IMG/VR virus record: IMGVR_UViG_3300045988_064919
Span: 1-28,832 of that record
From: a virus
Reading direction: 5' to 3' (one strand)
Length of the DNA: 28,832 nucleotides
Shown: one piece after another, positions 1 through 28,832 of the stretch
How the letters are laid out: each line of letters opens with the position of its first letter
Position numbering within the stretch: the first letter of the stretch is position 1
Notes under the pieces: model-generated
What the model saw: only the letters and a program-made list of their open reading frames with translations
What the model was told of the DNA's origin: nothing
Databases searched by the model: none
Position numbers and translations under genes: made by a program

Positions 1-99
1 AAAAGAATATTGTTGGGCAACAAATCAATATTTCGCAGATTTATATAAAGTTTCTAAAATTACAGTAAGTAGATGGATTAGCGCTCTATACAAAAAAGG
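1..99. repeat. Terminal redundancy: identical to 28734..28832 (circular-assembly overlap)
   Basis: Read directly: nt 1-99 (aaaagaatattgttgggcaac...ctatacaaaaaagg) are repeated exactly at the window end. Confidence 0.95.
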
Positions 100-652
100 A
101 TATATTGCCGTAGAAACATTGTATAAAGAAGGAACAAAAGAAATTATAGAAAGGCATTTATATATTGTAAATCCCCCTATCAATATTGTTAATACCCCTA
201 TTAACAAAAATGTTAATAGGTATATACAAAATGGTTTAGAGGGTATTAACAAAAATGTTAATCACCCTATTAACAAAAATGTTAAAGAGAATAATAAAAT
301 TATTAATAATAAAATTAATAATAAAATAGAAGTATATAAGCACAAACATAAATACGGTGAATATTCACACGTGTTGCTTACAGATAAAGAACACACACAC
401 CTATTAGATTTATATGGTGATTCATTAGATGAGCATATAAAGATATTAGATGAATATATTGAAACAAGTGGAAAAAAATACAAGAACCATTCACTAGTGA
501 TTCAGAAGTGGGTACATGATGAATGGATCAAAAGGAATAAAGATAAGCCTATCACGCTTGATTCAAAGTTTTATGCAGAGCAAAACACAAAGACAGATAA
601 AGAAGTACAGGACGAATTTAATAGGCTTAGAACACAACTGTTTGGAGCATAG
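1..652 (+). CDS. Replisome organizer / DnaD-like replication initiation protein, C-terminal part (continues from 28618..28832 across the circular junction)
   Basis: Codon phase (2,5,8...) is continuous with the ORF leaving the window end. HTH-like segment [29 protein letters not shown]-terminal DnaD-like segment VLLTDKEHTHLLDLYGDSLDEHIKILDEYI. Carries iterons in-gene. Stop TAG at 650-652. Confidence 0.7.
   Translation, partial: KEYCWATNQYFADLYKVSKITVSRWISALYKKGYIAVETLYKEGTKEIIERHLYIVNPPINIVNTPINKNVNRYIQNGLEGINKNVNHPINKNVKENNKIINNKINNKIEVYKHKHKYGEYSHVLLTDKEHTHLLDLYGDSLDEHIKILDEYIETSGKKYKNHSLVIQKWVHDEWIKRNKDKPITLDSKFYAEQNTKTDKEVQDEFNRLRTQLFGA
176..285. promoter_or_regulatory. Putative replication-origin iterons inside the replisome organizer gene
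   Basis: TATTAACAAAAATGTTAA occurs 3 times exactly (199-216, 244-261, 268-285). Each contains the inverted repeat TTAACA-N4-TGTTAA. A degenerate copy TATCAATATTGTTAA lies at 178-192. Confidence 0.6.
290..328. repeat. AT-rich tandem repeat (AATAATAAAATTA, about 2.8 copies) next to the iterons; candidate DNA-unwinding element
   Basis: aataataaaatta at 290-302 and 305-317, partial copy at 318-328. Almost pure A/T. Confidence 0.5.
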
Positions 653-668
653 AGAGGTGATTAAATAA

Positions 669-1286
669 ATGGATTACATGATGATAGAACCGTACACAAA
701 TGAATTTAAAGGGTTTGTGAGCGATAAACAAGTCGAAAAAGAATTAAATCTAACAGGATTACAGTTTAAAAGATTCGTGCAATTCTCAAAGCTTTATAAA
801 GGGTGCTTATTAATTGAGGATGAATCAGAAGAGAAATCAAGTAGGATTCGAGAAATGAGCCAATTGGTGTGTGAAGGAAGATATGGACGTAAATATTACG
901 TAACTACATTCGGCAACGCTTATACAGTTAAAGACGGAAAAAAAGCACCTTTAAAAGTTACGAAAAAAGGTTTAAACACTTATCAAGTTAAGATAAATGG
1001 TAAATATAAATCAATGTCTAGATTAATGTATCAAGCTTTTATAGGTGATTTAAAAAATAATGAAATTACGTATTTCGACGGTGGAATAACAATAAAGCAC
1101 ATTAAAAAAAGCAGTAAGTCAGAACATTGTAGAAGATATGCAAAATTTAAAAAAGTACAGGTTGGAGATAAGGTTTACAACAATGTACAAGAATGTGCAA
1201 ATGATATTGGATATAGCTATTGGACTATACAAGAAAAGATATATGGAAGAATACAGAATGATATAGGTGCTAGATACGTTGATTAA
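669..1286 (+). CDS. NUMOD4/HNH_3-like DNA-binding protein (homing-endonuclease-like, catalytic motif not evident)
   Basis: ATG after AGAGGTGA. Segment YYVTTFGNAYT...YQVKINGKYKSMSRLMYQAFIG resembles NUMOD4/HNH_3. C-terminal VQECANDIGYSYWTIQEKIYG resembles an IENR1/NUMOD1 HTH. Confidence 0.45.
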   Translation: MDYMMIEPYTNEFKGFVSDKQVEKELNLTGLQFKRFVQFSKLYKGCLLIEDESEEKSSRIREMSQLVCEGRYGRKYYVTTFGNAYTVKDGKKAPLKVTKKGLNTYQVKINGKYKSMSRLMYQAFIGDLKNNEITYFDGGITIKHIKKSSKSEHCRRYAKFKKVQVGDKVYNNVQECANDIGYSYWTIQEKIYGRIQNDIGARYVD

Positions 1287-1298
1287 GGAGGATTAAGA

Positions 1299-1544
1299 GT
1301 GATATTAAAGAATGTATTTATTAATTGCATTTATTTGTTATGTGGCTCATTTGCATTGATGGTTTCAGTTGTCATCATACAAGTATTAATTGAGCACATT
1401 ATAGAAGTAATTAGAAGATTTAGACAAGAACGCTCATTGATGAGAATTATTAGATTGTGTGAAAAAGAGATATTAAAGTGTACAAATGCAGATGAATTAA
1501 ATGAATTGATGAAAAGGATTGAGAATAACAATGAGCAAATGTAA
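1299..1544 (+). CDS. Small membrane protein, unknown function
   Basis: GTG 7 nt after AAGGAGG. N-terminal hydrophobic helix CIYLLCGSFALMVSVVIIQVLI. Confidence 0.5.
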   Translation: MILKNVFINCIYLLCGSFALMVSVVIIQVLIEHIIEVIRRFRQERSLMRIIRLCEKEILKCTNADELNELMKRIENNNEQM

Positions 1545-1875
1545 TGGATGTATACATGAACATTTATCAGAGCTTAAAGAGCCTTGTGTGAGTTGTAAAG
1601 GCAGTTATAGACAAGATACTATGGGATATTTAAAAGCAAAGGATTGTTTTAAACCTAAAGAAAAAGCAGATGATGAAATCGACATGGTAAATCATCCACC
1701 ACATTATCAACATGGAATTGAGCCGATTGAATTTATTGAATCGCACAATCTTAACTTTAATTTAGGTAGTGCAGTTAAATACATTGCAAGAGCACCTTAC
1801 AAAGGTAAGGAATTAGAGGATTTGAAAAAAGCAAAGTGGTTTATAGAAAGAGAGATTAAAAGACATGACAAGTAA
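1531..1875 (+). CDS. DUF3310-family protein with N-terminal Cys-rich segment
   Basis: HPPHYQHGIEPIEFIESHNLNFNLGSAVKYIARAPYKGKELEDLKKAKWFIE matches the DUF3310 pattern. The ORF opens at TTG 1519; ATG 1531 is preferred. Confidence 0.6.
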   Translation: MSKCNGCIHEHLSELKEPCVSCKGSYRQDTMGYLKAKDCFKPKEKADDEIDMVNHPPHYQHGIEPIEFIESHNLNFNLGSAVKYIARAPYKGKELEDLKKAKWFIEREIKRHDK

Positions 1876-2362
1876 AGAAATGATTAAAGATATGCTTGAA
1901 AGACAGAAAGCATATGATGAGGAAGTATTTAAGAAACATAATGTAGACTATGTTTCTAAAACTCAATTAGAAAGTGCGTTGTTTGATGAATTAGGAGAAT
2001 TGATGCACGCTCAGAAATCAGATTGGTGTTGGTGGAAGTTCACGCAAGAGCCTAAAGACGAAGCTAATGTATTTGAAGAATATATTGATGTTGTACATTT
2101 TGCTTTAATGTATGAAATCAAGTTCGGTTCAGGACGCTATCAATATGAAGATATTGAGTGGAATTACAACAAGCTAAAAACGGATTTAGAATTTGGACAG
2201 GCATATACATTTAGTTGTGTAATCAGTTTAACAAGAGATGATAACATATTAGCTTATGTAATCGCATTAGGGTTGCATCTAGGATATTCGTTTGAGGAAA
2301 TCTACAACGAATATATTCGCAAGAATGAGATCAATAAAGAAAGATTAGTGAAGGGGTACTAG
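1865..2362 (+). CDS. All-alpha dUTPase_2/MazG-like nucleotide pyrophosphohydrolase
   Basis: LFDELGELMHAQKSDWCWWKF...EEYIDVVHFAL resembles the dimeric dUTPase_2 family common in Bacillota phages. Confidence 0.55.
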   Translation: MTSKEMIKDMLERQKAYDEEVFKKHNVDYVSKTQLESALFDELGELMHAQKSDWCWWKFTQEPKDEANVFEEYIDVVHFALMYEIKFGSGRYQYEDIEWNYNKLKTDLEFGQAYTFSCVISLTRDDNILAYVIALGLHLGYSFEEIYNEYIRKNEINKERLVKGY

Positions 2363-2364
2363 GC

Positions 2365-2601
2365 ATGTGGATTATGAGTCAGAGAAGAAATGCTTTAGTA
2401 AATATTAATTTTATGCATGTTATTAATGACGGCAATTTCTTTTTGATATGTGGCGCAACAACTGATGGATTTGATTGTGAGCTAGGTATTTATTCCAGTG
2501 AAAAAAAGGTTTTAAGAGTATTAGATGAAATTGAAAAGCATTTGGAATATCCACACGTTGAAATATTCCAAATGCCACAAGATGAGGATGTTGAAGTATG
2601 A
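2365..2601 (+). CDS. Hypothetical protein
   Basis: ATG after AAGGGG. 78-aa ORF ending in an ATGA overlap with the next ATG (2598). Confidence 0.5.
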   Translation: MWIMSQRRNALVNINFMHVINDGNFFLICGATTDGFDCELGIYSSEKKVLRVLDEIEKHLEYPHVEIFQMPQDEDVEV

Positions 2602-2896
2602 AAGATAAAGAATTGAAAAAAACTTAGAAAAGGAAAGAAAAAAACAAAGAGAAGATGTCATAAAAATAAATACTTTTATCAGATTAGATAAAAGCAATGC
2701 TTCTGAAATCGATAAACAAATTGAGCAAACTTATTTATCTTTGCAAAAGAATATTAAATTTGTCTGTACCAATAAAGACTTGATGAACAGGATGCTAGAT
2801 GAATTAGACTACATTGTTTACGCATCGAAACTATATGGTGGAAAGCATGTTATGGAAGAATTGGATAATCGTTACAAAAATAAATTAATGAGTTAA
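2598..2896 (+). CDS. Hypothetical coiled-coil protein requiring a -1 shift at an A7 run (2616-2622)
   Basis: ATG AAA GAT AAA GAA TTG AAA AAA then 0-frame ACT TAG. The -1 frame (AAC TTA GAA ...) is open to TAA 2894-2896 and has no start codon of its own until about 2782. Confidence 0.45.
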
Positions 2897-2897
2897 A

Positions 2898-3170
2898 ATG
2901 AGAATGAAAATGATTAGATTACAAAATAATTATGCAATCACTTCTAACGGTGGTTCATTCGCCCTTGTAACGTTCGTAAAGGGTAAGGATAAAGAAGGAA
3001 ATGAGATAGACGTACAAAAGCCTATCTCATACCATACAACGCTAGAATCGGCTTTACAGAGCTATTCTAACAATCGTATGGCAGATTTAGTTTCTAACGT
3101 AGATTTAGACTTGAAACAAGTTAAACAGGCTATTAATGATTTAAAAAGGGAGATAAAGGCGTATGAATAA
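2898..3170 (+). CDS. Hypothetical protein
   Basis: 90-aa ORF in the early module. No domain recognised. Confidence 0.5.
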   Translation: MRMKMIRLQNNYAITSNGGSFALVTFVKGKDKEGNEIDVQKPISYHTTLESALQSYSNNRMADLVSNVDLDLKQVKQAINDLKREIKAYE

Positions 3171-3252
3171 ATATCAAGAAGCGTTAAATCGAATGGAACA
3201 ATCATATTACAATTTCGATGGTTGTATTAGTGCAATGAACAAATTCAATTAA
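3163..3252 (+). CDS. Possible 29-aa ORF
   Basis: ATG overlaps the end of the preceding gene. Its stop TAA lies inside the 53-bp repeat. Too short to support strongly. Confidence 0.2.
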   Translation: MNKYQEALNRMEQSYYNFDGCISAMNKFN

Positions 3253-3295
3253 AATTCGAGCAGGAATCTCCTGACTTTAGTCAGGAGTAGTTGAC
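3243..3295 (+). repeat. 53-bp perfect direct repeat, copy 1 (hairpin CTCCTGAC-TTTA-GTCAGGAG at 3268-3287)
   Basis: attcaattaaaattcgagcaggaatctcctgactttagtcaggagtagttgac is identical to 22814-22866. Confidence 0.95.
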
Positions 3296-3354
3296 ATACG
3301 TTAATAAGGATGCAAAAATTGAAGATATTCTAGAAAGTTGTGAGGTAATAAAAA

Positions 3355-3837
3355 ATGATTAATGTAGCAGTAATAGCAGGACATCTAACAAAAGATGTTG
3401 AACTATCAAAAACACATAACGGAAATAGCGTAGCAAAGTTTACGGTAGCAGTAAATGGAATTAATGATAATACAGATTTTATTAATTGTGTAGCATGGAA
3501 TAAATTAGCAGATATTGTAAATATGTATTGCAAGAAAGGTGATTTAGTTACAGTCGAAGGAAGAATTAGTGTTAGAAATTATGAGAATCAACAAGGACAG
3601 AAGGTTTATATCACTGAAGTGGTAGCTAATAACGTACAATTGCCGCCTAAAAACGCTTCTAATGGGCAGAATTACAATTCTAATATAAATACATATCAAC
3701 AACCTAATCAAGCATATAACAACACTTACGGCGTTCAAAACACATATACGCAACCAAGTTTGACACAACAAATTGCACAACAAGAATATAACGATGGAAG
3801 TGGTCTACAGATTGCTTCAGATGATTTGCCATTCTAG
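3355..3837 (+). CDS. ssb: Single-stranded DNA-binding protein
   Basis: OB-fold N-terminus MINVAVIAGHLTKDVEL...FTVAV...FINCVAWNKLAD, Q/N-rich linker, acidic tail SDDLPF. Confidence 0.9.
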   Translation: MINVAVIAGHLTKDVELSKTHNGNSVAKFTVAVNGINDNTDFINCVAWNKLADIVNMYCKKGDLVTVEGRISVRNYENQQGQKVYITEVVANNVQLPPKNASNGQNYNSNINTYQQPNQAYNNTYGVQNTYTQPSLTQQIAQQEYNDGSGLQIASDDLPF

Positions 3838-3849
3838 GAGGTGGTTTTA

Positions 3850-4044
3850 ATAGAAATGAATTACGAAGAAATTATTAAAGAGTTAATTTCTAAAAGCAAT
3901 AGACTAGGAAGGAAGAATATTGAATTGGAGCAGACTTTAAAAGAAAGAAACGCAAAAATTCATAATCAAGCTAAAGAAATCAAGAAATTAAGAAGTGAAG
4001 TTGGCGAATTAAAAGATAGATTGTATAGGGTATACAGTTCATGA
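3850..4044 (+). CDS. Small coiled-coil protein (start ambiguous: GTG 3841, ATA 3850 or ATG 3856)
   Basis: AGGAGGTGG at 3836-3844. GTG lies inside the SD, ATA is at good spacing, ATG is 12-15 nt away. Ends in an ATGA overlap with the next gene. Confidence 0.5.
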   Translation: MEMNYEEIIKELISKSNRLGRKNIELEQTLKERNAKIHNQAKEIKKLRSEVGELKDRLYRVYSS

Positions 4045-4367
4045 GCACGTATGAAGATATTAAGAGACACTTTTTGTGTGAATGTCAATCTTATACATAT
4101 TATGAGCAAAAGATAGCAGAGCTACAAAGGGATGAAGCAATTTATCCTTTAAAAGCCGAGCTATTCATAGCTCATGCAGATTATGCAAGAAGAATGAACT
4201 ACGTAAAAGACAAATTAAGCCAACTTGATGATACAACTCGAACAATGATTGAGTATAGATATATAAAAGGATTCAGTGCAGAAAAGACATCTAATATTGT
4301 AGGTTATGCAAGAGAAGAAATCCCAAGAAAGATAAACAAGAATTTAAAGAAAGTGCTCACAATGTGA
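4041..4367 (+). CDS. Sigma-70 region-4-like late transcription regulator (ArpU/RinA-like)
   Basis: Sits just upstream of the packaging module. C-terminal MIEYRYIKGFSAEKTSNIVGYAREEIPRKINKNLKKV resembles a sigma region-4 HTH. Confidence 0.5.
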   Translation: MSTYEDIKRHFLCECQSYTYYEQKIAELQRDEAIYPLKAELFIAHADYARRMNYVKDKLSQLDDTTRTMIEYRYIKGFSAEKTSNIVGYAREEIPRKINKNLKKVLTM

Positions 4368-4376
4368 GCATTTTTT
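4354..4376 (+). terminator. Rho-independent terminator overlapping the regulator stop codon
   Basis: TGCTCACA-A-TGTGAGCA followed by TTTTTT. Confidence 0.6.
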
Positions 4377-4378
4377 CA

Positions 4379-4387
4379 TGTAATAAT
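4379..4387 (+). promoter_or_regulatory. Extended -10 promoter (TGTAATAAT) for the tRNA
   Basis: TGn + AATAAT. The hexamer ends 7 nt before position 4394, which is tRNA nucleotide 1. Confidence 0.4.
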
Positions 4388-4393
4388 TGTTTT

Positions 4394-4469
4394 AGCAGGA
4401 TAGAGCAGTAGTAGCTCACTAGTCTTATTAGCTAGAGGCCGAATGGTGCAAATCCTTCTCCTGCAACCA
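4394..4469 (+). tRNA. tRNA-like gene, anticodon UAU (decodes AUA), initiator-type features, non-canonical elbow
   Basis: Hand-folded cloverleaf. Acceptor AGCAGGA/TCCTGCA (A1xA72 mismatch), UA, D arm GAGC-AGTAGTA-GCTC, anticodon arm CTAGT-CTTATTA-GCTAG, variable AGGCC, T arm GAA(T)GG-TGCAAAT-CCTTC, then A73 and CCA. Confidence 0.7.
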
Positions 4470-4552
4470 TGTTTACAAAGCCTATGAGCAAGTCCTTTTC
4501 GAATTAGATATTAAATACCAACAATGGCATATTATTAGGCTTTGATATATTA

Positions 4553-4576
4553 CCGAGCGTTTGTCTCGGTTCTTTT
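4553..4576 (+). terminator. Rho-independent terminator downstream of the tRNA
   Basis: CCGAG-CGTTTGT-CTCGG followed by TTCTTTT. Confidence 0.65.
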
Positions 4577-4594
4577 AATAATAAGGAGGAGAAT

Positions 4595-4840
4595 ATGGGT
4601 TCAAAAGAATTTCAAGAATTAGCAATGAATGCAGTATTTCAAGTGAATCCAAATATTGCAATCAGTGAAATGTTCGTTGTATGAATGGTTAAAGTGCTTC
4701 AAAACAATAAAGCATTGATTAGTGCTCAAAGCACAGACAATTACTATGAGGTAACGTATAACGGCGATAAAAAGGAATTATACGTTGATGAATACATCAA
4801 GAATACAAATACTTGTCTAAATGTAAATGACGCTCTATGA
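4595..4840 (+). CDS. DUF6275-like protein interrupted by an in-frame TGA (4682-4684)
   Basis: ATG after AAGGAGG. Reads ...ISEMFVV*MVKVLQNNKALISAQSTDNYYEVTYNGDKKELYVDEYIK. From memory, homologues read VVW at the stop position. Confidence 0.5.
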
Positions 4841-4860
4841 GTTTAAAAAAAGGGGATAAA

Positions 4861-5841
4861 ATGGAGATTATTAGATTAAATATCAATGACATTACACCTT
4901 ATGAAAAGAACGCAAAGATTCATACTGAAACACAAATTGAACAAATTAAGAAATCTATTCAAGAATTTGGTATGAATGACCCAATTGCAGTATGGGTAAA
5001 AACAATACCATAGTTGAAGGTCATGAAAGATTAGAAGCCTTAAAGCAATTAGGCTATATATCAGTTGACTGTATCAGACTAGACCATTTGACAGATGAAG
5101 AAAGAAAAGCTTATACACTTGCTCATAATAAAATCAATATGAATACAGGATTCGACAAAGGAAAGCTTGTTGCAGATGATGACTATATAGAATTGTTGAA
5201 AGGCTGTAATTGTGTAGTGCAAATAAGCATGGTTTGTTCAAAATACGACAAAATAGAAAAAGGATGTCCAACTTTTGAAGAAAGACTCCAAATATTAGAA
5301 AAGGTTTCTAATAACGTAAAAAGAACAATTGTAAGAGTGCAACCATATATGCATGAAGTATATAAACAATTTAGAAAGATTCAAGAAAGCAGGGGCTTAT
5401 GGTGTAATCATTGAAGGAATGAAATTCAAAAAGAAAAAAAATGGATTAGTTAAGGTGGCCGGTGATTTTACATATCCTTACAATTTAATATTAAATGATT
5501 TCTTAGCGCTAAAGAAAAGGGCTCATGAGCTTGGTTTAAAGATTTATGCAGGAGAGAATAGAATCAGACCATACGGAGATTCTCTTACTTGTTGTGGCAT
5601 TGATGGATTAGATGGATTTACACCAAACGTTTATAACCTTAATCATATGCTTAACGGAGACATTCAGAAGCCTTCACAAGCAATGTTAGAGCCTAAAACC
5701 GGTAAACCATTTAATGGATTGCAACAAAATTCAATCAAAGGAAGATGGTATCGACAACATTCATTTGAGGAAAGTATGAAGCAATATTATTTAACAAATA
5801 AGCGTAACGTAGAAATCATATTTGGTGTTAAACATGAATAA
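4861..5841 (+). pseudogene. ParB-like nuclease-domain protein fused to a radical-SAM/SPL-like barrel region, split over three frames
   Basis: MEIIRLNINDITPYEKNAKIHTETQIEQIKKSIQEFGMNDPIAVW, then the frame breaks at GGG 4994-4996. It continues GKNNTIVEGHERLEALKQLGY (ORF 4992..5414). A second frame change at about 5335-5414 leads into ORF 5353..5841. Confidence 0.55.
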
Positions 5842-5989
5842 GCAAATACAATTATATAAGCAAAAAATGAAACAAATATATGAAGAAGCACAGACTACAA
5901 CAGGATATAGGAAAAAAGACCTTATGCGTAAATATAGAAAAATGCAAAAGGAGTTATCAGATTGCATGATGTATTTTAAAAAGAGGTGA
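5834..5989 (+). CDS. Small basic hypothetical protein
   Basis: 51-aa ATG ORF. Its TGA (5987-5989) is in the same frame as TerS. Confidence 0.35.
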   Translation: MNKQIQLYKQKMKQIYEEAQTTTGYRKKDLMRKYRKMQKELSDCMMYFKKR

Positions 5990-5995
5990 TATAAA

Positions 5996-6364
5996 ATAGC
6001 AAGAAAAAAAATTATTAATCAAAAACAGTTTGAAGCTTTATGTGAAATTCAATGTACAAAAGATGAAATCTGTTCTGTGTTAGATGTATCGGACAAAACA
6101 TTAGACAGATGGTGTAAAGAAACATATAAAGCGTCATTCTCCGAAATTTTCAGGCAAAAAAGACAAGGAGGATGCGCAAGCCTAAGAGCAAAGCAGTGGA
6201 AATTAGCTTCTAAAAGCCCTGCTATGGCTATTTTCTTAGGTAAACAATTCTTAGGGCAAACAGATAAGGTAGAAACACATTTTGACGCTTCAGAAGTAAA
6301 TGCAATTAATAAAGCTATGATTACAGATGTAGCAAAAGAAAGAAGAATTGAAGACTTTGAATAA
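5996..6364 (+). CDS. terS: Terminase small subunit, apparent ATA start
   Basis: AGAGGTGA (5982-5989) + 6 nt + ATA GCA AGA AAA AAA (MARKK). QKQFEALCEIQCTKDEICSVLDVSDKTLDRWCKE...AMAIFLGKQFLGQ is typical TerS. The first canonical in-frame start is GTG 6077, with no SD. Confidence 0.75.
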   Translation: MARKKIINQKQFEALCEIQCTKDEICSVLDVSDKTLDRWCKETYKASFSEIFRQKRQGGCASLRAKQWKLASKSPAMAIFLGKQFLGQTDKVETHFDASEVNAINKAMITDVAKERRIEDFE

Positions 6365-7682
6365 GCCTGCGCCTTTCAATCAAAAACAATTAACTTATCT
6401 TAAAAGAACATTTGATTCATGGCTTAATGTTTTAGAAGGTGGAAAACGTGGAGGAAAGAACGTACTGAACACGTACGCATTCTGCGTTGCATTAGAAACA
6501 CATCCGGATAAGTTCCATTTGATAGCAGGAACGGATACATCATCTGCACGTGTAAATATTGGAGATTGTAATGGATACGGATTGCAGAACTATTTTGCTA
6601 ATAGATTCAAGGTAGGGAAGTATGAAGGTAAAGATTGCTACTACATCAATACAAAGGTAGGGGAAAAGGTTGTATTCTTTGCCGGTGGTGCTAAAAAAGG
6701 CTCAGAGAATGCAATACATGGTTATTCATACGGAATGGCATACGTCACAGAAGCAAACCTTTGTTGTATAGAGTTCTTACAAGAAGTGATGGATAGAACG
6801 ATAGCGTCAAGCGATAGAAAAATATTTCATGATTTAAACCCCAAAGGAAAGAATCATTGGTATTACACAGATTTCTTGAAATATCATGAGGAGCAACAGA
6901 ATAAAGATTCTACATATGGTTATAACTATGGGCATACAACCTTAGTTGACAATTATTCTTTAAGTGATGAGCAGATAAGAACGGTCTTGAAATCATACGA
7001 TAAGAATAGCGTTTATTACAAAAGAGATATAAAAGGGCAAAGGGAAGAAGCCGAAGGACTTGTGTTCCCTTATTTTGCTAATAACTGCAAACCTTATTTA
7101 TTCAAGTATCAGAGTCTAAAAAGAAAGATGAATGAAACAGGAAAAAGGTTCAGTCATTTAATCATTGGAGTTGACTTTGGAGACAATGGCTCGAAATATT
7201 CATGGCATTTAACAGGGTTTACAAATGATTGGGATTATATGTGGGCACTTGATGAAGGAGACATGGCAAAGTCAAATGCAATAGACGCAACAAAGTTCTG
7301 CAAAGCATTTGTAAGGTTCTATAAGCGTTGTATTGAATGTTACGGGTATGTAGAATGGATATTTTGCGATAGTGCTTCTAATACGCTAATAAACACGCTT
7401 AGAGCTTATTATTACGCCGAAGGATTAGACGGAAGTATAATTGCACCTGTCAAGAAGAATGAGCTTACAGACCGTCCTATAACGGTTGATAGCTTACTTG
7501 TTACAGGAAGATTGAAGATAGAAGAACATTGTAAGAATTTAATAAACGCATTAAGCGAATTGGTATGGGATGAAAAGAAAGATATTCCCAAAGATGAGAA
7601 CGTAAACAATATCAATGATGATTGGGATTCGTTCTGCTATACATTTATAACCCATAGTGGATATATAGATTTAAGGAGGTAA
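6348..7682 (+). CDS. terL: Terminase large subunit (PBSX/XtmB type)
   Basis: 444 aa. Walker-A-like LEGGKRGGKN, nuclease-half motifs (VDFGDN..., FCDSA). Sits between TerS and portal. Confidence 0.85.
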   Translation: MKTLNKPAPFNQKQLTYLKRTFDSWLNVLEGGKRGGKNVLNTYAFCVALETHPDKFHLIAGTDTSSARVNIGDCNGYGLQNYFANRFKVGKYEGKDCYYINTKVGEKVVFFAGGAKKGSENAIHGYSYGMAYVTEANLCCIEFLQEVMDRTIASSDRKIFHDLNPKGKNHWYYTDFLKYHEEQQNKDSTYGYNYGHTTLVDNYSLSDEQIRTVLKSYDKNSVYYKRDIKGQREEAEGLVFPYFANNCKPYLFKYQSLKRKMNETGKRFSHLIIGVDFGDNGSKYSWHLTGFTNDWDYMWALDEGDMAKSNAIDATKFCKAFVRFYKRCIECYGYVEWIFCDSASNTLINTLRAYYYAEGLDGSIIAPVKKNELTDRPITVDSLLVTGRLKIEEHCKNLINALSELVWDEKKDIPKDENVNNINDDWDSFCYTFITHSGYIDLRR

Positions 7683-7685
7683 GAA

Positions 7686-9089
7686 ATAGAAACATCTAAC
7701 ACACGTAGACCGTGGTTTCAGAATTACCTTAACGAAAGAGGGTATTATGTAGACACAAACGCAATTGAGATTATTGAATTGTGTAATAAGTGGTATACAA
7801 ATACCGAAACAGAATTTCATACGGCATATACCTTGAACAATGAGGAATACACGTTAGACAAAGCAGACTTTGCGAAACGTTTATGCGAAGATGACGCAAA
7901 CCTTATTGAAATCCTAGATATAAACGCAACAGATGATAGCGTTACAAATGACATTATTTCGGATATTCTAAACAAGAATAGATTTGATGTAATGTACAGG
8001 AAACAAGTTGAGCAGATGTCTGCAAATGGTACGGTAGGAGCTTATGTGACGGTATCAAATGCCGAGATTTACGAAGATGGTTCATTTAGTGGAGGAGAAA
8101 TCAAAATCAACTATTGTGATTCAATGAATATCCTTCCATTAACTGTTATCAATGATGAAATAGTTGAGGTAGCTTTCGTTGGGGTAAATTACGAAAAATT
8201 AAAAAAAGTATATGTCATGGTCATGTTCTTAAAAGGACAAGACGAAAGATATATTGCAGAAACACATTACTTTAAAGATACAGGCGAAGAAATAAAAGAC
8301 CGTGCTCAGATTGTTCAATTAGATGTTGTAAAGCCGTTTGCAATCATGAGAAATGCAAAGGTTAACAACTTACAAATGCAAGGGTACGGTTTGCCGAAGA
8401 TTTGGAGTGCAATTGCTCCTTTGAAAACAATTGATTTAACAATGACAATGTGGAATAGAGATTTGTTAAAATCCGATAAAATTGTTCTTGTGAATGAAGC
8501 ATTAATGCAGAAAGACGAGAATGGAAAGATTAAGATGAATCCACAAATGAAAAAGATATTCGTTCAGTTAGGCAGAGATAAGCTTCCGGAAGAAAAAGCT
8601 TTATGGCAGGAATACAATCCAACAGTTAGAACGGCAGAGGTTGTTCAGTCACTAGAAACGGCGTTAAGTATCTTATCAATGATGTTTGGATTCGGCACGA
8701 AGAAATACACCTTTGAAAGTGGAAGAATCGTGACGGCTACAGAATATATCGGTGAGAATCAAGACGCAATGAAAGAAGTGAATTCACAACGTAAAGAGTC
8801 TACTGCATATATTAAAGATATCATTCAAGCAATAGCGTACTTCTACGAATTAACACAAGGCAGAAAGCTTAATATCAATTCATTAGACATTTCGATTGAT
8901 TATGACGATACATATATTGAGGACAAGCAAAGCACTGCAGAATCGTTAAGAAATGACGCATTAACATTTGATATTCCAAGATTAAAGATTATGTATTTCA
9001 TGAAGCAATATGGATTCACAGAAGAAGAAGCTACAGAATTGTTGAATGAAGAAATTCAAGATGATGGAGAGGGGGATGAAGAAGAATAG
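7686..9089 (+). CDS. Portal protein (SPP1 Gp6-like), apparent ATA start
   Basis: AAGGAGGT (7673-7680) + 5 nt + ATA GAA ACA. The frame opens at 7683. The first canonical start is TTG 7779, 31 codons downstream, with no SD. Size and position fit a portal; acidic C-terminus. Confidence 0.75.
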   Translation: METSNTRRPWFQNYLNERGYYVDTNAIEIIELCNKWYTNTETEFHTAYTLNNEEYTLDKADFAKRLCEDDANLIEILDINATDDSVTNDIISDILNKNRFDVMYRKQVEQMSANGTVGAYVTVSNAEIYEDGSFSGGEIKINYCDSMNILPLTVINDEIVEVAFVGVNYEKLKKVYVMVMFLKGQDERYIAETHYFKDTGEEIKDRAQIVQLDVVKPFAIMRNAKVNNLQMQGYGLPKIWSAIAPLKTIDLTMTMWNRDLLKSDKIVLVNEALMQKDENGKIKMNPQMKKIFVQLGRDKLPEEKALWQEYNPTVRTAEVVQSLETALSILSMMFGFGTKKYTFESGRIVTATEYIGENQDAMKEVNSQRKESTAYIKDIIQAIAYFYELTQGRKLNINSLDISIDYDDTYIEDKQSTAESLRNDALTFDIPRLKIMYFMKQYGFTEEEATELLNEEIQDDGEGDEEE

Positions 9090-9892
9090 CAACTACATAT
9101 TTTCCGTTCGTATCAAGGAGCGGTGATAGATTAGTATTATATGATGCATTCAGAAGATTGTTTTCAAGCTATTTCACGAATGGTGTATTCATAGATGATT
9201 CTAGTTCAGACCATTTACGAGTTGTTAAAGCTCAAGGATTGACATTAACGGTTAAAGCAGGGAGAGCGAATATTAATGGAGCATTCTATTGGCAGAAAGA
9301 TGACGAAACCATCACACTAAAAAAGAATAGCGCTACTAAAAGCTACAATATTATTCTTAGATTGAATGATAATGACGCATACAGAAACATCACCTTAGTA
9401 GCAAGTGATATTAATGATGGAATCACAAGAAGTTATTCTATTTATGATTTAGTGTTGGCTACGGTTACAGTGACAGGCAATGCAAGTGAAATTAAAGGTT
9501 CAGATATTACAGATACAAGATTAGATTCAACACGTTGTGGAGCAGTTACGAGCGCTATTAAGAGCGTACAATCGTTGGATTTATTCACTCAAGTAACGGA
9601 GCTATTCAAGGAAATTAAGGCTCAGAATGAATCTGAAATGAATGCAAATAGAACAGAGTTCAACGATTGGTTTAAAACTGTAAAAGATACATTGGATGAG
9701 AATACGGCAGGAAAGCTATCGAACAGAATTTCAAATATTGAAAATATGATTATGGAGAATCATTTCACTACGATTCTATTAACAGAAGATGGAACACTAG
9801 TGGATGAGAGCGGTCATGAAATTCTAGCCGATTGGGCGTATGAAGTCGAATCCGGTGAAGTAGGTACCGATTGGACTTACAAGGTGAAATAG
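9086..9892 (+). CDS. Fibre/baseplate-associated structural protein (N-terminal MATTYFPF...GDR family), apparent ATA start overlapping the portal TAG
   Basis: GGAGAGGGGGA (9066-9076) then ATA GCA ACT ACA TAT TTT CCG. The ATAG overlap makes the A at 9088 the middle base of the portal stop. The first canonical start is TTG 9158. Confidence 0.55.
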   Translation: MATTYFPFVSRSGDRLVLYDAFRRLFSSYFTNGVFIDDSSSDHLRVVKAQGLTLTVKAGRANINGAFYWQKDDETITLKKNSATKSYNIILRLNDNDAYRNITLVASDINDGITRSYSIYDLVLATVTVTGNASEIKGSDITDTRLDSTRCGAVTSAIKSVQSLDLFTQVTELFKEIKAQNESEMNANRTEFNDWFKTVKDTLDENTAGKLSNRISNIENMIMENHFTTILLTEDGTLVDESGHEILADWAYEVESGEVGTDWTYKVK

Positions 9893-9903
9893 ATGTGATA
9901 CAT

Positions 9904-10439
9904 ATGAACGTTATTGAGGTTGATGTAGGAAAGACAAAGTTATTCAGTATTGGACAACAATACAATAGCAATGCATTAGTTATTCATTTTGTTAATTTGC
10001 CGAATTGAAAAAATAAATACATTTATTATAAGATTGATGACATTGAAGAAGAAATTCCTTTAGTAAGTGATTTATTTATCGTGTCTAGGCCATTAATGCT
10101 TCATAGCGGAGAAGTTAAAGCTTAAATCATCACACGTGAATGTATTCATTCCATTCGAAGCAAAAGCCGGTACGCTATTTACACAAATTACCCTACAACC
10201 GTACTGACATCAGAAAGCGAAATATCTGTTGGGTATGTAGCGGATACGGAAGCATATATCGAAAAGAGAATTAAAGAAGAGAATCAATCTCTGCAAAAAC
10301 AAATTCTCGAAATTCAAAACGCTTTAATTAGTCAGAAAATTTCGGATGTATAATCCAAGCTAAAAGCAGTGCAAAGTTGCCAATTCAGAATCTAAGAGTA
10401 TTCGGCGTTGGAACAGAAACTTGGAAAGAAATCATGTAG
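9904..10439 (+). pseudogene. Disrupted structural-module gene (in-frame TGA 10006-10008 and TAA 10123-10125, probable frameshift near 10340)
   Basis: One frame reads MNVIEVDVGKTKLFSIGQQYNSNALVIHFVNLPN*KNKYIYYKIDD...GEVKA*IITRE...YIEKRIKEENQSLQKQILEIQNALISQKISDV*. A protein-like continuation follows in another frame to TAG 10437-10439. Confidence 0.5.
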
Positions 10440-10495
10440 TAAACTAAATAAGAATATAGTTGATTAATTGAATATATAAAAAAAGGAGGAATAAC

Positions 10496-11407
10496 ATGGC
10501 AGGAAAACAAGTGACAGAGCTAGACACATTGCCTAGCTTTACAGATACAAGCTTATTGCCTGTGCACAATGGTGCAGGATTAAAAAAGGGATTATTATCA
10601 CAATTAGCGAATTATTTAGGAAACAAATTCAGTAATCCGAATTTATTGATTAATCCTGATTTTAAAATTAATCAGAGAGCAAAAAGTACTTACAGTTCTA
10701 CCGGAGCAGGATGTACGGTTGACAGATGGATTGGAACAAACGTAAAGACGGTAGTCAATTCAGATGGTACTGTATCTGTATCTTCTTTAAGTGGTACAGG
10801 ATATTATACGCAACACGAAGAAAGTATTTCATACGGAAAACATACGTATTCAATTTATGTTCAAGCAATTACCGGAACAGTAAAAGCTTTTTATAAAAGC
10901 AAGAATTCAAAAGATGTTGAATTAGGAACATTAAAGAAGGGATTGAATATCTTTACATCAGTTGATGATGGATTTAAAAGCATTTTCTTAAGCGTCGCAG
11001 GAAGTTCATCTGTAACTTTGAAATATGCAAAGGTAGAGCAAGGAACAGTAGCAACAACATTTATTGCACCTAACATGGCAGAAGAATTAATTAAATGCTA
11101 TAGATTCTATCAGATTGTGAGCATTGATATGTCAAAGATATCATTTGATGGAAATCAAGGCTTTATTTCATTTACGCCGAAAGTTAAGATGAGAAGTACG
11201 CCAACAATAGGTTATTGGACAAACAAACTTTATATGCGTAAATCCTATACAGATATGACACTTGAAGAATTGGCATTTAATAAAGCGTGGGCTTCCAGTG
11301 ATACCGTAATCGGTGTGGGGTTTAATGTTTCTTATAATAGAATATCTATGCTAACGCCAATCAATAATCATTTAGACAGATTCGAATTGGACGCGGAAAT
11401 TTATTAG
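10496..11407 (+). CDS. Tail fibre / receptor-binding-like protein (XkdV-position)
   Basis: ATG after AAAGGAGG. The N-terminus MAGKQVTELDTLPSFTDTSLLPVHNGAGLKKGLLSQLANYL is typical of fibre proteins. It is followed by XkdX-type genes. Confidence 0.5.
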   Translation: MAGKQVTELDTLPSFTDTSLLPVHNGAGLKKGLLSQLANYLGNKFSNPNLLINPDFKINQRAKSTYSSTGAGCTVDRWIGTNVKTVVNSDGTVSVSSLSGTGYYTQHEESISYGKHTYSIYVQAITGTVKAFYKSKNSKDVELGTLKKGLNIFTSVDDGFKSIFLSVAGSSSVTLKYAKVEQGTVATTFIAPNMAEELIKCYRFYQIVSIDMSKISFDGNQGFISFTPKVKMRSTPTIGYWTNKLYMRKSYTDMTLEELAFNKAWASSDTVIGVGFNVSYNRISMLTPINNHLDRFELDAEIY

Positions 11408-11416
11408 GAGGAAGTT

Positions 11417-11764
11417 ATGGAGAACGAATATAAAGTATACGTATCCTTACAAGATGGATACATCACATCTATTAATTCAGAAATCTTTTTATCAGAAGAA
11501 GAAATGTCAACTATGACAGAGATTGACAAAGGGCAAGGTGATAAATACGCACACGCACAAAGTCAATATTTAGAAAAAGGATTAGTTGATGAACACGGAA
11601 GATATAATTATAAATATGTAGAAGGTAAAGTGATTGAGGTTGCAGAAGCAGATAAACCTACAATTGAAGAACCAAAAGCATTACCAACTGAGCAAGAGAA
11701 GATTAATGCACAATTAATGTTACAAATTGCACAATTAAAAGTTCAATTGAATGGGGTGAAATAG
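11417..11764 (+). CDS. Hypothetical fibre-associated protein (XkdW position)
   Basis: ATG after AGGAGG. 115 aa. Assigned by synteny only. Confidence 0.4.
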   Translation: MENEYKVYVSLQDGYITSINSEIFLSEEEMSTMTEIDKGQGDKYAHAQSQYLEKGLVDEHGRYNYKYVEGKVIEVAEADKPTIEEPKALPTEQEKINAQLMLQIAQLKVQLNGVK

Positions 11765-11765
11765 T

Positions 11766-11885
11766 ATGAGTTATGAATTAATTAAATCGTATTATGAATT
11801 AGGCTTATTCACAAAGAGCGACTTAGAACTCTTTGCTTCTATTGGATGGATTACAGAAAAGCAGAAGAAAGAGTTAATTAAATAG
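11766..11885 (+). CDS. XkdX-family small protein
   Basis: 39 aa: MSYELIKSYYELGLFTKSDLELFASIGWITEKQKKELIK matches the XkdX pattern (YY..g.ft..dl..fv..g.IT...y..i). Not in the ORF track because it is short. Confidence 0.6.
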   Translation: MSYELIKSYYELGLFTKSDLELFASIGWITEKQKKELIK

Positions 11886-11901
11886 GCTTTAAAAGCGTTT
11901 T

Positions 11902-11923
11902 AAAGGGCTTAAATGCCCTTTTT
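11902..11923 (+). terminator. Rho-independent terminator closing the fibre cassette
   Basis: AAAGGGC-TTAAAT-GCCCTTT followed by a T run. Confidence 0.65.
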
Positions 11924-11939
11924 ATATAGGAGCATATAA

Positions 11940-13121
11940 ATGTTAAGTGAAGAAGAACAAATGGAACAAGAACGCAAAGAACGGCAAGAAAAAAGAAAGC
12001 AAGAGCGCTTGCAAAAGCAAATTGAGAAAAGAAGAAAGCTTGAAGAAAGAGAACGAAAAAGTGTAAAGCGTGCAAGTGTATTTGAATTAGGAATGATGAT
12101 ATTCGTGTCTAATAAAATTCGTGAAGTTTTAGAAAAAGCCACCGAAGAAAATGCAAAATTTAATGAGATATTGGCAAAATCACTCGTGGATTTGCGTAAA
12201 TTCACAAAAAAAGAATCAAAAAGCCTAAAAAAAGATGTAATCAATGAATCAAAAAAGGACTTTGAAGAAAATAAGAATGGAACACTTGATTTAATTGAAG
12301 TTGGAAGTGGAAAGCCTATCAAAAAGAAGCTCAAGATAGATTTATATATTAGTCCACAAGACGAGACTTCAAAGCGTTGGAAGAAATATATCAAGACAAG
12401 TGCTAACACGTATGCAATCGGTAAAGATAAACTACCGGTATTCTTTACAAAAGTAGTTCAAGAAGAAGTTAAGAATGTAGTAGGTGGTAAATGCACAATT
12501 GATGATTCTTGTAGAAAAGCTATTTCTAAATTAGCAGACAGTGGCGTAAAGATTGTGGAATATGATACAGGAGTTAAAAGAAATGTAGATGTGTGGGTAA
12601 GGCAACAAATGCAGTACGCAGAAAAGGAATCATCACAAGAAATTAACAATAAATACGCTAAAGATATGGGAGTTACTGTATTCGAGTTTGACGCTCACGC
12701 AAACGCACGTCCAAGTCATAAGAAGTGGCAAGGGAAACGCTACGACACGCAAGGGAAACTATATCCTAGCTTGTTTCAGTTAACACATGGAGAAGAAAAA
12801 GATTACGGGTGTAGGCACTTTGCTCAACCTGTTTGGGATGTTGATATGCCTTACGCTTACACAAAAGAGCAGTTAAAGAATATTGATACGAAACCTTTCA
12901 TGTTTCAAGGAAAAGAATATGAAGGATATGAAGCTAGACAGTATCAAAGAGAACTAGAAAGAAATATCAGAGCGTTGAAAAGGGAAATAATCTTATTGGA
13001 CAATCAAGGATTAGGCAGTACAGAAGCCAGAATCAAGCTAAAACACGCAAATGCAACGTATAAAGCTTTCAGTTCTGAAATGGGAGACAGAGTTCACAAC
13101 GATAGGCTTAGAATTGGCTAA
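11940..13121 (+). CDS. Head morphogenesis protein (SPP1 gp7 / Mu F-like) with Glu/Lys/Arg-rich N-terminus
   Basis: FDAHANARPSHKKWQGKRYD resembles the gp7/MuF motif. Normally encoded directly after the portal gene. Confidence 0.65.
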   Translation: MLSEEEQMEQERKERQEKRKQERLQKQIEKRRKLEERERKSVKRASVFELGMMIFVSNKIREVLEKATEENAKFNEILAKSLVDLRKFTKKESKSLKKDVINESKKDFEENKNGTLDLIEVGSGKPIKKKLKIDLYISPQDETSKRWKKYIKTSANTYAIGKDKLPVFFTKVVQEEVKNVVGGKCTIDDSCRKAISKLADSGVKIVEYDTGVKRNVDVWVRQQMQYAEKESSQEINNKYAKDMGVTVFEFDAHANARPSHKKWQGKRYDTQGKLYPSLFQLTHGEEKDYGCRHFAQPVWDVDMPYAYTKEQLKNIDTKPFMFQGKEYEGYEARQYQRELERNIRALKREIILLDNQGLGSTEARIKLKHANATYKAFSSEMGDRVHNDRLRIG

Positions 13122-13217
13122 AACGCTCACATTGTGAGCTATTATGTAAGCTAAAATATAGTTAGCCAAAGCCATACCGGAGAAGATTCGGTTTATAAAT
13201 AACTTTAGGAGGGCAAA

Positions 13218-13802
13218 ATGAAAAACATTATTGAAATTTTAAAAGAATCAAACATTGAATTAACCAAAGAGCAAGAGGAATCAATTACAAAGCTAGTAAA
13301 TGATAACTACAAGACAATTGCAGAGTTCGACAAGCAAAAAGATAAGCTATCTTTAGCAGAGAACAACGCAAAGGAAATTCAAACAAAGTTTGATAATTTC
13401 AAAAAGAGCTATGATGGAGTTGATGTAGAAGAATTAAAAAATAAAATTAATACATTGACGAATGATATTGACACTCAAAAGAAAAACTACGAAACTCAGA
13501 TTAGCAAAATGAATCTTGATTCTGTATTAAGTGCAAAAGCAAAAGAATACGGATGTAAAGATTTCGATTTAGCAAAATCACAATTCAACTATGATGATTT
13601 ACTAAATTCAAAAGACCAAACAAATGACATTGACAAAGCTTTTAAGACATTAAAAGAAAATAAGCCAATCTTATTTGAGGAAAATCAAAATGAACCTGTT
13701 GCCAAAGGAAATATCGTTGGAAACAGTGGGCAAGGAGATAACCCAAACGCCGAAGATTTATTGTTACGACAGGCAATGGGCTTAACTACAGAAAAGAAAT
13801 AA
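13218..13802 (+). CDS. Scaffolding protein
   Basis: ATG after AGGAGGG. Coiled-coil, charged, 194 aa, immediately upstream of the capsid gene. Confidence 0.6.
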   Translation: MKNIIEILKESNIELTKEQEESITKLVNDNYKTIAEFDKQKDKLSLAENNAKEIQTKFDNFKKSYDGVDVEELKNKINTLTNDIDTQKKNYETQISKMNLDSVLSAKAKEYGCKDFDLAKSQFNYDDLLNSKDQTNDIDKAFKTLKENKPILFEENQNEPVAKGNIVGNSGQGDNPNAEDLLLRQAMGLTTEKK

Positions 13803-13816
13803 GGAGGATTTAATTA

Positions 13817-14686
13817 ATACCAAATGAAATTGCATTAGCTAAAACGTATGTCTCAAATTTGGATGAGGTATATAAGTCAGCTTCAGTTACAGGTGATTTA
13901 AATGCAGACGCTACAATGGTAAGAGCAGGAGCAAATGCAAAAGAAATCATCTATCCACAAATTTCTGTTAACGGTTTAGGAAACTACGATAGAAACAGTG
14001 GCTATACAGGTAACTCAGTTAAGTTAGAATGGAAAACTGCTACATTCGACTATGATAGAGGAACTAAAATCTCTGTTGATACTCAAGACAATGCAGAATC
14101 AATGAATATTGCATTCGGTAGGGCAGGAGCGGAATTAATGCGAACAAAGGTAGCGCCGGAAGCGGACGCTTACACATTCGCTAAAATTGCAAGCACAACA
14201 GGAATCACAAAGGTTTCAGAAGATTATACAGGTGCAGAAGAATTCTTGAGCGCATTGTTAACGGCTATCACTAAAATGGATGAGGATGAAGTTCCTAGCG
14301 AACAACGTATCTTGTATTCAACACCAACATTATTAAATAGCGTTAAGGCGTTGGACACTTACAAATCTCGTGAAGCTTTACAAGGATTTGCAAAGGTTGT
14401 TCCTGTACCTGCTAGCCGTTTCTATACAAAAATCAAATTGTTGAGTGGAAAAGATACAGAGTTAGAAGGCGGATACGAAAAAGCGGAGGATGGACACGTA
14501 ATCAACTTCTTGATTGTTTACAAACCTGCCGTTATGAAATGGGATAAACACACCGTTTCAAATGTAATTCCGGCAAGCAATAACATTGAATCAGATTCAG
14601 ATGTATTGAAATATCGTAAGTATGGAATCGTTGACGTATACCAAAATAAGGTAGCAGGTATTTACTTATCTGCTAGTGCTAAGTAA
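13817..14686 (+). CDS. Major capsid protein, apparent ATA start
   Basis: AAGGAGG (13801-13807) + 9 nt + ATA CCA AAT GAA. The frame opens at 13814. The first canonical start is TTG 13859, with no SD. N-terminus ...YVSNLDEVYKSASVTGDL and the position after the scaffold gene fit a capsid protein. Confidence 0.7.
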   Translation: MPNEIALAKTYVSNLDEVYKSASVTGDLNADATMVRAGANAKEIIYPQISVNGLGNYDRNSGYTGNSVKLEWKTATFDYDRGTKISVDTQDNAESMNIAFGRAGAELMRTKVAPEADAYTFAKIASTTGITKVSEDYTGAEEFLSALLTAITKMDEDEVPSEQRILYSTPTLLNSVKALDTYKSREALQGFAKVVPVPASRFYTKIKLLSGKDTELEGGYEKAEDGHVINFLIVYKPAVMKWDKHTVSNVIPASNNIESDSDVLKYRKYGIVDVYQNKVAGIYLSASAK

Positions 14687-14790
14687 TGACAGTGGAAATT
14701 GGATGGGGTTATCCTTCTAAAGTTGAAAATCCTAAAAAAGGTAAACCTCAAACAAAAAAAGAGGAAGCTAAACCTAAAAAAGAAAAATAG
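14686..14790 (+). CDS. Possible 34-aa Lys-rich protein
   Basis: The ATG shares one base with the capsid stop codon (TAATG). MTVEIGWGYPSKVENPKKGKPQTKKEEAKPKKEK. Confidence 0.3.
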   Translation: MTVEIGWGYPSKVENPKKGKPQTKKEEAKPKKEK

Positions 14791-14809
14791 CATTAAAGGG
14801 GGTTGTAAA

Positions 14810-15157
14810 ATGAACAATATCTTAGATTGGGAATATTACAATTCCCATTTTCCTAAGTTTGATGAAAATCAATTCAATCAGTATTCTTACAAAGCAGAAG
14901 CAGTTGTATTTAAGTATGTTAATGTTGATTCTATTAATGAACAGAACGAAAACACTTTAAAAGATTGTATTTGCGATGTATTAAACAATGTAATCTTTCA
15001 AGATTCAGTTGATGGTGTATCAAGTATTTCAAATGGTGGATATTCCAAAAGCTTTATAAACACTACACACTCAGACAAAAGAAACACGATTGAGGATATC
15101 ATAGCCTTTTGGTTAGGTGATACAGATTTAATGAAAGAAAGATGGATTGCATTATGA
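14810..15157 (+). CDS. Head-tail connector / DNA-packaging (gp6-like) protein
   Basis: ATG after AAAGGGGG (preferred to the TTG 14699 of the track). Assigned by position after the capsid gene. Confidence 0.5.
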   Translation: MNNILDWEYYNSHFPKFDENQFNQYSYKAEAVVFKYVNVDSINEQNENTLKDCICDVLNNVIFQDSVDGVSSISNGGYSKSFINTTHSDKRNTIEDIIAFWLGDTDLMKERWIAL

Positions 15158-15573
15158 TAGGATTCTTTGAAGATTCAATCACGCTTGTAAATCACTACTA
15201 TGATACATTGACAAGAGAAGATAGGTTTCAAGCTTCTATTCTTGATAAATGTATGTGGAGACAATCAACTGTTAGAACTGCAAACGGTAATATTCTGAGC
15301 ATAGCCACATCCACAAATATTACCATTCTATATCGTGATGGATATGTTGAACCTTACGCATACGCAAAGCTTTCAAATGATGAGAAACAAAAACACTTCA
15401 CATTAAATACGGATAAGACAGATTTCGTGTTCTTTGGAAAAGTGAAAGAAGACTTATCTAGTATTAAATCAATAAACGAAGCTAAGAAGAAATACAAATG
15501 GACAACAATCCAAAGTGTTACAGATTGTACGAATGTCGATATGTTGAAGCACTGGGAGGTTGTTTGTCAATAG
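15154..15573 (+). CDS. Head closure / minor capsid-type protein
   Basis: ATGA overlap with the preceding gene. Assigned by synteny. Confidence 0.45.
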   Translation: MIGFFEDSITLVNHYYDTLTREDRFQASILDKCMWRQSTVRTANGNILSIATSTNITILYRDGYVEPYAYAKLSNDEKQKHFTLNTDKTDFVFFGKVKEDLSSIKSINEAKKKYKWTTIQSVTDCTNVDMLKHWEVVCQ

Positions 15574-15575
15574 GA

Positions 15576-15932
15576 ATGAAAGTCAAACTTGATGTTGAAT
15601 CAATTCCCCAAATTAAACAATCAAGAGGACTTGAAGAACGTGGACGAGTGCAACGTATGATTGATAACGAAGTTATTAGGCTTATGACGCCTTATGTTCC
15701 GTATAGGAACGGTCCTTTAGCAAGGTCTTCATATAGAATGACACAAATTGGTAGTGGATTAGTAAAGCAAGGTGGGCCAAGTGCTCCATACGCAAGACGT
15801 TGGTATTACAACAAAGAGGAAGTTGAATTCGTTGGTGGCAAGGTAGACCATTGGTTTGATAAAGCTATGCGAAACGGAGGAGCAAAAGAAATCTTGAAAG
15901 AAGTACAACAAATGATAGGAGACGGAGAATGA
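15576..15932 (+). CDS. Tail-completion (HK97 gp10 / Minor_capsid_1-like) protein
   Basis: ...MTPYVPYRNGPLARSS...APYARRWYYN...DHWFDKAM resembles this family. ATG 15576 follows the previous stop. Confidence 0.5.
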   Translation: MKVKLDVESIPQIKQSRGLEERGRVQRMIDNEVIRLMTPYVPYRNGPLARSSYRMTQIGSGLVKQGGPSAPYARRWYYNKEEVEFVGGKVDHWFDKAMRNGGAKEILKEVQQMIGDGE

Positions 15933-16348
15933 CAGTATCAAAAGCATTGATTCAATGGTTATATGGCTATGGAAATATACAGATAGATGAACGTATTGAA
16001 ACGGATGTTTTAGCGCAACAAGCTATCTCTTATGCGCTATACAAAGAACCTAATGCAATTGTAGATACATACATTGATGGCTCTCAAATGCGAACTGAAT
16101 ACTACACGTTTCTAGCACGCAGGAATACACAAATTGAAGCCGAAAGGCAAGACAACAATTCTTTCTTAGAAGAATTAGAAAATTGGATTGATGAAAAGAA
16201 CTTAAACGGAGAATTACCACAACTAGACGGAAACAGATATTGCGATAATGTTTCCGTTTCAAGTGGTTTATATCTATACACGAACGAGGATAGTCAAGCG
16301 GTGTATGCCTTGACAATTCAAATTAAATACAGAAAGGAGTTTAATTAA
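15929..16348 (+). CDS. Tail terminator-like head-tail joining protein
   Basis: ATGA overlap. Assigned by its position before the major tail gene. Confidence 0.4.
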   Translation: MTVSKALIQWLYGYGNIQIDERIETDVLAQQAISYALYKEPNAIVDTYIDGSQMRTEYYTFLARRNTQIEAERQDNNSFLEELENWIDEKNLNGELPQLDGNRYCDNVSVSSGLYLYTNEDSQAVYALTIQIKYRKEFN

Positions 16349-16854
16349 TGGCAACAGCAGGAACAGAAGTAGCAACAGGGCAGACAGTCAAGAAATATAT
16401 GATTGGATTGTTCTTACAAATGGGAGAAGGTTATAAACGAGTTAAGAAATCCACGACTTTAGACATTTCTTTCAACAGTGAAACTGAAACGTATGATTTT
16501 ATCGCAGATAAGAACCCAACTGAATCATTAAAGAGTTATTCACCTAATATTTCGCAAGATTTAACAATGATTAAAGGCGAAGATGACTTTGAATACATTT
16601 ACGAACAAATGATGAAATCCGTTCCAAACAATGAAGAAGTGAACACAAAAGCATTACTAGTATTCATGTTTGACGGGGACAAGACAAAGGGGTACAAAGC
16701 TTGGGAAGTTGACGCTAAATTAATCTTTGATACATTAAGTGGTGTCGATTCCAAAATCAATTTCAACATTAACTTTGCGAGCGATATTCGTGTCGGTACT
16801 GCAAAGGTAGCAGATGGAGCAGTAACATTTACAGAAGGAACATCCAACGTATAA
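16348..16854 (+). CDS. Major tail protein
   Basis: ATG after AAGGAG. 168 aa. Assigned by position upstream of the chaperones and tape measure. Confidence 0.55.
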   Translation: MATAGTEVATGQTVKKYMIGLFLQMGEGYKRVKKSTTLDISFNSETETYDFIADKNPTESLKSYSPNISQDLTMIKGEDDFEYIYEQMMKSVPNNEEVNTKALLVFMFDGDKTKGYKAWEVDAKLIFDTLSGVDSKINFNINFASDIRVGTAKVADGAVTFTEGTSNV

Positions 16855-16872
16855 AGAAAGAAGAGGTAAATC

Positions 16873-17235
16873 ATGAATAGAATCACATATGAAGGGAAGC
16901 AGTATGAAATTCCACCTAAAACGATTGAAGTATTAAAAGCCGAGGACGCTTGTAATGCATTTCACGCTACACATGAAGAAGCATATCGAGCTAAATTCGA
17001 TTATCTGAAAACAGTATTAACAGATGGACAAATTGAAAGCATGTTAGGAAGCGTAGATATTGAACAAGTAGATTTAATGGAAGTGCTGTATATTGTGAAT
17101 TTAATTGATGAAGAATATTCAAGAAGAACAAATGAGCAAACAATGAAGAAAGCTAGAACATTAATGAACGATAAAGCAATCAAAAGCTTAATTGATGCAA
17201 GCAAAGCAGTTTCAAAGATTACGGAAAAGAAATGA
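16873..17235 (+). CDS. Tail assembly chaperone
   Basis: Assigned by position and size. Ends in an ATGA overlap. Confidence 0.5.
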   Translation: MNRITYEGKQYEIPPKTIEVLKAEDACNAFHATHEEAYRAKFDYLKTVLTDGQIESMLGSVDIEQVDLMEVLYIVNLIDEEYSRRTNEQTMKKARTLMNDKAIKSLIDASKAVSKITEKK

Positions 17236-17795
17236 TTGATTTACGGACAAAAGGCTTGCCAAATAGCATACAGTCGCTAGATGGCAAGCCTATTTTATTA
17301 AATACAGATTTTCGGTTGTGGATAAGATTCTATGAAGAATTAGAACGATTCAACAATCATGTTGTTGATGAAGTAGATTGTTCTTATTTATTCGCAGATG
17401 AACCACCTATCATAGATGAGCATATTTTAAAAGAGCTAGAGCAATTCCTATATAACCCTTCTAGCACGCCTAGAAGCGATTCTACAGGCGTTAAGACATT
17501 GGATTATGTAAAAGATGGGGAATATATTTATTCGGCTTTTATGCAACTTTACGGCATTGATTTAACGGAATGTGATATGCATTGGCACAAGTTCTTAGCA
17601 TTGGCGAATAATATTGTTGGTGATTCAACTTTATGGGGATATGCAAAAAGTGTTAGAGGGTATGAAAAGCCTTCAAAGAATGATACACAGGATAAAGCAT
17701 ATCAAAGAGCAAAAGAAGCATGGTCTTTCCCAATCGAATTAACAATAGAGGAACAAGAAATGAAAGATGAATTCGATTCATATTTTGATGTTTAG
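17232..17795 (+). CDS. Phage Gp15-family protein (second chaperone position)
   Basis: LPNSIQSLDGKPILLNTDFRLWIRFYEEL resembles the Gp15 family. Confidence 0.5.
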   Translation: MIDLRTKGLPNSIQSLDGKPILLNTDFRLWIRFYEELERFNNHVVDEVDCSYLFADEPPIIDEHILKELEQFLYNPSSTPRSDSTGVKTLDYVKDGEYIYSAFMQLYGIDLTECDMHWHKFLALANNIVGDSTLWGYAKSVRGYEKPSKNDTQDKAYQRAKEAWSFPIELTIEEQEMKDEFDSYFDV

Positions 17796-17815
17796 AAAAG
17801 GAGGTGGCAAATTGA

Positions 17816-20395
17816 ATATCGGACGGAACATTAAAGTTTGATACAAAGATTGATACAAGTGGTCTAGAGAATGGTATTAAATCTGTAAAGGTTGTATCAA
17901 ATGAAGCTACAAATGAAATCAAGGAAACTTCAAAAGCAATTGATAAGCTAGGTTCTGATGGTTCAAAAGCACCACCAAAGATTACTGATGAATTAAGAAA
18001 GCTAAATGATGAGCAAAAGAATACACAAACAGAAACGCAAGAAACAGGTTCAAAGTTTGATGTCTTTAAGCAAGTAGGAAACAGTGCATTAGATTCGATT
18101 CAAGGTGGATTTGATGGATTACTAGATAAGATTCAGAATATTAGTCCGGAAGCAACTACAATCACTGAAACCTTGACAGGATTAGGAGTTGGAGGTGTTG
18201 TAGGTGTTACTGCCGTAGCAGGAGCTATCGGTGGAATGGCATTAGCAATTAAGACAGGTGTCAATCAAGCTACTGAATTAGATGACGCTATGGCTAAATT
18301 CCAAGCTCAGACAGGTGCTTCAAGCAATGAAATGAGCAAATTTAAAAACATTGCTCGTGATGTTTGGTCTAATAATTTTGGTGAAGATATTTCAGATGTT
18401 GCCGATATGATGGCACGTGTCAAGCAACAAATGCAAGGCATAAGTGATGTCGATTTAAAGGATGTTACTGAGGATTTATTGACATTAAGAGACACATTCG
18501 GAATGGACGAGAACGAAACATTAAGAGGTGCTCAACAATTAATGAAGCAGTTCGGAATTAGTTCTAAAGAAGCTTTTGACCTTATGGCTACAGGTGCTCA
18601 GAATGGTTTAAACAAATCAGATGAGTTAGGCGACAACATTTCAGAATACTCCGGTAAATTCAAGCAAGCAGGATATTCGGCAGAAGAATACTTCCAATTA
18701 ATGCAGAATGGATTAGATGGTGGAGCTTATAACCTTGATAAAGTTAACGACGCAATCAATGAAGTTACCACAAGGTTAGTTGATGGAAATATCGAAGGAG
18801 CTTTAGATAGTTTCGATACAAAGACGCAAGATGTATTCAAGGCATGGCAAGAAGGAAGAAAAACTCAGAAAGATGTTGTGAATGCGATTGTAGAAGATAT
18901 TTCAAGAACTACAAATCAACAAGAGAAGTTGAATAAAACGGCAACGGCTTTCGGTACAATGGGAGAAGATTTTAACGCCGGATTTATTGAATCCTTAACT
19001 ACGGTAGGAAATAAATATAAAGATGTAGAAGGAGCAATGGATAAAGTCAAAGAAATTGCAAATGGTGGCTTAAAGAACGCTTTAAGTGGCTTAGGACGTG
19101 CATTTCTTGATTCATTTACTCCAATAGGCGAACTTATTACCCCTATTCTTGCAGGTATCATTGGATTGATTACATTAGCTATACAAGGTATTCAACAAGG
19201 GTTTGCAAAAGTTGGTGATGTAATTTCAAATGTATTGAGTAAGATTGATACAAGTGGAATTACAGAATTGACAAGTCAAGTTTCTGAAGTGTTAGCTCCT
19301 GCGTTTAAAGAAGTAAAAAAAGCAATTGACGAAATGGAAGTTGCGCTTGAACCTATCGCAAAAGAAATCTTAGGTAAAATTGGTAGCGCAATTCAAAATG
19401 TTGTTAACCAAGCTCAAAAGATTCTTAGCGTTATAGGACCACCAATTCTAGCAATCATTAAGAAGATTATTCAAACGGTAGTTAGCATGATTCCTGTAAT
19501 AACATCTATCCTTCAAGTTGTTGGAAGTGTGGTAAGTGGAACCATTTCATTTATAACTATGGTTGTGACATATGTTGGGACTGCGATTGCGACAATACTA
19601 GGATTTATCATGCCTATTGTTCAAATTGTAGCTACAATCGTAGCGAATATTTGGTATGTAATATTAACGGTTGCTCAGAATATTTGGAGCAAAGTTAGTG
19701 AAGTAGTTATTGCGATTATTGGATTCGTAAACAATTTATTTAAGACGGTTTCGGATATCATAAACAATATTTGGAGCAAGATTCAAGATACAATGAACAG
19801 AGTCGGCGATAAAGTTAAAGGTGTTATTGATAATATCAATAAATATTTCAATGATGTTAAGAGTACTGTTTCTGATGTATTCAATGGCATTTGGTCTAAG
19901 GTTCAAGGTGTGATGGACAATGTAGGAAATAAAATTTCAAATGTTCTACAAGGAATACAGAATTCATGGAATGGCTTGACATGGTTTGTAAGTGGCGTAT
20001 TTAGCGGAATTGAAGGAGCAGTTAGTTCATTAGTTGGAAGCGTAAAAGGAATGGTAAATGGTGTTATCGGTGGCATTAACGGTGCAATCGGTATCATCAA
20101 CAAGATTCCCGGAGTGCATATTGGAAGGATTCCAAAATTAGAGCGTGGTGGTGTATTGAAGCGCGGTCAAGTTGGTTTACTTGAAGGTAATGGAGCAGAA
20201 GCAGTTGTACCTTTAGAAAGAAACAAAGCGTGGATTCGTGCCGTAGCTAAAGATATGGCTCAAATCATGCCAAGCGTTACAACGAATAACAACGGACAAA
20301 CAATTAACTTCTATAATAAAGCTCAAAGTCCGGATGAAATCGCTAGAATGTTGCGAATGCAAGCAAGATATGGATATGGAGGTGTAGTTCAATAG
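17816..20395 (+). CDS. Tape measure protein, apparent ATA start
   Basis: AAGGAGGTGG (17798-17807) + 8 nt + ATA TCG GAC GGA. ATA is the first codon after an in-frame TGA. 119 sense codons follow before the first canonical start (TTG 18173). Long helical/TM-rich body. Confidence 0.8.
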   Translation: MSDGTLKFDTKIDTSGLENGIKSVKVVSNEATNEIKETSKAIDKLGSDGSKAPPKITDELRKLNDEQKNTQTETQETGSKFDVFKQVGNSALDSIQGGFDGLLDKIQNISPEATTITETLTGLGVGGVVGVTAVAGAIGGMALAIKTGVNQATELDDAMAKFQAQTGASSNEMSKFKNIARDVWSNNFGEDISDVADMMARVKQQMQGISDVDLKDVTEDLLTLRDTFGMDENETLRGAQQLMKQFGISSKEAFDLMATGAQNGLNKSDELGDNISEYSGKFKQAGYSAEEYFQLMQNGLDGGAYNLDKVNDAINEVTTRLVDGNIEGALDSFDTKTQDVFKAWQEGRKTQKDVVNAIVEDISRTTNQQEKLNKTATAFGTMGEDFNAGFIESLTTVGNKYKDVEGAMDKVKEIANGGLKNALSGLGRAFLDSFTPIGELITPILAGIIGLITLAIQGIQQGFAKVGDVISNVLSKIDTSGITELTSQVSEVLAPAFKEVKKAIDEMEVALEPIAKEILGKIGSAIQNVVNQAQKILSVIGPPILAIIKKIIQTVVSMIPVITSILQVVGSVVSGTISFITMVVTYVGTAIATILGFIMPIVQIVATIVANIWYVILTVAQNIWSKVSEVVIAIIGFVNNLFKTVSDIINNIWSKIQDTMNRVGDKVKGVIDNINKYFNDVKSTVSDVFNGIWSKVQGVMDNVGNKISNVLQGIQNSWNGLTWFVSGVFSGIEGAVSSLVGSVKGMVNGVIGGINGAIGIINKIPGVHIGRIPKLERGGVLKRGQVGLLEGNGAEAVVPLERNKAWIRAVAKDMAQIMPSVTTNNNGQTINFYNKAQSPDEIARMLRMQARYGYGGVVQ

Positions 20396-21261
20396 ATTTA
20401 AATAAAGTTAGAATCATTGTCCGTAGGGATGATAGCAAAGAATTTGAAATCGACAACAAAAGATGGAGAATACCATCTAGTGACGGATTAGATGGATTTG
20501 ATTATGCAACACCTTCATATACTACGCAAGACAACGCATTCGGAAATGGTGCTAGATTAATCGGTTCACGTATTCCAACGAAAGAAAGAAGCGTGAAAGC
20601 TATCTTTAAGGGCGCACTAGAAGAAAAAAGAGAAGAAAGGGAGAAGCTACGGCGCTTCTTCCAATATTCTCATGTCTTTGATGTAATAGTTGAGTATATG
20701 GGAGAAAAGAAATATTGCAGAGGTCGTTTGTATGCTTATAGCTTACCCACTGTTAACATTTATAAAGATTTAGAGCTTAATTTCACGATTCTATGTACGC
20801 AACCTTTATTGCTTTCATATGATGATTTCGCAAGGAATATTGCAGAAATTGGCGAAGGTTTAGCGTTCAATTTTGAAATACCGGAAACAGGCGTAAACTT
20901 TGGAACATTTACATTCGCTAGAGAAATCTATATTGATAATCAAGGCGATACAGAAACATACTGTAGAGCCGTTATTGAAGCGTTTGGAGAGGTAACAAAT
21001 CCGAAACTATTCAATAAAGATAAATATATTCGTGTATTAGATACGCTACACAATGGTGATGTGTTAGAAATTGATTTAGTTTCAGAACCTATTTCGATTA
21101 AAAAGAATGGTGTGAATTGTATCGGCAAAGTTGACAGAACATCATCATTCAATGATATGACGATTCAGTTAGGCGAGAATATCATAGGATATACTGCCGA
21201 CAATGGAGATACGAATCTAGCTTGCACCGTTTACTATAATGAAAGGTATTTAGGTTTATAA
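20392..21261 (+). CDS. Distal tail protein (Dit), apparent ATA start overlapping the tape-measure TAG
   Basis: GGAGGTG (20378-20384) + 7 nt + ATA GAT TTA. The ATAG overlap shares bases with the TMP stop. 67 codons precede the first canonical start (GTG 20593). Confidence 0.65.
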   Translation: MDLNKVRIIVRRDDSKEFEIDNKRWRIPSSDGLDGFDYATPSYTTQDNAFGNGARLIGSRIPTKERSVKAIFKGALEEKREEREKLRRFFQYSHVFDVIVEYMGEKKYCRGRLYAYSLPTVNIYKDLELNFTILCTQPLLLSYDDFARNIAEIGEGLAFNFEIPETGVNFGTFTFAREIYIDNQGDTETYCRAVIEAFGEVTNPKLFNKDKYIRVLDTLHNGDVLEIDLVSEPISIKKNGVNCIGKVDRTSSFNDMTIQLGENIIGYTADNGDTNLACTVYYNERYLGL

Positions 21262-21263
21262 GT

Positions 21264-22277
21264 ATGTCTTATTTCGGATTAGATAAAGATTTCAATATTG
21301 TTACACATCTAGCACCTTACAACGTGCAGTGGAATCGGCGATATTATGAAACAGGAGATTTCGAGATTTATATCGATATAGGTCAGTACTCAAACGACAT
21401 TAAATATATTTATTCTACTGATGATAAAGAGTTAGGAATCGTAGAAATACCGCATTATTCAGTTTCAAACAACACGAAACAAATGTTGCTAAAAGGTTCT
21501 TTCTTTGAAAAGATTCTAGCAGATGATTGTATTTATCCTACATTCTCAAGCAGTGGAAAGATTGTTGACGTGATCAAAAAGCTATTAGACAAGTATTGCT
21601 CATGGAAAATGGGGTATAGATATGATGAATCCATTACCGATAGAGTAGACTTTCAAGAAACAGGAGCAAACCTTGACGAGAAGCTTTATGAGTTGTTATA
21701 TCCGTTAGAATTGTCGTTCCGCATAGAATATGACTATGTATCGAGTACGTTCACATTCGTGTTATATCGTGGTCGTGACTTAACTCAGAACAATGCAGAT
21801 GGAAACAACTTTGTCACATTCTCTACAGAATTCGGAAACATTGAAGAACCGGACGTTATGATTGACTCAAGTAAATACAAGAACTATGCAATTGTTTGTG
21901 GTGAAGGGAAGTCAGAAGAACGTATATACGTTGAATATGACGCTAGAATAGATAAGAATGAGCGAATTAAGAAATTGTTCGTAGACGCACGTTCTGAGCG
22001 CATGGGGGACGATATTACACTTGATGAATATAAGAAGATATTGATTCAAAAAGGGATTGAAAAACTAGCGGATTGTCAAATTGAAGAGAATGTAAATTTC
22101 GGATTGAATACAGATTCATATGAATACAAAGTTGATTTTGATTTAGGTGATAAGGTGGATGTGATTGTCACAGATATTGGATTAGTAATGACGGCTAGAA
22201 TTAGAAATATATTCGAAGTCATTAAGAGTGGATATAGAACCCTGGAATTAGAGGTTGATAATTTAAAAATCATGTAA
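21264..22277 (+). CDS. Siphovirus Gp37-like tail tip protein
   Basis: The N-terminus MSYFGLDKDFNIVTHLAPYNVQWNRRYYETGDFEIY resembles the Gp37-like family. Sits after Dit. Confidence 0.55.
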   Translation: MSYFGLDKDFNIVTHLAPYNVQWNRRYYETGDFEIYIDIGQYSNDIKYIYSTDDKELGIVEIPHYSVSNNTKQMLLKGSFFEKILADDCIYPTFSSSGKIVDVIKKLLDKYCSWKMGYRYDESITDRVDFQETGANLDEKLYELLYPLELSFRIEYDYVSSTFTFVLYRGRDLTQNNADGNNFVTFSTEFGNIEEPDVMIDSSKYKNYAIVCGEGKSEERIYVEYDARIDKNERIKKLFVDARSERMGDDITLDEYKKILIQKGIEKLADCQIEENVNFGLNTDSYEYKVDFDLGDKVDVIVTDIGLVMTARIRNIFEVIKSGYRTLELEVDNLKIM

Positions 22278-22290
22278 AGGAGTGAATTTA

Positions 22291-22797
22291 ATGAAAAAGA
22301 AAGATGGAGGATTTAAGCAAATGGCAAGAAATATGTATTTTCTAGACACAATGAATGCAATAGGTGGTGTAGCCGTAGCCGTATTGACATACGTATTAGG
22401 TGAACATTGGTATTTATTCGCATTCTTCTTATTCATGAACGTTGTGGATTACATTACAGGGTGTATGAAATCGACTATCGCTCACAAGCTAAACAGTAAT
22501 AAAGGGTGGATTGGAGTTCTTAAAAAGCTAGGATATTGGATTATGATTGTGGTTGCGTTTGCATTCAGTGTATTCTTAGTGGAAATTGGCAAAATGTTGG
22601 GAATTGATTTCCGTGTAACTACATTATTAGGTTGGTTTGTACTATCTTCTCTATGCATTAACGAGGTGCGTAGTATTATTGAGAACCTTGTACAATGTGG
22701 ATATAACGTACCAAAACCATTAACTAAAGGATTAGAAGTAGCAGATAAACTCATTAACGAAGAACAAGACAATGACGAATCAAAAGCAGATGATTGA
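22291..22797 (+). CDS. Holin (phage_holin_4_1 / TcdE-like)
   Basis: Several TM helices. FMNVVDYITGCMKS...GWIGVLKKLGYWIMIVVAF...INEVRSIIENL. ATG 22291 after AAAGGAG (the track starts at GTG 22282). Confidence 0.75.
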   Translation: MKKKDGGFKQMARNMYFLDTMNAIGGVAVAVLTYVLGEHWYLFAFFLFMNVVDYITGCMKSTIAHKLNSNKGWIGVLKKLGYWIMIVVAFAFSVFLVEIGKMLGIDFRVTTLLGWFVLSSLCINEVRSIIENLVQCGYNVPKPLTKGLEVADKLINEEQDNDESKADD

Positions 22798-22813
22798 ATC
22801 ACAATTACAAAAT

Positions 22814-22866
22814 ATTCAATTAAAATTCGAGCAGGAATCTCCTGACTTTAGTCAGGAGTAGTTGAC
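22814..22866 (+). repeat. 53-bp perfect direct repeat, copy 2 (hairpin 22839-22858)
   Basis: Identical to 3243-3295. Lies between the holin and the endolysin. Confidence 0.95.
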
Positions 22867-22939
22867 GAAGAAAGAGAAATGGTAAGAGATAAATTAAGAG
22901 AAATGTTCTCAGTATATCAGTAAAAAAAACTCTTTTATA

Positions 22940-22948
22940 TGCTATAAT
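22940..22948 (+). promoter_or_regulatory. Extended -10 promoter TGCTATAAT upstream of the endolysin
   Basis: Perfect TGnTATAAT. The same 9-mer recurs at 23805-23813. Confidence 0.5.
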
Positions 22949-22971
22949 TGGTACATAAAGGAGGGTTTTTA

Positions 22972-23733
22972 ATAAATTATCAAAGTTTTAAAGAAGCCGT
23001 ATTAGGCAAAGTATTCGACATTGACGGATACTATGGTGCTCAATGTTGGGACGGATTCGCAAAGTACATGATTGACTTAGGATATCAAGCTATCAATTGC
23101 ACGACAAGTGGTTTTGTTAAAGACATTTGGAACAATCGAAAAACAAATGGTATCTTGAATTATTGCAATGAGGTATCAATCATGCAACCGGGAGACATTG
23201 CAGTTTTTAAAGAAGTAGCAGGAATTACGCCATACAGTCATATCGCAATCTTTGATTCTGATATTGACGGAAAGCAAGGATGGTTCTTGGGTCAAAACCA
23301 AGGTGGAAAAGGTGGAGCATTCAATTTAATTAAATTGCCTTATTATGCAATCTTTGATACTGCGTTTAGACCTAAATGTTTCGCAAATGCAGGAGCAGTT
23401 AAACCAAGTATTCCACAACCTGTAGAAGCGATTGACCAAATTTTGCATTCAGGAAGCTATGTAACATCCGTACAAATGAAGATTGGCAATCAAGGATTGA
23501 AACAAATCAATAGCGATTTATGCGCATACCTTGAACAATTAGGTGGTTGGTTTCCAATTCGTCTGGTTGATAAAGTTCGTAATTCTGATGGTTACAATGA
23601 CAATGTATTGCATACAACAAATGCGATTGTCTATGTTACAAGAATTCGCGTTGATGAAGTCGACGTACAAAAGAACCTTGCGAAAATCGGTGAAATTTGG
23701 GTAAATTGTGGCCCATTAATTGAAGTGGCATAA
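22972..23733 (+). CDS. Endolysin: N-terminal CHAP domain plus C-terminal wall-binding region, apparent ATA start
   Basis: AAAGGAGGG (22957-22965) + 6 nt + ATA AAT TAT CAA. The TTG 22948 of the track lies inside the -10 box and upstream of the SD. CHAP motifs GYYGAQCWDGF and SHIAIF. Confidence 0.75.
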   Translation: MNYQSFKEAVLGKVFDIDGYYGAQCWDGFAKYMIDLGYQAINCTTSGFVKDIWNNRKTNGILNYCNEVSIMQPGDIAVFKEVAGITPYSHIAIFDSDIDGKQGWFLGQNQGGKGGAFNLIKLPYYAIFDTAFRPKCFANAGAVKPSIPQPVEAIDQILHSGSYVTSVQMKIGNQGLKQINSDLCAYLEQLGGWFPIRLVDKVRNSDGYNDNVLHTTNAIVYVTRIRVDEVDVQKNLAKIGEIWVNCGPLIEVA

Positions 23734-23770
23734 ATTACATATAAAACCTTCAACTATTTTTGTATATTTT

Positions 23771-23803
23771 TAGCCTATGATTAAGTTCATAGGCTATTTT
23801 TTT
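23771..23803 (+). terminator. Rho-independent terminator after the endolysin
   Basis: TAGCCTATGA-TTAAGT-TCATAGGCTA followed by TTTTTTT. Confidence 0.75.
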
Positions 23804-23804
23804 G

Positions 23805-23813
23805 TGCTATAAT
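23805..23813 (+). promoter_or_regulatory. Extended -10 promoter TGCTATAAT (orphan transcription unit)
   Basis: Perfect TGnTATAAT directly after the terminator. No long ORF downstream. Confidence 0.4.
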
Positions 23814-24123
23814 TAATGATGGAAAAAGCCAAGTTAGTCAAATGGCTTTAAAAGAAAAAACATATCTATTGACGAATATTTATGTTTATCAGACTTTCTT
23901 GCAAAGAACCTAGCTAGAAATAAAAAAAGCAGATGTTTAAATCGTAAGACTTATGTTTATTCCACTGATTAGAATGCCGAATAAACCCTTTTAAAAGGGT
24001 ATAGGAGGTATTTATATGAATACAAATTAGAATTGTTTGGAATGGATGATGAACGAGTTGGACGGAAAACAAGTTAAAAAGGTGTATAATTATACTCAAA
24101 GAATTTGGATAAATTCCACAGAG

Positions 24124-24152
24124 AAAAAGAGCGATTAATTTCGCTCTTTTTT
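24124..24152. terminator. Bidirectional terminator
   Basis: AAAAAGAGCGA-TTAATT-TCGCTCTTTTTT: an A run on one side and a T run on the other. Lies at the 3' end of the - strand gene 24151..24795. Confidence 0.7.
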
Positions 24153-24795
24153 AGTTTGGAAACCATTGAATTTCTTTAAATGTTGGCACTTCATCAGTAT
24201 TTCCTATCCAATCACAAGTAATGACAAAGCCAAGTTTCTTATCATCTAAATATGCGTATCCTTTTACTGCATATGAATTATCTTGTTTAATCCAATCGAA
24301 ATTTGAGATTTTATCTAATTCAGATATATCGAAATCTGAATGTAATGCGATAGCCATTTTTACCCAATCATATAAAGATTCTTTTTCTGCTTGCGTCATA
24401 ATAACGGTTCTAGGCATTCTAGTAACTGAACCATTTTCATAGAATACTGTTTCATCCTTTTTAACAGTGCTCACAGTATCACCTTTAATATTAAAGGTAA
24501 TATCAGTGTCTATATATTTAATTGTGCAAGAATCCTCATCTAAATAAGTGATATGAAGTTTTGATTTTTTAATTCCTAATTCTTTAGCGACAGATACAAT
24601 AGATTTTACTTCTTTTTCCGGTACTTCCCAATTTTCCGCAATTTCTTCTGTATATGTTAACTTCTTTTGTGGTTCACTAGGCATAATTGCGATTATTGCA
24701 TAAAAAACGACAACAATAATTGCACACCATAATAATATTTTTTTCTTCTTGCTTCCACCTTTTTCAATAGGTGGTGTTTTAACTTTGTTTTTCAT
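24151..24795 (-). CDS. Membrane-anchored protein of unknown function (candidate superinfection-exclusion/moron)
   Basis: 214 aa. Basic N-terminus, then one TM helix ILLWCAIIVVVFYAIIAIM, then a soluble domain. Co-oriented with the repressor gene and overlapping it by 17 nt. Confidence 0.55.
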   Translation of the reverse strand: MKNKVKTPPIEKGGSKKKKILLWCAIIVVVFYAIIAIMPSEPQKKLTYTEEIAENWEVPEKEVKSIVSVAKELGIKKSKLHITYLDEDSCTIKYIDTDITFNIKGDTVSTVKKDETVFYENGSVTRMPRTVIMTQAEKESLYDWVKMAIALHSDFDISELDKISNFDWIKQDNSYAVKGYAYLDDKKLGFVITCDWIGNTDEVPTFKEIQWFPN

Positions 24796-25156
24796 TTTCT
24801 AATTTCTTAATGATTCCATAAATGAAATCTAATAACCTTTCCTTCGTTTCTTCACTTGATTTTAGATAAGCCTTTATAAGTGGCTTTTGATTTGGGTTGA
24901 TTTGGTATTCTTCTATGAGTTCGTCGATAGTGTTATCCGGTACATCCAAAAACATATCTCTAATACCTTCTGTAAGCCAAAAATAATCGGCATTAAATGT
25001 TCTACAGATGTTTTTTAGAATGTAATCATTCATATTTCTAACGCCACTTTCATAACTTGCAACAGAATTTCTAGAAACACCAATTTTTGACCCAAACTCT
25101 GTTTGAGTTAAATTTAATGCATTCCTTAACTCTTTTACTCTTTCTCCTGTAGTCAA
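24779..25156 (-). CDS. XRE/cI-type HTH repressor
   Basis: TTG start 7 nt after AAAGGAGG. ERVKELRNALNLTQTEFGSKIGVSRNSVASYESGVRN is a classic HTH_3 motif. Divergent from the early operon. Confidence 0.8.
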   Translation of the reverse strand: MTTGERVKELRNALNLTQTEFGSKIGVSRNSVASYESGVRNMNDYILKNICRTFNADYFWLTEGIRDMFLDVPDNTIDELIEEYQINPNQKPLIKAYLKSSEETKERLLDFIYGIIKKLENEKQS

Positions 25157-25195
25157 AATTTTAACCTCCTTTATTTCATTTTATCATTAAAAAAA

Positions 25196-25240
25196 TAAAT
25201 GTACACAAAAATTACAATTTATACTTGTAAATGTACACAA
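25196..25240. promoter_or_regulatory. Two copies of operator-like TAAATGTACACAA (25196-25208, 25228-25240)
   Basis: Exact 13-mers 32 bp apart, each containing the palindrome TGTACA. The second copy lies in the spacer of the rightward promoter. Confidence 0.55.
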
Positions 25241-25253
25241 TGTGTTGTATACT
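25225..25253 (+). promoter_or_regulatory. Early rightward promoter (TTGTAA-17 nt-TATACT)
   Basis: -35 at 25225-25230, 17-nt spacer, -10 at 25248-25253. Confidence 0.5.
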
Positions 25254-25263
25254 ATACATGTAA

Positions 25264-25293
25264 GTTACAAAACGTTACAAAACATTACAAAAC
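25264..25293 (+). repeat. Three tandem 10-bp repeats (GTTACAAAAC, GTTACAAAAC, ATTACAAAAC) in the early leader
   Basis: Read directly. They end at the SD GTGGAGG (25294-25300). Confidence 0.9.
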
Positions 25294-25308
25294 GTGGAGG
25301 AACAAGAA

Positions 25309-25575
25309 ATGACAAACGAAGAAATTATCCAAAATGAAAAAAAGGTACTAGGAATGGGAGAATTTGAACCACTGCACACTTTCCAAAAATGGGAAGAAAT
25401 GGGGTTCAAAGTTAAGAAAGGTGAGCATGCAGTAACTTGTACAAAGTTATGGAAACCTAAAGCAAAGAAGTATACAGATACAAACGGAGAAGAAAAAGTT
25501 GAAAACAATTTCTTCTTAGCAAAAGCTTACTTATTCAAATCGAATCAAGTTGAAAGAATAGCTCCTACAAATTAG
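25309..25575 (+). CDS. Small ArdC-N-like (DUF1738-like) ssDNA-binding / anti-restriction-like protein
   Basis: ATG after GTGGAGG. HTFQKWEEMGFKVKKGEHAV resembles the ArdC N-domain motif (TF.QW...G..V.KGEK). First early gene. Confidence 0.4.
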   Translation: MTNEEIIQNEKKVLGMGEFEPLHTFQKWEEMGFKVKKGEHAVTCTKLWKPKAKKYTDTNGEEKVENNFFLAKAYLFKSNQVERIAPTN

Positions 25576-25624
25576 TCGAAATAAGCCGAAAGGCTTATCT
25601 GCTAGAGTTGACCCACTAGCACTG

Positions 25625-25787
25625 ATGATGACAGGTCAAAAAGAAAGATGGTGAAACAATACTAGACAAGAGAATTTTTGAAGCCTTAAGCGAGCTTGAA
25701 AAGAAAGGCTATGAACTTTCAGAATTTCATCAAGGATATATCGCTTGTATCTTAGATGAATCGAAAAGAGGTGAGAATCATGACTAA
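25625..25787 (+). CDS. Small hypothetical protein with unresolved start (ATG 25625 plus a shift in A5 25638-25642, or ATA 25659)
   Basis: The open frame QVKKKDGETILDKRIFEALSELEKKGYELSEFHQGYIACILDESKRGENHD has no canonical start. Confidence 0.3.
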
Positions 25788-25959
25788 AACATATTTCGTA
25801 ACCTTCGATGTGACTGCAAATGTCACATTCGAAGTTGAAGCGCATGACAGTGCAGAAGCAAAAGAAATTGCGAATCGCTTGAATGTTAGAGATTTGCAGG
25901 AAGTAAATGAAATTAATACTTGTGAATCTAGAATGGAGGTGTATGAGTGTGATTATTAA
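25780..25959 (+). CDS. Hypothetical protein
   Basis: ATG after AAGAGGTGA. 59 aa. Confidence 0.45.
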   Translation: MTKTYFVTFDVTANVTFEVEAHDSAEAKEIANRLNVRDLQEVNEINTCESRMEVYECDY

Positions 25960-26200
25960 TTACAAAGCCTTATTGGATAAAGATGACTTAATTTCATTAT
26001 TTGAATGGGGTAAGTTATCAGAAGGAGGACAAAGAAATAAAGCAAATAAGGTTATGAAATCAATTCGTGAGCAGTACAAAAAAGACAATGGGATTGATTG
26101 GAAGGACACATTTATTTATAGGAATATATCACAACATGTAATTCCAACAGAAACATTCTTAAAATGTTGTCCGGAATTCAAAAAATCATTTAGGAGATAG
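25943..26200 (+). CDS. Hypothetical protein
   Basis: ATG after GGAGGTG. MSVIINYKALLDKDD... Confidence 0.45.
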   Translation: MSVIINYKALLDKDDLISLFEWGKLSEGGQRNKANKVMKSIREQYKKDNGIDWKDTFIYRNISQHVIPTETFLKCCPEFKKSFRR

Positions 26201-26203
26201 ATT

Positions 26204-26434
26204 ATGCAAGATATAAGAATGAACAGTATTCAAGATGAAGAAATGGATTTGAGCATTTATCCATTCAATCCAAAACGAATACATTTAAGCAAAGAAGAAA
26301 AAGAGCTTATTAGAGAACAAAAGTATCAAAAAAGAATCACAATCGGAATAAACATTATGTTATTCGCAACAATCGTGATTCTGTTAGTTTCAATAGCTTG
26401 TTTAGGTAAGTCGTATGCAATGTTATTTCTATAA
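26204..26434 (+). CDS. Small C-terminally membrane-anchored protein
   Basis: ATG after AGGAG. TM helix ITIGINIMLFATIVILLVSIACLG. Confidence 0.5.
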   Translation: MQDIRMNSIQDEEMDLSIYPFNPKRIHLSKEEKELIREQKYQKRITIGINIMLFATIVILLVSIACLGKSYAMLFL

Positions 26435-26531
26435 AAAAGAGGTGCGCACTCGACAAAGCACGCACATACAAGAAATGACGTTCTTAAATAAGAACACATA
26501 CATTATAGCAGATTAAAAGGAGAAACGGAAG

Positions 26532-27173
26532 ATGGAGAAATCAGTATTTCAAACACTAAATGAAATTAATGTAAATGACAAAGTTGAAAAAAAGAATAAT
26601 CTTAGCTATTTGTCATGGGCATGGGCATGGGGAGAAGTTAAAAAGAAATATCCAAATGCTCAATATAAGATTTATGAACATGAATCAGAGCACGGCCCTA
26701 TTAATTATTTTACAGACGGTCGCACTGCTTGGGTTAAGACAAGCGTAATTATTGATGGATTAGAACATATTGAGGAGCTTCCTGTAATGGATTACAAGAA
26801 CAAATCAATCACACTTGATAAATTGACATCATTTGATGTGAATAAAGCGATTCAAAGAAGCTTAACAAAAGCAATCGCAAGACATGGTTTGGGATTATAC
26901 ATTTATGCAGGTGAAGATTTACCGGAGGAAGATAAGAAAAAGGAACTAGAGCCAAAGGAAGAAACTGTTAAAAAGTTTATTTCACTTCAAACTGAAATGA
27001 ATGAATTAGGAATTGACTTTAGAGAACAATATTCAGATTGGATTCTTAAACATTCACAATGTGAATCACAAGATTTACAGAAATTAAATGAACCACAACT
27101 TCAATCAACGATTAAAGCTTATGGAACATTAATTAAAGGCTATAAAGAAAAGATTTCGATGGCATTACAATAA
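26532..27173 (+). CDS. Rad52/Sak-like single-strand annealing protein (DUF1071)
   Basis: LSYLSWAWAWGEVKKKYP...LPVMDYKNKSI...AIARHGLGLYIYAGEDLP is the DUF1071 signature. Confidence 0.75.
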   Translation: MEKSVFQTLNEINVNDKVEKKNNLSYLSWAWAWGEVKKKYPNAQYKIYEHESEHGPINYFTDGRTAWVKTSVIIDGLEHIEELPVMDYKNKSITLDKLTSFDVNKAIQRSLTKAIARHGLGLYIYAGEDLPEEDKKKELEPKEETVKKFISLQTEMNELGIDFREQYSDWILKHSQCESQDLQKLNEPQLQSTIKAYGTLIKGYKEKISMALQ

Positions 27174-27463
27174 AGAAACGAGATAAGTCAATTTTACAAA
27201 AAGATATGTCTAAATGTTATGTATGTGGTTCAACATTGAATTTACATACACACGAAATTTATTTCGGTACTGCTAACAGAAAGAAATCAATTGAGAATGG
27301 GTGTTATGTAAGATTATGTTCTAGACATCACAACATGAGTAGTGAAGGAGTACATTTCAATCACAAATTAGACATGAAACTTAAAAAGGAATGCCAACAT
27401 GCATTTGAAGAAGTACACACAAGAAATGAATTTATGAAGATATTTCATAAAAATTATCTATAG
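27170..27463 (+). CDS. Cys/His-rich small protein conserved in phage recombination modules (start ATA 27170 or ATG 27206)
   Basis: CYVCGS...HTHEIYFGTANRKKSIENGCYVRLCSRHH. The ATAA overlap with the previous stop would give MKKRDKSILQKD... ATG 27206 has no SD. Confidence 0.5.
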   Translation: MKKRDKSILQKDMSKCYVCGSTLNLHTHEIYFGTANRKKSIENGCYVRLCSRHHNMSSEGVHFNHKLDMKLKKECQHAFEEVHTRNEFMKIFHKNYL

Positions 27464-27472
27464 GAGGTAAAT

Positions 27473-27703
27473 ATGCATTCATACAATGTTATCACGAATC
27501 AAGAATCATATCCTAGAGAAGTCTATTATTCTCAAGCTAAAAGAATTGAAAAATTAGAAAATTACATCATGGATGAAAACTTCAATCCATATCAAGATTC
27601 ATGGACGGATGTTAAAAGAATGGAAGAGCTAGGAATTACAGAAGAACAAAAGGAATTGTTCAGACTTCAGAAATTTGAAGAAATGGAGCAAATGAGATTT
27701 TGA
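27473..27703 (+). CDS. Hypothetical protein
   Basis: ATG after AGGAGG. 76 aa. Confidence 0.5.
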   Translation: MHSYNVITNQESYPREVYYSQAKRIEKLENYIMDENFNPYQDSWTDVKRMEELGITEEQKELFRLQKFEEMEQMRF

Positions 27704-28239
27704 AAACAAAGTTGATAGGTAATTTCATCCGAAAATCAAGAAATGAAGATGGAAACTTAGAAATAACATTTGAATTAACTGAGCCAATATACGAAACATA
27801 CGCTCAGACGCTCGAAAAAGGGGCATATAGCGTGATTATAGATTCGGTTAACCATTTACGTACGAATGAACAAAATCGGCTTATGTGGAAGCTTATAAAG
27901 GATATATGTGAGAACGAAAACGCTAGTTGTAACGATACATGGGATATGTATTGCGAGTTCTTGAGAATGGCTAAAGCATTATATACATATGTTTCAGTTT
28001 TGAAAGATGGTGTTGATTCGTTGGCTCAAGCACATGGAGTTAGAGCGGTGCAAATATTGGGTACTGAGGTTAGAGACAATGGAAATGAATTTGTGAATTG
28101 TAGATTGTTTCTAGGTAGCTCACAAATGGACACGAAACAAATGGGAGTATTAATTGATTGCATATTAGATTATGCAGAACAATTAGGAATCAGTACTCAA
28201 TATTATTTAGATAAAGGAATCAAGGGGGAAGAAAAATAA
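27700..28239 (+). CDS. NinB/Orf-like (putative HNHc_6-type) recombination-associated protein
   Basis: LRTNEQNRLMWKLIKDI resembles the RS..QN..lW motif. Position fits the recombination module. Confidence 0.45.
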   Translation: MKTKLIGNFIRKSRNEDGNLEITFELTEPIYETYAQTLEKGAYSVIIDSVNHLRTNEQNRLMWKLIKDICENENASCNDTWDMYCEFLRMAKALYTYVSVLKDGVDSLAQAHGVRAVQILGTEVRDNGNEFVNCRLFLGSSQMDTKQMGVLIDCILDYAEQLGISTQYYLDKGIKGEEK

Positions 28240-28616
28240 AATTTGTAATTAAAGGAAAGCTTGATGGATTGAATGAATATATTAATGCTTGCAGAACGAA
28301 TCGTTACAAAGGAGCAGAAATGAAGAAAAAGAATGAACGATTAGTTATGGCTTATATCTTACAGGCAGTAAACTTTGGTGAAGTTTACGAAGTTAAGAAC
28401 TATCCAATTAAATTAAATATTAATTGGTATGAGCCGAACAACAAAAGAGATATAGACAATATCACATTCGCTACTAAATTCATTCAAGATTCATTAGTTA
28501 GAACAGGAATTCTAGAGGATGATTCAAGAAAATACATTAATCAAGTGAATCATTCAGTATTTACAGATAAACAGAACTCAAGGATAGAAGTAGAAATTCT
28601 AGGCGGAGGTGATTAG
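28236..28616 (+). CDS. RusA-like Holliday junction resolvase, apparent ATA start
   Basis: AAGGGGGA (28222-28229) + 6 nt + ATA AAA TTT GTA ATT AAA GGA ([24 protein letters not shown]). ATAA overlap with the preceding stop. C-terminal [26 protein letters not shown] fits the RusA motif. Confidence 0.6.
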
Positions 28617-28617
28617 A

Positions 28618-28832
28618 ATAGCAGAACTAAAGAAATCGTATTACGCAATAATACCTGCAGAAGTTCGATATGATGAAGAATTGCCACCAAACGCAAAACT
28701 ATTGTATGGAGAAATTACATCATTGTGTAATGAAAAAGAATATTGTTGGGCAACAAATCAATATTTCGCAGATTTATATAAAGTTTCTAAAATTACAGTA
28801 AGTAGATGGATTAGCGCTCTATACAAAAAAGG
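28618..28832 (+). CDS. Replisome organizer, N-terminal part (runs off the window; continues at 100..652), apparent ATA start
   Basis: GGAGGTG (28605-28611) + 6 nt + ATA GCA GAA ([37 protein letters not shown]). GTG 28609 lies inside the SD. Confidence 0.6.
28734..28832. repeat. Terminal redundancy: identical to 1..99
   Basis: Read directly. Confidence 0.95.

Follow-up and report, generated by a model that had tools for sequence, protein, structure and literature searches.

The tRNA gene and its flanking signals

The window (the whole 28,832-nucleotide stretch of viral DNA analysed here) carries one tRNA gene, on the plus strand at 4394..4469, between a regulator gene (4041-4367) and the packaging/structural operon. 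The match to the Rfam tRNA family spans 4394-4466 (RF00005, 48.8 bits against a gathering score of 29, E 1e-7), and a scan of all 28,832 nt found no other tRNA, as a previous sequence-only reading had stated. The gene has an initiator-type body with the anticodon UAU, U37, an A1xA72 mismatch, A73, and an encoded CCA. The RF00005 alignment returns the same cloverleaf that had been folded by hand. The acceptor has six Watson-Crick pairs below the A1xA72 mismatch, followed by U8 A9, and the D stem (GAGC/GCUC) gives A11:U24. The anticodon stem (CUAGU/GCUAG, including U31.G39) closes the loop CUUAUUA, which is invariant in all variants and holds UAU at 4426-4428 and U37 at 4429; the four nucleotides at 4426..4429 (plus strand) are the proposed partner of a four-base A-AUA signal. 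A variable loop AGGCC, a T stem with one bulged U, and a T loop UGCAAAU complete the molecule before A73 and CCA, and the minimum free energy fold is essentially the same cloverleaf (-20.2 versus -19.5 kcal/mol).

This tRNA(UAU) is known in 16 sequence variants from about 90 gut-phage contigs. Across 14 distinct variants, 94.6% of the cells of the cloverleaf are paired, with compensatory changes in 8 pairs, and 41 further human-gut contigs also carry the tRNA. None of 500 shuffles matched the observed percentage paired, the cells changed on both sides, or the covariation score, and one of 500 matched the count of pairs changed on both sides; further pair types showed no excess over the same 500 shuffles. 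Thus, 4394-4469 is a genuine tRNA whose cloverleaf is backed by covariation. The irregularities listed with the hand fold are all real, namely G30:C40 as the lone G:C pair of the three expected in an initiator anticodon stem, U37, a D loop lacking GG, G55, and the bulge. The elbow is degenerate throughout the window's clade (an A18-type D loop without GG, G55, and a T stem that is bulged or even mismatched), and in more divergent tRNA(UAU) lineages the T and D loops are fully canonical.

The gene is bracketed by two terminators, as had been claimed. The first (4354..4376, plus strand; TGCTCAC-AAT-GTGAGCA, then TTTTTT) ends the regulator gene and is conserved in relatives, and the second, a terminator-like hairpin with a T-run (4552..4576, plus strand), lies between the tRNA and the first packaging/structural gene. 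A hairpin terminator is found 3' of the tRNA in every lineage, with the position of the gene and the promoter-like element also conserved. This element, TGTAATAAT (4379..4387, plus strand), ends 6 nt before tRNA nucleotide 1 and had been taken as an extended -10 promoter. The motif itself stands, being kept as TGnNATAAT by relatives at the same distance from the tRNA; as a promoter it is a consensus match, with no -35 found upstream by a promoter scan. From the tRNA to the hairpin downstream of it runs a conserved trailer (4470..4551, plus strand) with a possible 9-bp closing stem and only one compensatory pair (RNAalifold). A promoter-like TG-TATATT also occurs inside this trailer (4524-4551).

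ATA starts in the window and its relatives

Eight genes of the window have a confirmed ATA start defined by a Shine-Dalgarno (SD) sequence (5996, 7686, 9086, 13817, 17816, 20392, 22972, and 28618) and two more have a possible one (3850 and 28236), bringing the SD-led total to nine or ten and bearing out the earlier count of at least nine. All lie on the plus strand. The small terminase gene (TerS by PHROG; 5996..6364) begins with ATA as the third codon after an in-frame TGA, with A at -1; ATG stands at this aligned codon in close relatives, an ATA/ATG interchange, and ATA in divergent lineages. In the portal gene (7686..9089; PHROG portal), ATA is the second codon after an in-frame TAA, 3' of AAGGAGGT and with A at -1, and this start is kept in lineages at 58% and 56% identity. 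The ATA start of the following head protein (phrog_1220; 9086..9892) overlaps the portal stop (ATAG), and, by the PHROG alignment, the protein should have about 25 residues ahead of its first canonical start. The major head protein (MCP; 13817..14686) starts at an ATA with A at -1 and an in-frame TAA two codons upstream; it aligns end to end with phrog_422, residue 3 falling on profile position 3 of 297, and its ATA start is kept at 55% identity. For the tape measure protein (TMP; 17816..20395), ATA is the first codon after an in-frame TGA and no canonical start follows until 119 codons downstream, with the 'TGA ATA' kept in lineages at 62% and 40% identity. Its stop is overlapped (ATAG) by the ATA start of the distal tail protein (Dit; 20392..21261). 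The CHAP endolysin (22972..23733), which has a CHAP domain and a PHROG endolysin alignment from residue 2, has A at -1 and AAGGAGG 7 nt upstream of its ATA. An HTH_36 (replication-type) gene (28618..28832) also has an ATA start with A at -1 and runs off the window. The start of the RusA-like gene (28236..28616) is less certain because TTG and ATG lie downstream, and in a small gene at 3850..4044 the use of ATA is ambiguous: the ATA lies at SD+8 with an in-frame ATG two codons later, and about 30 relatives share the resulting 'ATA GAA ATG'.

The starts of TerS, portal, MCP, and TMP are fixed within one to three codons by in-frame stops and the SD. Overall, ATA starts account for approximately one third of the phage genes and AUG starts for approximately 55-60%, and ATA at SD-defined starts is far beyond chance. 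SD pairing is stronger at ATA starts than at ATG starts (mean -14.0 versus -8.7 kcal/mol, p 1.6e-4), a difference that is partly circular because strong SD sites were part of how the ATA starts were found.

Several alternatives were considered and rejected. That ATG was turned into ATA by a sequencing or base-modification artefact is countered by the 14 genes that start with ATG, by internal ATG at 22.5 per 1000 codons, and by the conservation of the ATA starts across independent assemblies. A frameshift or fusion at the TMP N-terminus is countered by a stop, an SD, and a 'TGA ATA' conserved down to 40% identity. Global stop-codon reassignment, which a single in-frame TGA at 4682 might suggest, is countered by the many genes ending in TGA and by TGG at that codon in all relatives, so that we read this TGA as a private nonsense mutation or a sequencing error. 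Suppressor-tRNA recoding likewise finds no place here, the anticodon being UAU and TAA, TAG, and TGA all ending genes.

In the relatives, ATA starts co-occur with tRNA(UAU) in four or more lineages, and every lineage bearing the tRNA keeps the ATA starts of the window. Lineages bearing the tRNA have 6-9 ATA starts per 21-29 kb, against 0-1 in each of nine relatives lacking it. When SD and ORF criteria were required for every start, ATA was found at 17 of 52 ORFs with the tRNA and at 0 of 57 without, and accounted for 17 of the 23 non-canonical starts in the tRNA-bearing lineages. In relatives whose lack of the tRNA was verified by tool, the homologous MCP and portal N-termini carry ATG; in one of these relatives (L141) the MCP has ATG at aligned residue 1, and TerS starts with ATG in MT837573 (L091) and in L142. 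The survey of related phages that the sequence-only reading called for thus finds the tRNA and the starts together, and ATG where the tRNA is absent. A natural control is provided by L144, whose tRNA(UAU) has the same overall body with a paired U1:A72 and A37, and which uses canonical starts only.

ATA starts occur in early as well as late genes, which leaves no simple timing rationale. A simple late-gene switch is weakened by the early/replication start at 28618, possibly those at 28236 and 3850, and early genes of another relative (L018). The tRNA does lie between the regulator and the late operon, as had been noted, but the functional link proposed from this placement does not fit neatly because early genes also start with ATA, and the 'late regulator' call itself comes from weak matches (Sigma70_r4, E 0.008; PHROG, E 8e-4).

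Initiator features and the base before the start codon

Compared with 5,426 E. coli genomes by BLAST, the window tRNA has a median of 4 match sites per genome. The best match examined, at 78% identity, is a three-gene tRNA-Met cluster between mltA and amiC, which we take to be the initiator locus metZWV, and the E. coli matches as a whole appear to be the initiator genes metZWV/metY only. Among 50,697 phage records, the annotated matches are all tRNA-Met, and some match positions are unannotated or labelled hypothetical protein. No match to a tRNA-Ile was found in the E. coli genomes (E up to 10) or in the phage database (E up to 1). In both collections, the matches thus fall on the initiator/Met side.

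The resemblance extends to the features that set bacterial initiators apart. Positions 1 and 72 are unpaired in 16/16 variants, as AxA, GxA, or CxA and never with U1, one relative (L071) having the canonical C1xA72 of bacterial tRNAfMet. Every variant with this mismatch also has G2:C71, C3:G70, A11:U24, G30:C40, A73, CCA, and the loop CUUAUUA, with A11:U24 (purine 11, pyrimidine 24) counted in 14/14. These features, together with A72 and the GCAACCA end, are shared with tRNAfMet. In the acceptor stem, G2:C71, C3:G70, and A73 are formylase determinants, and a Watson-Crick 1:72 pair is needed for use by EF-Tu. The conservation pattern argues that the 1:72 mismatch and the other initiator hallmarks are under selection. 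Unlike bacterial tRNAfMet, the phage tRNA is virus-encoded and matched to ATA rather than ATG starts, has UAU in every copy instead of CAU and U37 instead of A37, mostly has A (or G) at base 1, and has a degenerate elbow in the window's clade. It also departs from tRNAfMet in the three G:C pairs of the anticodon stem (29:41, 30:40, and 31:39), which in the window are A:U, G:C, and U.G; the middle pair, G30:C40, is the sole invariant one, with G29:C41 also present in some relatives. This last concern is softened by the finding that G30:C40 by itself can suffice for initiator function in E. coli and by the existence of natural au/GC/gu initiators, although the U31.G39 (pyrimidine:purine) orientation is absent from the natural and engineered variants reported there (PMC5389676).

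The base preceding the start codon offers a separate line of evidence. A stands at -1 in 40 of 44 ATA-start contexts and in 44 of 96 ATG-start contexts (p 2e-7); overall, it precedes approximately 91-96% of ATA starts, against 46% of ATG starts. Across tRNA classes, the -1 base complements nucleotide 37 (U37 with A in 25/26, 6/6, and 12/13; A37 with T in 4/4). This natural match of U37 and -1 A agrees with a compensatory experiment in E. coli, in which an A37U initiator mutant favours A at -1 (PMC10018350). The start signal may effectively be four bases, A-AUA, because U37 would pair with the base before the codon. In addition, initiator-like phage tRNAs with the anticodons CUU, CCU, and CAG occur in genomes that use AAG, AGG, and CTG starts, respectively, forming a clean diagonal; a CAC class, which would read GUG, gave no clear start-codon signal.

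Here, we propose that the tRNA is a phage-borne initiator that descends from a bacterial tRNA of tRNAfMet type and in which CAU has been changed to UAU, and that it starts translation at AUA behind a strong SD. We regard this as highly probable, and the candidate AUA-decoding initiator of the sequence-only reading is favoured over an elongator or a pseudogene in all the computational tests run, namely by the retained mismatch, the fMet-like body, the co-occurrence with ATA starts, the contrast with L144, and the complementarity of -1 and nucleotide 37. The wider proposal, which we consider likely, is that human-gut phages carry a set of anticodon-switched initiator tRNAs, with many starts rewritten to match (UAU/AUA, CUU/AAG, CCU/AGG, and CAG/CUG) as part of a four-base signal.

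Could the tRNA do more than this? One option is dual use, with initiation at A-AUA alongside either AUG initiation through U34.G wobble or internal AUA decoding through residual EF-Tu binding. AUG starts could also be served because wobble between an unmodified U34 and G is possible in principle, and they make up more than half of the phage genes, about half of them with A at -1; internal ATA is common as well. Such a tRNA would give independence from the host initiator and the tRNA-Ile2 supply, for example during shut-off or under a tRNA-targeting defence, and PMC10264068 suggests that phage tRNAs can evade anticodon-loop nucleases. Nothing in the sequence data requires dual use, however, the window showed no recognisable gene for host shut-off or for a tRNA nuclease, and the 1:72 mismatch argues against efficient elongation, so that we hold this option to be improbable.

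An ordinary elongator tRNA-Ile(UAU) that supplements codon supply, with the ATA starts weakly read by the host initiator, is a very unlikely explanation. It would fit the ARAGORN label of the more canonical relatives, tRNA-Ile(tat), the internal use of ATA (19% of Ile codons in the window), and the elongator-looking UAU tRNA of the same body in L144, and codon supplementation is a common explanation of phage tRNAs (PMC10264068). It would not fit a 1:72 position unpaired in every variant with three different bases at position 1; the Watson-Crick pair of an elongator is found in one relative, L144. Nor would it fit U37, present in all copies with the mismatch in place of the purine typical of ANN-reading elongators, A11:U24 instead of Y11:R24, or the lack of BLAST similarity to any tRNA-Ile in the E. 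coli genomes and phage records. It further leaves unexplained why ATA starts appear only alongside the mismatched, U37-bearing tRNA, why -1 complements nucleotide 37, and why CUU, CCU, and CAG sister tRNAs match AAG, AGG, and CUG starts that the host initiator could not read. Least credible of all is a decaying pseudogene or a non-translational tRNA-like element (an integration-site remnant or a processing signal) with a coincidental anticodon match: the degenerate elbow and bulged T stem, the moderate Rfam score, and the failure of ARAGORN to call the window copy would suit it, but it is contradicted by a strictly conserved loop and acceptor with compensatory stem changes in about 90 contigs and several lineages, by the conserved position, promoter-like element, and terminator, by the fully canonical T and D loops of more divergent lineages, and by an anticodon/start-codon match across tRNA classes that is not coincidental.

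A candidate private start signal

If the tRNA is a switched initiator, how might it work? Its motifs suggest that it would be transcribed from its own extended -10 promoter, ending at the terminator before the packaging/structural operon, and fold as the covariation-backed cloverleaf; the functional steps after folding are inferred. A host synthetase would aminoacylate it, most likely IleRS with isoleucine, because the anticodon dominates both Ile and Met identity, with methionine as the alternative. Host formyltransferase could then formylate it through the determinants it keeps (unpaired 1:72, G2:C71, C3:G70, and A11:U24), IF2 would deliver it to the 30S P site, and G30:C40 may let it pass the IF3/16S check. 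There it would pair with AUA, and U37 with the preceding A, as the covariation of nucleotide 37 and -1 suggests for the A-AUA signal. The ATA-started proteins would probably begin with a formylated residue other than methionine. As regards charging, the C34U change should abolish MetRS recognition, and t6A37, a positive IleRS determinant in E. coli, is lost with U37; both speak against a clear charging route.

As a consequence, roughly a third of the phage genes would be efficiently translated only with the phage's own tRNA, including those for the small terminase, portal, head protein, major capsid, tape measure, Dit, endolysin, and some early genes. Three candidate benefits can be envisaged: a private initiation channel that silences these genes outside phage control, independence from the host initiator tRNA during a shut-off imposed by host or phage, and genetic isolation from related phages. 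Among the gene products of the window, no translation factor or shut-off factor was recognised. The phage source is the human gut and its host probably a low-GC member of the Bacillota. A tblastn search with the portal found no more than distant Bacillota phages and contigs from human faeces, a search for contigs encoding the phage proteins returned one Logan contig only, the sole match from a tRNA scan of genome contigs, in a Methylocucumis MAG (L090), was due to chance and is not a tRNA, and the Pfam domains of the window are not host-diagnostic.

Parts of this scheme have precedents. Earlier anticodon mutants of tRNAfMet exist. Engineered anticodon-mutant initiators include i-tRNA(AAC) and amber initiators (bioRxiv 10.1101/2021.05.25.445580; PMC11744186). 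Like the phage tRNA, they join a tRNAfMet body and a switched anticodon to a complementary non-AUG start behind a normal SD, orthogonal to host AUG. Unlike these laboratory constructs, which act on single reporters, the phage tRNA is natural and conserved, and would have co-evolved with the -1 base and roughly a third of the start codons in its genome. Quadruplet pairing between nucleotide 37 and -1 has been described (Hollerer & Jeschek 2023, PMC10018350; also Esposito et al. 2003, as cited in PMC10018350). There, too, nucleotide 37 is complementary to the base before the start codon, but the effect is a modest modulation of AUG starts, whereas in the phages the pair looks like a near-obligatory part of an all-A/U start and covaries naturally across tRNA classes.

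Three natural systems also invite comparison. Phage stop-codon recoding uses phage-encoded suppressor tRNAs that reassign stops during elongation. As there, an unusual anticodon would change codon reading in a subset of genes and create dependence on a phage tRNA; unlike there, the start codon and initiation are concerned, with no stop reassigned. Elongator tRNA-Ile(UAU) occurs in some Mollicutes and Bacillota and reads AUA with the same anticodon, but 1:72 is paired and position 37 is A in such elongators and in L144, unlike in the window tRNA. In animal mitochondria, one CAU tRNA-Met with a modified C34 serves initiation and elongation, including AUA starts. The likeness lies in AUA initiation by a dedicated tRNA; the difference is that the phage adds a separate U34 gene beside the host's normal initiator.

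The literature searched yielded engineered non-AUG initiators and papers on mechanism, and no natural phage case of an anticodon-switched initiator. If our proposal is true, it describes a natural, virus-encoded private start codon, a new class of code deviation that acts at initiation and not at elongation or termination. If confirmed, AUG/GUG/UUG with one host initiator tRNA would not be universal in the bacterial world, and a second initiator together with its own start signal could be brought in by mobile elements. Engineered orthogonal initiation would then have a counterpart in nature, four-base pairing of initiator and mRNA would have natural evidence behind it, and phage gene control or independence from the host would gain a new layer. 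For engineering, this may yield orthogonal-translation parts for Bacillota (tRNA, SD, and four-base start) already tested by evolution. Such a gene class and regulatory principle would be hidden in databases because gene callers mis-annotate the starts and the tRNA is labelled tRNA-Ile; one automatic gene call leaves the MCP 14 residues short and the tape measure protein 119.

An initiator-type tRNA with anticodon UAU

Here, we propose that the phage probably encodes an AUA-reading initiator tRNA that acts with a four-base A-AUA start signal. This is based on an initiator-type tRNA with anticodon UAU, tRNA(UAU), which is conserved and under structural constraint, on (A)ATA at Shine-Dalgarno (SD)-defined starts genome-wide solely where that tRNA is present, and on complementarity between its nucleotide 37 (3' of the anticodon) and the base just before the start codon (-1). 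The sequence-only reading had suggested an AUA-decoding initiator; its observation is confirmed and its interpretation is supported.

The gene, the only tRNA in the window, lies at 4394-4469 and reads AGCAGGA, UA, GAGC, AGUAGUA, GCUC, A, CUAGU, CUUAUUA, GCUAG, AGGCC, GAA(U)GG, UGCAAAU, CCUUC, UCCUGCA, A and CCA. Every cloverleaf detail folded by hand earlier agrees with the sequence and the Rfam alignment, and the oddities recorded with it are real (U37 and G55, a D loop that lacks GG, a bulge in the T stem, and a single G:C pair in the lower part of the anticodon stem). Of the two tRNA finders applied, the Rfam tRNA model gives 4394-4466 a score of 48.8 bits (E 1e-7, with a gathering score of 29), flagging the A1xA72 non-pair and an extra base inserted into the T stem, but ARAGORN calls no tRNA in the window, which marks this copy as atypical. 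The cloverleaf is close to the thermodynamic optimum (-20.2 versus -19.5 kcal/mol).

The flanking signals described previously are also present: hairpin/T-run terminators at 4354-4376 (5') and 4552-4576 (3'), and a TGTAATAAT element at 4379-4387, 6 nt upstream of nucleotide 1, kept across the window's clade as TGnNATAAT. The tRNA may therefore be transcribed from its own promoter. Every lineage has the gene immediately 5' of the small terminase gene (TerS) and the late operon, with a terminator after it. In the conserved 82-nt trailer (4470-4551), a possible closing stem of 9 bp, AAAGCCUA...UAGGCUUU, shows one compensatory and two wobble changes, and 4524-4551 holds a promoter-like match, TG-TATATT; the trailer may be a co-transcribed RNA element or the region of the late promoter.

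Scanning IMG/VR with the large terminase (TerL) gave 45 loci, at TerL identities of 97, 64, 58 and 49%, and the tRNA is present at every one with enough upstream DNA. Pattern scans added further lineages (loci L067, L071 and L057) and a metagenome scan 41 more human-gut contigs, bringing the distinct tRNA sequences to 16. Two other pattern matches, L090 4098-4166 (a Methylocucumis MAG) and L215 3318-3386 (a metagenome contig), were rejected as chance matches with no cloverleaf, the family model giving just a 16-bit partial match elsewhere in the locus. In an alignment of 14 tRNA sequences, 94.6% of cells are paired, with compensatory double changes in 8 pairs, and pairing drops to 36-56% in slid controls. 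The anticodon stem varies (CUAGU/GCUAG, UCGGU/GCCGA, UUGGU/GCCAA, UCAGU/GCUGA, CCAGU/GCUGG), and G2:C71, C3:G70, A4:U69, A11:U24, G30:C40, the loop CUUAUUA, A73 and CCA are invariant. Position 1:72 is unpaired throughout, an invariant A72 facing A, G or C (C1xA72 in L071). Divergent lineages have D loops with canonical GG and T loops with TTC, so the odd elbow is peculiar to the clade of the window, in which G18 became A and U55 became G together.

The initiator-like layout noticed at first sight gains support from the unpaired 1:72, A11:U24 and BLAST matches to tRNA-Met. Searched with a tRNA variant, the full set of 5,426 complete E. coli genomes gave a median of four matches per genome at 78% identity, with no elongator tRNA among the matches reported up to an E of 10; the best match examined comprises three tRNA-Met genes clustered between mltA and amiC, which we take to be the initiator locus metZWV. 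Aligned with metZ, the phage tRNA shares the frame GAGCAG...GUAGCUCGUCGG.CU.AU.A.CCGAAGGUCG...GGUUCAAAUCC...GCAACCA. In the phage database, all annotated matches were to large-phage tRNA-Met genes and none to tRNA-Ile, several match positions being without tRNA annotation. According to Shetty et al. (PMC5389676), initiator function in E. coli needs no more than the central pair G30:C40, or, in context, G30 by itself; the phage tRNAs keep this pair invariant. Pair 31:39 is U.G in the phage tRNAs and G.U in the natural au/GC/gu initiators of mycoplasmas and alpha-proteobacteria (PMC5389676).

ATA starts and a proposed four-base signal

The window is a siphovirus-type genome segment of ~33% GC; of 50,697 deposited phages, none is closely related to it. 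It encodes replication and recombination proteins (SSB, dUTPase, Sak, NinB, RusA, a replisome organiser), a CI-like repressor on the minus strand, a small protein (4041-4367) with weak sigma-70 region 4 and transcription-regulator matches, and a late block of TerS, TerL, portal, head proteins, scaffold, major head protein, tail genes, tape measure, distal tail protein (Dit), Gp37-like tail protein, holin and CHAP endolysin. No translation-linked phage protein was recognised among its genes. A small early protein (25309-25575) matches the ArdC anti-restriction factor N-terminal domain (Pfam PF08401, E 1.7e-6).

In several genes, in-frame stops and a strong SD confine the start to one to three codons, and the start codon is ATA each time: TerS (5996), portal (7686, second codon past a TAA), a head protein (9086), major head protein (13817, TAA two codons upstream), tape measure (17816, first codon past a TGA and 119 codons before the nearest canonical start), Dit (20392), endolysin (22972) and an HTH_36 gene (28618). 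With possible further cases at 3850 and 28236, these are in line with the earlier count of at least nine SD-defined ATA starts. Residue 3 of the major head protein read from ATA aligns with position 3 of the 297 in profile phrog_422. The remaining SD-led genes use ATG (13-14) or GTG (1-2), and TerL starts at TTG 6348. Two ATA starts overlap the preceding stop as ATAG (9086-9089, portal/head protein; 20392-20395, tape measure/Dit), an analogue of ATGA that suggests translational coupling.

Contig L176 (Logan ERR1137599), which carries an identical copy of the queried protein, has automatic gene calls at 512-1339 and 4826-6507. In these calls the major head protein begins at a TTG further downstream (275 aa versus 289) and the tape measure loses its first 119 codons (740 aa versus 859); public protein sets of this phage group thus have truncated N-termini.

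The ATA starts of portal, major head protein and tape measure are kept in divergent tRNA-bearing lineages at 40-62% protein identity; the window's TerS ATA stands opposite ATG in eight close relatives and ATA in distant ones. As an outgroup we used eight loci at 43-46% portal identity from a portal-profile scan plus MT837573, in which ARAGORN, a family-specific covariance model and Rfam found no tRNA. The outgroup has ATG exactly at the ingroup's ATA positions, as in the L141 major head protein ('...ggagataagtaaaa ATG gca aac gca att'), the portal ('taggaggagcta ATG') and TerS ('ATG GCA AAG GGA AAG TAT' in MT837573 versus 'ATA GCT AAA GGA AAG TAT' in L071). TRNA-bearing representatives have 9, 7, 6 and 8 ATA starts, the nine outgroup loci 0-1 each. 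In a strict survey (SD of 6 nt or more, ORF of 80 codons or more, in-frame stop no more than 12 codons away), 17 of 52 ORFs accompanied by tRNA(UAU) start with ATA (29 canonical, 1 AAG, 0 AGG, 1 CTG), versus none of 57 in the outgroup (44 canonical, 2 AAG, 0 AGG, 0 CTG). One tRNA-less relative, L135, has an Rfam gut-2 sRNA match at 3697-3743 (42.6 bits; gathering score 39.8).

The base at -1 is A in 40 of 44 distinct ATA contexts versus 44 of 96 for the ATG starts of these phages (Fisher p 2e-7), with no such bias at -2 to -6, and would pair with the invariant U37. In E. coli, complementarity between nucleotide 37 and -1 raised translation in A37U and A37G initiator mutants across ~45,000 mRNAs, and the phage data look like a natural version of that compensatory experiment (Hollerer and Jeschek, PMC10018350).

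Initiator-like tRNAs with other anticodons

Scanning IMG/VR for the same frame with other anticodons identified 31 more viral contigs (L145-L175; e.g. L152 5978-6054, L154, L167, L170) whose initiator-type tRNAs have C1xA72 or G1xA72, A11:U24 and the GCAACCA end. Nucleotide 37 is U with anticodons CUU and CAG, A or U with CCU, and A with CAC, a class that would read GUG and gave no distinct signal at starts. The CUU, CCU and CAG genomes have AAG, AGG or CTG at SD-led starts lacking ATG, GTG or TTG. In the strict survey, AAG accounts for 6 of 23 ORFs in the CUU class (15 canonical), AGG for 4 of 18 in the CCU class (13 canonical) and CTG for 12 of 37 in the CAG class (14 canonical), with zero cross-class counts. 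A is found at -1 in the U37 classes (25/26 UAU, 6/6 CUU, 12/13 CAG) and T in the CCU/A37 class (4/4), each complementary to nucleotide 37. Coincidence, or reading of the matched starts by the host initiator, is very unlikely across classes, because a CAU initiator cannot read AAG, AGG or CUG.

Possible mechanism and rival readings

In light of these findings, how might tRNA(UAU) work? Since the anticodon dominates Ile and Met identity, charging would most likely be with Ile by IleRS; MetRS should reject U34, and U37 removes t6A37. Formylation could proceed through the conserved acceptor determinants, followed by IF2 and P-site use. ATA starts are found, with a strong SD, on the most abundant late proteins and so do not serve to lower expression; mean SD strength is -14.0 kcal/mol at ATA starts versus -8.7 in a partly circular comparison. 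Early genes also have them, making a pure late switch unlikely. What the phage might gain is a private channel of initiation keeping these genes silent beyond phage control (lysogen, transfer, hijackers), freedom from the host initiator, or recombinational isolation.

Among the alternatives, dual use, in which the tRNA would also initiate at AUG or decode internal AUA, is improbable but survives best. An elongator tRNA-Ile is considerably less probable. What such a molecule may look like is seen in L144, whose homologous tRNA(UAU) (915-990) has a paired 1:72 (U:A) and the loop CUUAUAA (A37); all eight SD-led ORFs in 8.5 kb of its 18.5 kb contig have ATG or TTG as start codon. Apparently an elongator-type relative, this tRNA provides a natural negative control for ATA starts. 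A pseudogene, with the window's atypical copy on one side and the compensatory changes on the other, is the most improbable of all.

Returning to an AUA-reading initiator, the literature searched, which leaves most subscription journals outside, yielded no report of a natural phage-encoded non-CAU initiator tRNA or start-codon switch. Engineered non-AUG initiators and the nucleotide 37 and G30:C40 mechanisms have been described; within that literature, the parts (initiator body, anticodon switch) are known from the laboratory and the natural system is not.

Comparison of loci L017-L031 with L001-L016 also revealed mosaicism: one group's TerL is 63-65% identical to the window's, with portal, major head protein and tRNA at 95-100%, which implies recent exchange of the terminase module. 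Downstream of the tRNA, a ParB-like nuclease domain (4837-5414) is split at a homopolymer run into two overlapping frames (4837-5013, 4992-5414); it is one frame in 10 of 13 relatives, so the split reflects either a mutational frameshift or an error of assembly. The DUF6275 gene (4595-4840) has an in-frame TGA at 4682-4684 where all relatives have TGG (Trp); recoding was rejected on that ground in favour of a private nonsense mutation or sequencing error.

Follow-up and report, generated by a model that had tools for sequence, protein, structure and literature searches.

A phage-encoded initiator-like tRNA(UAU) and the predicted use of AUA as a regular start codon in a clade of low-GC gut phages

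Do capsid, tail and lysis genes of this siphovirus begin at ATA codons and, if so, what reads AUA as a start? The preliminary description of the window (the whole 28,832-nucleotide stretch of virus record IMGVR_UViG_3300045988_064919) had placed such starts, each led by a Shine-Dalgarno (SD) sequence, at 5996, 7686, 9086, 13817, 17816, 20392 and 22972. All seven positions stand: each ATA is in the frame of a long ORF, with a strong SD 5-9 nt upstream and an in-frame stop 0-15 codons upstream. The next canonical starts are indeed 27, 31, 24, 14, 119 and 67 codons downstream of the first six, and the ATAG overlaps with the upstream gene's stop at 9086 and 20392 are correct. The further statement that no ATG, GTG or TTG lies between the upstream stop and the ATA holds at six sites and fails at 22972, where there is a TTG without an SD eight codons upstream, at 22948. 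The endolysin gene that starts here cannot begin at its next ATG, 23182, because the CHAP domain begins at residue 18. Two firm ATA starts were absent from the earlier list (15570 and 28236) and two more are ambiguous: the one at 3850 is probable and the one at 1525 possible, owing to an ATG two codons downstream and at 1531, respectively. ATA is the start codon of 9-11 of the 45 genes in the window. When codons were counted in frame, 5-10 nt after an SD core and no more than 20 codons from the upstream stop, the window yielded 13 ATG, 8 ATA, 1 ATT and no ATC.

Table 1. Genes, tRNA and hairpins of the window that bear on ATA initiation.
Feature	Coordinates	Strand	Start codon, SD and spacing, or other evidence
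Nucleotide-kinase-like gene	1525..1875	+	Possible ATA start
Small early gene	3850..4044	+	Probable ATA start, SD AGGAGGTG, 6 nt
Hairpin then T run, end of upstream (early) gene block, just 5' of tRNA	4354..4370	.	Scan calls - strand
Initiator-like tRNA, anticodon UAU	4394..4469	+	Rfam RF00005, 48.8 bits
Terminator-like hairpin, about 85 nt 3' of tRNA	4552..4570	+	Hairpin scan
Small terminase subunit	5996..6364	+	ATA start, SD GAGGTGA, 6 nt
Portal protein	7686..9089	+	ATA start, SD AAGGAGGT, 5 nt
Head (fibre-like) protein	9086..9892	+	ATA start overlapping portal stop as ATAG; PHROG 1220 match from residue 3
Major capsid protein	13817..14686	+	ATA start, SD AAGGAGG, 9 nt; PHROG 422
Minor head/connector protein	15570..15932	+	ATA start, SD GGAGGT, 9 nt
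Probable major tail protein	16348..16854	+	ATG start in window
Tape measure protein	17816..20395	+	ATA start, SD AAGGAGGTGG; N-terminal extension 119 codons
Distal tail protein (Dit)	20392..21261	+	ATA start overlapping tape-measure stop as ATAG
CHAP-domain endolysin	22972..23733	+	ATA start, SD AAAGGAGGG, 6 nt
RusA-like resolvase (early/middle gene)	28236..28616	+	ATA start; PHROG 1682 match from residue 2

Comparison with relatives shows that these ATAs are genuine start codons and not sequencing errors. They are unchanged in about 60 independently assembled relatives while their flanks vary, and the earlier argument against a G-to-A consensus error is upheld by this conservation. The ATA of the RusA-like gene is invariant in 24 relatives and 15 different contexts, including ones with an indel in the spacer, and that of the small early gene in 43 contexts with varying spacers. 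In relatives the gene at 15570 invariably keeps its ATA but loses the neighbouring TTG and ATG, of which the latter, two codons downstream of the start, turns into ATA, ATT or ATC. The N-terminal extensions had been taken for genuine protein sequence, and they behave as such: their variable sites are distributed over the three codon positions as 42:21:121 (p = 2e-20), and homologues and family profiles fit the ATA-start models, the profiles aligning from residue 2 or 3 (in the capsid, residue 3 falls on position 3 of PHROG 422). In relatives, an ATG occupies the homologous codon. In the small terminase gene it is found at exactly that codon in relatives with a different upstream region; in one relative the kinase-like gene carries ATG in place of the ATA, with the downstream ATG replaced by ACG; in the portal gene of L078 it gives a protein of nearly the same length (466 versus 467 aa). 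ATG and ATA are exchanged in both directions among close relatives in the genes at 16348 and 10496 and in the small terminase gene. The first of these, a late gene, starts with ATG here and with ATA in nearly all close relatives, and also in L154, which shows the two codons to be interchangeable at starts.

The preliminary description had assigned the ATA starts to key late genes, a grouping that does not survive, since the RusA-like gene and probably the small early gene also start with ATA. Nor did the label of a fibre-like protein at 9086 hold; its ATA start did, and its product matches a head-protein family. Of the nine firm ATA starts, eight fall within the block of genes from packaging to lysis; 14 late genes start with ATG or TTG, among them those for the large terminase subunit, scaffold, adaptor, tail completion protein, Tal and holin. 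Gating of late-gene translation would therefore fit the distribution only in part. The best reading is that this siphovirus, with a clade of related low-GC gut phages, regularly initiates about 25-50% of its genes at AUA. The standard code is otherwise kept: every gene of the window is open under table 11, no reassigned in-frame stops were found in the window's genes when we looked for suppressor-type recoding, and the UAU tRNA is not a suppressor.

That tRNA is the only one in the window and was found by Rfam and missed by ARAGORN. Its position, 4394-4469, falls outside the span 5982-22974 that the preliminary description had given. It has an A1xA72 mismatch, G2:C71, C3:G70, A11:U24, G30:C40, U31.G39, A73 and an encoded CCA, and its anticodon loop, CUUAUUA with U37, is invariant in all four lineages that carry it. 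In the tRNA alignment 93.8% of cells pair in the cloverleaf, with compensatory change at 10 pairs. None of the 10 aligned tRNAs pairs 1 with 72, while the remaining acceptor pairs are 98% paired. Position 1 is A, C or G, never U, which gives AxA in the window type and L224, CxA in L060/L107 and GxA in L153 and L156; G2:C71, C3:G70, A11:U24 and G30:C40 do not vary. The lack of a Watson-Crick pair at 1:72 (C1xA72 in most bacteria) is what marks an initiator for formylation and keeps it away from EF-Tu, and G2:C71, C3:G70 and A11:U24 are secondary formyltransferase determinants, as reported by the RajBhandary laboratory. The phage tRNA has all of these in common with bacterial initiator tRNA(fMet), together with G30:C40, the 3' side of the acceptor, A73-CCA, the D arm (GAGCAG...GUAGCUC) and the variable loop (AGGUC in some phage variants). 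Some variants also retain a UCGG-/-CCGA anticodon stem, seen as UCGGU/GCCGA where the canonical stem is UCGGG/CCCGA. It differs from tRNA(fMet) in being phage-encoded, in having UAU and not CAU, U37 and not A, U.G at 31:39 and often A:U at 29:41, and, in most lineages, A or G and not C at position 1. The 3-GC motif is incomplete, with only G30:C40 invariant, A:U (window type) or G:C at 29:41 and U.G at 31:39; in E. coli G30:C40 alone can suffice for 3-GC function (Shetty et al., PMC5389676). The elbow of the window-type tRNA is abnormal, with an odd D loop that lacks GG, a bulged T stem and the T loop UGCAAAU. We read this anatomy, as the best account of it, as that of a tRNA derived from a bacterial initiator by a change of anticodon from CAU to UAU. 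Given the flanking hairpins, the tRNA looks like a small transcription unit of its own ahead of the packaging and late genes.

The preliminary description had linked the ATA starts to this tRNA, and both its initiator-like build and its distribution among portal relatives bear the link out. Relatives with 54-62% portal identity (L107, L153-159, L166) have exactly one tRNA each, the UAU one, and in them ATA starts match ATG starts in frequency, with ATA equalling or exceeding ATG in L107 and L154. In relatives with 43-46% portal identity (L160-165, L078) neither ARAGORN nor Rfam detects a tRNA, and SD-led ATA starts are absent. Under a stricter counting rule, four diverged tRNA-bearing lineages gave 35 ATA, 33 ATG, 5 ATT and no ATC starts, and the tRNA-less relatives gave 70 ATG and no ATA. 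Orthologues follow the same division, with ATA in tRNA-bearing and ATG in tRNA-less lineages, for the small terminase subunit, the portal protein (ATA in L107, L154 and L157; ATG in L078, L161 and L165), the minor head/connector protein (ATA in the same three; ATG in L161 and L165) and the tape measure protein, whose N-terminus I-x-D-G-T-L is kept, with its ATA, in L154 and L157, while L165 has ATG. The capsid gene starts with ATA wherever it was detected (the window, L107 and L154) and the Dit gene does so in L154 and L157 as well; neither has a match in the tRNA-less loci. Synteny is also conserved, the tRNA lying directly upstream of the ATA-start small terminase gene in L107, L154 and L157. 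The tRNA-bearing genomes (33-35% GC) form one clade and the tRNA-less ones have 40-47% GC, so that in effect the co-occurrence counts as a single evolutionary event and cannot be separated from a difference in host. Initiator-like UAU tRNAs were also found in the unrelated contigs L039, L099, L142, L148 and L150, whose short flanks contain no obvious ATA starts.

From these features we infer how the tRNA may be charged, formylated and used in the P site, and what regulatory purpose it may have. We think it likely that this phage-encoded initiator makes AUA a cognate start codon. A host synthetase would charge the tRNA, most probably IleRS and possibly MetRS; a Firmicute IleRS can reportedly charge a UAU tRNA, as Fabret is said to have found in 2011 with a B. 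subtilis tilS-bypass mutant. The 1:72 mismatch with G2:C71, C3:G70 and A11:U24 would let the host formyltransferase act on it and keep it off EF-Tu, and IF2 would bring it to the 30S P site, G30:C40 being what is left of the 3-GC motif. In the P site all three anticodon bases would form Watson-Crick pairs with AUA, so that IF3 could accept the complex as cognate. An A precedes 30 of 34 ATA starts and 19 of 38 ATG starts (p = 8e-4), a statistical preference that probably reflects a fourth pair between this A and the unusual U37. Position 37 of tRNA(fMet) pairs with the -1 base in E. coli, where an A37U variant is tolerated (PMC10018350); there the pair is A37 with U(-1) and has a modest effect, while the one suggested by our counts is inverted and nearly obligatory. 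Internal AUA codons would be ordinary isoleucine codons read by the host. A bolder version can be offered only tentatively, and in all its parts together it is somewhat doubtful: a tRNA(UAU) charged with isoleucine and formylated would form a private, orthogonal initiation channel in which (formyl-)Ile and not Met is the first residue of capsid, portal, tape measure and endolysin and a four-base A-AUA signal is read by U34-A35-U36-U37. Virion and lysis synthesis would then depend on a phage tRNA at the head of the packaging operon, as a timing or lysogeny safeguard, and would be insensitive to depletion or cleavage of fMet-tRNA(CAU).

The ATA starts may be real and yet be read by host fMet-tRNA(CAU) through a third-position mismatch aided by an extended SD, the phage tRNA being an elongator Ile-tRNA for AUA or a decoy or replacement in the face of tRNA-targeting defences. 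SD pairing is significantly stronger at ATA-start genes than at ATG, GTG and TTG genes (mean -13.0 versus -8.2 kcal/mol), and AUA is not always the extremely poor initiator that it had been taken for: behind an extended SD, the host initiator of S. aureus obtains from AUA about 10-30% of the AUG output (bioRxiv 10.1101/2025.06.19.660503), so the phage tRNA may not be strictly required. An AUA decoder could help elongation, as internal ATA makes up 19% of Ile codons, and phage tRNAs with altered anticodon loops are known to evade host nucleases (PMC10264068). We nevertheless regard this explanation as unlikely. ATA starts fall to zero exactly where the tRNA is absent, and ATA starts the major capsid gene and as many as half of all genes, in contrast to host genomes, where such starts are few and attenuate expression. 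All four lineages retain a 1:72 mismatch, built on any of three bases at position 1, and with it G2:C71, C3:G70 and A11:U24; an initiator needs these features and an EF-Tu-dependent elongator avoids them, which argues against an elongator, as does U37 in place of the purine expected in an elongator that reads ANN codons. Known elongator tRNA-Ile(UAU) species, of the Mycoplasma mobile type or from the B. subtilis tilS-bypass mutant, share the UAU anticodon that reads AUA, pair 1 with 72 and carry a purine (t6A) at position 37; the phage tRNA shows neither of the last two features in any lineage.

It is considerably less probable that AUA initiation is a property of the host, through an unusual initiator tRNA of its own or a relaxed IF3, and that the phage mirrors this usage and picked up a copy of the host tRNA. 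The GC difference between the tRNA-bearing clade and its tRNA-less relatives does suggest that their hosts differ. A pattern scan of 185,579 species genomes, one per species and with a pattern that would miss the L153 and L156 variants, returned only four initiator-like UAU tRNAs in cells. All four resemble C34U point variants of tRNA(fMet); they lack the CUUAUUA loop and do not come from comparable low-GC genomes. The sole tRNA of these phages is, moreover, kept in syntenic position in lineages whose proteins are 50-60% identical, and has diverged along with them. Scarcely credible is an artefact, in which the ATAs are misread ATGs, or translation really begins, after an untranslated stretch, at the downstream TTG and GTG codons that standard gene callers pick. 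Identical ATAs recur in the independent assemblies and in lineages whose synonymous divergence is saturated, and the same genomes retain ATG starts that follow an A. Both periodicity and homology to the N-termini of ATG-start relatives and family profiles mark the extensions as coding, and the downstream starts lack SDs and would open gaps of 40-380 nt.

A dedicated initiator for AUA would resemble several known systems without coinciding with any. In E. coli, initiators with a changed anticodon (amber; tRNA(fMet) AAC and others) turn a non-AUG codon into a cognate start (bioRxiv 10.1101/524249; 10.1101/2021.05.25.445580; PMC11744186). The principle is the same, but those are laboratory constructs for orthogonal initiation and the phage tRNA is natural, conserved over diverged lineages and paired with dozens of matching starts. 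Host AUA and AUU starts (S. aureus infC, ccpN and citZ; E. coli infC AUU) also have an unusually long SD; they number a handful per genome, are poorly read by the normal initiator and attenuate expression, whereas here a quarter to a half of genes are involved, including capsid, and a cognate tRNA is present. Attenuating starts of the host type were considered for the window and rejected on rarity, 9-11 of 45 genes being too many, although the extended SD is present. Phage suppressor tRNAs, as Borges and colleagues reportedly showed in 2022 (Nat Microbiol), recode stop codons that are concentrated in structural and lysis genes. There too a phage-borne tRNA changes the reading of a codon and late synthesis may depend on it; that recoding concerns in-frame stops and elongation, while here initiation would be affected, the standard code is kept and early genes are included.

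Non-AUG starts are read by the CAU initiator tRNA through mismatches, and to our knowledge all natural initiator tRNAs have the anticodon CAU, others being known only from laboratory constructs. In the literature we found no prior description of a phage initiator-type tRNA(UAU) with ATA starts. Public gene calls on the same contig cut every ATA gene to a downstream TTG or GTG, and because callers truncate these genes the public portal, capsid, tape measure and Dit models of the clade are wrong at the N-terminus. The tRNA and its codon may also offer a ready-made orthogonal pair of initiator and start codon for engineering. The system makes testable which changes of the 3-GC motif, position 37 and elbow are tolerated in a working initiator, whether proteins naturally start with formyl-Ile, and whether private decoding serves to time late genes or to insulate them from the host. 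If our reading is true, these phages would provide a natural reassignment of a start codon by a dedicated second initiator, the initiation-side counterpart of phage stop-codon recoding.

The preliminary description of this phage had read seven genes as starting at ATA codons led by strong Shine-Dalgarno (SD) sequences, and a scripted check bore this out: all seven codons are in frame, lie 0-15 codons past the upstream stop and have a strong SD 5-9 nt upstream, with the next ATG, GTG or TTG 14-119 codons downstream. The further claim that no canonical start lies upstream of them holds at every site except that of the endolysin, where a TTG lacking an SD precedes the ATA; the overlaps with the upstream stop codon as ATAG, at the fibre-like and distal tail protein (Dit) genes, are as described. 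Among codons placed 5-10 nt downstream of an SD core near the 5' ends of ORFs in the window we counted 13 ATG, eight ATA, one ATT and no ATC, and ATA stands out from the near-cognate ATT and ATC at these positions. With the additional sites in the table, ATA starts account for 9-11 of the 45 plus-strand genes in the curated gene list. Inside genes ATA is common (116 of 606 isoleucine codons), and AUA stays a sense codon that is read by the host.

Positions of the ATA starts and of other features in the window and its relatives
Feature	Position	Start	Remark
g1525	1525	ATA	possible start
g3850	3850	ATA	probable start
Initiator-like tRNA	4394-4466 (+)		to 4469 with the encoded CCA
ParB-like ORFs	4837-5013; 4992-5414		overlapping
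TerS (small terminase subunit)	5996	ATA	
Portal	7686	ATA	
Head protein (fibre-like)	9086	ATA	
Stretch without a credible gene	9893-10495		603 nt
g10496	10496		ATA in three contexts among close relatives
Minor head gene	11940		
MCP (major capsid protein)	13817	ATA	
34-aa Lys/Pro-rich ORF	14686-14790	ATG	overlaps capsid stop as TAATG
Adaptor	14810	ATG	
g15570	15570	ATA	additional start
Probable major tail gene	16348	ATG	ATA in 24 other contexts
TMP (tape measure)	17816	ATA	
Dit	20392	ATA	
Endolysin	22972	ATA	
RusA	28236	ATA	additional start
Reverse-transcriptase-like ORF and run of small early genes	L157:451-1749; L170:1-10000		YxDD motif in the ORF; 78-kb relative
gut-2 sRNA (RF02990)	L160:3697-3743		42.6 bits; sole Rfam gathering-level match among tRNA-less relatives

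The window is the entire 28,832-bp contig ena:ERZ27261778:k99_79064 (GC 30-38%) and is of a siphovirus-like type with three gene blocks: replication and recombination (SSB, Sak, RusA, NinB-like), packaging to lysis (TerS, the large terminase subunit TerL, portal, head proteins, scaffold, MCP, connectors, TMP, Dit, Tal, holin and CHAP endolysin) and a divergent repressor module. The late region has no megablast match in INPHARED, and the window has no close match there, portal homologues in that database being distant ones only. A search with the portal among the GTDB species genomes gave no prophage and so pointed to no host.

Close relatives comprise 38 IMG/VR genomes with portals 95-98% identical to that of the window and about 30 metagenome contigs with the same locus, all independently assembled. 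Among them ATA is unchanged at the portal, head protein, MCP, g15570, TMP, RusA and g3850 genes, and the spacers and flanks around these invariant codons are variable, indels included. Where the sequence upstream of TerS differs from that of the window, relatives carry ATG at exactly the position of the ATA and share the codons after it; at the ATA of g1525 a single relative has ATG; and the portal gene of L078, a tRNA-less relative (44% identical, GC 46%), has ATG at the equivalent place, its product being 466 aa against 467 aa in the window. Alignment agreed with the ATA models of the protein N-termini, in that family profiles match from the N-terminus, residue 3 of MCP falling on position 3 of its profile and residue 3 of the head protein on position 8. 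In the sequence from each ATA to the following canonical start, sites that differ among relatives are distributed 42:21:121 over codon positions 1:2:3 (p = 2e-20). All the ATA-start genes are truncated in the public gene calls for the contig. That the ATAs are an artefact, or that translation truly starts at downstream codons, is excluded by the conservation of ATA, the ATG codons at homologous positions, the profile matches and the coding periodicity. The earlier argument against a G-to-A consensus error gains from the invariance of the same ATAs across independent assemblies, and a systematic AATG-to-AATA error was rejected because A precedes half of the ATG starts.

Several other gene models in the window merit comment. 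A TTG at 14699 was ruled out as the adaptor start, since relatives have the 34-aa ORF, whose ATG is kept in 26 contexts, and the adaptor therefore begins at the ATG downstream of it. The gene for a ParB-like N-terminal domain is split into two ORFs matching PHROG 620 positions 5-50 and 52-108, and the gene could be a pseudogene, carry a frameshift or use a programmed shift. The head-protein gene covers only positions 8-246 of a 574-aa family profile; it is followed by a stretch that has coiled-coil-like fragments in another frame and is probably what is left of a longer head-fibre gene after decay. The block at 9086-11764 appears to be absent from the tRNA-bearing relatives L107 and L154, since in both the portal gene is next to a homologue of the minor head gene, which comes directly after it.

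ARAGORN reported no tRNA in the window. Rfam finds one (48.8 bits), flanked by the hairpin that ends the early block and by a terminator-like hairpin of its own. The anticodon loop, CUUAUUA, gives the anticodon UAU with U at position 37. In its body the tRNA is a bacterial initiator: the D arm is GAGCAG..GUAGCUC with A11:U24, as in the bacterial initiator, and G2:C71 and C3:G70 accompany an A1xA72 mismatch, the acceptor 3' side ending in GCA-A-CCA. The sequence used for comparison, E. coli tRNA(fMet), differs very little from an Arsenophonus gene obtained in this analysis. In an alignment of eight phage variants with two canonical-type initiators the cloverleaf is 93.8% paired with compensatory change at ten pairs, pair 1:72 is unpaired in 10/10 sequences, and G2:C71, C3:G70, A11:U24 and G30:C40 are invariant. 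A 1:72 mismatch is an initiator requirement, part of tRNA(fMet) identity, and is avoided by elongators that depend on EF-Tu. Position 72 is A throughout. At position 1, L107 has C, L153 and L156 have G, and the window type and L224 have A; that the mismatch persists although position 1 takes three different bases suggests that the mismatch itself is under selection. The anticodon stem is UCGGU/GCCGA in some relatives, one base off the canonical UCGGG/CCCGA, and a compensatory CUAGU/GCUAG in others. The full 3-GC motif is not retained; in E. coli, G30:C40 by itself is reported to be able to support initiation (Shetty et al., PMC5389676). As the molecule has the acceptor- and D-stem features of an initiator and lacks CAU and the full 3-GC motif, we call it initiator-derived or initiator-like and not tRNA(fMet). 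The elbow of the window type is unusual, with a D loop AGUAGUA lacking GG, a variable 1-nt bulge in the T stem and a T loop UGCAAAU/UGCAAUU; the D and T arms of the L224 variant are normal. The initiator elbow is reported to contact IF3 (PMC9723500), and the odd elbow may thus matter for proofreading.

Distant relatives were drawn from an IMG/VR portal-profile search and from tRNA pattern scans of IMG/VR and metagenomes; the scan gap was set for the 2-nt D-loop gap of this family, which a 3-7 nt gap misses, and a looser anticodon-arm pattern gave mostly chance matches, L224 being the sole new member. The L060/L107 lineage (TerL 49%, portal 62% and MCP 54% identical to the window) and the L153 and L156 groups (portals 54-59%) have exactly one tRNA each, with the loop CUUAUUA. 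In the lineages in which TerS was located (L060/L107, L154, L157), this gene starts with ATA and comes directly after the tRNA. The 78-kb relative (L157/L170) has a long single-strand run of small early genes that includes a pentapeptide-repeat protein; host DNA was sought leftward along this contig and only further phage-like early genes were met.

An automatic caller assigning one start per ORF proved too noisy, since internal ATT, ATC and ATA codons after chance SD-like 5-mers inflated the background, and it was dropped in favour of a strict rule (SD match of 6 nt or more with a spacing of 4-11 nt, at most 20 codons from the upstream stop, ORF of at least 60 codons) with inspection orthologue by orthologue. 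Under this rule eight tRNA-bearing loci gave 33 ATG, 35 ATA, five ATT and no ATC starts, and seven tRNA-less portal relatives (43-46% identity, GC 40-47%), in which Rfam finds no tRNA up to 10 kb from the portal, gave 70 ATG, no ATA, three ATT and two ATC. The difference is significant (Fisher's exact test, ATA against ATG+GTG+TTG, p = 7e-14). Because the tRNA-bearing genomes belong to one clade, the association counts as one evolutionary event, and GC content and host are confounded with it. The portal, g15570, TMP and TerS genes have ATA in tRNA-bearing lineages and ATG in L161 and/or L165, two of the tRNA-less relatives. MCP has ATA in the window, L107 and L154, with no match in L161, L165 or L157, and Dit has ATA in the window, L154 and L157, with no match in L161 or L165. 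Scaffold, adaptor and tail completion genes have ATG in all lineages compared. Among close relatives ATG and ATA swap in both directions, as at the probable major tail gene.

Initiator-like UAU tRNAs also occur on unrelated viral or metagenome contigs (L039/L040, L099/L152, L142, L110, L096/L150, L127/L148) with GC contents from 27% to 68%; C1xA72 or A1xA72 is present in some of them, and the loop of L142 is likewise CUUAUUA. No clear ATA starts were found in the short flanks of L039/L040, L099, L142, L148, L150 and L110, and we claim no general rule beyond the clade. Among 185,579 species genomes scanned, initiator-like UAU tRNAs turned up in only four (L081, L085, L088 and L091, from Arthrobacter, Terracidiphilus, an Arsenophonus endosymbiont and Collinsella), which look like C34U point variants of tRNA(fMet). 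These genes are otherwise canonical, mostly with three G:C pairs (L085 has two of three), and could be variants, pseudogenes or sequencing errors.

The context of the ATA starts is distinctive. SD pairing averages -13.0 kcal/mol, stronger than the -8.2 kcal/mol of ATG/GTG/TTG genes (p = 6e-4). In four representative genomes A occupies position -1 at 30/34 ATA starts and at 19/38 ATG starts (p = 8e-4), the ATA sites without it being mostly doubtful ones. An in-frame TGA or TAA stands directly before 12/34 ATA starts (UGA-AUA or UAA-AUA; window, L107, L154 and L157), which contributes part of the excess of A and is a possible bias. The second codon in these four genomes is often GCA or GCU. Höllerer and Jeschek (PMC10018350) demonstrated pairing between position 37 of tRNA(fMet) and the mRNA base at -1, and also that E. 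coli tolerates an initiator with the A37U change. In the light of these statistics, the invariant U37 fits a putative four-base A-AUA/UAUU interaction, which would strengthen an all-A:U codon-anticodon helix.

From these observations we infer that the phage-encoded tRNA most likely acts as an initiator and makes AUA a fully cognate start codon. By established initiator biology, the tRNA would be formylated via its 1:72 mismatch with G2:C71, C3:G70 and A11:U24, would be kept off EF-Tu, would be selected in the P site through G30:C40 and would be accepted by IF3 because codon and anticodon are complementary. Its amino acid is most likely isoleucine, because a Firmicute IleRS reportedly charges a UAU tRNA and MetRS recognition depends on C34. 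No synthetase, formyltransferase or initiation factor came up among the window ORFs in PHROG and Pfam scans. The host initiator may itself read AUA at a basal level here, aided by extended SDs, given that AUA starts with extended SDs reach 10-30% of AUG in S. aureus (bioRxiv 10.1101/2025.06.19.660503), but this leaves unexplained both the initiator anatomy of the phage tRNA and the absence of ATA starts in tRNA-less relatives. The capacity for AUA starts may otherwise be encoded by the host; the rarity of initiator-like UAU tRNAs in the cellular genomes scanned, all of them C34U-like, argues against this.

The preliminary description had taken the ATA set to be the key late genes. RusA and probably g3850 also start with ATA and many late genes start with ATG, which, with the ATG/ATA swaps, makes a plain late-gene switch less likely. 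A feed-forward arrangement, in which the proteins for virions and lysis depend on the phage tRNA, would fit two features: the tRNA heads the packaging operon, and ATA is conserved at TerS, portal, MCP, TMP, Dit and endolysin. The proposed working principle of the tRNA is that of engineered anticodon-mutant initiators, and as a phage strategy the system resembles the recoding of stop codons by suppressor tRNAs. We found no natural non-CAU initiator tRNA of phages in full-text open-access papers and bioRxiv. The phage tRNA would be an initiator whose anticodon has been reassigned and which serves recoding by the phage.

Follow-up and report, generated by a model that had tools for sequence, protein, structure and literature searches.

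In E. coli, the infC and pcnB genes start with AUU. In Staphylococcus aureus, AUA or AUU starts accompanied by an extended Shine-Dalgarno (SD) sequence have been described for infC, ccpN, citZ and cvfC1, and the AUA starts with an extended SD show 10-30% of AUG activity (Kohl et al. 2026, PMC13009471). Genes of this type share an AUN start codon that follows a strong and well-spaced SD, is conserved and is missed by standard annotation; they are few, isolated and regulatory in each genome, and are served by ordinary tRNAfMet at reduced efficiency. Engineered initiator tRNAs reportedly come from work of the RajBhandary and Schulman laboratories, such as CUA amber initiators in E. coli, and GAU, GAC and GAA initiator mutants are said to initiate with Ile, Val and Phe, respectively, in the same organism. 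In addition, crAss-like, Lak and other gut phages recode stop codons with phage suppressor tRNAs. Mitochondria use AUA as a regular start codon, AUA being Met internally too, and a single tRNAMet (CAU, f5C34) reads both AUA and AUG. The elongator tRNA-Ile(UAU) species of Mycoplasma mobile, a B. subtilis tilS suppressor and jumbo-phage arrays are characterized by C11:G24, U12:A23, a paired or wobble 1:72 position and a purine at position 37.

Here, we analyzed a stretch of viral DNA of 28,832 nucleotides (the window), which represents a complete circular genome of approximately 28.7 kb from a temperate siphovirus of Holdemanella (Erysipelotrichaceae), a gut bacterium; homologues of its tape-measure protein (TMP) form more than 100 clusters at 91-95% identity under the NCBI name Holdemanella sp. 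Together, the ATA starts of this phage and its matching tRNA look like a private start-codon system missed by standard gene finders. As in the infC/ccpN type, the AUA at the TMP site closely follows an in-frame stop and opens a coding region that is conserved and lacks a canonical alternative start, whereas here about one-sixth of the genes, including those for capsid and portal, are predicted to use ATA and an AUA-cognate tRNA is supplied. The likeness to engineered initiators is that a changed anticodon makes a non-AUG codon the cognate start and that the amino acid follows the anticodon; however, those are laboratory constructs, and the phage version would be natural and co-evolved with matching starts. 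With stop recoding, it would share a phage tRNA that alters the reading of one codon and a concentration of that codon in late or structural genes, a bias which suggests translational gating of late expression. On the other hand, stop recoding reassigns a stop codon in elongation, whereas this phage would recruit a sense codon for initiation, and its genes contain no in-frame stops. Unlike in mitochondria, AUA codons within genes behave as Ile codons, and the tRNA with UAU is a separate one. The phage tRNA shares the UAU anticodon and A73 with elongator tRNA-Ile(UAU), from which it differs in its initiator D stem, 1:72 mismatch and U37.

Features of the window discussed in the text; ATA starts are predictions from comparative analysis
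Feature	Positions	Strand	Details
Phage tRNA, anticodon UAU	4394-4469	+	CCA encoded; Rfam RF00005, 48.8 bits, E=9e-10
terS (small terminase subunit)	5996-6364	+	Predicted start ATA 5996; SD AGAGGTGAT then 9 nt
Portal	7686-9089	+	Predicted start ATA 7686; AAGGAGGT then 5 nt; in-frame TAA 1 codon upstream
Head protein	9086-9892	+	Predicted start ATA 9086; kept in 38/38 relatives
Structural gene	10496-11407	+	ATG start here; ATA in 4/59 matches
Major capsid protein	13817-14686	+	Predicted start ATA 13817, the sole ATA codon of the gene
Tail gene	16348-16854	+	ATG start here; ATA in 31/34 relatives
Gp15-like tail chaperone gene	17232-17795	+	PF06854, E=5e-18; TAG stop 17793-17795
Extended SD site AAGGAGGTGG of TMP gene	17798-17807	+	Kept in relatives
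Out-of-frame TTG and 9-codon ORF (MNIGRNIKV, stop) over start region	17812-17841	+	Possible decoy or competing start
In-frame TGA directly 5' of ATA	17813-17815	+	Kept in 33/34 relatives; TGG in L072
Predicted ATA initiation codon of TMP	17816-17818	+	Comparative genomics
TMP CDS	17816-20395	+	859 codons + stop; TAG 20393-20395
TTG taken as start by ORF listing/track	18173-18175	+	Internal Leu codon 120
Dit (distal tail protein)	20392-21261	+	Predicted start ATA 20392; ATAG overlap with TMP stop
CHAP endolysin	22972-23733	+	Predicted start ATA 22972; AAAGGAGGG then 6 nt; ATA in 24/24 relatives
RusA-like resolvase	28236-28616	+	GGGGGAAGAAAA-ATA context; phrog_1682 begins at residue 2

The TMP gene is located between the Gp15 gene and the Dit gene (PF22768, phrog_33), and its product contains the PhageMin_Tail domain (PF10145, residues 185-380, 85.7 bits versus a curated cut-off of 33.2) and matches many PHROG TMP families. 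The first in-frame ATG, GTG or TTG codon is TTG 18173. The first-pass annotation had placed the start at ATA 17816 instead, and its description of the site was largely accurate: this ATA is located 8 nt past AAGGAGGTGG, directly behind an in-frame TGA, and precedes 119 codons that lack ATG, GTG and TTG (the longest such lead in the window), over which both remaining forward frames are interrupted by many stops. It had also put AAGGAGGTGG immediately behind the Gp15 stop, which needs correction, since the element begins 2 nt past the TAG. The AAGGAGGTGG duplex, calculated with an assumed Bacillota anti-SD tail rather than the host's own, has a free energy of -17.3 kcal/mol and is among the strongest in the genome. 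The 8-nt spacing is counted from the end of the pairing and corresponds to 11 nt from the GGAGG core. This core-to-ATA distance is at the long end of the range. A feature overlooked earlier is TTG 17812-17814, which sits 7 nt past GGAGG and outside the TMP frame.

Comparison with related phages provided several lines of evidence on the TMP start. The start codon is ATA in 33 of 34 independent assemblies and ATG in the remaining one (L071). Across 32 related sequences, codons 1-119 vary at 26 first, 16 second and 78 third codon positions, with no stops and no frame-breaking indels; considering that this lead is the longest in the window and shows coding-type substitution, the pattern is not due to chance. 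In addition, residues 1-50 align with the N-termini of distant TMPs, which begin with 'MADGSLKFDTKIDT' and whose Met1 corresponds to ATA 17816; 12 distant loci have ATG at the equivalent codon, and the start of others lies a codon further upstream. TTG 18173 is present in only 2 of the 32 sequences, and the first canonical in-frame codon shifts among relatives, being codon 1, 21, 120 or 141. Homologous N-termini match the ATA codon and not the position of 18173, and the start proposed in the first-pass annotation was supported by every comparative test able to refute it. It is very likely that TMP translation begins at ATA 17816, where the extended SD would direct it, and the predicted 859-residue product has an N-terminus matching those of homologous tape-measure proteins.

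ATA appears to initiate at least eight genes, i.e. terS, portal, head, major capsid, TMP, Dit, endolysin and RusA, which amounts to at least 8 of approximately 47 phage genes (about 1 in 6) and to about 1 in 3 late genes. Family profiles and annotated homologues of these genes begin at the ATA codons. For terS, an in-frame TGA is present two codons 5' of the ATA, residues 9-70 match residues 8-70 of the phrog_2538 profile, and the start codon in relatives is ATG in nine ('MARKK...') and ATA in L099. The portal ATA is kept in all 38 relatives, and its residues 22-462 match 27-482 of phrog_533; the corresponding ranges for the head protein are 3-222 and 8-246 of phrog_1220. The major capsid ATA is kept in all relatives compared (31-33), with 1-nt indels in the SD-ATA spacer, and residues 3-288 match 3-294 of the 297 positions of phrog_422. 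Its residue 1 coincides with the annotated Met1 of the capsid protein of Eggerthella phage PMBT5, as well as with the ATG of three gut phage scaffolds. The Dit ATA is likewise kept in all relatives compared (30-32), the first canonical codon being 67 codons downstream, and phrog_33 matches residues 18-288; residue 9 corresponds to Met1 of the minor tail protein of Acutalibacter phage Fontainebleau, whose gene start likewise overlaps its own TMP stop by 4 nt. Residues 2-81 of the endolysin match 5-89 of phrog_291. An endolysin start at TTG 22948 was rejected: this codon is not conserved, and T-run indels throw it out of frame in relatives. RusA probably starts at ATA 28236 and is the least secure of the eight, with almost no relatives to compare. 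Two further genes carry ATG in this genome and ATA in relatives: the tail gene at 16348, probably encoding the major tail protein, whose ATA forms a TAATA overlap with the upstream stop, and the structural gene at 10496, whose ATA versions have TAG two codons upstream (L115, L116).

A survey of long leads without canonical starts revealed seven ORFs with SD and ATA in the window and none with ATT or ATC. The same search in 624 kb of relatives yielded 193 ATA, 0 ATT and 1 ATC, versus 16 ATA, 21 ATT and 20 ATC in 538 kb of unrelated Firmicute phage loci. Exchange between ATA and ATG among relatives was observed at four starts (TMP, terS, 10496 and 16348). Internal ATA codons change to ATT, ATC or GTA and rarely to ATG, and 8 of 30 are invariant. 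An alternative code with AUA as Met was rejected on this basis, internal ATA behaving as Ile, and one with TGA as Trp was rejected because TGA terminates full-length genes here, such as portal and chaperone. The median SD pairing was -12.8 kcal/mol for ATA starts versus -9.4 kcal/mol (P=0.0008), and all eight ATA sites have values from -10.3 to -17.5 kcal/mol with the assumed anti-SD. Maintenance of ATA against ATG is not demonstrable, as a count of at most 1 in 5 sites with G is in line with neutral expectation (P=0.39). Taken together, these comparisons make it almost certain that ATA starts are systematic in this phage lineage. In the host chromosome adjoining the prophage site, all 33 genes sampled start with ATG, and no SD-ATA candidate was detected in approximately 35 kb.

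The phage encodes a single tRNA gene, which had not been seen in the first-pass annotation. ARAGORN missed it by default and called it tRNA-Ile(tat), with an a.a mismatch at 1:72, at a relaxed threshold. Its anticodon, UAU, is complementary to AUA, and it carries the initiator-type features A11:U24, G12:C23, G2:C71, C3:G70, A73-CCA and an A1xA72 mismatch, sharing with tRNAfMet the lack of a Watson-Crick 1:72 pair, a CAAAU-type T loop and, in one phage variant, the UCGG/CCGA anticodon-stem halves. A11:U24 and G12:C23 are complete discriminators of tRNAfMet, and G2, C3, G70, C71 and A72 are formylation features (PMC1635315). The D stem (GAGC/GCUC) and anticodon loop (CUUAUUA) are invariant in 35 copies, and the anticodon stem shows three compensatory pairs. 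The variants are 65-76% identical to E. coli tRNAfMet, with 76% for the best one, and 46-53% identical to elongator Met and Ile tRNAs. Since the anticodon is UAU rather than CAU, it is not a standard tRNAfMet but an initiator-type scaffold with a new anticodon; A1 also replaces C1. The initiator rule for the anticodon stem (R29 G30 G31/Y39 C40 Y41) is followed in part: pairs 29:41 (A:U or G:C; A29:U41 in the window variant) and 30:40 (G:C) conform, whereas 31:39 is U.G, or C:G in one variant, instead of G:C. Other oddities are U37, no G18G19 in the D loop, G55 for U55 and a bulged T-stem base; position 37 is a purine in almost all tRNAs. With the departure at 31:39, U37 and the D- and T-arm oddities, this tRNA may fit the P site poorly or in a non-standard way. 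Compared with elongator tRNA-Ile(UAU), the anticodon and A73 agree and the D stem, paired 1:72 and purine 37 do not; jumbo-phage tRNA-Ile(tat) controls have C11:G24, U12:A23 and G.U at 1:72.

The tRNA was found in 35 of 42 contigs of the lineage and in 27 of the 29 that hold both TMP and portal; no natural genome offers a contrast to this co-occurrence, whether by having ATA starts without the tRNA or the reverse. Cousin tRNAs with the anticodon CAU and the same D arm occur in other phages showing no ATA starts. Internal ATA codons number 12.4 per 1000 codons in phage genes versus 10.7 in host genes, which implies that no codon compensation is needed from the tRNA. A second, high-GC phage lineage (L166/L168) also has an initiator-like tRNA(UAU), which hints that the device may not be unique.

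Based on these observations, it is likely that the phage tRNA(UAU) reads the ATA starts, and this tRNA probably accounts for ATA working as a start here. The tRNA would be aminoacylated, most likely by IleRS because MetRS needs C34, and, as it retains the determinants recognized by methionyl-tRNA formyltransferase (MTF), it might be formylated. It would then enter the 30S P site and pair perfectly with AUA start codons, making AUA a cognate phage start instead of a weak near-cognate one, and expression of mostly late genes would hinge on a phage-made tRNA. If so, the first residue of these proteins may be other than Met. Work in B. subtilis has shown strong binding of AUA, and weak binding of AUG, by a UAU anticodon that carries no modification (PMC3919564). 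A more far-reaching reading, to which we assign a probability of about 0.5, is a natural orthogonal initiation system, in which the anticodon of an initiator tRNA would have changed from CAU to UAU and many phage starts, mostly of late genes, would have been converted to AUA. Comparative genomics shows the ATA starts, and the tRNA gene is observed directly, with its features and its co-occurrence with those starts; charging, formylation, P-site use and a regulatory role of the tRNA are what we infer. We found no precedent for a phage AUA-reading initiator tRNA in the literature searched.

The alternative that deserves most attention, although we regard it as rather unlikely, is that host tRNAfMet (CAU) reads ATA near-cognately, the C34-A mismatch being tolerated thanks to the strong extended SD, as at infC, ccpN and citZ of S. 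aureus; in that case, ATA would be an attenuator, maybe IF3-sensitive, and the phage tRNA would serve as an elongator for Ile, act as a decoy or have no relation to the starts. AUA initiation by ordinary tRNAfMet with an extended SD is established by experiment in Bacillota and all eight sites have strong SDs, so the starts can be explained without the phage tRNA; exchange between ATA and ATG runs at an about neutral rate, most ATA gene products are low-copy virion parts or enzymes, and the tRNA lacks G31:C39 and is otherwise odd. However, near-cognate reading does not sit easily with the use of ATA by 8 of approximately 47 phage genes, the major capsid gene included, and by 0 of 33 host genes, or with its use to the exclusion of ATT, ATC and CTG, though ATT serves infC and pcnB in E. 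coli. The genome's one tRNA is, moreover, exactly complementary to ATA and has the fMet discriminators, while its 1:72 mismatch disfavours elongator use, for which the internal ATA codons, not being in excess, offer no justification.

Other alternatives concern the TMP site itself. Initiation at TTG 17812, which is ideally spaced and conserved in relatives, might be followed by a +1 shift into the TMP frame within the first two codons; given the alignment of S/A2-D3-G4 with distant homologues, codon 2 would already have to be read in the new frame. Such a shift is very improbable: no known shift site is present, the 0-frame peptide is not conserved (it varies between G and R where TMP codons change synonymously, and L024 has lost the stop), nothing comparable to this out-of-frame TTG is seen at the seven other ATA genes, and L071 has a plain ATG at the ATA position. 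Also at odds with the data would be a start at TTG 18173 or a later canonical codon, with 17816-18172 as an untranslated spacer or pseudogene remnant; gene callers do shorten relatives likewise, to 839 aa, but the rarity of this TTG among relatives, the third-position bias of an uninterrupted extension and the homology of its first 50 residues to distant TMP N-termini make such a start highly implausible. Finally, translation might start at GTG 17804 with read-through of TGA 17813 (code 4 Trp or suppression), or the ATA might be an assembly or sequencing error for ATG. TGG replaces TGA in L072, some database proteins read 'MANW...' or 'MEHW...', and Erysipelotrichia are related to Mollicutes. 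Nevertheless, GTG 17804 lies inside the SD, has no SD of its own and is GTT in L023, in-frame TAA or TAG is found ahead of ATA starts at other genes, TGA functions as a stop in this genome, and over 30 assemblies, obtained independently from different samples, share the identical ATA, which leaves this last explanation with next to no credibility. The ATA start of TMP, probably read by the phage tRNA, is thus the reading that we retain.

To our knowledge, standard gene callers all accept ATG, GTG and TTG only. In this lineage, genes for major capsid, portal, TMP, Dit, terminase and lysin are consequently truncated or misplaced in annotation, and the true N-terminus is missing from hundreds of 839-aa 'tape measure' entries in databases. 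Even if near-cognate reading alone is at work, the mechanism would be a known one in an unusual form, given that a third of the late genes start with AUA. If the proposed role of the tRNA is right, this would be a virus-borne start-codon reassignment, i.e. the initiation counterpart of stop recoding in gut phages, and engineered orthogonal initiator tRNAs would have a precedent in nature. Efficient synthesis of terminase, portal, capsid, tail and lysin would require the phage tRNA, and late proteins might begin with formyl-isoleucine and not formyl-methionine. Late-gene translation would be gated so as to stay off in a lysogen or in a cell of the wrong kind, and would be freed from the host initiator tRNA, a known toxin target. 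The system also bears on how stringently the three G:C pairs and a CAU anticodon are demanded by IF3 and the P site, on whether proteins naturally start with formyl-Ile, and on whether private phage initiator tRNAs may serve to time late expression or to evade attacks on tRNAfMet.

The first-pass annotation had proposed that the gene for the tape-measure protein (TMP) begins at ATA 17816 and not at TTG 18173, the start in the earlier annotation track, and the TMP frame contains 859 open codons from this ATA to TAG 20393-95. Its statements that the 119-codon extension is free of ATG, GTG and TTG and that no other frame codes across it hold for the window: the earliest such in-frame codon is TTG 18173 (codon 120), and both remaining forward frames have many stops. 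An out-of-frame TTG at 17812-14, which had been missed, begins a 9-codon ORF. The product is a tape-measure protein according to PF10145 (85.7 bits), with many PHROG TMP families also matching. Folding of the RNA around the TMP start does not surpass that of shuffled sequences (z = -0.48).

Proposed ATA starts, TMP start elements and further features of the phage genome
Feature	Position	Remarks
Hairpin	4354-4377	T-run, terminator-like; one side of tRNA gene
Hairpin	4552-4578	T-run, terminator-like; other side of tRNA gene
ParB-like nuclease/partition gene, first ORF	4861-5013	phrog_620 profile 7-50
ParB-like nuclease/partition gene, second ORF	4992-5414	phrog_620 profile 52-108; overlapping frame
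Small terminase subunit (terS), start	ATA 5996	
Portal, start	ATA 7686	
Head protein, start	ATA 9086	
Major capsid, start	ATA 13817	
First tail-chaperone-position gene	16873-17235	
Second tail-chaperone-position gene (Gp15)	17232-17795	overlaps the first as ATGA; SD nearly absent (-3.7 kcal/mol)
Gp15-like gene, stop	TAG 17793-95	
Shine-Dalgarno (SD) block of TMP	17798-17807	AAGGAGGTGG
In-frame stop upstream of TMP start	TGA 17813-15	TMP frame
TMP, start	ATA 17816-18	directly 3' of TGA
Distal tail protein (Dit), start	ATA 20392	overlaps TMP stop as ATAG
CHAP endolysin, start	ATA 22972	listed TTG 22948 not conserved; indels put TTG out of frame in relatives
RusA, start	ATA 28236	

Relatives of the TMP comprise more than 100 protein clusters of 91-95% identity, some of which carry the NCBI name Holdemanella sp., and 37 related loci were retrieved for comparison. 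Among 32 aligned sequences, the extension has neither stops nor frame-breaking indels, and its variable sites (26/16/78 at codon positions 1/2/3) are distributed like those in the rest of the gene. The start context AAGGAGGTGGCAAATTGA-ATA-TCx-GAy is kept among relatives, and the start codon is ATA in 33 of 34 sequences, the exception (L071) having ATG at exactly that codon; in another relative (L072), the upstream TGA is replaced by TGG and the ATA is retained. Since the earliest canonical in-frame codon differs between relatives (it is codon 141 for 18 of them, 21 for 11, 120 for two and 1 for one), TTG 18173 and other downstream codons are not conserved starts. With no canonical codon available at the head of the ORF, gene callers open most relatives at codon 21, which gives an 839-aa product beginning 'MKSVHEV'. 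Distant tape-measure genes of Clostridia-type phages and prophages have only an N-terminal motif in common with the TMP; they encode the N-terminus 'MADGSLKFDTKIDT' and carry ATG at the equivalent of ATA 17816 or one codon upstream. Homologous TMPs beginning at the equivalent of 18173 had been named beforehand as evidence against the ATA start; they do not begin there, and it is very likely, judging from these alignments, that the TMP starts at ATA 17816.

No GenBank phage matched the TMP region by megablast, TMP residues 1-200 gave two weak tblastn matches in phages, both past residue 150, and an exhaustive HMMER search with residues 1-180 returned only 5 matches, uninformative on the start, some of them chimeric or called in code-4 style ('MANWISDG', for example). 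Some database proteins (P0001, P0121 and P0122) read 'MEHW' or 'MANW' followed by ISDG. The TGG at position 4683 of L072 is truly present in the DNA; the remaining proteins of this kind look like genetic code 4 gene calls on short or chimeric low-GC contigs.

A stop-to-stop analysis of the window revealed several further genes having long leads without canonical starts, in each of which an in-frame stop is followed just after by ATA, with a strong SD site ahead. Seven of the eight ATA genes lie within the late block (5996-23733). A detector of such leads (ORFs of at least 100 codons, lead of at least 12 codons without a canonical start, SD plus candidate codon sought in the lead) found seven ATA and no ATT or ATC candidates in the window, CTG not being counted there; in 624 kb of relatives, it found 193 ATA, 0 ATT, 1 ATC and 4 CTG candidates, and in 538 kb of unrelated Firmicute phage loci 16, 21, 20 and 36, respectively. 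Of the internal Ile codons, only 16% are ATA. Median SD pairing was -12.8 kcal/mol at ATA starts versus -9.4 kcal/mol at canonical starts (P = 0.0008), the anti-SD sequence being assumed. Taken on this sequence evidence, lineage-wide use of ATA starts appears close to certain (probability approximately 0.95).

Homologues place the beginnings of the other products at the same codons. Residues 3-288 of the capsid align with positions 3-294 of the 297-position phrog_422 profile, and its residue 1 corresponds in the alignment to Met1 of the Eggerthella phage PMBT5 capsid and to the ATG of three gut-phage scaffolds. Family profiles or homologues of terS, portal, head protein and lysin likewise begin at the ATA codon, and in Dit it is residue 9 that matches Met1 of a protein from an Acutalibacter phage, in which the gene start and the TMP stop likewise overlap by 4 nt. 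The ATA is kept in all relatives compared for portal (38/38), head protein (38/38), capsid (31-33 of 31-33), Dit (30-32 of 30-32) and lysin (24/24). As in the single TMP relative with ATG, exchange between ATA and ATG is seen at terS (ATA in the window, ATG in nine relatives, 'MARKK...'), at the gene at 10496 (ATG in the window, ATA in four relatives) and at the tail gene at 16348 (ATG in the window, ATA in 31/34). Selection for ATA over ATG was not significant (P(at most 1 of 5) = 0.39; G occurs in some relative at 37% of synonymous NNA sites); no protection of ATA from change to ATG was detected, and we claim no preference for it.

Two other genes showed variable start regions. In the holin gene (22282-22797), codon 22291 is ATG in the window and ATA in 27/30 relatives, and a GTG three codons upstream (22282) is invariant. 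This gene may start at two codons, in the manner of holin/antiholin pairs, or at the GTG alone. At 14690-15157, the listed start TTG 14699 reads TCG in 31/33 relatives; the true start is probably ATG 14810 (SD GGGGG), giving a 115-aa product as called in relatives, and the capsid gene would then be followed by a small ORF or a spacer.

The first and last 99 nt of the window (1-99 and 28734-28832) are identical, and the window matches, rotated, a 28,832-nt MEGAHIT k99 contig (ena:ERZ27261778:k99_79064), both of which indicate a complete circular genome of approximately 28.7 kb. The IMG/VR relatives measure 37-38 kb, with additional genes between holin and lysin, and no integrase was seen in the window. 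The split of the ParB-like gene may stem from a frameshifting mutation, from programmed frameshifting or from misassembly. The weak SD and ATGA overlap of Gp15 fit either translational coupling or a G/GT-type frameshift product; no slippery site was identified in the two chaperone-position genes. The host was sampled from chromosome adjoining a prophage copy and homologous regions (L075 and L077), approximately 35 kb with 33 genes (33% GC; PTS, MatE, PcrA, LigA and GatC genes among them). ATG is the start codon of all 33 host genes, and neither GTG nor TTG is used; provided that the sample represents the genome, such purity of start-codon usage would be unusual among Bacillota. No SD+ATA candidate was found in these 35 kb. 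Capsid homologues in other gut phages (39-52% identity) start with ATG, with no ATA signal at those loci. The lack of ATA starts in the sampled host and in these phages indicates that the trait belongs to this phage lineage.

A default ARAGORN run on the window detected no tRNA; Rfam placed one at 4394-4466 (48.8 bits, gathering score 29), with CCA encoded just after, and ARAGORN at a relaxed threshold called the same gene tRNA-Ile(tat), position 1:72 being an a.a mismatch. With its anticodon loop CUUAUUA, the tRNA has anticodon UAU, which is exactly complementary to AUA. The D stem (GAGC/GCUC) provides A11:U24 and G12:C23, complete discriminators of tRNAfMet, and the acceptor (1:72 unpaired) has G2:C71, C3:G70, A72 and A73, listed as formylation features (Silva et al., PMC1635315). 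One variant type (L099, anticodon stem UCGGU/GCCGA) is 75.6% identical to E. coli tRNAfMet, confirmed as a four-copy tRNA-Met gene, versus 46-53% to the reference sequences of elongator Met, Ile2 and Ile1; the reference set also contained the B. subtilis initiator. By these features, the scaffold is assigned to the initiator type, although it departs from the initiator pattern in that 31:39 is not G:C, U occupies 37, the D loop is without G18G19, G is at 55 and the T stem has a bulged base. Elongator tRNA-Ile(tat) of jumbo-phage arrays, in contrast, has C11:G24 and U12:A23. The 35 copies found in IMG/VR represent 8 variants, all with the identical anticodon loop; in the anticodon stem, three pair changes are fully compensatory and one converts U.G to C:G, and 99.4% of cells are paired, which argues that this is a real folded RNA; an attP remnant was rejected, since the gene is full length and co-varying. 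The flanking hairpins suggest a small independent transcription unit. A simple scan showed no clear promoter, and the neighbouring genes (a weak regulator match, the split ParB-like gene and an unknown protein) include none related to translation.

Related tRNAs occur elsewhere. CAU-anticodon cousins sharing the D arm (GAGC-AGUAGUA-GCUC), with G1xA72 or U1:A72, are found in L125 (7522-7596), L165 and jumbo-phage tRNA arrays (L126, L139, L142, L153 and L164); probably they serve as initiator tRNAs encoded by these phages, and the UAU tRNA may have arisen from a form like theirs. No ATA starts were found in phages carrying them. A second, unrelated phage lineage (64% GC) has an initiator-like tRNA(UAU), flanked by an MptE-like gene on one side and by scaffold and P22-type coat genes on the other (L166 4204-4280 and L168 3022-3098, IMG/VR contigs 3300044449_000091 and 3300044274_000149), with U1:A72, G2:C71, C3:G70, A11:U24, G12:C23, anticodon stem AGG/CCU, loop CUUAUAA and T loop UUCAAAU; the 11.6 kb available gave no convincing ATA starts, the single candidate resembling a promoter.

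Several explanations of the ATA-led frames can be set against the starts proposed here. A downstream canonical TMP start is contradicted by the absence of any such codon conserved among relatives, and a +1 frameshift from TTG 17812, like sequencing error, by the TMP-start comparisons and the other ATA genes. TGA, TAA and TAG all occur ahead of ATA starts, so stop read-through, including TGA read under genetic code 4, is not the explanation. Reassignment of AUA to Met was rejected because internal ATA codons drift to ATT, ATC and GTA among relatives, and A-to-I editing because no TadA-like motif is common to the ATA sites.

Regarding how the codon is read, in the account with the best support the SD site would position the 30S subunit at the ATA start, the phage-made initiator-type tRNA(UAU) would pair perfectly with AUA in the P site, and the TMP and remaining ATA genes would then be translated from AUA codons. 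The tRNA is present in 27/29 lineage contigs holding both TMP and portal, the two exceptions being truncated, and similar internal ATA use in phage and host (12.4 vs 10.7 per 1000 codons) leaves codon compensation no motive for it. In B. subtilis, binding of the UAU anticodon without modification is strong to AUA and weak to AUG (PMC3919564). The main rival is that host tRNAfMet reads ATA near-cognately, aided by the strong SD sites; such reading is established in S. aureus for infC, ccpN and citZ, with 10-30% of the AUG level (PMC13009471). We consider it probable that the phage tRNA reads the ATA starts, and the two mechanisms could operate together. The amino acid carried by the phage tRNA is more likely to be Ile, since C34 is needed by MetRS and, in Bacillota, UAU tRNAs are substrates of IleRS.

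In the full-text literature searched, whose coverage is incomplete, we found neither pervasive ATA starts described for any phage or bacterium nor a naturally occurring initiator tRNA whose anticodon is UAU. Single AUA starts are already known; as far as established, a genome-borne cognate AUA initiator has no known natural example, and engineered analogues exist. Possible purposes of such a system in these phages include timing, lysogen silencing and independence from host tRNAfMet.
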